Assembly (NCBI GenBank): GCA_024137785.1 | Contig: JAHRHZ010000016.1 | Location: forward strand, 41,559,305-41,623,304 | Reading direction: 5' to 3' | Length of the DNA: 64,000 bases | Origin: Ginglymostoma cirratum | Taxonomy: Eukaryota | Part shown: positions 1 to 64,000 of the stretch, one piece after another | How positions within the stretch are numbered: the first letter of the stretch is position 1 | Layout of the letters: each line of letters starts with the position of its first letter | Translations under genes and position numbers: made by a program | Notes under the pieces: generated by a model | The model's database searches: none | What the model saw: only the letters and a program-made list of their open reading frames with translations | Told to the model about the DNA's origin: nothing

Positions 1-267
1 AAGACAAGATAACTATAATGTCTTTCATAAATTAGTTCTGTAATTTTAAAAGCAAAATGATGGACATTGTGATGCAGCGAAGTAGACATTCTCTTATACT
101 TCGTATATGATACGTAAAATCTAGCCAAATCTTGCACTGATGAAATGAAGTAATCTTCTTCCTATTCATCAAAAGGATTCATCATAAAATGAGTTTGGAT
201 TGTCTCAATTCCCAACAGGTGTGTCAGCAAACTCTTCTCAATTCCAAGCAATTGTCAATATTTCGGT

Positions 268-460
268 AAACTCAGTAGTAATACTTCTGCTTCCAAGTCA
301 AAAGTTTTGAGTTGAAGATCGATACTTGGCACTTCAGCACAAAATCAAGGCTGCCATTCCAATGCCATAATGAAGGAATTCAGTATCATTGGAGGCAGTA
401 TCTTTTGGGTGTTAAACTGAAATCTTGCGTGGTTCTTATAGGGATCTAAGCAATGTGGGT
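268..460 (+). mobile_element. Degenerate Deu-domain SINE (SacSINE1-like), 5' part
   Basis: tRNA-like head (ctcagtagta...gagttgaagatc) followed by ggaggcagtatctttt...gttaaactga, resembling the Deu core. Confidence 0.45.
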
Positions 461-3400
461 GATAGAAAGATAACTCCATACAAGATGTCTGGCGAGGCCC
501 ATCCCCATGGCGGGAGTATCTTGCCCCATCTTTAATGCTTTTCATGAGTGGCATGATGAGTTTCTCACTAGGCAATGGTGAGTTGCCAACTAAGGGAAAT
601 TATTGCTTCTTAAAAGCTTTGTTGACTGCCCAACTCACCTGATTAATATTCACTTTCTATCTTACCAAACTTATTAACAAGCTACACATTGAGAAAACTC
701 AATGTGGAAGCCAGAGTAGGAACTTGGAATATTCAGATCGCCATTTGTCCCAAATGATGTTCATGTTGCATATGAACAAACTGCATCTGAGTGTGCAATA
801 CACAGGCACCAGCCACACTCACTTCTCATCCACGGACGTTAGCATCAGGCATGTACAAACCTTCTCATTACCATCATGCCCCTTTTGAATACACTTGCAG
901 GCCACTTAGAAAATACAGATTCATATTATAAGAAATACGTCCATTGGAAGGCTGTAATGGGAATATTTTGTATGTTTGGACTGGCACCAACTCAGGGCTG
1001 CTCACTTATTCTCTTAGCATTCTCTCGCTAAGCTCCTGCCTGAGTGCTTTCACCATCTGTGTCTTGCCATGCCATGTTAAATCGATCAGCACACTGTTGC
1101 TTCAGCTAAAGGTTATCTGCAGTACCATTATGAGGTGAAAAAAGGAAAAACCTCACGGTACTAGTTGGTACCATTCTGAAGTTAACAGAGCTGTGAAACC
1201 TTTACCCTGCATCAAGTGCTGCTTTCCTCTCTTTCCCTTGTCTATCAAGCCAAGTCACCACCACCAGCACCAGCCCTCGACCTTCCCCCCCACCCCACCC
1301 TAATCATAGCATTGAACTCATGCCTTTGTTCAATTCCTCCCTTATTTGCTTTCATTTTCCTTTAGATTCATTGTGCCAATGACATCCAATTCATCTTCTC
1401 AAAACTCTAAATCTACTAAAATACTGATCGCCCAACTTGCCTTCCTCTACTTGCCACATACAGCAATGAGACAAATGAGTGCTGTTTAGTGAAGTTTTAT
1501 ATTCAGATTGGAAACATTATTTAGTTATCATAATACATGCTTATAATATCTAAGATGATGAGTTCAGATTGCAGAGCAGCAGGACTATTATTCTCTATCT
1601 GTAATACACAAGACAGATGAGAAAGAATTCTAGTTTCCATGCAGAAATTTGGTCTCCTCTTCCCCCTGAAAATCTTTACAAAAACAAACATTGTGGTTCC
1701 ACAGAAACTAAAGGAAGTTGAAATAATTTGGTCAACTCAAATGTTCATTAATTTCATTATTCCAAATAGTATCCTAATACATGATAAGATTTAACCAAGG
1801 TTATGTATACAATTTAACAAAAGAAGAAAGCTAGAGGAAAGAGTTTGGTTAACCTTAAAATTAATCAGCTAACAAAATTAATGAAGTACTTTCAAATGAG
1901 GGATTTCTGTAAGTCAGATTAATTAGCAAATTATGCAATGGAAAATAACAGCAACTTGCCATTTTGCATTCAAAGGTTTATTTTGATTCCACAGGGTTTT
2001 AGCTGGATCAACATATGATGACTAATGACACAGAAACAACTGCAGGTCCATGGCTTTGGGCTCACTATCTTACTCTCAGATGTTCATGTGCAGCATTAAG
2101 TTGCTGCTCCATGCTCGCTGAATGTCAATGTTATCTCTCCTAAATCTTTTCAGCTTCTCAATGATTAGTTGAACACCACTTATTATGCTTGATATTTGCC
2201 TATTTGAATTGTCATCCTTTAGTACAGATCTTTAAAAACTGATAAAAATTGAAGAGCTCCAGTGAAGTAGAACCAGTTTCTTCAAACGTGAATAGAATAT
2301 TAACTTTAAAGCAAGGACATTTGTATCACAGAGCCATTTCTTCTTTTGGCTTATTCAAAACTGATCCTGCCACCCTGTTTTATCCACCTGACTTTGTAGA
2401 TCTCTTGGCTCTCAAATTTCTATCTAATTTTCCCTTTAAAATATCCAATAGTTCCTGTTTTAACCACTGTTTTAACAATGTTCCAACAATATTCTGTGTA
2501 AAGCTATTTCTCTACATTCACTTCATAACTACCTTAGCGATCAATTTAAATTGACACTGCCTTTAGAAAAGATTTGTGATGGCTAAAATTACTTGAAATA
2601 TAAGCAATTCAAGCACAATACAAATTTGTATATTGAGTAATAGCATGATTTTTAATGAATAAAATTTGCATTCAAGATCTGTGCAAAAAAAAAGCATTTT
2701 CTGCTTCTGCTTTGAAAGGTTAGATTCTCTCCTCAATCCTTGTCTTGAGAGGTGTTTAAGACCTAAGGCCTTGATTATAGGTTACGCTTTATCTGCATAG
2801 TGTTTGTTCATCAAAGCTTGACATTCGCTTGAAATGTAGCTTAAAGTGCATTCCAAGCACTTCAAACAGTAATGAAAGGACACAGAAAGGATAGATGTGT
2901 AAGAGATGAAGTTACAGCTATTTTATATAATGTTGTCATTTCTGTTCAGGCCTGCCACAAAACAATTAAAGGGATGGGTGCTGTTTTTTTGTGCTCTATG
3001 ACCTAAAGTTCATTTTGTCAAACACAGGCTCTTCATTAATCTTCTAGGTGTATAATTTCTCACATGTAGCATCTGTACATAGCAGCCTTCCATCTTGTAA
3101 AGGTGATGATTGGTGCAATGGTGAACAATTCAGTTATATCTTCTGTATAACTGCAGTTAAAAACTTGTTACCAAACCTTTTCAAAGGAAATGATAAGTAA
3201 ATGTATTCATTGATTTTGCCATCTGTTTATGGCAATATATTGCATATCTTTGCATCCAGCTACTCACATTCATATCCTGTCTTGAAAGTAAGGTGCAGAC
3301 ACTTGAAGAGTGTCAAGAGCTGATTTTATCAGAATACAATGTGCAATTTTTTAAAACATATTTTAAATTGCCAAGGCCATTTCTATGATTCTGTGAAATC

Positions 3401-3779
3401 TATGATTCTATGATTTGATGAATGTAGGTATTTGTGGTAAATAAGATGGCAACCAACTCGGGAGAAAGAAACTTCACAATCTCACTTCACAAGAGCATGT
3501 AATGCCAGAACCACCAACCACTTTGTGGCATTTGACAGGACAATTTACCATGGTAAATCATGTCATAATATGAAACAGTGACAAGAGCAAGAAAGTGTGT
3601 GCACTTTGCAATACTTGCAGTAATATGTTTATGATGCCTCCCTATCTCAAACCTGAATCTACTCTTAAGCCAACAGAAAATTACAACAAAGTGATTAAAA
3701 TTGAATACATCAAACTTATAACAGAACAGTTTCTTCTTGGCCTGTATTCAACAGCTTGCAAATTCAATAGTGAAAAATA

Positions 3780-4360
3780 ACTCAGTTGGAAACACTTTGC
3801 ATCGTGGTTCAGAAAGATTGGAGATCAGGCTCTGCTCCATCTTCTTGAGCACATAATCTTAACTGGCATTGTGTTGTAGAACGGAGGTATGTTGCACTGT
3901 GGTGGTATCATCAAGTCCCCACAGTGTGCAAACAGGCCCTTCGGCCCAGCAAGTCCACACCGACCCTCAGAGCAACTCACCCAGACCTGTCTCCCTCTTC
4001 CCCAACTAACCTACACATCCCTGAACACTACAGGCAATTTAGCATGGCCAATCCAACTAACCTGCACATCTTTGGACTGTAGGAGGAAACCAGAGCACCC
4101 GGAGGAAACCTACGCAGACATGGGGAGAATGTGCAAACTCCACACAGACAGTTGCCCAAGAGTGGAATCAAACCCAGGTCCCTGGCACTGTGAGGCAGCA
4201 GGGCTAACCACTGAGCCACGGTGATACCCACGTTAAAAAGTTAAATTATTGTGTGAGGTATTATAGTCTGCTGCTGCTGGGGCTCAAAATGATGTCAAAG
4301 ATCAATTGACAGGATTCAAAGAATAAAGGGTTACCCAGATGCCTTTGTCAATATTCTTCC
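3780..4360 (+). mobile_element. Old Deu-domain SINE interrupted by an HE1-type SINE
   Basis: Head at 3780-3910; Deu-like core (gatgtcaaagatc...gtcaatatt) resumes after 4231. Confidence 0.45.
3913..4230 (-). mobile_element. HE1-type (V-domain) tRNA-derived SINE
   Basis: Minus strand reads gtggctcagtggttagc (A box), ggtttgattcc (B box), gtgtggagtttgcacattctcccc...cagtccaaagatgtgcaggttag, then a CR1-type tail gggccgaagggcctgttt. Confidence 0.88.
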
Positions 4361-6117
4361 CAACTTTAATTTGACGTTATTCAAATAAACTCAAATGTTA
4401 TATTCTGGATTTTTTCTACTCAATGATATTTTTAAAAAGGTTTCATTTATTGATAGTCACTTATTAGTCACTTCATTTATTGAAGTCATACCAAAAGCCA
4501 GACATTGGTACTTGTCATATTGGCGCCTGGATATTTACCACTTTTTTTATAATGACATCCCTCTGTCCATTATTTCAATAGACAGATTAACTCATTTAAT
4601 ATGAATGGACTAAGGTTAACAACGAATTAGATGATTGGAGTGTCACCAATGTGTTCAGCATTAATTTGCTGGTATCATCAGCTGCAATTCCTACTTTTTG
4701 GTTCTAAAATCTAAGTAATAATGATAAGCATGGGTTAAATGCATATTTGCTGCTTCATGCACACTTAAATTTAAATGCACTTGTACATCAAAGGTAGAAG
4801 CTAATTAATGCCAATGAGAAATATTTGTTAAACGGTTAAACAAATAGCAGTGTGCAAGAGAAACTAGCCATGCTTCTTGCATCTAAGGAGAAAGGTAACA
4901 TGCCTTGGGCCACATTTTTCAACACAACTCGAAAAGATGCCTTCTACACCTGTAGTCACTACAGCTTGTAACATAAGAGGACTCACTTCTGAACAATGCA
5001 TTTTGTGTATCTAGGTTTTGTAAAGACTGAAATTATTTATGTAGATAATGATGAAAGGCTTTTGTGCTACAGATGAATAAACTAAAATTCATGCCTTTAT
5101 GGAAGGAAATGATCCCAAGGACAGATCCCTTTGCATGTCTATGATGAGACAAAATTGTTTTTTTGAGTCCAGAAGTAGAATTTCTCAAAGTTTCCAGGGC
5201 CATTCTTTTGAGCAATATCCTGTGATTACTGTAAGCATTGATAGTTAGTTGTGCCAGACACTTGGTACTTTGAGTTAGAACATGCATGTTCCATCCATAT
5301 GTACATGAATTTTGCTCTTGAGGTTCAGATTTGCATGTTTACACTATCTTAGGTTTGTTTCAGGCCTATAGGCCGCTCTTGCATTTGCAGTCCCTGAAAA
5401 ATAGGTGTCAGAGGAGCAACTGAAGTTGCCCCATTATTGCTAACTGCAGGTAGGTGCCCATTTTGTCAGGCATGAAACTGGCAGGACTGTGTTCACTTTC
5501 TCCATGTCTAATAAATTCCATATGTCTACAGACATATATCATAAATGGTAGATCACATGATGAAACATTTCCTGTTCAATTAAAACAAAACTAACCAGTG
5601 CTCCATGTCTGAAGCGTGCCAACTGATGATACTTCACAGAAGGACGTTAATAATGGCCTGGAATTCACAGTGCAGATCACAGTTTAATCACATAGCTGAA
5701 AAAAATATATATTTACAAGCAATACCATTGAAGGATAGTGGAGAGAGAGGGAATAATGAAGAGGGCTTTACAAGGTTGATGCTTCTGTTTCAACTCTAAG
5801 GTGGTTGTTTAGAATTTTCGTTGTTTTATCTACTTGATTGTGTTTTGTGACTGCTAGTTTTAAGCTGGTTTCGGGCTATTCGAAACCAGTCATGCAGAGT
5901 TTATTTTGCCTGCTTCTATGGATGATCAATGTAAAGTATCAGCAGGAACAGTGACCTGACTGTACCAACGAAACGTATGAACCTCAATCGCCACTGACAG
6001 TGTCGACATTAACTTCTCATGACCTTGTTAAACAGTGCTTCAATGGAGTTTGTCTTCTTTGAACTACACTGTAACTGATATATAACCAAAGTCTTTTCTT
6101 GCTTTTTTTATATTCAG

Positions 6118-6214
6118 GTTCAGTTCCTCAAGACAATCTGATTGTGCCAGAACTGAATATTTCTGACACGCAACTGATCATTGAAGTAAATGGAACACTC
6201 TCAGTCACTTGCAA
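6118..6214 (+). CDS. kdrl: VEGFR exon 2 (start of Ig1): (G)SVPQDNLIVPELNISDTQLIIEVNGTLSVTC(K)
   Basis: Polypyrimidine tract + tattcag acceptor; aa|gtaaga donor; 97 nt, phase 1 to 2; PxL...G.TL...C motif of VEGFR D1. Not in the ORF track. Confidence 0.9.
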
Positions 6215-6593
6215 GTAAGATTACATTTATTTTCAAGATACTTCTTTCTGTCTACTTCTGTCAATTTTTATTTACTTTGGCTCCTTACAGAGTACAAACT
6301 TTCTAATTCACACGACAGAGAGTCCATTAGTGATTCTAACTAATAGATCAACTAATCACCAAAGTAAAGCTTTGTAACTGAGTTATGAGTTTTATTACAG
6401 TGGTGCATCTAATCTTGCAACCTGATTGAATATGTCATACAAACTGCAAAGGTGCTATTCCCTCTTCTCCATTCATAACCAGCCTTAAGTTAACTCTTAA
6501 ACATTATTGTGGATTCAGTTAATATGACAAGATGAATTAAAGTCAACCAGTTATAATGACTATTACACAGTCAAAATGCTGGATATGCTAGTA

Positions 6594-6668
6594 AAGGGAA
6601 ATAAAACACATAACCAGGAAATACTTAGCAGATCAGGTAGCACCTGTGAAGAAAGGTATAGAGTTAAT
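6594..6668 (-). mobile_element. Penelope-like terminal fragment
   Basis: ggaaatacttagcagatcaggtagcacctgtg matches the terminal sequence seen at 12575 and 61070. Confidence 0.5.
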
Positions 6669-7173
6669 AGGGGCAATTTGCTGTTCTCAGTCCCTGTCAA
6701 AATGGTGAGACCATTTGCAAGTCAGAAACCTCAGTGTTGAAGGAATGGGCTCTGTCAAGGGACTTTCCCAGAACCACAGTATCCCACCCCAGGTACCCTG
6801 ACAATCAAAGAAAGTGAATAGCATCATGTTCTTTTTCAATGTCACAGTGATCACAAGAATTGAGAGGAAATGAGGAAATGCCGCAGTTCACATAGGTTCT
6901 ACCTGGATGTTCTTCTGTGGGATTTGAGGAGTTGCGCTGAGGCAAGCTCTCCCAAAGACAGAAGAAAGCGGGTTAGTGAAGGAGGCAGGGATAGAAGTGG
7001 CTGTGGGGAGCAAGCCCACCCTGGCCAAATCCTACTTCACTCCTAACAATCTAACTCCTGCCACAGCCCCTCCTCCCAACTGGAACCTTCCCATGCAACT
7101 GTGAACAGTGTTACACTTGCCCTTTCACCTCCTCCCTTCTCATTGCCCAAGGCCCTAAACACAACTACTAGTT

Positions 7174-7950
7174 GACATTCGCACCCACAAATGCCAGGCT
7201 ATGACCATCATCAATAAGAGAACAATCTAGCCACCATCCCTTGACATTCAATGGTGTTACCATCACTGAATCCCCCACTATCAACATCCTGGGGGTTACC
7301 ATTGACCAGAAACTCAACTGGCCTCACCACATTAACACAGTGGCTACAAGAGCAGGCCAGAATCTAGGAATACTGCGGCGAGCAACTCACCTCCTGACTT
7401 CTCAAAGCCTGTCCACCATCTACAGGGCACAAGTCAGGAGTGTGATGGAATACTCCCCACTTGCTTGGATGAGTGCAGCCCCAACAACACTCAAGAAGCT
7501 TGACACCATCCAGGACAAAGCAGCCCAATTGATTGGCATTACACCCACAAACATTCACTCTCTCCACCATCAACGCTCAGTAACAGCAGTGTGTACTATC
7601 TACAGGATGCACAGCAGAAATTCACCAAAAATCCTCAGACAGCACCTTCCAAACCCACGACCACTTCCATCTAGAAGGACAAGGACAGCAGACATATGGG
7701 AACACCACCACCTCCAAGTTCCTTTCCAAGTCACCCACCATCCGGACTTGGAAATATACTGTTCCTTCACTGTATCTGGGTCAAAATCCTGGAATTCCCT
7801 CCCTCATGGCATTGTGGTTCAACCCACAGCAGGTGGAATGCAGCTGTTCAAGAAGGCAGCACACCACCACCTTCTCAAGGGAAATTATGGATGGGCAAGA
7901 ATTGCTGGCCAGCCAGCGATGTCCAAATCCCATGAAAAGAATAGAAAAAA
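7174..7950 (+). mobile_element. 5'-truncated CR1/L2-group LINE, 3' end
   Basis: ORF 7241-8071 gives LGVTIDQKLNW..HI...LSTIYRAQVRSVMEYSPLAW (RT thumb region); ends gatgggcaa...gctggccagccagcga...gaatagaaaaaaaa. Confidence 0.88.
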
Positions 7951-7971
7951 AAACAAAATTTTACTTGTACT

Positions 7972-8187
7972 TGTTAGGTGGATTGGCTATGCTAAGTTAC
8001 CTACAGTGCAGGCTAGGTGGGTTAGCCATGGGCATGCAGGGTTACTGGGATTGGTAAGGTTACAGGCTTAGGTAAGGGGGTGGGCCTGGGTGTGTTCAGG
8101 GAGTCAGAGTGGACCCATTGGGCTGAATGGCCTGTTTCCACACTGTAGAGATTTTATGATTTTGTGATTCAATGATTTTATGATTCT
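7972..8187 (+). mobile_element. 3' half of an HE1-type SINE
   Basis: gttaggtggattggctatgctaag...gggctgaatggcctgtttccacactgtag followed by a (ttctatga)-like tail. Confidence 0.8.
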
Positions 8188-8789
8188 TTCAGTCTAATCT
8201 ATTGTATTCACTGTTCACAATGGTAGCCCCTTTACATTGATGACAGCAGAGGCAGACCGGCTAACTACTTTGGTGGTAACCTTCATTTTGTCCATAAGAA
8301 TGGCCCCAACCTTTCAGCACCTTGTCATTTCAACAAACCAACTTGCTTACATGCTAACATTTCCACCCTGGACCTGTTCTAATGAAGCTCAGTTTAAGCT
8401 GGAAGAGCAGCATTTCATTTTCTGCTTGTGTACTTTACGGCATTTAGAACCCAAGATTGAGTGGAACAACTTCAAAGCAAGACCTCTGTACTCCATTTTG
8501 ATTTCAACCCATTCACTCTACCTCTGCCTAGGTGTTGTTTTAGTGTCGTATTGACTTTGCTCTGACCGGAACAGAAGCATTTTCTCCTTTTCACATCTGT
8601 GGTTTACACTTATTTTACATCTCAATACTTTCTTGAATACTATTGGTACTCCCTTTGACTCACTATTTGCTCCATTCTCTCATCCTTCCTCTCTGTCAGT
8701 AGCATTAAACCACATTTTCCAACCCTTTTCAGTTTTGAAGAATAGTCATAGTGGATGTGCCAAGACTCTCCAGGACTTGCTGTTTTTAT

Positions 8790-9990
8790 TTTAAGCCTCT
8801 TTGTATCCTCCTCACAAATCACATTTGCCACAAGTTTTGTAATATTTTCAAACTTGGACATAATACATTTGTCCCTCAGATTCAAGGCATCATTAAATGG
8901 TGAACAGTTGGGGCCCAAACATTGACTCTTGTGTTATCCATTGGTCATAGCCTGTCAATTTGAGAATGACCCATTTATTCCTATTCTGATTTCTGCCTGT
9001 TAACCAATCCTCAATCCATGCTAATTTATTACCATTAATCCTGTGCCCCTTACTTTTACTTAGTAACTTACTGCGTGAGACTTTATTAAAAGCCTTCTGC
9101 AAATCCAAATACACCAGATCCACTGGTTCCCCCATATTGATTCTGTTCATGACATCCTCAATGAATTGATCAGGTTTGTTAACTTGATATCCCCTTCAAA
9201 CAGTCATCTTGACTGTCTGCAACCAGACAATTATTTTCTAAATATCGAGTAATCACATCCTTTATAAAAGATTCTAGTGTTTTCCATCTTAGCCAACAGG
9301 TCTGTACATTTCTGTTTTCTCTTTCCACCTCTTTCTTTCTTTGTTAAACCCTCTTCTTGGGTTACACTTGGAACCTTTCTATCTGCGGCCACAATTTTTG
9401 AGTTTATAGAATTTTGAAAGATATCACCAAGGCATTTATTTCTTCTGTAGCCATCCCTTTCAGCACTCTAGAATCAAGGTCATCAGATTATGATAAATTG
9501 TTAGCATTCATTCCGATTCATCTCTGAATTATCATTCTTCTTACTAATACAAATTTATTTCAGTTCCACACTCTCAGTAGAACTTAATTATTTTGTGGAA
9601 ACCTCTTGCCTCTTCTTCTATTATGACAGACACAAAGTAGAAGACATACATACACATATTTATTTTGCTTCTCTGCCATTTCTTCATTTCCTATCAAACA
9701 TTCACCTGTCTCTGCCTGTAATAGTCCACATTTGTATTTGCTCATCTCATCCTTTACATACCTATAGAAGCTTGTCCTGTTTTTAATGTTTCTTGCTATT
9801 TTGCATGAATATTCTATTCTCTCACTCTTCGTTAATTTCTTGGTCCTCCTTTGCTAAGTTCTAAAATTCTCCCTTTCGTCAAGCTTACAGCATTTTCTGG
9901 CAACTTTATAAGCCATGTCCTTTTATCTAATCTGCCGTTAATTTCCCTTGTCCATCATGGCTCAGTCAATTTTCCCGTTGAGTGTATTTG
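8790..9990 (-). mobile_element. CR1 LINE ORF2 fragment (RT)
   Basis: ORF 8893-9150 gives VDLVYLDLQKAFNKV...WIEDWLTGRNQ, the CR1 RT DFxKAFDKV motif. Confidence 0.85.
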
Positions 9991-11239
9991 CCTTAAAGCA
10001 TTGTATGTTTTATGTTCACTTTATCAATTCCACACATGAATATTCTATAGAAATTTCACATTATCTGCTGGTTCTTTACTTTGATGAATGTGAATTAATT
10101 AATTTTTGACTCATGTTTCTGTTTTATGACACGTTTTCACAGGGAAAAAAGTTCTGAATAAACTCAACAATTGATTTACAAGCTTGTAAACTTTAGTTGG
10201 GTAATTCCAATGCTTGCTATTTCCCAAAAAGAACACACTAAAACCTCCATAAGCTTTCCTGAAATCAGCTTTCTTCATGAGGCATTGATCTTTCAGCAAA
10301 TGCAGTTGAAGGTATTGTGAATAAGTCAGTGCCTGTTCTCCTTAATTGGTGAGTTGCACAGTGTTGAGCATTTTGTCATCACTTGAATGTCAAAGTATTT
10401 GTCTTATGCCAAGCAATGTTCACCACTGTTCAAAATGAACTGAAAAGTGCATTATTCAGAGAGATCCTGTCAGATAAGTGATACTTTATACAAAAGATTT
10501 CGCTCAGAACGTAAAAGCATTGTTTAAGAGACTGGCCAATGACATGTAGTTGACCTTTTTAACAACTCAAACTGTAGTTGAACTTTTACAATTACAATTT
10601 GACAATTTGAAGCTTTTAAGAAAAGACTGAGGAAGGAGCAGGGTTAACCAAACAATATACAAGATTGGCACAGGGTGGGAAGACCCTAATGTAATGGGAA
10701 GAAGGATGGGACAAATGAGATATCCTAAGAACAGGATGATTAACTGCCTACACATGTGTAACCTGACTTGATTTAAACCTGCAGTGTTTTTGCAAATCCA
10801 CAAAGCAAATATTTAACTGTCCAGCTAAGTTGTTAATCAGAACCTCAGACTATTCCCAGCATAATAATTTTAGGTGTCTCTAAGAAATGATCGGACTGGC
10901 TACTTTATACATTAGTTATCTGTGTTTTATGCTGTTTCTGGAATAAAAGCCAATATACTTCTACCAGGCTCTCATTATATCATCTTGTCTTTAATGGTAG
11001 CTACATATCTGTGTTGAATTATAAATACACTGCCAAAATGTATTTGGTTACAGCTCATGGTAAATTAAATACTCGAAGCAAGCATTTCAGTCATGAAAAA
11101 ATACAGATCAAATGAAATGTGTAGAAATTATGTAAAATTAGTCAAATTACATTGATGTCAATACATCAGAGGATCATGGGGAAACTGAGAGCGGCAATAA
11201 TGAAATCCAATGGTTTATGAATATCATCCAAATTTTGGG

Positions 11240-11550
11240 AATGCCATTGGTCTAGTAATACTGGTAACCAGGATAATCCTTGTGAAATTTAAATAGAATT
11301 AATTATTTAAAAATTGAATTGAATGCTAATCTCAGTAAAGATAACCACAGACTTATCATCAATTGTTGTAAAAATACGTATGATTTATGAAGAAAGAAAA
11401 TCTTCCATCCTTTCCTGTTCTGATTGACAGCTTAATCCAGACCCACAGCAATGTGGTTGATTCTTAACTGGATTCAAAGGCAAGGAAAGATGGGAAACAA
11501 ATGTAGGCCTTGCCAGCAATGTCCACATCTTATGATAGAATGAAAGAAAA
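11240..11550 (+). mobile_element. Degenerate copy of the tRNA SINE family that shares its tail with the CR1/L2-group LINE
   Basis: ccagacccacagcaatgtggttga core and gatggg..acaaatgtaggccttgccagcaatgtccacatc tail. Confidence 0.65.
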
Positions 11551-12269
11551 TTCCTTAGCAATTTGCATTGCGTTTTATCATCTTTCATGAATGGTAGGAT
11601 CATCAAAAAGTTTGAATTTTCAAACAGACCAATATAATAAATATATATCTAGAGTGATTTACTGACAACAATATTCGAGAAGTTTCTTTTTTGTTGAACT
11701 TTAGCTATGTCTCATTTTCTTATAGGTTAGAGGCAGGAATGGCTCCTCATGGCTGTTATGACCCTATCAGTCTGACAAACGAGAGAAGTTCTTGATCCAC
11801 TCCCAGAATTCTACCCGATATTTCCTCACAAGGTCATGTTACATCATGGAGATCATGTCAGCTGAAGGCTGAAATGAATACCACTGAGATCCTGGGAACA
11901 CATTGTGGGAAGTGAGGCCTGGGTCACAGCATGGTGATCCCTCTTAGGGATATGGAGACTTCCAACTGTGCAGAGTGGGAGAATTGTGGGTATCAGATGG
12001 TGCACTGGAATCCCAAATATGTGGAAGATAATTGCATTGTTCTGTAAATTATTCCAGTCATGGTAATGCTATAAGAGGTGTTGGATGGTTACCTGTGATA
12101 GTGGTGAAAGGAGTCCATGATTACCCAGGTGTCTAATGCTGAGCTGGATCAGACAAATTTCCATGATGAAGCTTTTCTAGGTAGGTTTTTGGATTTAGAG
12201 AAAACACTCTGACTGCTCTTGGCAACAAGCATTGCTGCAAAAACTCTGACCTTATGGATTTCGCCACAA

Positions 12270-12567
12270 CACTCTGTCACAGCAGAGTGTACCATTTACA
12301 AGAGCGCAGTGCAAGAATTCACCAATGTTCCTTAGATAACACCTTCCAAACCACTACCATCTAGAGACACAGGAACAGCAGATACATTGGAACACCACCA
12401 CCTGCTGATTTGCCTCCAAGCCACAAACCACCCTGCCTTGGAAATCTCGAGTGGTTCCTTCTACGTGACTGGTTCAAAATGCTCGAATGTCCTCCCTAAT
12501 GGTATTGTGGGTCTACCTATATGTAACAGACTGCAGTGGCTCAAGAAGGCAGCTCAACACCATCTTT
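12270..12567 (+). mobile_element. CR1/L2-group LINE 3' fragment (same family as 7174-7950)
   Basis: caccttccaaacc...ccatctaga...gaacaccacc...tcaagaaggcagctca matches 7640-7870. Confidence 0.8.
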
Positions 12568-12574
12568 TAGGAAA

Positions 12575-13185
12575 AATAACAAAAACAGCAAATGCTGGAA
12601 AATCTCAGCAGGTCTAGCAGCATCTTTGGAGAGATGAACAGCGAGTACAACAGGCTAGATTGAGTGAAGTGCAGGTAAATTTCTGCCTCACGTGGAAGGT
12701 GTGTCTGGGGCTTGGGTAATGAGGAGGAAGGAGGTAAATGGATGGGTGTAACACCTTCTGCAATCACACGGGAATGTGCTGTGTGGGTGTGAGGAGATGA
12801 TGGGAGTGAAGGAAGAGTGGACCAGGGTGTCCCAGAGGGAACAGGTCATACAGAAGGCTAACAAGGGAGGGGAGGGGTGTGTCTCTGTCTGGTGGTGGAA
12901 TCCCTCTGGATGTGGTGGAAATGGCAGATAATGACCCTCTGGATGTGGATGCTGGTTGGATAGTAAGCGAGGACCAGAAGGACCCAATTGCTGTTGCAGG
13001 ATGGATGACAAGGGATGTGGGCCAAAGTGCAGGAGATGGTTCAGACATGGCTGAGGGTCCTATCAACCACACTGGTGGGGAATCCTTCTCCCAGAACTCT
13101 TCCCAGTTTCTCCCTCTCCAGCGCATCTGTTCTGACGATGCCAACCTCTGCAAGAGACCCTCCAAAATGTCCATCTTCTTCTTAA
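12575..13185 (-). mobile_element. Penelope-like fragment with an internal deletion and an inverted 5' segment
   Basis: Minus strand FPCDCRRCYT.PFTS..QAP; terminal aaatgctggaaaatctcagcaggtc; 13095-13185 reads SQFLPLQRICSDD on the + strand. Confidence 0.78.
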
Positions 13186-13455
13186 TGCTGATCTATAAGT
13201 GGCTGGTGATGAATTTCCTGAACAGGTTTTAACTGAACTTAAAGGCCACCTACTACCAATGGGCAGTTAGCTGTAGCTCCAGTAGAAAGCAAAAACGTGC
13301 TGGTCAATAGCTTGGAATGGCCAGCCACTTTTGCAACATGAAAATCCACCAGGTTTATGTTGGAAATGAAACAGTCTGGTACTGTCATATAATAATCAAA
13401 TAGTCCTCTCTGAAAATTATTCATATTCTACAAAATTGCTTTTCCTACTTGCTTT

Positions 13456-13685
13456 ACAAAGAACAAAGAACAAAGAAAATTACAGCACAGGAACAGGCCC
13501 TTCGGCCCTCCAAGCCTGTGCCAATCCAGATCCTCATTCTAAACCTGTCACCTATTTTCCAAGGATCTGTATCCCTCTGCTCCCTGCCCATTCACGTAGC
13601 TGTCTAGATACATCTAAAATGATGCTATCATGCCCGCCTCTACCATCTCAGCTGGTAATGCGTTCCAGGCACCCACCACCCTCTG
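13456..13685 (-). mobile_element. CR1 LINE 3' end with (TTCTTTG)n tail
   Basis: acaaagaacaaagaacaaagaaaattacagcacaggaacaggccc; closely similar to 20415-20640. Confidence 0.85.
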
Positions 13686-13689
13686 GTGG

Positions 13690-14270
13690 TGGGTCACAAC
13701 ATGCAACTGGCTCCTTGCAGGGTGTGGTGGGAGATGCGTGAGGGATCACTCAGTCATATACATATAAATCCACCAGGACAGTGATCAATGCCATCTCTAC
13801 AAGGTCACACCAGTTCATTTCTCTCACCCAAGATGAGGCCAGTGCCATAGCCCAGACAGTAGGATTCAGTAACAAAGCTGGGTTTCCCTATATTCAGGGT
13901 GCCATTGACTGTAAACACATGACACTGAGAGGACCATATCACAATATTGCAGAGTTCATCAACAGGAAGGGTTCCGTTACATTAATATTCAGGAGTGCTC
14001 TCATGTATTTGGTGTGTTTGACAGGCCGGGGCATTACAAGGTAGAGAGCTATCCACAGCAACCATGGCTCATCACACCATTGTGCAAACCCCTGACTGAT
14101 GTAGAATGCAGCTACTATGCAGCCCATGCTTCAACCAGGGCTGCGGCGAAGCAGACAGTAGGGCTCCTCAAGATGCTGTTTCGCTGCTTGGACCAGTCTG
14201 CAGGTGGGGGAGAGGTTTGTGCCAGAATGTGCTGCATCATCCTGGTGTGCTATACTCCACCCAACTGAAG
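13690..14270 (+). mobile_element. PIF/Harbinger transposase remnant (HARBI1-like DDE)
   Basis: AGFPYIQGAIDCKH...EFINRKG, then YPQQPWLITP...YAAHASTRA..QTVGLLKM.FRCLD across frameshifted ORFs 13781 and 14014. Confidence 0.88.
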
Positions 14271-14564
14271 CAGGCAATGGGGTGATAACTTGGATGCAGA
14301 GAAGCTGGGGCAGCAGGTGGGGCCTTCTGAGTAGGAGGACAAAGACACTGGGGAGGAGGAAGCTGATGTTATCCATGACAGAGCTCACTTGTGATTGGCA
14401 CTATAAGCCAGACAGAACTTCAATGACAACCGCTTCCAATAAGCAAGAACTAGGTGTAGCAAACAATTGTTGATTGTGACATTTTTGATCATGATACTGA
14501 AATCTGGTTGGTGTTTTGGGAATGCTGTTCAGCCTCTGTCAGTTTCTTCTCTACTCCCATAAAA

Positions 14565-15032
14565 CCATAAGAAATAGGAACAGGAGTAGGCTGTTCAGCC
14601 CTTCAACCCTGCTGTGCCATTCAAGACAATTATGATTGATCCCACATTCTGCCTGCCTCTTTGCTGCATTTCTCCATAACCCGTCATTCCACCATTGATC
14701 AAAAATCTATCTCAGCCTTACATACGCACAGGAAGTCTGCCTCCACAGCTGTCTGTGGCCAATAGTTCTAAAGACTCATAATCATCTGAGAGAAGAAATT
14801 CCTCCTCATCTCAGACCTAAGTTGGCACCTCTTAATTCTGAGACTATGCCCTGTGGTTCCAGACTCTTCAATGAGGTGAAACATCCTGTCAGCATTTACC
14901 CTGTCAAGCCCCTTATGAATCCTATTTGTTTCAATGAAATCACCTCTCATTTTTTTAAACTCCAGTGAGTAGAGTATTAACTTGTTTAGCCTCTGCTCAG
15001 AAGACAATCTCTCCATACCGGGAATAACTTTC
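14565..15032 (-). mobile_element. CR1 LINE 3' end
   Basis: ORF 14768-15034: LYSLEFKKMRGDFIE...GLDRVNA.RMF...GHSLRIK...RRNFFSQ. Confidence 0.88.
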
Positions 15033-15109
15033 ATTCCATAAATGAAAGTTCATGCTTATGTTTGGATTTGTCCAATTCTGAGCCAAAACATCAAACTGAA
15101 TTTCAGCAG

Positions 15110-15457
15110 TGGCTCAGGGGGGCGGCTCAGTAGTTTACACTGCAGCCTCACAGTGCTAGGGACCCAGGTTCAATTCCAACCTTGGGTGACATAGGGGTTT
15201 GACAGGGTGGAGTTTGCATGTTCTCCCCATGTTTGTGTGGGTTTCCACCAGATGCTCCAAATTCTTCCCCCAGTCCAAAGATGTGCAGGTCAGGTGAATT
15301 GCCCTGTAGTGCGAAGGCTAGGTGGATTAGTAATAGAAAATGTGGGGTTATGGGAATAGGTTTGGGGGTTGGGTCTGAGTTGGATACTCTTTAGTGGGCA
15401 GTGCAGACTTGATGGGCTGAAAGGCCTTTTTCTGCAATGTAGGGATTCTATGATTCT
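15110..15457 (+). mobile_element. HE1-type SINE
   Basis: ggctcagtagttt A box, ggttcaattcc B box, V-domain core, gggctgaaaggcc...gattctatgattct tail. Confidence 0.85.
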
Positions 15458-16744
15458 AATTTAAGTAAGCAACTTTAAAAGGCCTGACATACATTTTCAA
15501 GAATGTTGCTTGAGCCAGACTATCTTTTCATTTTCCAATGTAACCAAAGATAGAACATTAGAAGTGGCACCGAATGAAAAATGCACATCTTTCAAAATGA
15601 TACTACTCTGCAAATTTTGAAAAATACAAAAAAGAAGGACGAGGTTCTTTTTAAATGAATGGTGATAGCATATTGTTAACCATTGATAATACTGCTATTT
15701 TTCATCTGAACCTCCACCATTCACTCACAACCTCACAATTTTTAGGATTCACCTCTCTCTTCCTTTCCATTCAACCGTTTTGTTGAAATAAATATTTTGT
15801 ATCCACCATGCTATGCTGCAGGCTTTTAAATGATAGCTTTGTATCATCTTCCACTACTTTATAATTCACTTTATGTCTTTCAAGGTTTTCAAACTTGCTG
15901 GGAATTTCATTGATTTTAAAATAAAACTACACTGATCATCACACCAAATTTTTGTCCTAAATGTCATCTGCTATTAGAATCATCGGTTCTTGTCTCAATA
16001 TTTACAATTCTGGAAAACATACCTTATTTACAGTGCATGCAATAATCCAATGCTATTATGTACCATAAATACACATCCTGGTTTTGTCAATGCAGTTTAC
16101 ACAGTAAGTGAAGAAATGTTGTCGGTTTAATTTAGTCAGAAGGAAATGCATTCAATGGATTTCAGTAGCACAATGTTATCAAAACAGTACAATTGATTAT
16201 TTTTGCTCATTTGCTTACATTGTAAATTACACTTACCATTTACCTTAGATTATTTCATATACTGTGGATATAATTTACATTATTGTGCTACTCTTATTAG
16301 ATTATTACTTTCTAACTTCTTCACAGAGTTGGATTTTAGTCTTTATTTTCTATTATGGATGACAGAGAGCTGTCCAAAATTTGATTTTAGTCAAATTATC
16401 TGAGTTTGGACCACCCTCTGAGACAGAGAGCTATAAAGTCACATTGTACTCATTTAGCTCAGTTGTTAATAATTTCCCTTTTGATTGAGCTTGCAGCTAT
16501 GATCTGTGCAAGGGGTTTGGTGCTGGGTGAGACATGATTCTGACCCTTCCTCTCCATCACACTTCTATGTCACTATGCTATCTCAAACAGTTTTGTCAAT
16601 TTTGTAGGTCAGGACATGTCCAAAACTAACTACAAATATTTTGCTCACTTAATCTGCTGCTTGAAAGCTTACCCATAATTTTGTTGTCTCTAATCTTAAC
16701 TATTTCAATTCAGTTAAGGTTATCCATAAACCTGTTGCCTGAGT

Positions 16745-17170
16745 CTTAACTCACAACAAGCCAGCATTTTGGTTTGGTGACCCTTCTTCAGAACTGATTC
16801 GGTGGGGGGGGGGGGGAAGCGGGTGCGTGAGGGAGGAAGTGGGAGGTGGGAGTAAACAGTAGGTGGAAGTGGAGCCCAACGACAGAGAGAGAGAATAGTA
16901 GTTGAGCAAACAAAGGAATACATATGGTGATGTGGGGAGAAACAAAAACTGCTGATGGGGACCATGAGTGGGTGAAAATAGGTTGGCTCTAGTGAAAGCA
17001 GCTCATGTGATAACAATGCCTGGTGTGTGAGAGTGGGTAAAGGACATGGAAAGTGCTCAAGCCCTAAAGTTATTGAACTCAATATTGAGTTCTGAAGCTG
17101 TAGAGTCCCCAGGTGGAAAATGAGATGCTGTTCTTCCAGCTTGGGTTGCTGATCACTGGAGCACTGCAGT
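16745..17170 (-). mobile_element. Penelope-like 3' end with a degenerate hammerhead motif
   Basis: KLEEQHLIFHLGTLQ..NIEFNNF at 17070-17145; pyrimidine-rich UTR; agttCTGAAGAAGGGTCAC at 16795-16777. Confidence 0.75.
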
Positions 17171-17724
17171 GTGTCCAGAGATTTGGATAGTAAGGTGGGG
17201 GGAAGTAAACGGGCAAGTGTTTTCTAAAATTTTCATCTTTGTTTTCAATCAGTCCATGGTCACACACTGTCCCCAAATCTGTAATCTTTTCCAATCCAAT
17301 AAACCTCCTAGACATCTATGCTCAACTGGATGCATAACAATGACTGCAATGTAACATGACGCTGAAGGTGTGCTCCATTGTTTCATGGAGATGTTAAACC
17401 AAACACTTGTTTGGTGTTCAACTGGACATTAAAGATGCCATGGTTCTATTTGGAGAACATTAGGAAGCACTCCCAATGACTTGATCACACTTCTTTCTTA
17501 AATATTAGATTAATTGAAGATTCACTTCTGAAATCTATAGGATACTGTTGGATCAGAATGTCTGTGTGTTTAACTACAGCATTCCAAAAGTTGTGATGGG
17601 CAATTTCCATTTTCAGGGAACATGGACCAGTAAACCTGGCCCGCAGTGATGTAATTTTACTTCTTGCACTAATGGTTGCAGTCAATGTTGAGGTCTGTGC
17701 AAATGAGATATTTATAAGGGAAAG

Positions 17725-17875
17725 GACTTGCATTCATATTGTGCTTTTCATGACCATCAGATATTTCCAAGTGTTTTGCAGCCAATGGAGTTCTGTTGTA
17801 CAATTGGAAATGTGACTGTCAATTTGAACTAAGTGAGCTCCCATAAACAGCAATGTGATAATCACCCAGATAATG
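17725..17875 (-). mobile_element. Deu-domain SINE 3' fragment
   Basis: gacttgcattcatattgtgcttttcatgacc...gcagccaatg...aaacagcaatgtgataatcacccagataat. Confidence 0.65.
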
Positions 17876-18041
17876 AGTGTACGACAAGGCATACAATTTT
17901 TCTCTTTGTGCAAGCCCATGGCCATGTCTCATATGACCTGTTGTCTCTTTGTGTGATTTTGCGGTTTCATAAAGGGACAGCAAAGATCCACACCCAGTAT
18001 AAAGCACCTTATTCATTTTGATTATTGTGGTTTATCAACAG

Positions 18042-18262
18042 GGGCCAAGCATCCTTGAACTGGTCTGGACCCGACCTACCAAATTCTACAAAAAACAGAT
18101 TAAACATAACCAACTATAGGTGTGATGATGAGCAGAAGTATTTTTGCAGTACCATGACTTTAAGGAAGGCTCATCGCAATGACACTGGAAGATATATTTG
18201 TAATTATGCCACTCCTGCAGACACTGAAAATCTTAAATCCAAGATCTATGTATTTGTCAAAG
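18042..18262 (+). CDS. kdrl: VEGFR exon 3 (Ig1): GQASLNWSGP...FCSTMTLRKAHRNDTGRYIC...KIYVFVK
   Basis: aacag acceptor, ag|gtaagg donor, 221 nt; Ig W and DTGxYxC motifs; lies inside ORF 18025-18327. Confidence 0.95.
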
Positions 18263-19499
18263 GTAAGGAAATCTGTTTAAAGTCTCCTTTTGTGGCCATT
18301 TCTATCTGTATGTGCTGTAAACAATAATCCTCTCACAGAAAAGACCAAGTGTGATACAGTGTGACTTGTTGATTCATTAACTCAAATGACAATAGTTTAA
18401 TTGAGGCAGCATAGCCTGCACATGCTGAATGGTAGTGTGATTAAATAGCTAACTTATTCACAAATCAATATTCCTACGAACAAAAGGTTTGAATTGATGT
18501 GTTTGCTTTCTGGGATGCTGTGGTGTGGAGAATTGATGCACGTTTTGGAACCTGTACTTCAGGAAGAAGTGCAGACTGGAAACTCACTAATCACTTACGG
18601 AGAGGAAGGATACAGCAGTGAATTGATTGCCCCAGACCTTTCTTCTGCATGTTCCATTAGTGTCTTTCCTTCACCAGATAGCAGGCAGTATGGCAAAATG
18701 AACGTGAACAAACAATTCATTGATGTAAAGGGATTTTTTTTAAACAATAAAAATATGTTATGCATGATTCAGTTCATTTTTTACCTGGCTTAAAATTGTT
18801 CTCAGTTTAGTATAACTTGCCTGATTATTCACATCAGTACTCAATGTGCTTGCTTCCCACAAAAATAGATATTCAAAATTTTGGATGGATTTTCTTTTCA
18901 TGAAATATATAGGGATGGATGTTAGGTTTGTACGACGCTGGGAACTCAGGAGTCTGGTAACATCAGTCAGTTGCTCTTTATCTGAGCTATTATATTATCA
19001 CCTGATTCCTGGGTTTTCCAGCCATTTATCATCAATTGAAGTGATGGTCACCTGCATGATATGATTTCAATTCCAGTTCTAATTCAAACATAATTTGAAT
19101 CCAAAGATTAGGAAGAATGAAAACCAAAAGATTAAATGGCACCTCATTTCAGTGATGTCTTCCTATGTGTGCTACTGGAGGTTATAATGACCTGAAAGAA
19201 TATCTTCTTCCTTAAAAATCAATGAGGGAAGCCGGCTGGGAACACTAAAGAAACACATGAGAGGTGGCACATGAAATGTTCCTGCTGGTCACAATGTAGC
19301 AAATGGTTTAATAACCCAAGCGGAGCAGGAAAGGGACAGCGATGATCTATTCACCTACATTCTGATGAGCATTATCTCTTCACTCTACCCTTTCAAGCTT
19401 ACTCTCATACAATGTTGATGATATGGACTTATATTGCAGAAGGTGCATGGTAACTAATGCTCAATGAATGCTAATATATTACCCCCACAGCATCTTATG

Positions 19500-20400
19500 C
19501 AATACCTATTATGCAGAACCTTAACAAATGCTTTCTGAAAATCCAAATGTGCTTGTTATATGCTCAGAGAACTCTAGAAAACTTGTCAAACACAATTTTC
19601 CTTTCATAAACCCATGTTGACTCTCTTTCATTGTGTTAAGCTTTTCTAAAAGTCCTGTGATTTCTTGCGTAATGAAGATCTCCAGCATTTTCTCCAGAAT
19701 TGCCTAACATCTAAGTGGCCTATAGTTTCCTGCTTTCTGCTTCCTTCCAATCTCGTATAGGAGTATCACATCAACAATTTCTCAATCTGCTGGGAATCTA
19801 GTGAGTCACGGAATATTCTGACTAATGTCATCTCTGCTGTCACTTCCTTTAAAACCATTGGATTCAGACCAGTCCTGAAGACTTGTTTGCATTTGCCCCC
19901 TCCTCTTCCACCCTACCCCCAATCTGAGTCCCATTAGTTTATGAAATAAATTCTCCTTCGTGATAAAGGCAATGCTACTTCCCATTAACACTTTACTTAT
20001 CTGATATCTTTAGGATGTCTATAGTGCCTTCCACTGTGAAAATCAATATAAATTATTGATTTAAATTATCTGCCATTTCCTTGCTGCGTATTACAAATTC
20101 CCCCATCACATCCTCCAACATTGCCACATTCACTTTAGCTATTCTTTCCTTTCTGTACCTGGAGAAGTTTTGCTGTTTATTTTTATATATTCCAGCCAAT
20201 TTACTTTTATGATCCTTTTTATCATCATTTTAATCATCCTTTAGCCTATCACTAGTTTACACAGTTTTGTATGCCTTAGTTTTCGATTGGATGCTTTCCT
20301 AAGCACCTTTGTTAATCATGTACGGTTCATCCGTCTCAATTAATCCTTCTTTTTGCTGAGAATAATTTTTGCTGAGCGTTACAAAATCTGTCAGCATTCC
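19500..20400 (-). mobile_element. Old CR1 ORF2 fragment
   Basis: aaatgctttctgaaaatccaaatg is the antisense of LDFQKAF; collinear with 8790-9990. Confidence 0.65.
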
Positions 20401-20414
20401 AGAGGGACATTTCA

Positions 20415-20958
20415 AGAACAAAGAACAAAGAAAATTACAGCACAGGAACAGGCTCTTTGGCCCTCCAAGCCTGCGCCGATCCAGATCCTCTATCTAAACC
20501 TGTTGCCTATTTTCCAAGGATCTGTATCCCTCTGCTCCCTGCCCATTCATGTATCCGTCTAGATACATCTTAAATGACGCCATCGTGCCCGCCTCTACCA
20601 CCTACACTGGCAACGCATTCCAGGCACCCACTACCTTCTGTGTAAAGAACTTTCCACGCATATCTCCATTAAATTTTTCCCCTCTCACCTTGAAATCGTG
20701 ACCCCTAGTAATTGAGTCCCCCTCTCTGGGAAAAAGCTTCTTACTATCCACCCTGTCTATACCTCTCATGATTTTGTAGATCTCAAATCAGGTCCCCCCT
20801 CAACCTTCGTCTTTCTAATGTAAATAATCCTAATCTACTCAACCTCTCTTCCTAGCTAGTGTCCTCCATACCAGGCAACATCCTGATCAACCTCCTCTGC
20901 ACCCTCTCCAAAGCATCCACATCCTTTTTATAATGTGGAGACCAGAACTGTACACAGT
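20415..20958 (-). mobile_element. CR1 LINE 3' end with (TTCTTTG)n tail
   Basis: CVQFWSPHYKKDVDALERVQRRLIRMLPG in ORF 20852-21343; same tail as 13456. Confidence 0.9.
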
Positions 20959-21025
20959 TTCTCCCCATGATACTCTGGTCCACGCTGGCATTCCCCCAAC
21001 ATCTCACGTGTCTTGCAAACATTTT

Positions 21026-21124
21026 ACGTGCGCGTGTGTGTGTGTGCGTGTGTGTGTGTCTGCGTGTGTGCACGTGTGCGTGTGCGTGTGCGTGTGTGCA
21101 CGTGTGCGTGTGTGCGCGCATGCA
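21026..21124. repeat. Compound (TG)n/(CG) alternating purine-pyrimidine microsatellite
   Basis: tacgtgcgcgtgtgtgtgtgtgcgtg...gtgcgcgcatgca, about 100 bp. Confidence 0.95.
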
Positions 21125-21139
21125 TAAGGGCCCAGGGAT

Positions 21140-21730
21140 TGTTTTTTGATTCATTTGTGGGATGTGGGCGTCTCTGGCTGGCCAGCATTTCTTGCCCATC
21201 CCTAGTTGCCCTTGAGAAGGTGGTGGTGAGCTGCCTTCTTGAACCACTGCAGTCCACCAGCTGTAGGTTGACCCACAATGCTTTTGGGAGGGAATTCCAG
21301 GATTTTGATCTGCAACAGTGAAGGAACAGCAATATATTTCCAAGTCAGGATGGTGCGTGACTTGGAGGGGAACTTGGAAGAGGTGTTGTTCCCCTATGTC
21401 TGCTGCCCTTGTCCTTCTAGATGGAAGTGGTCACAGGTTTGGAAGGTGCTGTCTGAGGATCTTTGGTGAATTTCTGCAGAGCATCTTGTAGATAGTACAC
21501 ACTGCTGCTACTGATCTTTGGTGATGGAGGAGTGGATGCTTGTGGATGTAGTGAGAATCAAGCAGGCTGCTTTGTCCTGGATGGTGTCAAGCTCCTTGAG
21601 TGTTGTTGGAGCTGTACTCATCGAGGCAAGTGGGGAGTATTCCATCACACTCTTGACTTGTGCCTTGCAGATGGTGGACAGGCTTTGGGGAGTCAGGCGG
21701 TGAGTTACATGCTGCAATATTCCCAGCTTC
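21140..21730 (-). mobile_element. CR1/L2-group LINE 3' end (same family as 7174-7950)
   Basis: ORF 21508-21759: LGILQHVTHRLTPQSLSTICKAQVKSVMEYSPLA; tail gggcaactagggatgggcaag...cacatcccacaaatgaatcaaaaaa. Confidence 0.88.
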
Positions 21731-22164
21731 TGCACAAAGTGACTGTACAAAGGCCACATGCTTAATGTTACATCTTCATTATTTTTCTTGGATCAACCAG
21801 GTAATCAATATATTATTTCACTAACTAAATAAAACATTGTAATTGGTTCCTTATTACTTACCACGAAAGAAAATTAGTCAAGTACGTTTTAATTGGAAGG
21901 AGGCATAGCCTCATCCAAAAAATAATTTAAACCTTTGTTGTGACCAACCAGGAAGACTTATCCAGGGCAAGCTAGTTCATCCCTTCTCGCCAGATAATAA
22001 GAGGCCTCTTTCCCCAAGTATTTGAAAGTTGGCATCAAGCAGGTTTTCAGCCAGTATCCCATCTGGGTAACTCTCTACTAGGCACAATCATACCTGCCCA
22101 GGTGGACTGCAGTCTAGGAATCTTGCATAGATCTGCATAAAGATCTTCTTTTGGTTGTGATTTC

Positions 22165-22500
22165 ATAAGTAGTGTTATCACTGAACTGTTCATGCAGAGA
22201 CCCAAGTAATGTTCTGGGCATCTGTGTTCAAATCCAGCCATGGCAGACAGTGGAATTTGAATTCAATAAATATCTGGAATTAAGCATCTAATGATGACCA
22301 TGAATCCACTGTCAATTGTTGGGAAAACCCATCTGGTTCACTAATGTCCTTTAGGGAAGGAACATGCCATCCTTCCCTGGTTTGGCCTCCACGTGACTCC
22401 AGACCCACAGCAATGTGGTTGACTTTCTGGGCAATTAAGGATGGGCAATAAATGTTGGCCTAGCTAGTGATACCCTCATACCATGAATGAATTTTTTTCA
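22165..22500 (+). mobile_element. tRNA-headed SINE with a LINE-derived tail
   Basis: gttcaaatcc B box; aaaacccatctggttcactaatgtcctttagggaagga core; gggcaattaaggatgggcaataaatg...atgaatgaat tail. Confidence 0.85.
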
Positions 22501-23059
22501 AAACCTACTGCAGAATGAGTTCAAGTCTTTGAAGTTAACAAATTGTCTTCAGTGATGTACAGATGCTTCTTGCCATATATCAGTGCATCCCTGCACCTAT
22601 GGAAGCCAGGCATAATTGCAAACTTAAACAGTCTTTCTGACTGGTGTTGCCACAGGCAAATTTGGCAAAATTGCCAGCCTGGAAAAGTATAATTCGGTGA
22701 CAAATCTTACACTGACTGCACAATGCTACAGATGTCTCATGATGAACTCTAGATGGATCCAGAGGCAAAAAGAAAGTTTAAAGCTGTGATGACATTGACC
22801 GCCACTTGTGGCCACAAGGTCCTGTTGACAACAGGCTTGGTTCAAGTGGGCTGCAAATAACTCCTCCAACCTGATGTGACAATCCGAATCTCCTCAAACA
22901 CTGGTGCTCCAACATGTCGATGTAAGCTTATCCTCTGCTTGTAGATCCTATGTGCAGGATAAGTCCTCCTATGAAACTGCAAACTGTATTACTGCCCATT
23001 TTGCTTCTCCTGCTGTTACTCATGATTATCTTGTTCCTAACCTCTGAAAGTCGAAACAC

Positions 23060-23135
23060 AAGGCCATAAGATATAGGAGCAGAATTAGGCCATTCGGTCC
23101 ATCGAGTCTGCTCCACCATTCGATCGTGGTTGATA
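23060..23135 (-). mobile_element. Short CR1 3' tail
   Basis: ccataagatataggagcagaattaggccattcggtccatcgagtctgctcc. Confidence 0.7.
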
Positions 23136-24649
23136 AATAATAGATCAGAGCTCCAAGGTGCAGAGCATTTCCAAAGTGTCGATAACATCACCAAAGTGTG
23201 CAAGGTCATCTCTCAGCTGAGTGCATTTCTCTGGTAATCATTCCAGCTGCCTCAATTGCCATAATCTTCTCACTTTGCTTTTGCTGGTGATTTCTTGCAA
23301 ACCTGGGAATCCCAAGAAGCCAAAGTCAGACGAGTATTGTTTAATTGAGTGATTAACATATTGAAATTGACAATCTGCCCCTTCCTAATACAGAAACAGC
23401 CTAACACATTCATAGAAAATGTGAAAGTTGATGAGTTGTAATAGAATTTTCCACTACACTCAATATTTTTTCTGAATTTCATTCTCTATCCACTACTAAA
23501 CCCATGAGCTCATCTGCTTTAAAACTAGTCCATTGCAGCTGACAAAAAGTTTTTATTTCCATTTTTGGCAATCAACATGAATGTAAGGCCCTCATGGTAA
23601 GATATCTCAGGAAAAGGAAGAGACAATAAAAGTTTCATTGGTTTGCCTCAATAAAGTGCCAGAGTGGTTTTCATCCATTTCCACACCAAGCTTCCTGAAT
23701 GAATTTACAAGCTGCCCTGTAATATAGCTAGTTCTGTGTCTTGGACAGATGAATCTGTTAAAACATCCAAAATTAAGTCATTTATTCTTCTTACTCTCTC
23801 TTGCTGATCTAAATTCAAATGGATCCTCTAGATAACTTCATAGTAACACATGCAGGTGTGGGTTATTATAATGTATTGCAAACCAATTCACTAATCTGGA
23901 GTCATTTGAATGCAGCTTTTACAAAAATCCCTCAGAATTTGGCATTCATATGTGGTTGAAATAGGCAAACCAAATAAAAACTGAAGTCTTAATCCATACT
24001 AGATTTCAACATAAAGGATGTGTGATGAGTGTCACACAGTCTAGACTTAAAGCCACTACTTCTCATCACATGACAGTTTTAAATAGAAATACAGAATCAT
24101 ATTCAGCAAAATGCAGCATGCGATACTGAGATGGAGGTATGCTGAGATGAGTCAATGTGAGTACAGATTACTGAAAGGGAAGTGTTTGGTGCCCCTTTGT
24201 ATTCTCTTCTGCTTGGGAAATAGATTCTGAAGGTTTCGGAAATGCTGGTCATTTGCAATTATTTCCTGATTCGCCTTTGTTTTTAAGTTCCGGATAAAAC
24301 TGGTCAGTGACTAAAAGGCTCCAAGAGAAGTAATATTCCACATATCATTTAATTGTGCATTTGCTCACTGGAAAGGAATCTTCATTTATCTTGATTTACT
24401 TTTGTAGAAGGCTTTTAAGAATTAGGAAGGAAATTCAAAAATCACTTTGTAGCAATTGCAACACACTCCCAAACACAAACGGTTTCCAAACATGAAAGAA
24501 CCTTTTTGGGTTGGTTTCACAAACAATTTGCACAGAACTAACCTGTTGATGACATAACCATACAAAACCAAATAATAAAATTGTCAAAATGCAAATTTCA
24601 GAGAACAAAGCCCTCGGCCCTGTTTCTCTACCCTGTTTAACAGCGACAA

Positions 24650-25030
24650 ATTGCATTTATATAATGCCTTCACAGTAATAAAACACTCCAATGTGCTTCA
24701 CAGTCTCACACAATGGTTTTACACAATGACACAGAGGAGATATGAGGATGGATTCAAAAAGAAGGTTTTAAAGAGTGTCTTAAAGAAGGAGATGAATGTA
24801 TAGCGACAAAGAGGTTGGGTAGAAAATTCTAGAGATTTGGGTCTGTGCAGCTGAAAACACAGCCATCAACAAGAGGGCTAATTAAAATTAGGGATGTAAA
24901 GGTGGCCAGAATTGGAGGAACATAGACATTCCAAAGAATTGTTGAGCAGTAGAAGGTTACAGGGATAAGGAGAGGTAAAAGCATGAAGGGAGTTGAATGC
25001 AACTAAAAGAACTTTAAAATTAAGGCATGG
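24650..25030 (-). mobile_element. Old L2-like LINE 3' fragment
   Basis: ttgcatttatataatgcctt tail; ggttttaaagagtgtcttaaagaaggag...aattctagag; similar to 51000-51830. Confidence 0.55.
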
Positions 25031-25071
25031 CCAAACTGATATCTGAGTTATAACTCACTCAGAGATAGCGA

Positions 25072-25242
25072 GAACTGCAGATGCTGGAGCCAGAGATAAC
25101 ACAATGTGGAGCTGGAGGTACACAGCAGGCCAAGCAGCATCAGAGGAGCAGGAAAGTTGACATTTCGGGTCGGAACACTTCTTCAGAATTTTCTGAATCT
25201 ACCTGGCCTGCTGTATTCCTCCAGCTCCATTCTGTGTTGTCT
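25072..25242 (-). mobile_element. Short Penelope terminal insertion with a hammerhead-like motif and an inverted segment
   Basis: actgcagatgctggag...cagcaggccaagcagcatcagaggagcagg, the motif at 25159-25186, then a + strand copy cctggcctgctgtattcctccagctcc. Confidence 0.8.
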
Positions 25243-25921
25243 GTGGTATCTGACTTATACTCTGGAACAAAGACTCAAGCAAGCACATTGTATCTGCAAT
25301 GTAATTCCACCCTACACACCAGGATCACAGCTTTGTTTTTCTGTTGTTTCTAATAGTTCATCCTAGAGTGACTTTGGGCAGTCGCTCCTGTAGTACTATC
25401 TAGTGGTCATAAGTCCACTATGCAAAGCTGCAATGGTTAACTTGAAAATTGCATTCACAGAGTCTATGGGATAACTGGATTAGTAGCTAGCTTCACACTT
25501 TTGCATTCAGTAATCTTCCGCGGAAAGAAAGAAGGTGTACCATGCATCTGATCATTCTATATCTAACTTGGACATGCTTGATGCTGATAAAGATGATCTA
25601 AAAGTGTCAGTGTTCACTTCCATTGTATTGACCAGCAAAGAAAAGCAGAACCTCAATTTGTTTTAATAAATAATTGAATTTCTGGTAGTATTGTTCACTG
25701 TAGGTCAGGTAATAATACTGTTCAATAATTTCAGGATATCAATGCCATGAAATGTGCAATATTCCATTGTTGTTAATGAGTAATAGTGCTTAATTTGGGC
25801 CATTCCTTTTAATTACACGTTATACTTATAGAATCACAGAATTGTTACAGTGCCGAGGGAGGCTATTCAATCTATTGTATCTGCACTGCCTCTCTGAATG
25901 AGCAACTCACTTAGAGCCATT

Positions 25922-26080
25922 TTTATTTCAGAACCCTCTTCCCCTCCCCCATTTCTGATGAAGGGTTTAGGCCCGAAACGTCAAGTTTTCCTGCTCCTGT
26001 GATGCTGCTTGACCTGCTGTGTTCATCCAGCCCCATGCTTGTTATCTCGGATTCTCCAGCATCTGCAGTACCTTTTATCT
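25922..26080 (+). mobile_element. Short Penelope terminal insertion with TSD
   Basis: Flanked by ttagagccatt (25911-21) and ttagtgccatt (26081-91); contains the hammerhead-like motif and tail gattctccagcatctgcagt. Confidence 0.85.
25951..25986 (+). ncRNA. Minimal type I hammerhead ribozyme-like motif
   Basis: attt-CTGATGA-A-GGGT-ttag-GCCC-GAAA-CGTC-aagt: intact core boxes, stem II with one wobble, ACGT palindrome, 4-bp stem I. Confidence 0.7.
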
Positions 26081-28249
26081 TTAGTGCCATTCCCCTGCCT
26101 TCTCTCCATAACATTGATTGTGCCTGCTTTTCAAGTAACAGTCTAATTCCCTCTTGAACGCCTTAAGTGAACCTACCTCCACCATGTTGTCAAGCACATT
26201 CCAAACCCTAACCTCTCACTGCACAAAAAAAACTTATTCTCTTATTACTTTTGCCTCTTTTGCCAATTATTTTAAATTTGTGTCCTCTTGTTTTTGATCC
26301 TTTCACAAGTGAGAACAGTTTCTCCCTACCTAATTTGTCCAGATCCTTCACAATATTAAGTGCCTGTAGCGGTATGCATCTCAATCTTTGTAAAGATGCA
26401 TATGCTGCATTGTAAGTTAATTACTATCAAAGAGAGAAGTCCCAAAACAGGTAGGTGCTTCCAAACATTTGATGGCAGTTCAGCAAAACTAACCTGAAAT
26501 TAATGCCCATCCTGCAGTTTAAAGCATTAGATACTTATCAAACTTGTAATGAATAAAATCTTGCTGACGTACAATAGATGCACTAAGCCTTTCTCTGGAT
26601 GAATATTTGGGATCATTGTCAGCATGGACAGCAATCTAATAACATCAAGGTAGAATTATTTGCCATGCATGGTTCCAATACAAAGTATACTCAGTATCCA
26701 AAGACCTGAGCTTACATTTAAAAACTCCCAAGAGGAATTCAAATGATTTCAATGTGTTCACATTGTGAAACCATTTCATTCTATGCATGACGAGACTACT
26801 TCTTTGATTTCACCCTTGCAGGATTAATGAGTGTTTTGCATCAAGTCTAAAGAAAAAATGTTACGGTTTATGATACATCTGTAGTGACCTTCACCATCTT
26901 TCTTTTAGAATAGTGAGCACCCAAATAACTTAGCACTGTACAGTTCTTGTAGATGTGAGGTGATGAAAAACAGGTTGACAGTTTTAAAAAGAATCAAACA
27001 CATTCCACAGTGGACAGATTTATGTATGAAATACATGTGCTCAGTACAGACCCACAGAATTCCAAACACAGGAACAGCATAAAATAAGTCCAGTATGTCA
27101 TGAATTGTCTGGCAAAAATGGAACGATACAGTTTCATTGGGAATATGATTTTGGTTTCTAAATTTGTTAACTGTGTGTGAAGATGTCTTGGTTGTAGAAA
27201 TAATGGAACTGCTATCATAAGACTAGTATTGGACATTGGGAAAATCCAATGACTTCACCATAACTCCTTAACAAGAAACTTTTCCAACCAGGAATGCATA
27301 ACATAGGCTTGGTGAACTGTCCGACATTAATAGGTTCAGGGCTTATCAGCATTAACACTACACCTTCCATCAGAATGTGTACAAGCTACCAAATTAACTT
27401 TTTCTAGTCAACTATCAAATAAGATGTCAAACAACAGTCACAAACTAACAGTAATTTATCAGCCCTAAATTTATTAGCTCTCACAGTTAGCAATAATTAT
27501 TTTTAAACTTTGAAAATGTAAATAATTAGTAGATATGATTCATTTATGAAAAAAGAGAAACACAGACCAATCATTAACAACTTGCTGATAATAACATTAC
27601 AGTTGAAATTCATGTCAGAGATTAAAATGCATTTGTAAAGTACTTTAGAGTCACATGGCTGAAAATTAACATTGGATAGCTGGTCCTGAATTACATGAGC
27701 GACAACACTTCCAAAATAATTCATTAATTGTAAAATGCATTGAGACATCCAGTGTTGAAAAGAGTTCTATAAATGCAAGTCATTCGTCTTCTTTTAGCCA
27801 ACTGAATAAAGTCTATATGCTTGTGGTTAGCAAATTTCCAGGACTTGTGCAACCTCATTGTTTTGTGATATGGATGAACTAGTTGCTAACTGCTTCTGAT
27901 GTTTCTGGTTTAAACCCGGTGTCTCTTAATCTCAAGGTGGTGACAAAACTTGGTGATACAGTTTTAAATAGATCTTCTCTCTCTAAAATCTTATCTTCTC
28001 CAGCCTTTCGCTCTCACTCTCATTGTCTCTTACTCTTTCAAAAGTGCACTTTTCAACACTATGCTTTCTCGAACAGACTGGACAAGGACTGCCTAAATCT
28101 AGTAAAACCTGCAACAAGAACCAGAAGAATTGCTAGCTGAGACTTCAGTGTTACCAAAGATATGTTGTATAGCTCTAATTTTCGAGGATTCTTCAGTTCG
28201 AGAGATCAGTCTGAGGGCTGCATGTTAAATAAGTTTGACTTTTATAGTA

Positions 28250-28377
28250 AAAGCCAAAAGGATTGCGGATGCAGTTCTGAGGAAGGGTCACCGGACCCGA
28301 AACGTTATCTCTGATTTTTTCTTCACAGATGCTGCAGGACCTGCTGAGCTTTTCCAGCAACTTCTGTCTTTGTCGGT
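28250..28377 (+). mobile_element. Compact Penelope terminal insertion with a 10-bp TSD
   Basis: ttttatagta at 28240-49 and 28378-87; short inverted terminal piece, then the hammerhead motif and cagatgctgcaggacctgctgagcttttccagcaac. Confidence 0.85.
28273..28310 (+). ncRNA. Minimal type I hammerhead ribozyme-like motif
   Basis: agtt-CTGAGGA-A-GGGTC-accg-GACCC-GAAA-CGTT-atct: perfect 5-bp stem II, AACGTT palindrome, stem I 3 of 4 pairs. Confidence 0.72.
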
Positions 28378-28624
28378 TTTTATAGTATCAGTCAGCTCAC
28401 AGAAGGCGACATCAGACTGATTGTTGATCTACAGTGGATTTGAAGGTATTGAGGAGCAGGCAGTAAAGTGGAGCTGAGGCCAAATCGGATTAGTCATGAT
28501 CTTCTTCAATGATAGAACAGGCTCCTACTGCCAAGTGGTCTATTTCTAATCCTATTTCGAATATAAAAAACCCTTATGTTACTGCAATTTTGTTGATAGC
28601 CTTCATGACCTCCAAGTCAAAATG

Positions 28625-29500
28625 TTTGATTTGATTTGATTTGATTTACTGTTGTCACATGTACCCAAGTACAGTGAAAAGTTTGTTTTGCATACAGTAC
28701 AGGCAAATCATAACATACACGTACATGCAGATCATAGAGTAATTGAACAGAGCAAAGCGTACAAAGCAAGATCAACATTGCAATTGAAATTTGAGAGGTC
28801 CATTCAGCAGACTAATAACAGCAGGGAAGTAGCTGTTCTTGAACCTGCTGGTATGTGTGTTTAAGGTTTTGAATCTTCTGCCCAACAGAAGTGGTTGGAA
28901 GAGATTATAACCAGGATGGGAGGGACCTTTGATGATGTTGGCTGCTTTTCTGCAGTAACAAGAAGAATAGATGTAGTCGATGGATGGGAGGCTGGCCTGC
29001 GTATTGGTCTGGGCCGTGTCCACAACTTTCTGTAGTTTCTTACGATCCTGAGCAGAGCAGTTGCCGCACCAAGCTGTAATGCATCCAGGTAAAATGCTTT
29101 CAATGGCCCAGCTGTAAAAGTTGGTGAGGGTCCTTATGGACATGCCGAATTTCCTTAGCCTCCTGAGGATTAAGAGGCATTGTTGTTCCTTCTAGACCGT
29201 CGCATCTACGTGGGTGGCCCAGGACAGATTGTTGGTTAACGTCATTCCCAGGAACTTGACGCTTTGACCCTCTCCACCTCAGCTCTGTTGATGTCAATAG
29301 GGGTGCGTCCTCCTTCTTTCTTCCTGTTGTTGATGATCAGCTCTTTAGTTTTGCTGACATTGAGGGACAGATTGTTATCTTCGCACCACAACACCAAGCA
29401 TTCTATTTCCTTCCTGTATTCTGTCTCGACATAGTTTGATATCCGGACTATGGCAGTGGTGTTGTCAGCAAACTTGTAGATGGTGTTCCGATGAAATTTG
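28625..29500 (-). mobile_element. Rex1/Babar-clade LINE 3' part with (AATCA)n tail
   Basis: KFADNT...KTKELI.. upstream; ORF 28772-29143 TLTNFY..AIESIL.GCITAWCGNCSAQDRKKLQKVV...HPGY.LFQPL..GRRF..TSRFKNSYFP; ttgatttgatttgatttgattt. Confidence 0.88.
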
Positions 29501-29987
29501 GGTGAAATTAAACATGGTAACTCACTCAGTTAGCTTCTAGCTTTGGTCTTTTCGTACAAAGAGGTCATGCATCCAAACATCTTTATCTTCTCCTTAACAA
29601 TCAGAGCTTATGGTCTTGATTGTTTGTTTTGTAAAACTGGGAAGGAATATAGTGTTCGTATAAATCATCATACTTAAATTGGCATTGATCCTTTATCAGT
29701 ATTTTGAGGTCACAGTTATGATAGTTTTTTGGACATTTCTCCTGCAAGTGGAAGGAGAATAATTTATTTTTTGTGGCACAGCTATTTGCTTTTGTTTGTA
29801 ATCAATCTGACACCTAGCAGGCTGAAGAATATGAATGTCCCAGAGTGGCAGGTTCAATGTTAAATTAATGACAATTTGGTACGGTACAGAAAGAAAATGC
29901 AAGACTTGCATTTACATTGTACTTTTCACAACTTTAGGATATCCTAACATACTTTACTGCTGTAATGAAGAAAATGTAACTGACAAT

Positions 29988-30122
29988 ACGTTTGCTGAAG
30001 AAGACTCTAGGCCCGAAACGTCAGCTTTTCTGCTCCTCTGATGCTGCTTGGCCTGCTGTGTTCATTCAGCTCTACACTTTGTTATCTCAGATTCTCCAGC
30101 ATCTGCAGTTCCTACTATCTCT
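29988..30122 (+). mobile_element. Short Penelope terminal insertion with a degenerate hammerhead motif
   Basis: CTGAAGA-agactctaggccc-GAAACGTC at 29995-30022, then the same tail as 25983-26080. Confidence 0.8.
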
Positions 30123-30216
30123 CACAAACAGTATTGTTTTAATGACCACATAATCTGTTTCCTAGGTAATGATTGAGGATAAGTACTGGCCAAGACACAG
30201 AAGATAGCTCTCCCCG

Positions 30217-30258
30217 GCTCTTCTTCTAAATAGTGCTGCTCTTCTTCTAAATAGTGCT
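30217..30258. repeat. Perfect 21-bp tandem duplication
   Basis: gctcttcttctaaatagtgct occurs twice in tandem. Confidence 0.95.
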
Positions 30259-30661
30259 AGGAGACATTTAAAATCCAATTGAGGAGGCAGAGAAAGCCTC
30301 AGTTTAACACCTCAAATGAAGGAAGGTACCTCTGACAGTGCAGTATTCCCTTATTATTACTGCATGCCAACTTCGATTTTGTGATCATGACCTGGAGTAC
30401 AACTGTGACCCAGAACTCTCTGACCTCAGTAAGAGCAGGATTTAGATAGACCATTTCAGAAAGGCTGTTCTTTACCAGTAGACAGAGAAAATAATCATCC
30501 CATCAGACTGTGGTACATTTGAAAGATTTGAAAGGCAATTGCAGTTCAAGAACAAGAACTATATATTTCAAAGCAAGAGAAAACACTGGGGACACACAAT
30601 TGAATGCTAATATATTATTAAAATGTGCCATATCTTGACCCAACCTTTGTTGTTATGTGTC

Positions 30662-30935
30662 CACAAGATATAGGCACAGAAGTTGGCATTCTGCCCATTA
30701 AGTCTGTTCCACCATTGAATGAGATCTTGCCTGTTCTGATAATCCTCAACTACATTTTCCTGCCTTTTCCTTGTAGCCCTTGATTCCCTTATTGATTAAG
30801 AATCAGTCTAGCTCTACCTTCAATATATTTGATGACCCAGCCTCAACAGATCTCTGCAGCAAATAATTCCACAGATTCACTATCCTCAGAGAAGGAATTC
30901 ATTTCATTTCTGTCTTAAATGGACGAACCCTTACC
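30662..30935 (-). mobile_element. CR1 3' end
   Basis: cacaagatataggcacagaag...cccttgattccctta...aattccacagattcacta...gaaggaattc. Confidence 0.8.
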
Positions 30936-31144
30936 CCATGCTCAATTCTATTCAGTTATCTGGGCTTTCTTTTACCATATATAACCAAGTGTAAAATGTC
31001 GGCCCAACATGGAATTCCTGACCATCAGAATAGGTTCTAAATAAGCTGGTTTATATTCATTGTGTTTCAGGCATAATTTGAGCATACTAAGTAACTGTAG
31101 TAAGGTGATTGTTGTAATACACTGTCATTATCCTGCCAAATTTC

Positions 31145-32078
31145 TCTAGAGGGAAGTGACTGTGTTATAGCTATGTTTGCGGATGGCACGAAAATAGATG
31201 GAAAAGCAAATGATGAGTGTAACGCAAAGAGGCTGCAGGGGGATATAAGCATATTTAGTGAGTGTTCAAAAACTTGACAGATTGTACATAATGTGGTGAG
31301 ATAGAAGGAAGAACAGAGGAGCTGAATATTATGTAAATTGGGGAAGACTGCGGAAATCTGAGAGATTTGGGACTCCTTGCGCATAAATCAGAAAAAATAG
31401 CATTCATGTTCAGCAGGTGACAGGGAAGACAAGTGGAATATTGGCCTATATTTCAAAGGGAATGCAGTATAAGAATAGGGAAGTCTTGTTAAAACTAACT
31501 AATACGAGGACATAGTTAGCCCACAGATAATGTCCTGTGAACAGTTTTGGTCCCCTTATGTAAGGAAAGATATACTGGAATTGAAGGCAGTCTGGAGAAG
31601 GTTCATTAGGATGATCTCAGGCATGGAGGGATTTTCTTATAAGGAGATGTTGAGTAGGTTGGACTTGTACTCATTGAAGTTTAGAAGAATAAAAGGTGAC
31701 CTTATTGAATCAAACAAGATTCTTAGGGAGCTTGACAGGGTCAATGCTAAGAGGTTGTCTCCCCTTGTGAGACAGTCCAGGACCAGACAGCATCATCTCG
31801 GACTAAAGGGAAATCAATTTAAAATAGATCACAAAGAATTTGTTTAATCAGAAGTTAGTGAAGCTGTGGAATTCTTGCATAGAATTGCACAGATAGCATA
31901 GAGGTGTAGATGTTGTGTCATTAGATATATTTAGGGCTGAGATAAATTTTTAATCGGTAAGGGAATCAAGAGTACGGAGAAAAGGCAGGAAAGTAGAGTT
32001 GAAGATTATCAGATCAGCCATAATCTTATAGAATGGCAGAGCAGACATGATGCACCAAATGGCCTGCTTCTGCTTTTC
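31145..32078 (+). mobile_element. CR1 LINE 3' part (RT FADxT to tail)
   Basis: tttgcggatggcacgaaa (FADGTK); ORF 31530 QFWSPYVRKDILEL..V.RRF.RMI.G...LYSL.FRR.KGDLIE. Confidence 0.9.
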
Positions 32079-32995
32079 AGTCATGTAGCCATACAACAAT
32101 GCAAGTTGAACCGAAAATGATATGAAGCAATTACATTACACTTGATTTACCTGTTCTGCTGAAAATTGCATGTCCCAAATTTTATTCTTGCTCCTAAGGA
32201 GCAGGATTGCACAGAAATGAGAATGTCTACAATACAAATCAAAACGAAATATTAAATCAATTTTCTCACTGGGAAAACAGCACCTTTTGTATTGTAATAT
32301 GTTTCATGGAAGGGCCGTTCTGGTGCAGTAATGGCATATTTACCACTGAGCCAGAAGGCCCAGATTGAAGTTCCACCTGAAATATGTCATTATACATCTT
32401 ATCAGGTTGATTAACAACATTTATATCTCAAGACACTTTACAGAAGCATTGAGAAAAATTTTACATGAAAATTCTTCATAACTATGAGGACCCATGAAAA
32501 TTGGTTCATTTGAGGTATTATAGAGAAATGGAAAGAAAAATGAAATGCAAATAAGGAAACAAACAATATTAAGCTATGCTAATTGATGACATTTTACTTT
32601 GCAAGAGTTGTCGTGAAAACTCTGATGCTTCGTCAGGATTATGGATAATGAAAAAGTGGGATGTGAGTGCTTTGTTGAAAGAGAATAAAAAGTATGTCAT
32701 TATTTTGTCAGCTCAGTATGATTATATTCAAACAATTATTCCTCCTACCCTTTCTACCACACACCTACATCAGCACCATACATATTGTAACTTTAGAAAT
32801 TTAAGAAGCATTGAAGATTCTCCTAGTTATGCTCCCACACAGGTTTAGACATTCTAAAAGTGTTAGAGTATGGAAAAGAAAATCTGTATCTCAAAATGGG
32901 TCACTATTTTCTAACCACATAATGATGCATCGCCGCATCAATAAATTCGGTGCAGTCTTGGGCAGGCTAGGAAATAAACAAACAAATTAATGCAT

Positions 32996-33663
32996 TGTTG
33001 AAAAAATCTAGTTCATGGTTCATACGTTTTAAAATGTAAATTTTATTGAATGTAGAGAAAATACTAACTTCATCTCTGTTTGGTTTTCATGAGGGAATAA
33101 CAGCTGAAAGGTTTGCTCTCATTTGCAGCTTGCAGAAAAAGTCTGTAGTGATCCTCATAGAGCCTTGTGACAGAAAGCAATGAGAAGAGTGAGCTTAGAA
33201 AGCTGTGGGAAAGAAGTTTGGTATTTACTGGCAACCTGAACAAGGAATGGAGGCATTCAGAGTTGCCACCTTTTCTTTTCAGATCTTGCATGTCCTATAG
33301 TCAAAAAAACCTTAACAAAATCTTACCTTAGAGGATTGCTGAAACACTGAGGAGAATTGATGTGAATTCCAGGCGTAATTTGGGTTTGTCCCAGGAAAGC
33401 TGAATGAACTTTCAAGATTTCATGTGATACTCTTGTGGTACTTCGGGTGGGGGAGTAGTTAAAAAGCAGAACTAGGTTTCTAGTATATGCCTTTGTAAGC
33501 TGCAGTATTAAGTTAAGCTTGCTCTGTACAATTTCTCTTTATATACAATAAAGTTTGTTTTTGTTTCAAAAAGTTGAAACTTTGAGGCGCGATTCCATAA
33601 GTTAATTGTTAAATGCTTGGATTTCTTTTTTGAATGTTAGCAGGCCCTTGCAAAATCATAACA
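32996..33663 (+). mobile_element. Candidate solo LTR (Gypsy-like)
   Basis: Starts TGTTG, ends ATCATAACA; AATAAA at about 33547; flanks gcat/gtat could be an imperfect 4-bp TSD. Confidence 0.4.
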
Positions 33664-35225
33664 GTATGCAACTTTCTTCATGCCTGTTTTTGATTAAACA
33701 TAAGAGAACAGCTCTTTCTATATCTAATATGCTGTTAAAAAATTTAAATTCTCCAAACAAGCGCAAATTCTCAAAATCGTTAAAAGTGCCAATGGCTTTT
33801 CTGTGAAGTAAGTTGTATGCCACTGAAATCATCGAACATCAGGGTATATTCAGCTATAACCTACTTCAGTTTTCTCTGGAATTAACTTACATGTAAGTGG
33901 CTTCGCTTGGAATAACTATCAACAATCAACCAAGGCTTTTAAGGGGGAAGAAAGTATTCTTTCTACCACTGCCACCAGTCAAATTGGCATACAACACATT
34001 TGCCAACTTCACTAACTTTTCCCTAAAAAATTTTTTTCAATCACACTTCTGGCAAATACCTCACATGTGGATGTTTAAATTGAGTAAAATCATTAATGGC
34101 CAATTGCATTTTTGTGTTAGTGAAGAAACATTTTTTTGTTAATGCCATGGTTGACTTCGCCTCGTAATCCATGAATTTCCATGCTTGAAAACAAAGGGGA
34201 TCATGGAGATATTCTAGGGAGACAACCTTTGGTTTACTCACCTTTATTTTACTAAACTGCAGCTCTGCCAATGATTGAGGGGACTACCCATGCCTGTATA
34301 GTACATAGATTGTTACAGAACTGTGCCATCTCGTGTCAGGAGACCAGAGCCAAATTCCACAGCGTGAATGACATTTCCAGGGGCAGCCAAACCTCAATTG
34401 TCTGCTTCCTTTCAACATAGCTACAGATATGTCAAGCAAATGACTGCTGCATTGCTCAATAGAATCAGTACTTACAACTCCCTTCCCACCAAATATAAAC
34501 TGTACTGTAGCATGACTCAGCTGCTCGTACTGCTGCATTTCAAAAAATGCAGAAACAATCACCGAATCCAAGTGCCTACTCATGTAGCTATCCTGAGATT
34601 TTTCCCATGTCAGTCACTCAACTTGGTGTAATCACGTGCTGTAGAATTGGTTGCATCAAGTACCATTAGGATTTCAGTGCAACAACTGTTCCAAACTGTT
34701 CAAAATGAAATTTGTATTCTATATTTGCATGCTTCTACACAGCATTGAGCTGAGATCATGCTGTCCAAACCCCATTCACCAAGAGCTATTACAACCTGAA
34801 AAAAAGAGTGCAAGTTATGTCCACTATGCTCATACTTTGATTGGGTGCTTAATTGGTATCTGCTGACTAGCAGTCTATTTGCATCTGTACTTGGTTCTTT
34901 CACATTCGCAGATTTCTTACTACGTATTCTAAGTGATTCTTCTCCATAAAGGATCTTTTAAATATCAATAAGGACTCCCCCTATTTATTTCACTTCAAGC
35001 ACCAACGACTCAAAGACATCATTGGAAAGTATTTTCCATCCCTGAGAAAAAAGCAAATCTTCCTGTCCGTTCATGTACAATGGAATTTATTTCTCAGTGT
35101 TTATTGATTTGGATTTCAGAATAATTCCTTTATTACTTAATTGTATTTACTAAGAAGAAAAATCTTGGATATGATTTTTAATATAACTGCCTTTGCAGCT
35201 TTCTGCTTCAGAATATGATCTATTG

Positions 35226-35595
35226 AGAAGCCAATGGCCTAGTAGTATTATTGTTAAACAGTTAATCCAAAGACCAAAGTAATGTTCTGGGGACCAGGGT
35301 TCAAATCCCACCACGGAGATATTTGAATGTATGTGGTAGTTTGAACGTAATTTAAAAATCTGGAATTATGAGTCTAAATGATGACCATAAATCCATTGCC
35401 AATTGTCAGAAAAACCCATCTGGTTCACCAATATCCTTTTAGGGAAGGAAAGTGCATCCTTATCTGGTCCGGCCTGCATGTGACTCCAGACCCACAGCAA
35501 TGGGGTTGAATCTTACAGCCTTTTGGGCAATTAGGGATGGGCAATAAATGCTGGCCTAACCAGTGATGCCTCATTCTGTGAATGAATTAAAAGAA
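35226..35595 (+). mobile_element. tRNA-headed SINE with a LINE-derived tail
   Basis: tggcctagtagtatt A box, gggttcaaatccc B box; same core and tail as 22165. Confidence 0.88.
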
Positions 35596-36404
35596 ACTGT
35601 CATTCTAGCACTTTCAGACTTGTACAAATATTGATTTTCAATGCAAATGGTTGATGTTAATTCCAGACTCTGAGCACAAAAACTGCATTCAAAGTAAATA
35701 CAAGTGGGATATAGGGCTATAATACTATACATCTCTCTTTTGATTCATATTCCCTGATAGCACAATTCACTTTTGGGAACACAGTTTAACGTAATTTTGA
35801 GAATCAGAACATTCAACATTGTTAAAATACTGAATGGCTTTGTTTGCTGTGAATGCATGTTATCTATTATATTTAATGTTGGTAACATTTTGCATTCACT
35901 TTCCTTGTTTGTGCACTTCCTATCAAATTCTATTCATGGTCTCTCAACCACAATTTCACTTTTGAATTCAAAGCTATAATTTTATGAACACATTCACCAT
36001 GGAAAGAAGAAAAAGAAATGCAATGGGCAGTTTAAATTACCATCAATGACAAAGGCATAGATTGGAATTTGTAACTTTTCCATTCTTGTGTTGATTAAAT
36101 TAACCAGTCTTACTTGGGATTGGTAAAAGACAGAACTTACTTTAAAATCTCAGAAATGTTTGCTTAACTGATGAACTGATGACTTGTAGTTACAACTATT
36201 GATACACCCTCACTCTAACATGCTGCTGCCTGGACTCCCCCCAAGTTACTGCTCATGTGGTGTTATCCTGGTCCTTGGCCAATTAGAATACTTTGTTTGT
36301 AAAGCTCTAATCAGTAGTAATGTGAACAACCTTGAAAAGTAGATGAGGTCAAGTCTAGGTACTGTTTGTTCCTGCTTTATGAGCTTGTGTAGCAGAGCTT
36401 CTTA

Positions 36405-36900
36405 AGGGAGTGCAGCGAAGGTTTACCAGGTTGATTTCCGGGATGGTGGGTCTGACATATGAGGAAAGATTGATCAAGTTGGGATTGTTTTTGCTAGAGA
36501 TGAGACAAATGAAGGGGGATCTCATAGAGACTTATAAAATTCTAACAGGAGTGGACAGGGTGGATGCAGGGAGGATGTTCCCAATGGTGGGTGTGTCCAG
36601 AACCAGAGGTCATAATATGAGGATTCGGGGTAGACAATTTAAGACAGAGGTGAGAAGACATTTCTTCACCAAAAGAGTGGTGAGCCTGTGGAATTCATTA
36701 CCACAGGAAGTAGTTGATGACAAAGCATCGAATGTATTCAAGAGGCAACTAGATATAGCACTTGAATGGGAGAATGGGATCAAAGATTATGGGGAGAAAG
36801 CAGGATTAGGCTATTGAGTTGAATGATCAGCCATGATCGTGAAGAATGTTAGAGCAGGCTCAAAGGGCTGAATGGCCTCCTACTGCTCCTATGTTTCTAT
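36405..36900 (+). mobile_element. CR1 LINE 3' end
   Basis: ORF 36410-36817: QRRFTRLISGM.GLTYEERL...GDLIETYKIL...RGHN...FFTKRVVSLWNSLP; tail gggctgaatggcctcctactgctcctatgtttctatg. Confidence 0.92.
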
Positions 36901-37124
36901 GATAATTCACGTACGTGATTACAGAGGTCAAGGTGGAATTTTAAATGCTTCAAAGGAGATTCGGCATTTAAAAGGTTGAAAGTTTCTTTCAAAAACTAAT
37001 GGCAATCTTAACCAATCTTGCACTGAACTGTTTTAAGAAACATCTGTTATTTTAAAATGTTATAAATTAGTACCTCACAAAACCTTACAGTGTGTTTTGT
37101 CCATGTGCTTTTTCTCAAAACAAG

Positions 37125-37249
37125 ATCATCAGAGTCCATTTGTAGAACCTCATACAGAACGGCCCGAAGTGATAAAGTTCAATGGAAGCAGTGAGATTGT
37201 GATTCCATGCCGTGTTACAGAACCAAACCTACATGTCACCCTGCTGATG
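37125..37249 (+). CDS. kdrl: VEGFR exon 4 (Ig2 first half): (D)HQSPFVEPHTERPEVIKFNGSSEIVIPCRVTEPNLHVTLLM
   Basis: caag acceptor after a T-rich tract, atg|gtaaga donor, 125 nt; PFVE and IPCRVTxPNxxVTL are VEGFR/PDGFR D2 hallmarks. Confidence 0.95.
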
Positions 37250-37996
37250 GTAAGACACAAAGAAAAAAATTTGTAACTACTTCAACAGATCCGCATACAA
37301 ACAAGTTATATAATGTGAAAATGTCCTTCCAAGGAATGTTATGCACAAGCAGAAAAGGTTGGAAAATAAGTCAACAGCATTTTTAAAAAGATTAAAGAAT
37401 AAAAACAGTTTGGGTGTGGACTATATCATTATCTGCCATTCCTCTTTTCAAATCCAGACTGTGTAATTTGGATATTTTCTGATTTTATTGCAGATTTCTA
37501 ACATTAACTGTTTTTCACCATAAATGTTGTTTATTTTGCACCAAGAGTTTTGAGAATTTTGTTTTGTGACTGCCCTCAGGTTGTTATCCACTGGAATATA
37601 ACAACCTCTTTGAAATTGTAACATTCTGATAACATGTTCCTAAAAGCCCCCGAGAAACACAGAAGTTTCATGGTTCAACTCTTAGTCTGTAATAATTTAA
37701 TGGATCTCAGACTTGGCAACAACAGTGGGACTATAAAACAGGCATGCCACCTCTTCTGAGTCTGGCAAGAGTCTGGCATTAAGTTATCATGCATGCACAC
37801 ATTAATGATGCCTAAGATTTTTCTTGATTTAACTGTCCAAAGGGTGGGAGAAAGCAAGGTGCTGGGCAGGCACCACCATTCATTGTAATGGCAAATACTT
37901 CTATTGAATATTGGGTCCTGAGGTATTAATGGTATTAATAGGTATTATAAAAGGTATTAATTCACTAGCACAATGAACGTTGGGATTGTGGAATTT

Positions 37997-39519
37997 GTGG
38001 ATGTGAAGCTGGAAAAGCACAGCAGGTCAGACAGAATCTGAGGAGCAGGTAAGTCAACATTACAGGCCAAAACCCTTCATCAGGACTGGGGAGGAGGAGG
38101 GAGCCCAGAAATCAACAGAGGGAGAGAGGTGGAGCTAGGGGAAAGGGTAGGAGGGATGGTAATAGGTGGATGCAGGTAGAAGGTTATTGTGGTTGGTCCG
38201 TTGGAGGGGTGGATCGGATAAGTGAGTGGGAAGATGGACAGGTTAGATCAGGTCAGCAGTGGGAGGGCTGGTCATGGGATAAGACTCGGGGTGGAGGGAT
38301 ATTGAAGCTGGTAAATTCAATGTTAAAGCCATTAGGATGTAAGCTTCCAAGGTGAAATATCAGGTGTTGTTCCTCCAGTTTACGTTTGGCCTTACAAGGA
38401 GGCCAAGGGTGGATATGTCATCAGAGGAGTGGGAGGGGAAATTAAAATGGATGGCAACTGGAAGGTTGGGTTGGTTGTTGAGTGCAGAGCGCAGACGCTC
38501 CGTGAACCGGTCCCTGAGCCTGCGTTTGGTCTCCCTGATATAAAGGAGACCACGTCAGAAGCAACTGGTGTAATAAATAAAGTTGGATGAAGTGCAGGTG
38601 AATCTCTGCCGGATCTGGAAGGATTATTTGGGGCCTTGGATGGAGGTGAGGGGGGAAGGCGTAGGGGCAGGTGTTGCATCTCTTGCAGTTGCAGGGGAAG
38701 GTACTGGCTGTGGAGGAAGAATTGGTGGGGAGTACTGAGCTGATGAGGGAGTCACGGAATGAATGATCCCTGTGGAAATTGAACAGGGGTGGGGAGGGGA
38801 ATACCTTTTTGGTGGTGAGGTCTGATTGTAGGCGGTGGAAATGTCGGAGGATGGTGCATTGGATCCAGAGGTTGGAGGGGTGGTATGTGAAGACTAAGGG
38901 GACTGTATCCTTATTGTTGTTGGGGAGAGCAGGTTTGAGGGCAGAAGTGCAGGAAGTGGAGGAGATGCGGTTGAGGGTATTCTTAATTACAGACAAGGGG
39001 AAATTACGGTCCCTAAGGTAGGAGGATATCTGGAATGTCCTGGAGTAAAACGCCTCATTGTGGGAGCAGATGCAGCAGAGATGGAGGAATTGGGAATATG
39101 AAAAAGCATTTTAGCAAGAGAGTGGGTGAGAGGAGGTGTAGTCAAGGCAGTTGTTGGAGTCAGTGGGTTTGAAATTGATATCGATAGTGAGTCAGTTTCC
39201 GGAGATGGAGACGAAGAGGTCCAAGAAGGGGAGGGAGATGTCAGAAATAGTCCAACTGAATTTGAGGGCGCGGTGGAAGATGTTAGTGAAGTTGATGAAC
39301 AGCCTCGTGCTCCCGTGAGGAGCTCGAGCAGTACTGATGCAGTCATCTGAAAGCAGGATGATACCCGTGCAGTTGCAGAAGAAGGACTGTGCCACAAATC
39401 CTACAAAGAGGCTGGCACAGTTCTGGCCCTTGCGGGTGCCCATGGCTACCCCTTTGGTTTGTAGGAAATGGGAGGAATCAAAGAAGCTGTTGAGAGTGAG
39501 GACCAGTTCAGCCAAGTGA
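37997..39519 (-). mobile_element. Penelope-like retroelement: RT C-terminal part, GIY-YIG and 3' end (frameshifted)
   Basis: HFLQTKGVAMGT..G..ASLFVG, LKFSWTISD.SLPFLDL, VPLVFTYHP, FPCNCKRCNTCP, LYxGETKRRL-like GIY-YIG region; hammerhead-like motif at 38052-38087. Confidence 0.9.
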
Positions 39520-41026
39520 ATGGTGGGATACTCCTGCTTCCATTGCTATATTTTCATAATCTAATTCTGTGGCAAGAGAAAGTACCTACAAATCCAACAG
39601 CCCAGTGAGTTGTGAAGGAATTAGGTAAAATGATAAGAAAAAGGGAAGCAGCAGGTACAAGGACAAAGGAAGAAAACTGAATAGTCAGAAGAAGAAATAC
39701 ATTGACATTATATGGGCATCCTCTTTGGTCCATATCTCAGATATGGTCTGACAATGTTAAACAAATGCATAGTTTTATCACAGGCACACAGCTAATAACA
39801 CTTAGAATTGATCTAATAATTGAAAATTTTGGATACAATTAGCCTCAATTCCCTTGACTAGAGGAGGGAACAACTACTACTCAATCACCCCAACTGGATA
39901 ATGTGGGTGTGAACATGACTGGGCTTCATTATAATGCCTTGTATAGCTAAGAAGCTTTGTAACACTCACCATCTAAGCTTATGCACAATGTTGTGGTGGA
40001 CTGAATATGCTCATGATAAAATATTATGGTATACCATTGTCATTAGGTCTGGAGAAGACGAAATGCAAACAAAGAAAATTACAATACAATGCAAACTTTA
40101 CATTAGATCTGATTTTATGCATTGATTATGCAAATAAATTAGTTGTAAATTCTGATTAATTGAAAGCATTGGAATGTTCAAAGCTGGAAAAGATTGTTGT
40201 AGTCCCACAGCTATGTGAACATTTGAAAAATGAGGTGCACCGCAATATCTGTCATACTGTTCAATCCTTTATTGCTCAGTCTCTTACTCTGCCAAATTTC
40301 TCTCAAGTTCCTTCTTAACTTTGCCAACATTCTTCACATCCAATGCCTCTTGAGAGACACAAGCTGTTCCATGTATTCACCAACCTCTGACTGTAACAAT
40401 GAATTTTAAGCATTGTTCACTTCCCCTTTTCTGAACCTGAATTCAAACTTCCTATCAGGCTTCTGAGTACTGATCGCATAGCTTTCAAGCTACCAATAAC
40501 CCTCTACAATTTTGAATATACTGATAAAGATCACTTTAACATGTTTCTCTCTAGATTAGTATTTTTTCATTTCTGTACGCTCTTTTCAAGACTAATTCAA
40601 AATATCAATGCAAATATGTCTCAGTGTATTCTCCCCAGTTATCACATCATTTCAAAAGAATATAGTGATCAGCATAAGTAACCTTAGTCTAGTATTTGAT
40701 GAGACATCTTTTGTTTGAAACATTAATTTTAAATCTCATCTACGCGTGCTGACAAATAAAATTTTATGGCAACATTTCCTACTGAACACCCTGCCCTTAA
40801 CCAAGACCATCAAAACTAACTAACTGCTATTTGTAGTTTCTTGTGTGTTCATTGGCTGCTCTATTTACCTACAAATGAAAGCAGTTACATTTCTGAATAT
40901 AATCTGTTTGCTTTCACGCATGCTGTTGTCCTCAGAAACTGAAAGGTACTATATAAATGCACATCTTTATTTGTTTGCAATCTTCATTACTTCTACACCC
41001 AGCATAACATTTTCAGTGAGCTATTA

Positions 41027-41385
41027 GGGGAGGCAAAGGCGTAGTGGAATTATCACTAGGCTATTTATCCAGAGATGCAGGTAATGACCTGGGCACTTGG
41101 GTTTGAGTCCTGCCATGGCAGATGGTGGAATTTGAATTCAACAAAAACAACTGGAATTAAGAGTCTAATGATGACCATGAAACTGTTATTGATGGTCAAG
41201 AAAAACCCATCTGCTTCACTTAATGTCCTGTAGGGAAGGAAATTTGCTAAGCTTACCTGGCCGACATGTGATTCCAAACCCACAGCAATGTGGTTGACTC
41301 TCAGTTGCTCTCTGGGCAATTAGGGATGGGCAATAAGTATTGACCTGGCCAGTGACATCCAGGTCCCACCAATGAATAAAAAAAG
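41027..41385 (+). mobile_element. tRNA-headed SINE with a LINE-derived tail, full length
   Basis: ggggaggcaaaggcgtagtgg head; same core; gggcaattagggatgggcaataag...aatgaataaaaaaa. Confidence 0.88.
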
Positions 41386-42868
41386 CCCTATAGATCAGAT
41401 CCTACTTTCAGTCCATACTCTCATTCTTTCACCTCTATCCGCATTAAATAAAACTTTCCATTTGTCAATGAAAGCTCTTAATCTGTCGCTATGAAAAATG
41501 ATGTCACAAGGACTGATCCCTCTTTTTCTTACAAAACAGTTTTCTCTAATGCAGCCACTTCAGAAGTTTCCCCATTGGGTCAACAACATTCATTAAAATT
41601 TATAACGTACTGCATTCCCATTCCTATATACCTCACAAGATTTTGCAGACCTGAATCCATCTCAACTGATTGCTGCTCCGCTCCCTGCACAACAAGACAT
41701 ACTGGCCTCTTATTATTCCATATTCCTGTAGGTAATTCATTATTCCCCCAACCAGGACTCCTTATGCTACATGTATCAGCTTCAACTCACTATATTCCCC
41801 AGGGCAGTCTTTATGGATCATTCAACTTTTGCAATGTTTCCACACCATTCTCCTTTCAAATCATTCCCTAACAATACCCCACCATCCTGCAACTGATTTA
41901 ATTAGCAACTACACTACATTAATTATCCTATTGCAATCCATGCAGGATTGGTGCTTTCTCTTTTAATGGTTTCAGCAATCCCATCATACCTAGATAATAA
42001 TTCCTAGCATTTTTAACATTTTCTAATTTTTTTTTTCTTTCTGACATTGTCACATGTTTAACTACAATTTATTTAGCATTTCTTCAAGTTTCAAACATGT
42101 AATCTTACACAAATGTTCATTACATCTGAATAGCGCTTCAAATATTTATGGATATTGGGAGATAGTTACAGCAGAAACTTACTACACTTCCAGCCAAAGA
42201 ACAGTATTGATGACATAAGTGTCCATGAGGTGGAATGGCTCAGTCTTCTGACCTACACAGAAAACGATAGAAATTATTTCTAAACATGATTAATATGTAC
42301 CTTGATATTTGTTCTTAAACCACTGTCATTATTTTCTACCTCTTCTGTGACAGCTTGTATCTGAGTAATTGATACATCTGAGCTGGTTCCCAGGTCCCAC
42401 TGTCTGAATGCTGCAGAGACAAGCTGTCTGCTTCCTGCTTTTCAAGAGGAAGCGACGGGAGAGTTTTGTAGTCCCATTTACAAACATCCTCCATAAATCC
42501 TTAAAGTTTTACGAACTTCTATTCCAGGAAAGCAGGAAAACGTGTTTACATTCTGCTGACCTTTTCCTTTTATGAATATTTCCCAAAATATTCACAAGTA
42601 ATGCCAATAGTGTTTGCCTGGTTCCTATTCAGCATTGTAAATCACACCAATAAGCAGTGTCAGATATAATTGTCCATCTTTGTAGGTTAGCTGATGCCAG
42701 CTTGCATAAGAATTAGCCCCACCAGAACCAGGCAAGATGCATTTTTGTCATCCACTGTTGACCACTACAAAGTGATTTCTGCTGTAAATTACTTCAATGG
42801 GTACAATGGATGAGGATATGATGATACTATAATGCAGTGTCAGTGCCCTGCACCACAACACACACACA

Positions 42869-43113
42869 CCTGGAATTAAGAATCTAATGATGACCATAAA
42901 TCCATCGTTGATTATTGTAAAAACCTATCTGGTTTACTAATATCCTTTAGGGAAGGAAACTACCATCGTTGTTTGGTCTGGCGTCCATGTGACTCCAGAC
43001 CCACAGCAATGTGGTTGACTCTCAACTGCGCTCTGGGAAATTTGGGCAATTAGCGGTAGAGAATTAATGCTGGCCTACCTGGGCACCGCACATCTCATGA
43101 ATGAATATAAAAA
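42869..43113 (+). mobile_element. 5'-truncated copy of the same SINE, set in a CA-rich tract
   Basis: ctggaattaagaatctaatgatgacc...gactccagacccacagcaatgtggttgactc...atgaatgaatataaaa; acacacac on both sides. Confidence 0.85.
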
Positions 43114-43546
43114 CACACACATGGACCTAATACTCAACAATTTGATTCACCTATGAAGAGCCATGATTTGATTGAGGTGCAGAGGTCTGTTTCTGCTCAT
43201 GAGCCCCAAGCCTGGAATGACCTGAGGAAAAAATAAAGGAAAATGCCCAATCCTGCAATCCAAATCTAAATCTACCTCAGAATTCCTATATCTAATTGGA
43301 ATCCAATTCTAAACTCTGTGAATTGAAATGGCATCCATTTTGTTGAAAGTTGGTGATGAGATAATCTTAATAAATTTGGCAGACGATGGCTCAGCTTCTA
43401 GAAAAGCTGTCATATGAAAACTATGTGGCTTCAGCTCTTCAAAAATGGTTTTATTCAAAGGTGTGACTGATTTTTAATAAACTTATGTGTTGTTTGCGCC
43501 AGAAGCAAGTTAAACCTGTTCCCACAACACTTTTACAAATGAAAAC

Positions 43547-43762
43547 TGAAATAATTCCACAAAGTCACCCTTTATTTGCACGTTGAGAGTCCTTGACACT
43601 GACCCAGCTCCTTCAGAGGCACCTCTCAGAGTGAACAGGATGTCTGACAGTCCTGTTCTTATCTGTCAGCCAGGGCTCCCTGATTGGACCGGATTGGCAG
43701 CCCCAATCAGGGAACTCATATTCTGTGAGGTCCACCTGGCTGACCTTGTTACAATCACTACA
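43547..43762 (-). mobile_element. Solo LTR (216 bp)
   Basis: Minus strand TGTAGTGATTG...AATAAAGGGTGAC...TTATTTCA; flanks aaaac/acaac (4 of 5 match, TSD-like); internal ccctgattgg/ccaatcaggg inverted repeat. Confidence 0.7.
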
Positions 43763-44949
43763 ACAACTTTTTAAAAGCTCAGTGAATGGACTTATTTTGG
43801 TGGATGGGTTGACGTGAATCGCGTGTGGATAGAAGACAAGACTGTTTAAGATTACATGTCAGCTAATCGCCAGTTATTACCCAAGAGATATGAGGGTCAA
43901 TCTTAACACAGAACACCTAGCAGTAATTGCCTGTGGCAGGGTTCAAATTGTTGCACACCACTCACTGCTACCATATTTGGCAGAGCCTGTACCTTGCAAC
44001 AGAAGCTTCATTGTGCATGCAAATTGATGTCCTCTGACATGCATAAGCATTAATTGCACTTCAGAGGGATGACTGGGTGATGAAGTGGAAGATGATCAGA
44101 AACTGTAAGTAAAGAATTATTTTCCTGGGGCCAGTAAAAGCATATTAAATCTCCCCTTTGATTCTAATTTCCTGTTGGCTGAGTCAGCTCGTGAGCCAGA
44201 CAAATGTACTGGCCTGAAGCCAATGAACTGTAAAGTGTTATCCTTGTGGAGCATGCAGTCACCAGTGGCGGAATAGTGAGTTACATTTTGTCAGACTCAT
44301 TGAAATAAATGACTATGCAGTTGATGCAATTTTCTTACATCTTATTTCATTTAAATCCATCCCTCATCGCATGACAAGCTATCACAAAATGGCCAAGGTT
44401 TCCCATTTACATTTTGTGAAGGGAATCTTATAAAATGCCTTTTTTAATTATTTGTGATGGAGTAAATCCTCTGAGCCTGGAAAAATTCAATCTGTTGTCA
44501 TACTATTAAATGCTTATCCACAGGACAGGTGCTTTACAGTCTGACACAGACTGCCCCCTATTGACAAATAGTACCTATTCTGGCAGAATGTTGGTGGGAC
44601 CTGGGAGATGGAGGGTGATGGACCAAACTGGTGGATTTGAACCCAACTTGCCTGGCTGTAACCAATTGAATTACCTGTTGAAAACTGTACACTTGCCACT
44701 GTAAACATCATAACTCTGCAGCCAAATGAGGTATCCTCCTAAAGTAAGTGGAGTTTGTCAAATTTATACATGGCAGGGTTATTTCATGTCCAAGGCCTCA
44801 CACTGTCATTTTAACTGGTCCCTAAACAGTGTTGACACCACAGCTTTCCTGCCATGCAGATTAGCAGCTGGTGGGAAAACTGGAGAGGCCATTCCAGGAA
44901 TCAAAAAGAAGAATATCTTTTTGACAACTTACCTGACCTTTGATGGTGC

Positions 44950-45320
44950 ACAGTGCTTTACAGGCAGTATAATGTTTTTGATAGTGTAGAAAAGTAAATA
45001 TATCAGGCAATTTGTCGACAGCAAATTTCTAAAAACAATGAATTGGCACATGACCAAATAATTTGTCTCAAGTTTCAGTAACATTAGTTGAGGGATAAAT
45101 AATGTCTAGAAAATTGGGAGATGTCTCTTGCTTTTCTTGAAAACAAGACCTTCTACATCCACTTAAGAGGACTTCAAATAGTATCTCATCTGAAAGATGT
45201 TCTACAGTGCAGCACTCCTTGCACGCTGCACCAGATTAAGTGCACAAGTCTTGGGAAGAAATTCCATTGTATGATCTGGAGTGTTTCAGGAATTATTTTG
45301 CCCTGAGCTCTCACTCTTGC
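44950..45320 (-). mobile_element. Degenerate Deu-domain SINE
   Basis: atgaccaaataat...gttgagggataaat...ctcatctgaaaga...cagtgcagcactcct. Confidence 0.65.
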
Positions 45321-46699
45321 CTCTCACAGGTCATTCCTAAACCCTTATCCCTACTTTTTAATCTTGAAACCCAGGGGTTCAGAATGGACAAAAGGCCATC
45401 TGGTATACACCACAGGCAATTATTCTGTGCCCTCTTATTGCATGATTTGGATGGCACGTTTTAAACAAGGACCAGGAGTAAAGCTTTCCAGGATGTTCTA
45501 CTACCTTTTTAGATGGGCAAATGTCTCCACCACAAAGTTTTCCAACTTAATTTGTAAAGATGTGTAATTATCTTATCGGAAATGAAAATTGCTTTCACAT
45601 TATCTTCAGAGCTAACATAAATTCTGTTTCAAAGTGACTTGCAGTGTTACAGGCTTCTTTGATTTAAGCAGGCATTCTAATTGGTGAGCATCCGGATTGT
45701 TATCTTATTGTTCCCCATGGCTTACCACACACAGATGTTGAAAGAATAATGAAAACCCATCAAAAAAGGACCAATGTCAAGTGGTGCCATTATTCTGTCA
45801 ACTATCTTTTCAGCAATGATGTATCTTTTACAAAAATTGGTTATTTTGTTGTAAAATATATTTTTGAATTAGAATAGGGCACAAACTCTACCTCTCTTGG
45901 CGAAACTAAATCACAAAAACATCAGTATTTTTTAATGTGACATGAAATTAACTTTATGATAAAAGGGAAACCCACTAATAACGCACCATTCATTACATAT
46001 TGATATTCAAATACATATGGCCTCTAATCTATCAGTTTGACATGTGATGACTGCCAAATCTAAGCAGGCAAACTAAATGTTTTCATTTGTGTACCTTTGT
46101 ACTTGATGATAAACTCTGATTGATAAAGAATGATTTGATATATTTAGATTTATCTTCTCAGATTTATGAAGTGCTATTTTGTTGTTAACCAATAGCCCAG
46201 CAATTTTTATTTCCTGTAACTGAAATCAGTGGCAGAAACAAAAAGACTATATTATGTTAGTAAGCCATGGGGAATGTGATATAGATTTTTTGAACGATAA
46301 AAGGTGAAGATAGCATTGATGAAAATAGTCTGTACAGTTGGGCTATAAATGTAGCACTTGGGCAGTCATGTAGAAAATTAACAAGCATTAAATGAGGATG
46401 GAGGTGATAACTATTTTCACGATAATAGCAGATGCATATAATAGATTTCCAATTAATATAACTAATTCCTGGCTGAAGGCTTGACTTTATTTGAACAGTA
46501 TAGAATATTTCAGTGATATGATAAATTAGGAGAAAGCTAACAAAAGACAGAGCAATAGGGACTGTGTATTGTAGCAGAAATGTGATTTGAAAAATGCAAA
46601 GCATTAGACTGAATGTTAGAACTTTTGTTAAGAAATCAATCTTCTGCAGTTTTACTTGATTACTGTGGTGATGGATAAAGAGCAATTAAGGACCCACAC

Positions 46700-47030
46700 A
46701 AGAAAAGAAGGAGAGTACACCATTTGGTCCCTTGAGACCTCACTGCCAATTGATAAGATCATGCTGGTTTGATTGTGGCCTTAACTTCATTTTCCTGTCT
46801 GTACCCCATAATCCTTGACTCCACAGTGAACCAAAACTATGTCCAACTCAACCTTGAATATGTTCAATGACTTCACTCTGGCTGTAGACTGTGGAAGAGA
46901 ATTCCTAACACGAGTGACTCCTGAGAAGAAAAAAATTGTTGTCACCCCCATTTTAAATGGGCGACCCTTTAATTATGATCTGTCTTTCCAAGTTCCTCAA
47001 GGAAGGGAAACAGTCTCACTTGTCACGATG
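46700..47030 (-). mobile_element. Old CR1 3' end
   Basis: catttggtcccttgag...gataagatcatg...ggaagagaattcc...ttttaaatgggcgaccc. Confidence 0.7.
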
Positions 47031-47215
47031 CTGTAATGAAACTGAGCATCAAATGAAATTTGGCACTTTTTATATTTCCTCTCTCTTCTTATTTGATTAG
47101 AGTGTTGAAGCATTAAAAGATTACAACTTTATGGTAGATATCCTAACATAACCTTTGAGAGGTAATGCTTATCACATACTTTGATGTAACCAATGATAAT
47201 TTCTGCCTGATACAG

Positions 47216-47372
47216 GACCACACAATCTTTGAAATTGATGGAATAAATAACAAATGGGATCCTAAGCGAGGTTTTATTCTTCGAAACTTGGAACATATTC
47301 CTGGCATGTTGCGATGCAAAGCCACAGTCAATAGACAAACTTTTGAATCTTGTTTTATGATATCCAAGGAAG
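47216..47372 (+). CDS. kdrl: VEGFR exon 5 (Ig2 second half): DHTIFEIDGINNKWDPKRGFILRNLEHIPGMLRCKATVNRQTFESCFMISKE
   Basis: tacag acceptor, ag|gtacgt donor, 157 nt, phase 0 to 1; WDPKRGF and C-x-ATVN motifs. Confidence 0.92.
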
Positions 47373-48295
47373 GTACGTACTTTCTTTCTTTCTTTCTGAA
47401 TTGATTTCACCTCCCTGTAGGAAATCAATATGAATTGCCAGTTATTCCATCAGAGTCATTAGCATGAGCTTGGTTGATTTTAACTGCCATTCTTCATTTA
47501 GGTGTCAGCTCCTGACCTGCTTTGGATAGAAAGTGACAGCTTTCAATCTTCTCAACCTTAGTGCTGTTTGCAAGAGGTATTTCAGCTGATCGGTTAACTT
47601 CTATGAGGTAGCCACACAATAACTGCAACATAATGAGAAAGAAAAAGGCTTGTAGTTCTCCAAAATAATACATTGCCAGAATAAGAGCAATGCTACACTG
47701 ACATTAGGAAATTCTAAGTTTGGATAAAGGCACACTCCTGACGAGTTCGGACGACACCATTTTTAACTCATGAACTTTGCTATAGTATATCCTGAATATG
47801 ACTCATCCTAACATATTTGGAAAACATAGAAAAGTAGTTTATGACTCTTGAAGAACCCCCTTCGCTTTGGTGACTACAAAAGTTCACCAAAATGAATATC
47901 TATTGTTCTACAAGTAGGCAAGAAGCAAATAGGTTAAAGATTGGACTAGAGCCAACGAGTTCACACTTTTATAAGCATTTATTTACAGAAATACACTTTA
48001 TAAACATTTATCTCCCAATGTGTGAAACAGTTTGTCTGTTCCTGTTTATAAGGTACAAGTGAATCTCCAGTTTATATATAATCCATGTCCACCATCTCAT
48101 TTTCAGTTTGCTCAACTAAATTAACTACAGCAGTATAACAAGAACTTGATGTGTCAACCTGTCACTATAGCCAAGGTAGAAAAGGTTGCATTACTACTTT
48201 GGCATTTGTGTTTTGACCTAAGATCAACTCTCTGATTATTGTATTTTATCAGGATTCTGTATTGCAGTAGATTATATTTCACCTTTTATTCTCAG

Positions 48296-48435
48296 TTGAA
48301 GGAGTGAAATCTGTTCACCTTAATACCACTGAAAAAATCAAGGTGTTATCTGGAGAATCACTGTCTATCAAGTGCACAGCAAAAATGCCTTTGAATGCCA
48401 GACCTGCATTTCAGTGGGAGTATCCCGGCCTAGCA
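48296..48435 (+). CDS. kdrl: VEGFR exon 6 (Ig3 first half): (V)EGVKSVHLNTTEKIKVLSGESLSIKCTAKMPLNARPAFQWEYPGLA
   Basis: ttttattctcag acceptor, gca|gtaagt donor, 140 nt; GExLxxxCTA...FxWxYP motif. Confidence 0.93.
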
Positions 48436-49559
48436 GTAAGTTCTGCCTTGATGTACATTAACCAGATTTTCTAAAAGCTTTTATTAATATTTTGACACAA
48501 AAGTTTCAAAATTACTGCCAATGCAATTTATAGATGAATACTTCAACATGCTCATTTGACATTCCTATGTCTGGTAGTTTAGTGAACAGATAATCCATTT
48601 AAAATAAACGTGTTACTACCGGCACCAAAATATCAAAGGAATGCTGTATGAACAGGTTGAACTTTCATTGACTAACAAGGTCAACACTAATTTCGGAGTT
48701 AAAAAGCTTCAGTTCCAAGCAATCTAAAAACTGTATACGTGCCCAAAATTTAATTCAATTTTGTTATCAGTAGTCTTTCTCATGTTACTGAATTTGTGCT
48801 GATAAATTTATCAGACCATAAAGAAGAAATGGCAGATTGTACTCATACTTGTGGTACAAGATGCACCAAATGTCATTTTCCTGAGGGTGTCAATTAGGGA
48901 GCATCCACCAGGTGAACGTAGAGTAGGCAGATCACAATGTCAATCAGTGAATAACACTAAATTGAGGAAAGCACGCAGCCAATTTGGAGCCCAGAATTCT
49001 ATCTGACAATGTTTCTGACACTCACACAGCTGAACATTTATTCAGCAACAGGACGTCTGTCCCAACAATGCTATTAAAACGACCAGAAGCTGCTTTTGGA
49101 TTTCTGGCTGAGGGTCTTCTGTCAGTTCTCACTGCTGTTTTAGTAATATCTAGTAGTTTCTTGAGTTGTTTAAAGCTGCTAGGTCAACAGAAAGATGTGT
49201 GACTTGGTCCTGACTTCAATGGTGCTGCATACGCCATTTGCTCCCTGACATGGATGTACCTGTGTATATTCCCTTTGGACCATAGCGTTGCAGGAAGAAG
49301 GATCAGAAGTGAGACAGTCCAGGGCAAACTGCTAGAAGAGGGAGAATGAGGTGAATATGGTTTCTCTGCAGTAGGTTATATTTGCCCAGGATATTCAACG
49401 ATCAGTTCTCCTGTCCGTACCTCAGTAATAAACGGTGAGGAAGACACTTAGATTTCACTGAGGATCTCCTCATTGAAATCTTCCAACTGATGCTCCACAA
49501 AAAGGCATTCCACTCCCTCGACATCCAGCTGGAATGTAATGATATACAAAGAATCAAGT

Positions 49560-50140
49560 AGGTCATTGCACAGTATCCTGGCAGCACTCATGCACAACTA
49601 TTTCCTGCAAGAAAAGGGAACATGGATCAATTTGGGAGATGTGTCAGTGACTGCGGTAAACTGTTTTTGGCTAATGTTGCTGTTATGTTGAATATCCTAT
49701 AATAGGTGCAAGCTGCAGAATGTGGATTTGAGGCTGGCAGCAATGCTAAGTGTGTGAGTGATAAGTGAAGGTATGAAAATTATGTACAGGTCCTAAGTGA
49801 TAGAGATTTGTTGATAGGTGAGTGAATGCAGATAAAGCATATTGAGCAGAGATGGAGGCTGCTGGTGGCTGTTGTATGATACAGCATTTGAAGATACCTT
49901 CGTGACCTTGACTACTTTTGTGAGGTCATTGATTGTTTTTTGTGGCACTACATCCAGGTCCTCAGGGCTTGACTTCTCATATTGACAATGACCTGGTCAC
50001 ATTGCCTTTGCAAGGTTTGCCTGAATGGCCTGCTGACTGCCGTGCATAGATGACAATGCTCCTCCCTTCCATCTTCTCTACAAAGTCATCTATAGCAGTG
50101 ACGGAGAACTTTGGAGCACACTCACTCCTCTGTTGAACCT
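49560..50140 (-). mobile_element. PIF/Harbinger Myb/SANT-like (MSANTD/NAIF1-type) accessory gene remnant
   Basis: Minus 50140-49900 reads ECAPKFS..AIDDFVEKMEGR..VIY / RQTLQRQCDQV...RTWM*CHKK..NDLTKVVK; a downstream ttttcttgcag acceptor at about 49605-49615. Confidence 0.62.
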
Positions 50141-50539
50141 TAATTTACTCTTCCTCCTGTTCAGTTTTTCTTTCCCAACCATTTTCAGCTCCTGCTCTAG
50201 GCAAAATGCTTCCCCATTTAAGAGTTGCCGCAAATTGGCAAGCAACTTTTAGCTGGCACATTACCTGCACCAAAAGCAATGGACATGAGGTAATCATGTA
50301 CCACAGTACCATGCAATACTCATTTTCAGGGGTTATCAAGTTTAGCTGCTGTAATGTCTAAGTGTTCAAAAGCAAAAACCAAAAATAATTGAATGTCTGT
50401 TGATATTTCGCTGTTTAATAAGTGGCATTGGGAGGAAGCCACTTAAATTAGTGTTTTTAAAGTTGGTATTCTGATGAGGAGTTGTTGTATATTGAGTAGC
50501 AGAATTGCAAAACATAATTCTTTTTTTATTTATTCACAG

Positions 50540-50699
50540 TCTAATCGGATAACCAATATTTACAAAGCACGTGAAATCACAACTGTGTTTTACAGTATTC
50601 TAACTCTGAAAGACATTCAGCAAAGTGATGAAGGAGACTACATATGCAAAGTATCAAATAAAAATACATTAGAAAACAGGACTAAAGTTATTGTCTATG
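50540..50699 (+). CDS. kdrl: VEGFR exon 7 (Ig3 second half): SNRITNIYKAREITTVFYSILTLKDIQQSDEGDYICKVSNKNTLENRTKVIVY
   Basis: T-rich tract + tcacag acceptor, atg|gtaagc donor, 160 nt; FYSILT...SDxGxYxC motif. Confidence 0.93.
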
Positions 50700-50999
50700 G
50701 TAAGCTTTGTAGAGCTATTAAACACGTTTCATTTACATGACAGAGGTGCAGAAAGTCAGGTACTTGTGTTCCAATTTCTGGGTATACAGTAAGCTAACAA
50801 TACAAACTAAATCTATTTATCAATCTCATTCAGATTTGGGGAATCTGCTGTTATAATGCTTTTCTATATCTTCCAAAGACTCAAGGCAGCTTGTCTTCTT
50901 ACTTTATCCTTTTGTATTATTTTAAATGACTTCATATCAATTTTGATACTTATGACTAGAGGCAGTCGATATAACACTTACAAAACAACAGCATGAAGT

Positions 51000-51830
51000 T
51001 GTATAGCATAGTGTCCACAAGCAACTCCACAGACAGCAATCTGACACCTAACAGCACAAGGAGCTTTAAGGACAGAACACTAAAAGCTTAGAAAAAGTGG
51101 TATGTTTTAAGGCATGTCTTAAAAGAGGAGAAAGAGGTAGAGCGGCAAAGAGGAAAGGAATTCCAGAGATGCAGCTTTGGCAAATGTTAAAATTGGGGAT
51201 CGTATAGAATTGGAGGAGTGCAGGGATTCCAATGACCTGTCGAGTTGGAGAAGCTTACAAAGACAAGGAGGGACAAGGCTATTGAAAAAAATGGCTAGAA
51301 GCTTTGAAGTTTGAAGTTTAGGCTGACTGGGTGCCACAATGAGCAAAGGGTGATCAGGACTGACTGCAAATTAGGACAAAGATGGCAGAGCTTTCAGTCA
51401 GCAAACTTACATTGAATCGACAATGGGACGCTCAGCTAAAAAGTATAGGAATAGCCAAGACCAGAGGTAAGAAAAGCCTTGATAAGGATTTCAACAGCAC
51501 AACAGCCGAGTGGGGGGGTAAAATTGCTCAATGTTATGGAAGTGGAAGTGGGTTGCCTTAATAATGAGCAGTTTTAGTCAGCTCTGAGGGATGGAGTTGA
51601 TGGCTATATCAGAAGTTTATTTCAGGGCCCAAAGTCAATGTCTTTAGTATTCCTTACATTTAGCTAGAGTAAATGCTGCTTATTCTGTGTTCAAACTGAG
51701 ACAAATAATACGATTAATTAGAAACAATGAAGGGGTTGAGAGAGATGGTAATGGGATAGGACTGGGTGTTAGCAGTTTACACATCAAATTGGACATTATG
51801 TTTATGGAGAATGTTGCTAAAGGACGTCAT
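51000..51830 (-). mobile_element. Old L2-like LINE fragment
   Basis: tgttttaaggcatgtcttaaaagaggag...gaattccagag; gactgggtgttagcagtttacacat is a decayed antisense YADDTQ. Confidence 0.6.
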
Positions 51831-53589
51831 TTAGTTCAGTGATAGATTACTAGGGACCCAAGAGGTACCACATGTAGTTTGAATTCAGGGTTTGAATCAG
51901 TGATACTCTGAATATAAAATATAAATACAAATAAATTTGCAAGATCAATGGAACTATCTTTATTATGAAAAATCCTTACCTGGCTTAAAATCAACATAGT
52001 ATTATAGCTAACTGTAGCTTTGTGGACTGGAATATTTTAAGTAAACTTTTTTTGTGTTGGTAGAGTTTCTTTCCAAATTTGATAATCAGTCAACTTTTCA
52101 TCACACCAAGTACGGTTACTATAAGTGATCATAAATTAGCCACTTAGGGGCCTTGATTGGGAAAAGGTTAGACTGTCAGCCTACACCTCGCCTTTTGTCG
52201 TAAAATTGGAGACATGGGGAGGTCAGATTTAAGGCCAGTGGGAAGGCTAACTGAGGAGTAGTACAGCTTCGCACACAAGCACCCACCCATCCCTCCAAAT
52301 CTACCTGCAAACTGTAGATTGGAAAATTCTATGACCTGTAAACAGCACATAAAAGACGTATATACAATAGATAACATAAATTAAAGAAAAAGAAAATTTT
52401 TTGCAAAATAGAATCTGTGGAAAATATAATAAAATATATGTTTATTTACCATTGCTTTATTAGTTGGGTGCCATGTCCACCATATGTCAGATTATCAACT
52501 ACTGTCAGTTTCATCATCATGTTGTAGCAGCTCCAATTTTGGAAATTCTTGGCAAGTCTGGTAGCTACTGTGGATAGAGAAACAAGAAACCCCCTGCAAT
52601 TTTGGCCCCAAATAAAATAACAGAGGCATAGAACTCTCTGAGGAAGAGCCATATTTCACTCAAATTGTTGGGCAGGATTTTCATTCTAGATCAGGATAGT
52701 GAGAGCTCAGAGATCAAACAGCCAGAGCGATCAGTCAGGCTGGAGTAGAGCTATTTAAACTCTCCAGTGGTTATCTAGGGTCTCAACCAAGCCTCACGAT
52801 GTATTGTTGGCTAACAATCCTAATATCCCACAGCCTGTTAAAACACCTGAACTCCTGCTTGATTGACTGCTCTGGTTGTCTGATCCCTGTCAATTTCTCA
52901 ATATTTACTTACGGAAGTGTTACAAGTGCCTAGTGGTTTGAGAAATTGAAACTTTAAAGGGCCTGGATGATGAACACTGACATTAGGATGCAGTGAACTT
53001 TTTTTACATTAAAACATAACGATTTTAATTTTGTGGAAGATTATGAATGATTCCCTTTTTTTCAATTGTTTTATTCAGGAAAATGTCATGATAGATTTCT
53101 TTTTTAGAAATGCAGTGTGCGGTAGATGAATGAGTTTGGCAGTGCCTTGGCTTGGCAAGGGATTTTTCAACAGCCATAAGTTGTTTGGGTATGAACCTTG
53201 GCACGGGGAGCATAAGAAGCCAAGGGAAGGGCTTGAGGGAGTATACCTTGGCATGGGGGAACATGCAGAGAACTTTTTGTCCTTATCTTTCAAAAGGTTG
53301 TCTGATGAAGAATCTACTCCATGACCCTCTGACGTGCCACGAACCATGATCCTTAAAAAATCTGCCCCAACTGCATTGAAAAAAACAGATAAGTAGGCCT
53401 TAACTTTCTGCACAATAGAGTTGGCAAAGTTGGGGTGAGAGGCCCAAACTTGCGATCAAACTACACTCCTAAAAGGCACTCCCAAAAACTGGAAAACACA
53501 AAAAAGGACTCAGGAATCCCAGAATCAGATACCCACCACTATTTTTACAGAAGTCTAGCGTCAACCTGACTCAATGGAAATCTGACTCA

Positions 53590-53695
53590 TTAATTCTGTT
53601 TCTCTTACCACAGGTGCTGCCAGACCTGCCTGAGTTCTGCCAATGCTTCCTGGTTCTTGCTCTGATTTCTAGCATTCGCAGTATTTTGCTTTTAT
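53590..53695 (+). mobile_element. Penelope terminal fragment
   Basis: cacaggtgctgccagacctg...ctgatttctagcattcgcagtattttgctttt. Confidence 0.65.
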
Positions 53696-54055
53696 TTTAA
53701 TGTAAAGATTACTGCTGGTTTGATATAGATACATCATCTTCACTGCCAGTATGTTTATACTTAGGATGAATTTTTTTAAAAATTCTACCCCTCATAATGC
53801 ACGTTGCTGAAAAGACAAAAAGATGACTAATTACTAATTGCAAATTACTATAGAGCAAAATGTAAATCTCGCAAATTTCTGAGGTTTGTCTAGGTGTCCC
53901 ATGTAACATCAGCAGAAACCATAAAATGACAGTATCAATTCAACTTCACTTGTATCCAAGTAAAACAGGTTTTGATTTAAACTGCATTTATTCAGTATGA
54001 TTTCATACCATTTCTCTAGTCTTCTAATAGTTTTATTTTTCTCTTCCAACTGCAG

Positions 54056-54173
54056 ATAAGCCTTTCATTAAAGCAAGAGTAAAAACGAACAAACCTTTGG
54101 ATGTAATGGTTGGAGAAAAGTTTGTGAAACTATCTGCGAAAGTGAATGCTTTCCCAACACCAGAGGTGTCCTG
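54056..54173 (+). CDS. kdrl: VEGFR exon 8 (Ig4 first half): (D)KPFIKARVKTNKPLDVMVGEKFVKLSAKVNAFPTPEVS(W)
   Basis: Long pyrimidine tract + tgcag acceptor, tg|gtaaag donor, 118 nt; KPFI...AFPxPEVxW motif. Confidence 0.94.
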
Positions 54174-54684
54174 GTAAAGTGCATCCATTTGATTCTTCCA
54201 CAAATCCTCCTTTTTAATGAGCTCATTGTTTTAAAAATCTTGTTTTTACTTCACTAACTTTCTCTTATCTTTTCCGAAAATGAAAGTTCAGTTTTCAGTA
54301 CTTTCAGGTCAGGTCAATTGATTGTTGGGTACAAAAATAATTAAAAGATCCAGCAACCATGCAGGAAGGTCAAGTTAGAAGTTCAGCCATGATCTTGTTG
54401 ATTCGCAGAGCAGGTTCAAAAGGCAAATAGCCTACTGAAGATTTTATTTCTTATGTTATAGGAACCCCACAATTATCACAACAGTAGCCTCAGCTTTGTC
54501 TTCAACAAATTTACCCTGAATAGCAATTATGAATTTTACTGGAAAAGTTGCAAAGCCAGCCAAATAGAATGAGACCTGGCAGCTACACCTGATATTTTTC
54601 CCAATGCATGATTGGGATAACCTCTGGCTAAAAATAATTGCTGAGACCATTTCACTGAGAGTTTGCCAGAGGTGACAGAAACAA

Positions 54685-55151
54685 ATACTTGCATGTAAAG
54701 AGCAGCTTTCACGACGTCCAAATGTTCCAAGGAATTTTATTCCTAATTAAACTTTCAAAAACTCAGCAAGCATTCTACCAGTCGTCAATGTTACAATATA
54801 GGAAATGTGGCAGCCAATTTCTGCACAGCAGACTCCCACAAACAACAATGTAATAATGACCAGATAATTGTTTCCTAATTATGTTTATTCAAGGATAAGC
54901 ATTTGCCAGGATATCAGGGAATATCACCCTCCCATCCTATTTTTCTTCATTGTAGTGCAAATATACCCTGTACATTCCACAGTGAGGGCCAACTAAGCCT
55001 TGACATCTCTTCCAAATGATCGCACCTTCCCCAGTGCAGCATGCCTTCAGTACTACACTGCAACATCAACCTAGATTTTTGCCTTCAGTCTCTTGATTGA
55101 GATTTGAATACACAGTTTCTCAATCAGGTGAGAATGCTACCAACTGAGCCA
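54685..55151 (-). mobile_element. Near-complete Deu-domain SINE (SacSINE1-like)
   Basis: Minus-strand head tggctcagttggtagcattctc...; core aggaaatgtggcagccaattt.tgcacagc...aatgaccagataat; tail acttgcatgtaaagagc. Confidence 0.8.
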
Positions 55152-55195
55152 AATAAAACTAAGTTGTCATCCAGATCAGTGAAACCACACCAAAA

Positions 55196-55277
55196 TTAGG
55201 CCCGAAACGTCAAGCTCTCCTGCTCCTATGATGCTGCTTGGCCTGCTGTGTTCATCCAGCTCCACACCTTGTTATCC
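55196..55277 (+). mobile_element. Penelope terminal fragment with the 3' half of a hammerhead motif
   Basis: ttaggcccGAAACGTCaagc...gatgctgcttggcctgctgtgttcatccagctccacacc. Confidence 0.8.
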
Positions 55278-56159
55278 GAAGTTAGGGGAGTTGATTGCTA
55301 AATTGTTCAAGTTGTCTATATATGTATTTTCTTAACCAATATCTTTTGGTCGCCTTACCACTTTTTACCAAATCCAAATATGAGATAGGTTCATGGTGAT
55401 ATCATTAACAATTCCATGTTAATTTTATTGTTAAGATAAACAAATGAACAGCATTGTTTAACTTAGTAACAAGAGCACTTATAAAGACAGGCAGCTGGAA
55501 CATTCAGACTAGTAAGTAGAAGACAGACATATTTAATGGTGCATTTTGTAAATAAACCTACTATCAAGAAAAAGGATTGGCGTCTCTTTTCATACTTTGC
55601 AATCTGCTTTGGGACCCATTTAAAAAGAATCATGACTTCTGATGCTTGCTTTGTTGATAATAAGAATTCATCAGAAAGTTAATGGGCTCATTAACGTCTC
55701 CTGATTCTGCAAAAAATAGATTTTATTTGTCTTTAGAAAGAAGATATGTTAGAGAGCTGACAGTCTGCTCAAAGGATAAATGGTCTATTAATTTTCAAAC
55801 AAGGAGTGCAGTAATTTGACAACTAAGTGAAGGAAATTCTTCCAGACTAACCATCATCCTAGTTATAGATAAGGTGGAACTTTTAAGTACAGTGAAAATT
55901 ACGGCTAAAATGTTGATCATACTTACTAAATATCTGGCAAAATAATAGTCCATCTATTGAATATTAATAACGTTTTTTAAAATACGTCTTTTCCTCTGAA
56001 GTTTTCACCACTTAGCAAACAATCACATCCATCACATGACTTTACTGAGCAGAGAAGATAGTGCCATCTTGTAATAAGCATCCCATCTGAGCCGCTTTGT
56101 GATTGACAAATAGTATAGAGTCATAGAGGTCTTTAAAAAAAGTAACATTGATATTGTCC

Positions 56160-56335
56160 AACTCTCTCATTAGGGAGACACAACTGGTGGTGAGCTTAAC
56201 CTGAGTGTCACCACATTTCAGGTAAGGGACAAGGTTGAGAAGGCAGGACCGTAAGCATAATGCTAGTACAGGATTTGAACCCAGACCATAGGGATCACTC
56301 TGCATCACAAATCAGCCAACTGAGCTAACGGATAC
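56160..56335 (-). mobile_element. tRNA-derived SINE of another family
   Basis: Minus strand gttagctcagttggc (A box) ... gggttcaaatcc (B box) ... ccttctcaaccttgtccc...tcaggttaagctcaccaccagt. Confidence 0.7.
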
Positions 56336-56339
56336 CCAG

Positions 56340-56685
56340 GGCTGTGCAGAACAGAAAAACACCTATTGACCCATCGAATCGGTGCAAGTCAAAACAACCA
56401 CCTAACTACTCCAATCCCATTTTCCAGCTCTTGGCCCCTAACCTTGCGTGTCCTGGCATTGCAAGTGTAGCTCCTAAATACTTCTTAAATATTATGTGGG
56501 TTTCTGCCTCTACCAGCCTTACTTCACATCCCCTCTACAACTCCTGCCCCTTACCTTAAACATATAGCCATTGATCCCTCCTCTCCACCAAGGGGAAAAG
56601 TGCCTTCCTGTTTACCTATGACCCTCATTACTTTATACATCTCAATCCTGTCCCCACTCAGTCCCCTCTGATCAAAGGAAAACAA
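56340..56685 (-). mobile_element. Old CR1 3' end
   Basis: ccaatcccattttccagctcttggccc...ccaaggggaaaagtgccttcctgtttacctat...tttatacatctcaat. Confidence 0.7.
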
Positions 56686-58637
56686 GTGTTCCTTAACTAG
56701 TTCATTTTGCCAGTATTGTCATTATTATCACTCCCATCTACAGTGAACCATTACTATGTTGTTCTCATCTAGTGTGCTAAAGCTAAGAACTATTAAAACT
56801 CTTTCAATTAAAATGCAATTGTAATCAGAAACACTCGATCAACAGTCAAGTAGCACTGCTACTGGAATTACCACGATACCTCATGGACTTTGTCAATTAT
56901 TGTTACAATGAAAGCACCGGATGATTTTTTTTGTTCCCTTTTTACCATTCCTTTCCTTGAGATGTTGTCTCACATTTTGTACTGATATTCAGAACCCTCT
57001 GTCATTTCTTTGCATGTGGAAATGGACAGTAATTGTCAGCAAGTTGTTTAACCATGGAAAGTTGTATAGCTGACCTCAATGTCTGGGTCCATCACTGAAC
57101 ATCCACCCACCAGCAGATTCCATTGATAATCATTGGATGCCAATCAAAATGGGAATCTTGACCTTCTTTTCTGCTCTCTTTGACAGTATGGGCAGTATGT
57201 GTCAAAGCTTTTTTCTGTCCAATCTGGCAAAGGATTTAAGGTCCAAGCTGTTTAAATCAGTTTTCCACTTCATTCGCAATGTCAATTTAAATTCTGCCTT
57301 TGGCACATCCCACATCAAGAAATTCTTCTTGTCCTATCATTAGAAAGGCTCAGACAGCTAGTGTGCAGCATGTTGAGATTCAGGATTAAACTTCAGAAGC
57401 TGCAACAGTGGGGAAGCATCAATCAGTGTGGTCAGTTACCTTCGAAATGTTTCCGGACCAATCTCTAAGACACTGACATTATCCATTAAGTCAGCCCTTT
57501 CCAGGCTTTGGTGTCTCAGAGTCAATTTGTTTGTTTCATGTTGCTTTGCCATCCATCAGACAACTAAAATACCTTCTCAGGAAATGACCAACTCCATGAA
57601 GACAACCAAACTCCTGATTATGGAATTGTGGCTGTGGTTTTGCCAATAGTTAGGTGCAGTTTCCACTCTTGCACGTGCACTTGCGAAAGTTGCAATCCTA
57701 TGTCAGGATTGCAGTCTTTTTAGGACACTGAGGCATTGGCACTGCTTTATACAAGATGACCATGAAAATACAAACTGGACATGTACTCCAGCATAACTTC
57801 CCTACCTCTATGTAGTGCACACTTCCAAGTAAAAGGTTATTGTTGCTGCTAGAAACAGTGATGCCCACAATCATCCTAAATCAACAAGACCAGCACTTTA
57901 GCTAAAGCTTACATAAGGAAATTGCTATCTGAAGTCAGTTTCCTGACTACAAGTAGGCTCCAGAGATTAGGCCTAACAGCTTTGAAAATGAAAAATAAAA
58001 CAGTATCAGTTAATAAAAAGAAAGGAGTTGTACTTAAGAAGTTCCAGTAGATTATTAAAGCATTATTCAGTATTTGCAGTTGTTATAACTCACTGTGCAC
58101 AGTCATTCTGCCATTTATTTATTAAAGCAAGACTGATTCCAAGACATTTCAGTTACTATTGTATTTATTTTCCAGTCAGTGAATTGTAGGAAAAACAGTC
58201 AAGCAGCTGTAATAAATATTTATTAAAGTTGTGTGTCAGCTTAGTTCAATTGTTCCTTGTCAAACAGATAAATAAAGGAATGATAGAAATAAAGCTGAAT
58301 CACAATGTCAATCCGTCGCTCAGTAGTCTGATTTTAAATTACTTCTAAATCACATTTAAAACATTTTCGAAGCTATTTCTTTGTAAAATTGATTAAAATT
58401 AGTTTCCTCATACATTTTAAAAGATCATTAAACAATCATTTAAATAAAATCAGAATGTATCCATTTATGCCTATGTATGATCCAGCTTAACCTTTGCAGC
58501 CTCCTTGAAGACATGCAAACATGCAAACTTACGTAAAAGTAATAGTCCAGAACCAGTGGTCTTAGACTGAGGATTCCAGGACCGGGGTAACAGTTTGAGA
58601 ATTCGGGGTAGACCATTTAGCATATAACAGTGCTCCT

Positions 58638-58797
58638 TCACAAGCTTTCGGAACGCTGCTCCTTCATCATTTCACCTTGACGAAGTGGCTATGCTCCGAA
58701 AGCTTGTGATTTCAAATAAACCTGTTGGACTATAACCTGGTGTTATATGTCTTCTGAATTTGTCCACCCAAGTCCAACTCTAGTACCTCCACATCAT
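58638..58797 (+). mobile_element. Penelope terminal insertion of a second family with inverted hammerhead-like motifs
   Basis: tcacaagctttcggaacgctgctccttcatca (minus-strand copy) followed by tgacgaagtggctatgctccgaaagcttgtga and aataaacctgttggactataacctggtgt. Confidence 0.75.
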
Positions 58798-58839
58798 GGC
58801 ACCCCCATCACCAGACAAATAAAAAAGAAACTCATTCAA

Positions 58840-58882
58840 CAAGGAAAGATGACGTTTCAGGTCAGGACCCTTCTCCAGAAAT
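58840..58882 (-). mobile_element. Penelope hammerhead-bearing fragment
   Basis: Minus strand ttCTGGAGA-A-GGGTC-ct-GACCT-GAAACGTC-atctttcc. Confidence 0.6.
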
Positions 58883-59009
58883 CCAAGAGTAATAATGTGG
58901 CATCTTGTACATTGGTTATCGTCACTTTTGGTTACACAATGAGTTACTTTGAAATGCAATAGCTGCTATGAGTAAACAAATGTAGCACTCATGTGAGTCA
59001 TCTGTCTTG

Positions 59010-59530
59010 TGTCATAGAGTCACAGAGCATGGAAACAGACGCTTCGGTCCAAACAGTCCATGCTGACCAAAATCCCAAACTAAACAAGTCCCACCTGTCG
59101 GCGCTTGGCCCATATCCTTCCAAACATTTTCTACCTATCCAAATGTCTTTTAAATATTGTTACTGTACCCGCATCCACCACTTCCTCTGTAAGTCTACTC
59201 CAAACGCAAACCACTCTCAGTATATTAAAAAAAAATGCCCCTCACATCTTTTTAAATCTTTCTCCTCTCACCTTAGGTTAAGGGGTAGCAATTTAAAACA
59301 GAGTTGTGAAGAATTATTCCTCTAAATCAATAGAATTCATTATGCCAGAGTGCAGTAGATGCCAGGTCACTGAATAAATTTAAGGAGGTGAATGACAGAT
59401 TTTAATTTGTTATGGTTTAAAGAGTTATATAGAGCAGGCAGGAAAGTGGAATTGAGACTGAGATGGGATAAGCCATGATTGTAATATACGATAGAGCAGG
59501 CTCCAGGTGCTGAATTCCCAACTCCAGGTC
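59010..59530. mobile_element. Two CR1 3' ends joined head to head (minus 59010-59273, plus 59275-59530)
   Basis: gtcatagagtcacagag tail on the minus copy; aaggggtagcaatttaaaacagag...atagagcaggctc on the plus copy. Confidence 0.7.
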
Positions 59531-59963
59531 TTAGTCGTTGTGTTTTTATGCTGTTCATAAGAGAACATCACAAATATCAATATGATGAATAATCAATTCA
59601 CTTGTTTCTGGTGATGAAAAAGGTCAGCTAGAAGTTTGAGAGGCTCTGCTTTTCTTCAAATCATGATGTTGGATCATTAATATCTGATGATCATAAAAAA
59701 GTATATTTTTGAAACATCTTATCTGAAGGATGGCACTGACTTGTAATGCAATAGTCCTTCTGTATTGCTCTGGATTGTGGGCAGAAATAATAAACTCAGA
59801 GCCTGGGTCATGAATTTCTGATCCAGAACGACAAACACTACCAAATGGTTGGATTAAGTTGGTTAAAACGATAGTGAAAATATGAAAAGTTGCAATTGGG
59901 ATAAAATACACAAGGAATGTTAATCTTTATTTAGTCCACCTAATCTGTAGCTTTGCATAACAG

Positions 59964-60139
59964 GTACAAAAATGGAAAACTTATTACACAGAATCAGACT
60001 TGCTATGTCCGAAACCGATATTCATTAAAAATAATGCGTGTGTCAAAAGATGATGAGGGGAATTTCACTATTTCACTGAACAATAAGCTGCATAACCTAC
60101 AGAAGAACCTCACCTTCACATTAAGAGTGCTTAGAAATG
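59964..60139 (+). CDS. kdrl: VEGFR exon 9 (Ig4 second half): (W)YKNGKLITQNQTCYVRNRYSLKIMRVSKDDEGNFTISLNNKLHNLQKNLTFTLRVLRN
   Basis: aacag acceptor, atg|gtaagt donor, 176 nt; WYKNG and DxGNFT...KNLT motifs. Confidence 0.93.
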
Positions 60140-61044
60140 GTAAGTTAATTACATTTCATTTTGTCTATCGGCAGATCATAGGATGTTGCGGGTGTTACGA
60201 ATCTGAAATAAAGATAGAAAATCCTTGAAATGCAAATGGTAATTGTGTCCTGAAAGGAATAAAGACAAGCAAACATCACAAGTATTTGGCCTCCATCAGA
60301 ACTCTACATCTAACCATACTCAGAATGTTAGCCTGCATTAGTTCCTTTTCCTTTTGAGGCTCAAATGAATCTGCTGTGCATTTCCAACAGTTCTGTTTTG
60401 ATTTCAGCGTACATTATGGTCTGGGTCAGCTGGAAAAGCTCAGGGGGAGTATGCATAATACAAATACAAAAAAAAAAATCACCCAAACTATTTCAATTTC
60501 TTCAGAAGTAGCAAGCATTCCTTTGGGAGTCAGATTTTTTTACCAAAAAAATTCAGAGCATGCACTGCAGTTCTTTTTGTTGTACAGCAGAGTTCCCTTG
60601 TAGGCTATAAATGATTTATTATTTGCACATTGTGTTATGTTTAGTTTTTCTGTGCTTTCTTGTCAAAGCAGTTTTCAAGAACAACAAGCTAAGCCAGACA
60701 CAGTTTCAAAAAAAGAAGTTCAACAGCGTTACAGGAAAGGAATGCTGGTAATAATTATAAGAAGTACTTCCACCAGCGAAATTTCTTTTGAAGTCAGTGT
60801 AATAGAAAGGTCCATTACTACAAGAGCAATTGTCTGTCAAGGGAATTTTAAAAAAACCGTGAGGTGATAGCTTGCGAAAAGAACCATTTTTTTCTTTTTG
60901 TAGGGCCATCATAGGAGTCTGGACAGACAGATCTGATTGCTCCCAGGTTTAATGCCCTTGCACTGAAACCATTGGCAAGATTTCACTTTCGGCATTTGTG
61001 TACCTAATTTCCTAACCCTAACCCAACTAATGCAGACATTAAAA

Positions 61045-61176
61045 ACTGAAATAACTGTGGGTGCTATAAATCAGGAACAAAAACGGAAGTTGCTGGAAAA
61101 GCTCAGCAGGTCTGGCAGCATCTGTGAAGAAAAAATCAGAGATAATGTTTCAGGTCTGGTGAACCTTCTTCAGATT
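61045..61176 (-). mobile_element. Penelope terminal fragment with a hammerhead-like motif
   Basis: gttgctggaaaagctcagcaggtctggcagcatctgtgaag is the reverse complement of 28322-28362; minus strand CTGAAGA-A-GGTTC-acca-GACCT-GAAACATT. Confidence 0.8.
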
Positions 61177-62379
61177 CCCTTCCTCAATTTAATGCAGGCA
61201 TTAAATTGGACATTTGTCTAGGCAGGGAAGAGAAGTGAAGATCACATAAAAATGGATAATGCTGAGCTATTTAAGAGTATGACCTACAATCTACTGATCT
61301 GCCCAAGATGGACCATTAAACAGAAATTTTCAAACCATGAATAGAAATATTCAAGGTAAATATAGTGTAAAAATTTAATCAGAGATTGTTGCTTCTGATG
61401 GTTCATGCTGGTAATTGCACTAGAGAGTCTGAGCCTGCAGCTTAAAGACAAGAAAATCTAAAGATTCAATGCCTGGTCGATACTGAGTTAATGATAGTGA
61501 GATTACTGCAATACAATTCAGGAATAGTTATCCAATGCCATATTATTCTGTGCAGCAGGTGAGATCAGTATTGTGTTTAGCTTAAGGTGAACTAGCTTGC
61601 TAATGTTCTCACATGATTACTCAATGAAATTGTGGGGTGCAGGCATCTATAGAGAGATTACCCATCAAGTTGGCACCTTTAGGAAAAACTGAGAAAAAAT
61701 ATGGCAACAAGGTCTTAAAATATGCAGCTTTCCTGTTACAATACCGAATGCTTATAACTTAGTTACCGGAGTAGATTTTTATTTCACCATCTGATTAGCT
61801 GATAGACAGATTAACAGCCCATTACACAACTAATGATGTGTGGCAGTTCAATTATAAATTATAGTCTAATGATGTTTCAGTATCTCATGTCCATGTTAAT
61901 TCAAATTGCTGACACCGTTGAGCTCAATAGCTCTTTGAAACTTTTGTCCCTAATGACAAGCATCCACAGTTTAAGCAACCTTGCTTCCATCCAAATAAAA
62001 AGGTTTTACAGTGAAATATAATTACTACTGTTTTATCGCCATTTAGTGTCCTACATCATTCTTTGCTGGGAATTCAAAACTTCACAATTCCCTACCTCCT
62101 TCAGCCTTTCCTCCTACCAAGCTTCAGCCTGGGCTCGGTGGGAGAATTCATCTCTCAAAGTCAGAAGCTTGAGGCTTAAAACCCAACTTTAGAGATTGAT
62201 GTGGGAAGGAATTGGAGGCGTCTTCTTTCACTGCCCAATGAAGGCAAGCGTGCCAAATGCTTCTCCACCATCCTGTCTACCTGTAACTTCACTCTCAAGG
62301 AACTATGCATCTGCACTCCGAGGTCAGCAACACTCCCCAGGGCCTACAACTAACTATTTAAGTCCTGCCCTGGTTTGCT

Positions 62380-62885
62380 TTATCAACATGCAGCACCTCA
62401 CATTTATCTAAATTTTAACTCCATCTATCACCCTCAATCCAATGGTCCATCTGATTAGGTCCCATTGTAACCTTAGATAACCTTCTTCACTGTCCACTAC
62501 AGCACCAAGTTTGGTGTCATCTGCAATCAATAACCATACCTCCTATATTCACATCCAACTCATATAAATGACGAAAAGCAGTGGATCCAGCACCAGTCCT
62601 TGTGGCACAGCATGGTCACAGGCCTCCTCTCTGAAAAGCAACCCCCTACCACCACTCTCTATCTCCTACTTTCAAGGCAATTTTGTATCTAATTGGCTGG
62701 CTCCCCCTGGATCCCACGTGACGTAACCTTACTAACCAGTCTACCAAGTGGAACTTTGTTGAACGATTTGCTGAAGTCAATATAGACAATGTCTACTGCT
62801 CTACCTTTATCAATCTTCTTTGTCACCTCTTCAAAGAACTCAATCAAGTTACTGAGACAGGATTTCCCATGTACAAATTCATGTT
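62380..62885 (-). mobile_element. CR1 ORF2 RT fragment
   Basis: ttggtgtcatctgcaa is antisense (F)ADDTK; gaacgatttgctgaagtcaatatagacaatgtc is antisense DIVYIDFSKSF. Confidence 0.85.
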
Positions 62886-63894
62886 GGCTATATTAAAAGC
62901 GTGACATTGAAGTGTTGCATGCCATATTTCTACCCAAGGGCAATGCTGCGGATTGAACAGCTGAATTGGGCAGGCATGGGTTTATAATCAGTAATTAACT
63001 GCACCTGATCAATGTGATGCAGGAGGCACATCAACTTCATGCCATGTGTGTAGCTTGCAGCCAGCATTAATCTCCCGATTAAGGGGCCCTCACAGCTCAA
63101 CAGGAGGCAAAAAATCATTCTAGTCGACATTTGCCACATGTCATTCTGTGGGTGGCATTACATATTCCATCAAAGTAATGCATGCCCATGCATCTACCAT
63201 CAAGGTAATTATTATAGACTTCCTATAGTTGGGAGAGCTAGGTCTGGTGAGAACTACCTTCTCTGAGATAGTGAGATCATTCATGCACCCAATTATCTCC
63301 AAGAATGATTGGTTAAAGGAAAATGATCATAATGTGTATCTTCAATTTTACAATAGATTCATTGTATACACATGCACGTGGACCCACACATGTATAACTT
63401 CACAGATGTAGGTAAAAGAGGGATCTCCCTTTTCAGTGTTTATTCAATCGCGGCAGAGATTCACCAATATTATTCTAATGAGGCTTGATCATAAACCTTG
63501 TTCAAGTCTCTAACGAGTTTTAGTGAGAGCCTGGTGTGATCGTTTGTTTGATAAATATAGGGAACAAGACTCAGATCAGGAATCCAAATGATCTTTGATG
63601 TAACCAAACAATTAAAATACTTGCATTTACTGCTTTCATGCTGTCATACAGTAAGTTACAAGGATGGCATCACAAAGCACTAAGGGAATTTACTTCTAAT
63701 TCCATATGAAAGAATCTGTTGCATAAATCAATACATAGCTCTTTTTTGTGTTGATTCAATTTATGAATGTAAGACTTCAAGACAGTGCACTAACTCATGT
63801 TCGATTAGGGGCTTTATCACTACTTTAGTTATCAGCATATAGTTTGGAAAGACCGCTGGTCACATTGGAAAACTGTCCAACAATTTGTTTCACT

Positions 63895-64000
63895 AATTGT
63901 GTTACTCCAGTACCACCTTCCAAATCCATGACCTCCACCATCTGGAAGAAGAAGGGCAACTGATTTATGGGACATACATCATCTGCATACACCAACCATA
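63895..64000 (+). mobile_element. CR1/L2-group LINE fragment running off the window end
   Basis: caccttccaaatccatgacctccaccatctggaagaagaagggca matches 7643-7690. Confidence 0.6.

Follow-up and report, generated by a model that had tools for sequence, protein, structure and literature searches.

The kdrl locus and its hammerhead sites

The window, a stretch of 64,000 nucleotides from Ginglymostoma cirratum, contains part of kdrl, a VEGF receptor (kdr-like) gene on the + strand. A sequence-only reading had proposed about ten minimal hammerhead-ribozyme motifs in the introns of a VEGF receptor gene. Both the location and the individual sites were borne out: all 11 motifs were found in the 64-kb window sequence at the positions and on the strands proposed, and every one falls between mapped exons, with 5 sense and 6 antisense to kdrl. 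Two sites, 58638-69 and 58677, are the arms of a single inverted insertion, so that the sites amount to 10 events, not 11. Three further pLTR stubs without a core, missed by that reading, lie at about 6598-6669 (-), 12576-12634 (-) and 53586-53695 (+). Copies were dispersed or inverted, and no tandem array of stubs was seen in the window. The features are as follows (PLE, Penelope-like element).

6102..60144, + strand: host gene kdrl, from exon matches; the gene extends past the window
About 6102-6215, 18040-18261, 37121-37249, 47186-47371, 48277-48435, 50540-50700, 54055-54174 and 59965-60144, + strand: kdrl exon matches
6598..6669, - strand: family B-like stub starting some 2 nt upstream of the cut site; newly listed
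12576..13091, - strand: decayed PLE coding fragments, then a pLTR stub in which no core can be recognised; newly listed
16763..17178, - strand: decayed family B-like PLE 3′ end, with C-terminal coding fragment, 3′ UTR and hammerhead with G12 changed
25059..25188, - strand: tailed stub related to family A, with damage to its stems; then an inverted piece, 25192-25246 (+)
25922..26080, + strand: tailed family A pLTR stub, sense to kdrl; its minimal hammerhead core, 25955-25982 (covariance model E 1.6e-14), is intact, with the cut predicted after 25982
28272..28373, + strand: family B pLTR stub; core 28277-28306 intact with one stem I mismatch; covariance-model match
29992..30126, + strand: family A-related stub with both boxes preserved and stems I and II disrupted; covariance-model match
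38002..39545, - strand: decayed 5′-truncated family D PLE, with C-terminal half of RT, Cys linker, GIY-YIG (39521-38298), 3′ UTR and hammerhead
38083-38056, - strand: hammerhead of that family D PLE, after its 3′ UTR; A13 changed
53586..53695, + strand: family B-like stub starting some 2 nt upstream of the cut site; newly listed
55196..55276, + strand: family A stub truncated in loop II, with only the 3′ half of the hammerhead
58638..58669, - strand: inverted 5′ arm of the following family C insertion; C3 and stem I 5′ strand lost
58671..58800, + strand: family C pLTR stub with an AGCU palindrome; damage in the first box and in stem II
58851..58878, - strand: short family A-related core; A6 changed to G; covariance-model match
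61040..61174, - strand: tailed family B stub that keeps its boxes, with damage in stem II and in the palindrome; covariance-model match

Detection and condition of the sites

The exact pattern CTGANGAAG-N8-16-GAAA-SS-TH gave 3 matches in the window, where 100 shuffles lead one to expect 0.01. A covariance model was made from 14 copies located elsewhere in the genome, none of them of family C; it recovered 8 of the 11 sites (E 1.6e-14 to 0.0031; next match E 0.17). The window scan missed the half site 55196 and two family C sites, the latter because their family was excluded from the model; for all three, blastn gives matches to loci of family A or C. Comparison with Rfam hammerhead models, which had been suggested as a check, drew a blank, as Rfam 15 gave no hammerhead match in the window (E ≤ 1) or on two young copies (E ≤ 10). 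Its window matches to mir-297 and sno_ZL1 were dismissed, since both lie on GT-rich microsatellite.

Position-by-position scoring of the ten full-length sites showed that 25955 alone keeps both boxes, stem II, palindrome and stem I. Site 28277 is intact apart from a single stem I mismatch, and the remaining eight have a broken box, stem or palindrome, although this gapless scoring exaggerates the damage at 58676, where by eye one extra base is inserted in the first box. The CUGANGA and GAAA boxes, U16.1 and H17 are retained in five of the ten. The recurring paired motif that had been described is present, but most copies in the window have decayed, nine being broken or partial.

Hammerhead structure in genomic copies

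Among copies chosen by a downstream anchor, an unpaired A between positions 9 and 10.1 was present in 36/36 from family A and 45/48 from family B, in agreement with the extra A proposed after CUGANGA. It is not a novelty: the accessible text of Cervera and de la Pena 2014 (PMC4209133) already reports the additional A, a palindrome at stem III and the dimer idea. The 10.1-11.1 pair was G-C in 11 and G-U in 2 of 14 genomic copies, and the loop-less palindromic stem III reads ACGU in families A, B and D and AGCU in family C. Young family A copies showed 3 differences in 360 non-CpG core cells, with boxes, U16.1 and H17 kept.

Compensatory change in stems I and II between families was also upheld. 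The stems of the 14 genomic copies were 92% paired, with double changes at 4 of 8 pairs (9 cells in all). Values as high arose in 2 of 500 shuffles, a proportion that is not a probability because the set is small, related and partly picked by patterns that already contained paired stems, family C being omitted. Predicted folds do not favour the active hammerhead shape: the 25955 monomer is predicted to form stem II and not stem I (z -0.23), and the lowest-energy predicted homodimer is a long duplex, not a hammerhead dimer.

Families and their link to Penelope-like elements

Exact cores in the genome numbered at least 58,323 for family A and at least 6,547 for family B; the counts for the other two families were 98 and 11, and reversed controls gave 0. 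The proposal of several hammerhead-bearing Penelope families holds, as in each of families A, B, C and D some copies have RT or GIY-YIG coding sequence next to the motif, either 5′ or 3′. One family A copy, L079, has an unbroken single frame of 1049 aa with RVT_1 (E 6.7e-7) and with a GIY-YIG domain at the C-terminal end (E 7.3e-5), both above the Pfam cut-off, and a CX2-5CxxC linker between RT and endonuclease at residue 898. The motif lies about 130 nt upstream of the 1049-aa frame in L084 and about 275 nt downstream of the frame in L001 and L017; the pLTR repeat is on the 5′ side of the ORF in L084 and L079 and on the 3′ side in L001 and L017, which are different copies. Endonuclease-region coding sequence was found upstream of the motif in 2/15 family B loci, and PLE coding sequence adjoins it in 4/8 family D loci. 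For family C, 5/30 loci continue into an RT frame 25-38% identical to that of family A. The first two family C locus samples gave no adjoining ORF; it was found in the third, anchored at the 3′ end. A peptide near one family C locus was rejected as the family C protein, being the start of the family A protein.

Within the window, PLE fragments were identified by tblastn with genomic copies, and a Pfam search of these decayed fragments returned no domain match. The family D remnant at 38002..39545 has 59-61% aa identity to the family A ORF and 77% nt identity to L225 over 1316 bases. Hallmarks of EN+ PLEs were seen, namely pLTRs on both ORF sides, 5′ truncation, inverted copies and a tail. The linker motif by itself would place the elements with the Neptune type, and the accessible text of PMC8557442 gives it for Nematis also.

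These data indicate, with a probability of about 0.9, that these motifs belong to the pLTRs of four or more PLE families and are minimal type I hammerhead sequences, and that the copies in kdrl introns are mostly broken and likely inert stubs.

Insertion boundaries and decay

Boundaries were determined on copies sampled without regard to the ribozyme. The 3′ ends were bimodal (62/69 family A and 57/70 family B copies), short copies ending about 95 or 130 nt past the first base of the core, which fits the footprints of 100-200 bp that had been proposed. The 5′ ends fell at -10 to +3 from C3 in 47/68 family B and 16/56 family A copies, and a further 23/56 family A copies continue upstream into the element. 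Only 4/68 and 2/56, respectively, began within 3 nt of the cut, and no cut-site excess was seen for family B at this sample size. That most sampled family B copies begin at the 5′ edge of the ribozyme suggests uncut templates, and most stubs were likely copied from uncut RNA. The position of the PLE RNA 5′ end would here be read from DNA boundaries, and RT stalling at the motif would give the same picture. Approximately 1,200 of 89,729 family A copies have their start precisely at the cut site, which is 2-4 times as many as at neighbouring positions with usable estimates; this is a weak hint of cleavage in vivo. PolyA RNA reads on one young family A copy ran in both orientations with no pile-up of starts or ends, though the fragmented library may hide such ends.

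Genomic copies decay after insertion. In family B, G12 was altered in 13/48 copies, and other CpG sites in 12/48 and 24/96; older copies lose this catalytic base at the CpG rate and so look like unselected relics. Non-CpG core positions of the same family vary less than the flanks (18/479 versus 130/1492), a difference that copy choice and subfamily variation can explain, as selection may also do.

A mechanism may be proposed from these boundaries. The PLE protein would nick AT-rich DNA and begin reverse transcription at an internal site either about 95 or about 130 nt beyond the core; the choice between these two starts would account for the optional tail of about 35 nt. Copying would run back to the RNA 5′ end, likely a few bases before CUGANGA, so that most stubs would hold a whole, uncut hammerhead. 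In an active element the ribozyme would need to dimerise, by way of its ACGU or AGCU palindrome, in order to cut, probably aided by protein, and cut RNAs, as a small minority, may have been copied too. Tentatively, and at rather less than even odds, the young pLTR copies, more than 100,000 in number, would preserve the ends of PLE RNAs like fossils: the predominant template would begin at the first strand of stem I and be uncut, and about 1% of copies would derive from RNA cut by the ribozyme in the germ line. If true, this would amount to evidence that minimal hammerheads cut in vivo, and such evidence is absent from the accessible text of the literature compared.

Alternative interpretations

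The short hammerhead-led units could instead be a self-standing non-autonomous family, SINE- or retrozyme-like, with short or circular RNAs of their own and PLE enzymes. Their uniform 5′ and 3′ ends would fit, only 5/68 family B copies reaching more than 20 nt upstream, and a 2026 preprint (10.64898/2026.07.22.740005) derives animal retrozymes from PLE pLTRs in its accessible part. However, stub sequence is identical to the pLTR of long elements, family A lengths grade continuously into the coding region, an upstream inverted piece accompanies 17/56 and 26/68 copies as in PLE insertions, and the stubs of the window lack a tandem array; we consider such a family unlikely. Similarly improbable is that active elements keep the motif for a role other than cleavage, perhaps serving as promoter or start-site element or as a structure to which protein binds. 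Most copies do appear to be made from uncut RNA, RNA read ends do not pile up on the young copy, and in the anole PLE, mutation of the ribozyme does not abolish insertion in vitro, according to the accessible text of PMC11167929. Yet the catalytic boxes, the N-U-H triplet and both stems are conserved across divergent families, a small excess of copies begins at the cut site, and the same source describes protein-assisted cutting by the anole ribozyme.

Co-option of one or more sense-strand copies (25955, 28277) to cut or modulate kdrl pre-mRNA appears very improbable. The idea draws on the position of the two best-preserved copies, both sense and 2.3 kb apart within one intron. Against this, the 90-94% identity of 25955 to young family A copies means that its intactness reflects youth; neither strand is favoured among the sites; and catalytic positions in sampled copies decay at the CpG rate. 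A heterodimer is poorly supported, since the stem I strands of 25955 and 28277 would cross-pair over only 1-2 bp. Unique intron sequence at 24800-30400 has almost no RNA reads and is uninformative on kdrl pre-mRNA. Nothing points to a role of the motifs in VEGF receptor biology.

Comparison with known systems

As a catalogue entry the locus adds little, PLE minimal hammerheads having been known since 2014. A literature search for hammerhead-bearing Penelope elements in sharks or elasmobranchs found no paper, though Lunse, Weinberg and Breaker (RNA Biol) may list shark motifs. The value lies in the material: the genome contains a PLE family that is both very young and very abundant, whose 1049-aa frame is unbroken and whose insertion boundaries number in the tens of thousands. 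They can be used to test at which point PLE RNA begins and if cut RNA is copied at all. The role of PLE hammerheads is still termed unclear in the accessible text of PMC8557442.

Like the metazoan PLE minimal hammerheads in the accessible text of PMC4209133, which names no sharks, those described here are type I, with a 4-5 bp stem I, a loop-less stem III palindromic at 15.2-16.2, an unpaired base between 9 and 10.1 and a G10.1-C11.1 pair; several families share a genome, mostly as solo motifs with close opposite-strand pairs. Stem II is 4-5 bp here and 7-8 bp in Schistosoma, and the shark has at least 65,000 exact cores, compared with about 4,000 motifs in coelacanth and 9,000 in Xenopus tropicalis. 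The Neptune/Nematis-type EN+ PLEs, as far as covered in the accessible part of Craig et al. 2021 (PMC8557442), share the single ORF with RT, CX2-5CxxC linker and C-terminal GIY-YIG, together with 5′ truncation, inverted 5′ copies, a 30-40 bp tail and a pLTR hammerhead; they differ in that four related families occur together in the shark, family C being 25-38% identical to family A.

Animal non-LTR retrozymes, reported from one cartilaginous fish in the accessible text of bioRxiv 10.64898/2026.07.22.740005, are likewise short, PLE-derived, non-coding hammerhead units, but form tandem arrays enriched between genes, whereas the stubs of the window are dispersed, single or inverted, and intronic. 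The Anolis Poseidon element PAc, in the accessible text of Frangieh et al. 2024 (PMC11167929), resembles the shark elements in its two internal RT starts giving a tail, its main template of uncut RNA and the absence of RNA-seq reads ending at the cut site. PAc belongs to the Poseidon clade and its ORF begins within the hammerhead, whereas the shark open frame starts about 100-130 nt downstream and, unlike PAc, a small excess of shark copies begins at the cut site.

Hammerhead motifs in the introns of kdrl

All 11 hammerhead sites listed by the sequence-only reading were found in the window where it had placed them, and the feature is real and correctly named. As separate insertions, the count does not hold, since a single inverted insertion supplied both 58638 and 58677, one in each arm. 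A strict hammerhead pattern gave three matches in the window versus 0.01 expected. Fourteen genomic copies, all from outside the window and none from family C, were used to build a covariance model, which recovered 8 of the 11 sites (E ≤ 0.0031; next match, E 0.17). The half site and two family C sites were matched by blastn to genomic loci of the families of Penelope-like elements (PLEs) described below. Rfam detected no PLE hammerhead motif, either in the window or in young intact copies; a GT/GC microsatellite at 21020–21139 produced spurious Rfam matches. Site-by-site scoring gave the following:

25955: sole site with both boxes, stem II, ACGU palindrome and 4-bp stem I
28277: mismatch in stem I
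29995, 25186, 61173: boxes kept, stems lost
38083, 58878, 16791, 58670, 58676: damaged box

The host is the VEGF receptor kdr-like gene, kdrl. An exon at ~18040–18261 matched the VEGFR N-terminal Ig domain, and all six relatives found were shark kdr-like proteins (66–75% identity). Eight exons, all on the + strand, were mapped between 6102 and 60144. The motifs all fall outside these exons, five in sense and six in antisense orientation. The one reason we see for their presence in these introns is that PLEs are everywhere in the genome. Other repeats in the window were:

13915–14268 (+): DNA transposon remnant, Pfam DDE_Tnp_4, E 4e-6
7205–8071 (+), 21139–21732 (-), 22168–22492, 35241–35588, 41043–41377, 42864–43076: dispersed repeats, 75–89% identity, which from their translated text may be LINE fragments

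Families and parent elements

Exact-core counts in the 4.36-Gb genome, which are lower bounds dependent on the patterns used, were 58,323 for family A, 6,547 for B, 98 for C and 11 for D, with zero for reversed controls. Downstream 30-mers occurred 100,051 (A) and 27,013 (B) times. A family A element (L079:1951–5097) retains an unbroken 1049-aa frame in which the RT and GIY-YIG domains both pass the Pfam cut-offs, which suggests recent activity and is useful for biochemistry. This frame contains a CX2-5CxxC linker, which PMC8557442 describes as characteristic of the Neptune and Nematis clades; by this motif, family A would belong to one of the two. In locus L084 the hammerhead lies ~130 nt before the frame, and in L001 and L017 it follows the frame by ~275 nt; it thus sits in the PLE end repeat (pLTR).

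Coding sequence precedes the motif in 2/15 family B loci (endonuclease region) and 4/8 family D loci, while family C continues into an RT frame, 25–38% identical to that of family A, in 5/30 loci. In the window, a 1.2-kb stretch of decayed RT and GIY-YIG coding sequence precedes site 38083; a C-terminal coding fragment precedes 16791. On the - strand of L004 (295–1641), an extended reading frame whose repeats look ankyrin-like by eye continues into a family A stub (short pLTR copy); the frame is probably an exon and the stub an insertion in the following intron.

Structure and decay of the copies

Fourteen copies, drawn from families A, B and D plus one more family, gave 92% pairing over the eight stem pairs and nine cells with double changes. 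Values this high arose in 1 and 2 of 500 shuffles, and slid controls were at most 54.5% paired. The covariation is support, not a significance test, the sequences being related and partly picked by paired patterns. In family C the palindrome is AGCU in place of ACGU. The extra A was present in 36/36 and 45/48 copies chosen by a downstream anchor.

In family B, the catalytic G12, which lies in a CpG, was changed in 13/48 copies, as often as the nearby CpGs of the stem (12/48) and palindrome (24/96), a pattern of decay without protection. Non-CpG core positions varied less than flanks (18/479 vs 130/1492); copy selection, as copies had to reach the first base of the core, together with subfamily variation in the flanks could produce this difference, as could selection. 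At 25955, the intact copy shares 90–94% identity with young family A copies, and its intactness is thus simply that of a recent insertion. Predicted folds of 25955, as monomer and homodimer, did not favour the active shape.

Stub boundaries and the cut site

Boundaries were sampled from 70 copies each of families A and B (out of 100,051 and 27,013), anchored downstream of the cut and all from one contig (C1); a few entries are two arms of one insertion, and copies with masked 5′ flanks (14 A, 2 B) were dropped. Relative to C3, the first core base, 5′ ends fell at -10 to +3 in 47/68 family B and 16/56 family A copies, a further 23/56 of the latter extending upstream into the element. Only 4/68 (B) and 2/56 (A) began within 3 nt of the cut. 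The 3′ ends clustered at about +88 to +101 and +125 to +138 (62/69 A, 57/70 B). From these boundaries, the template 5′ end would lie just before the ribozyme; alternatively, RT stalling at the motif edge would place 5′ boundaries there.

For family A, starts near the cut were also counted base by base: copies were tallied by the position at which their match ended, and 30 loci per position were classified by script, with a few errors noticed by eye.

Family A starts by offset from C3 (estimate; interval)
+22: ~160; 92–242; pattern needs an intact CpG, hence a smaller pool
+27: 330; 197–473
+28, immediately 3′ of the cut: 1,200 of 89,729; 841–1,485
+29: 760; 215–1,749, too wide for use
+30: 545; 287–842
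+31: 660; 374–970

The step at +28, ~3.6-fold over +27 and 2-fold over +30/+31, may be a weak sign of cleavage. The two bases right after the cut are AA, and matching to AT-rich targets, by chance or through microhomology, inflates this count. By hand estimate the chance part is ~1.2-fold and a step remains after it, though biased joining could cause the whole step. Ends of polyA RNA reads did not pile up on a young copy (49,643 reads placed from 12.9 million records). A 541-base PLE piece (L097:1100–1640) accounted for ~0.4% of polyA RNA records in run X10, in both orientations; PLE ends are thus frequent among transcripts, where they probably travel as passengers.

Core-less family B stubs (window 6598–6669 (-) and 53586–53695 (+); L131, L133, L141) start with TT or GTT, 2–3 nt before the predicted cut and not at it, which could reflect TT-rich targets. 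In six loci (L020, L068, L069, L074, L076, L082), a family A stub that begins with the hammerhead lies within family A coding sequence or abuts it, and every junction is at ATTT or TTT right before the core. These junctions may be template jumps or self-insertions at ATT-type targets, the latter a candidate parallel to those reported for anole PLE.

Comparison with known elements

The PLE hammerheads of this shark are a further instance of a described kind, and family copy number together with the boundary pattern makes their role testable. The metazoan PLE consensus, as given by Cervera and de la Pena (PMC4209133), has an unpaired base, a G10.1-C11.1 pair and palindromic 15.2-16.2; the extra A corresponds to that unpaired base. 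The same paper describes cleavage by PLE minimal hammerheads as weak and dimer-dependent, and the unfavourable fold predictions for 25955 are in line with weak activity. For anole PLE, PMC11167929 reports that RT begins at two internal sites, defining the tail, and that the main template is uncut RNA. The 5′ and 3′ ends of the shark stubs fit this pattern.
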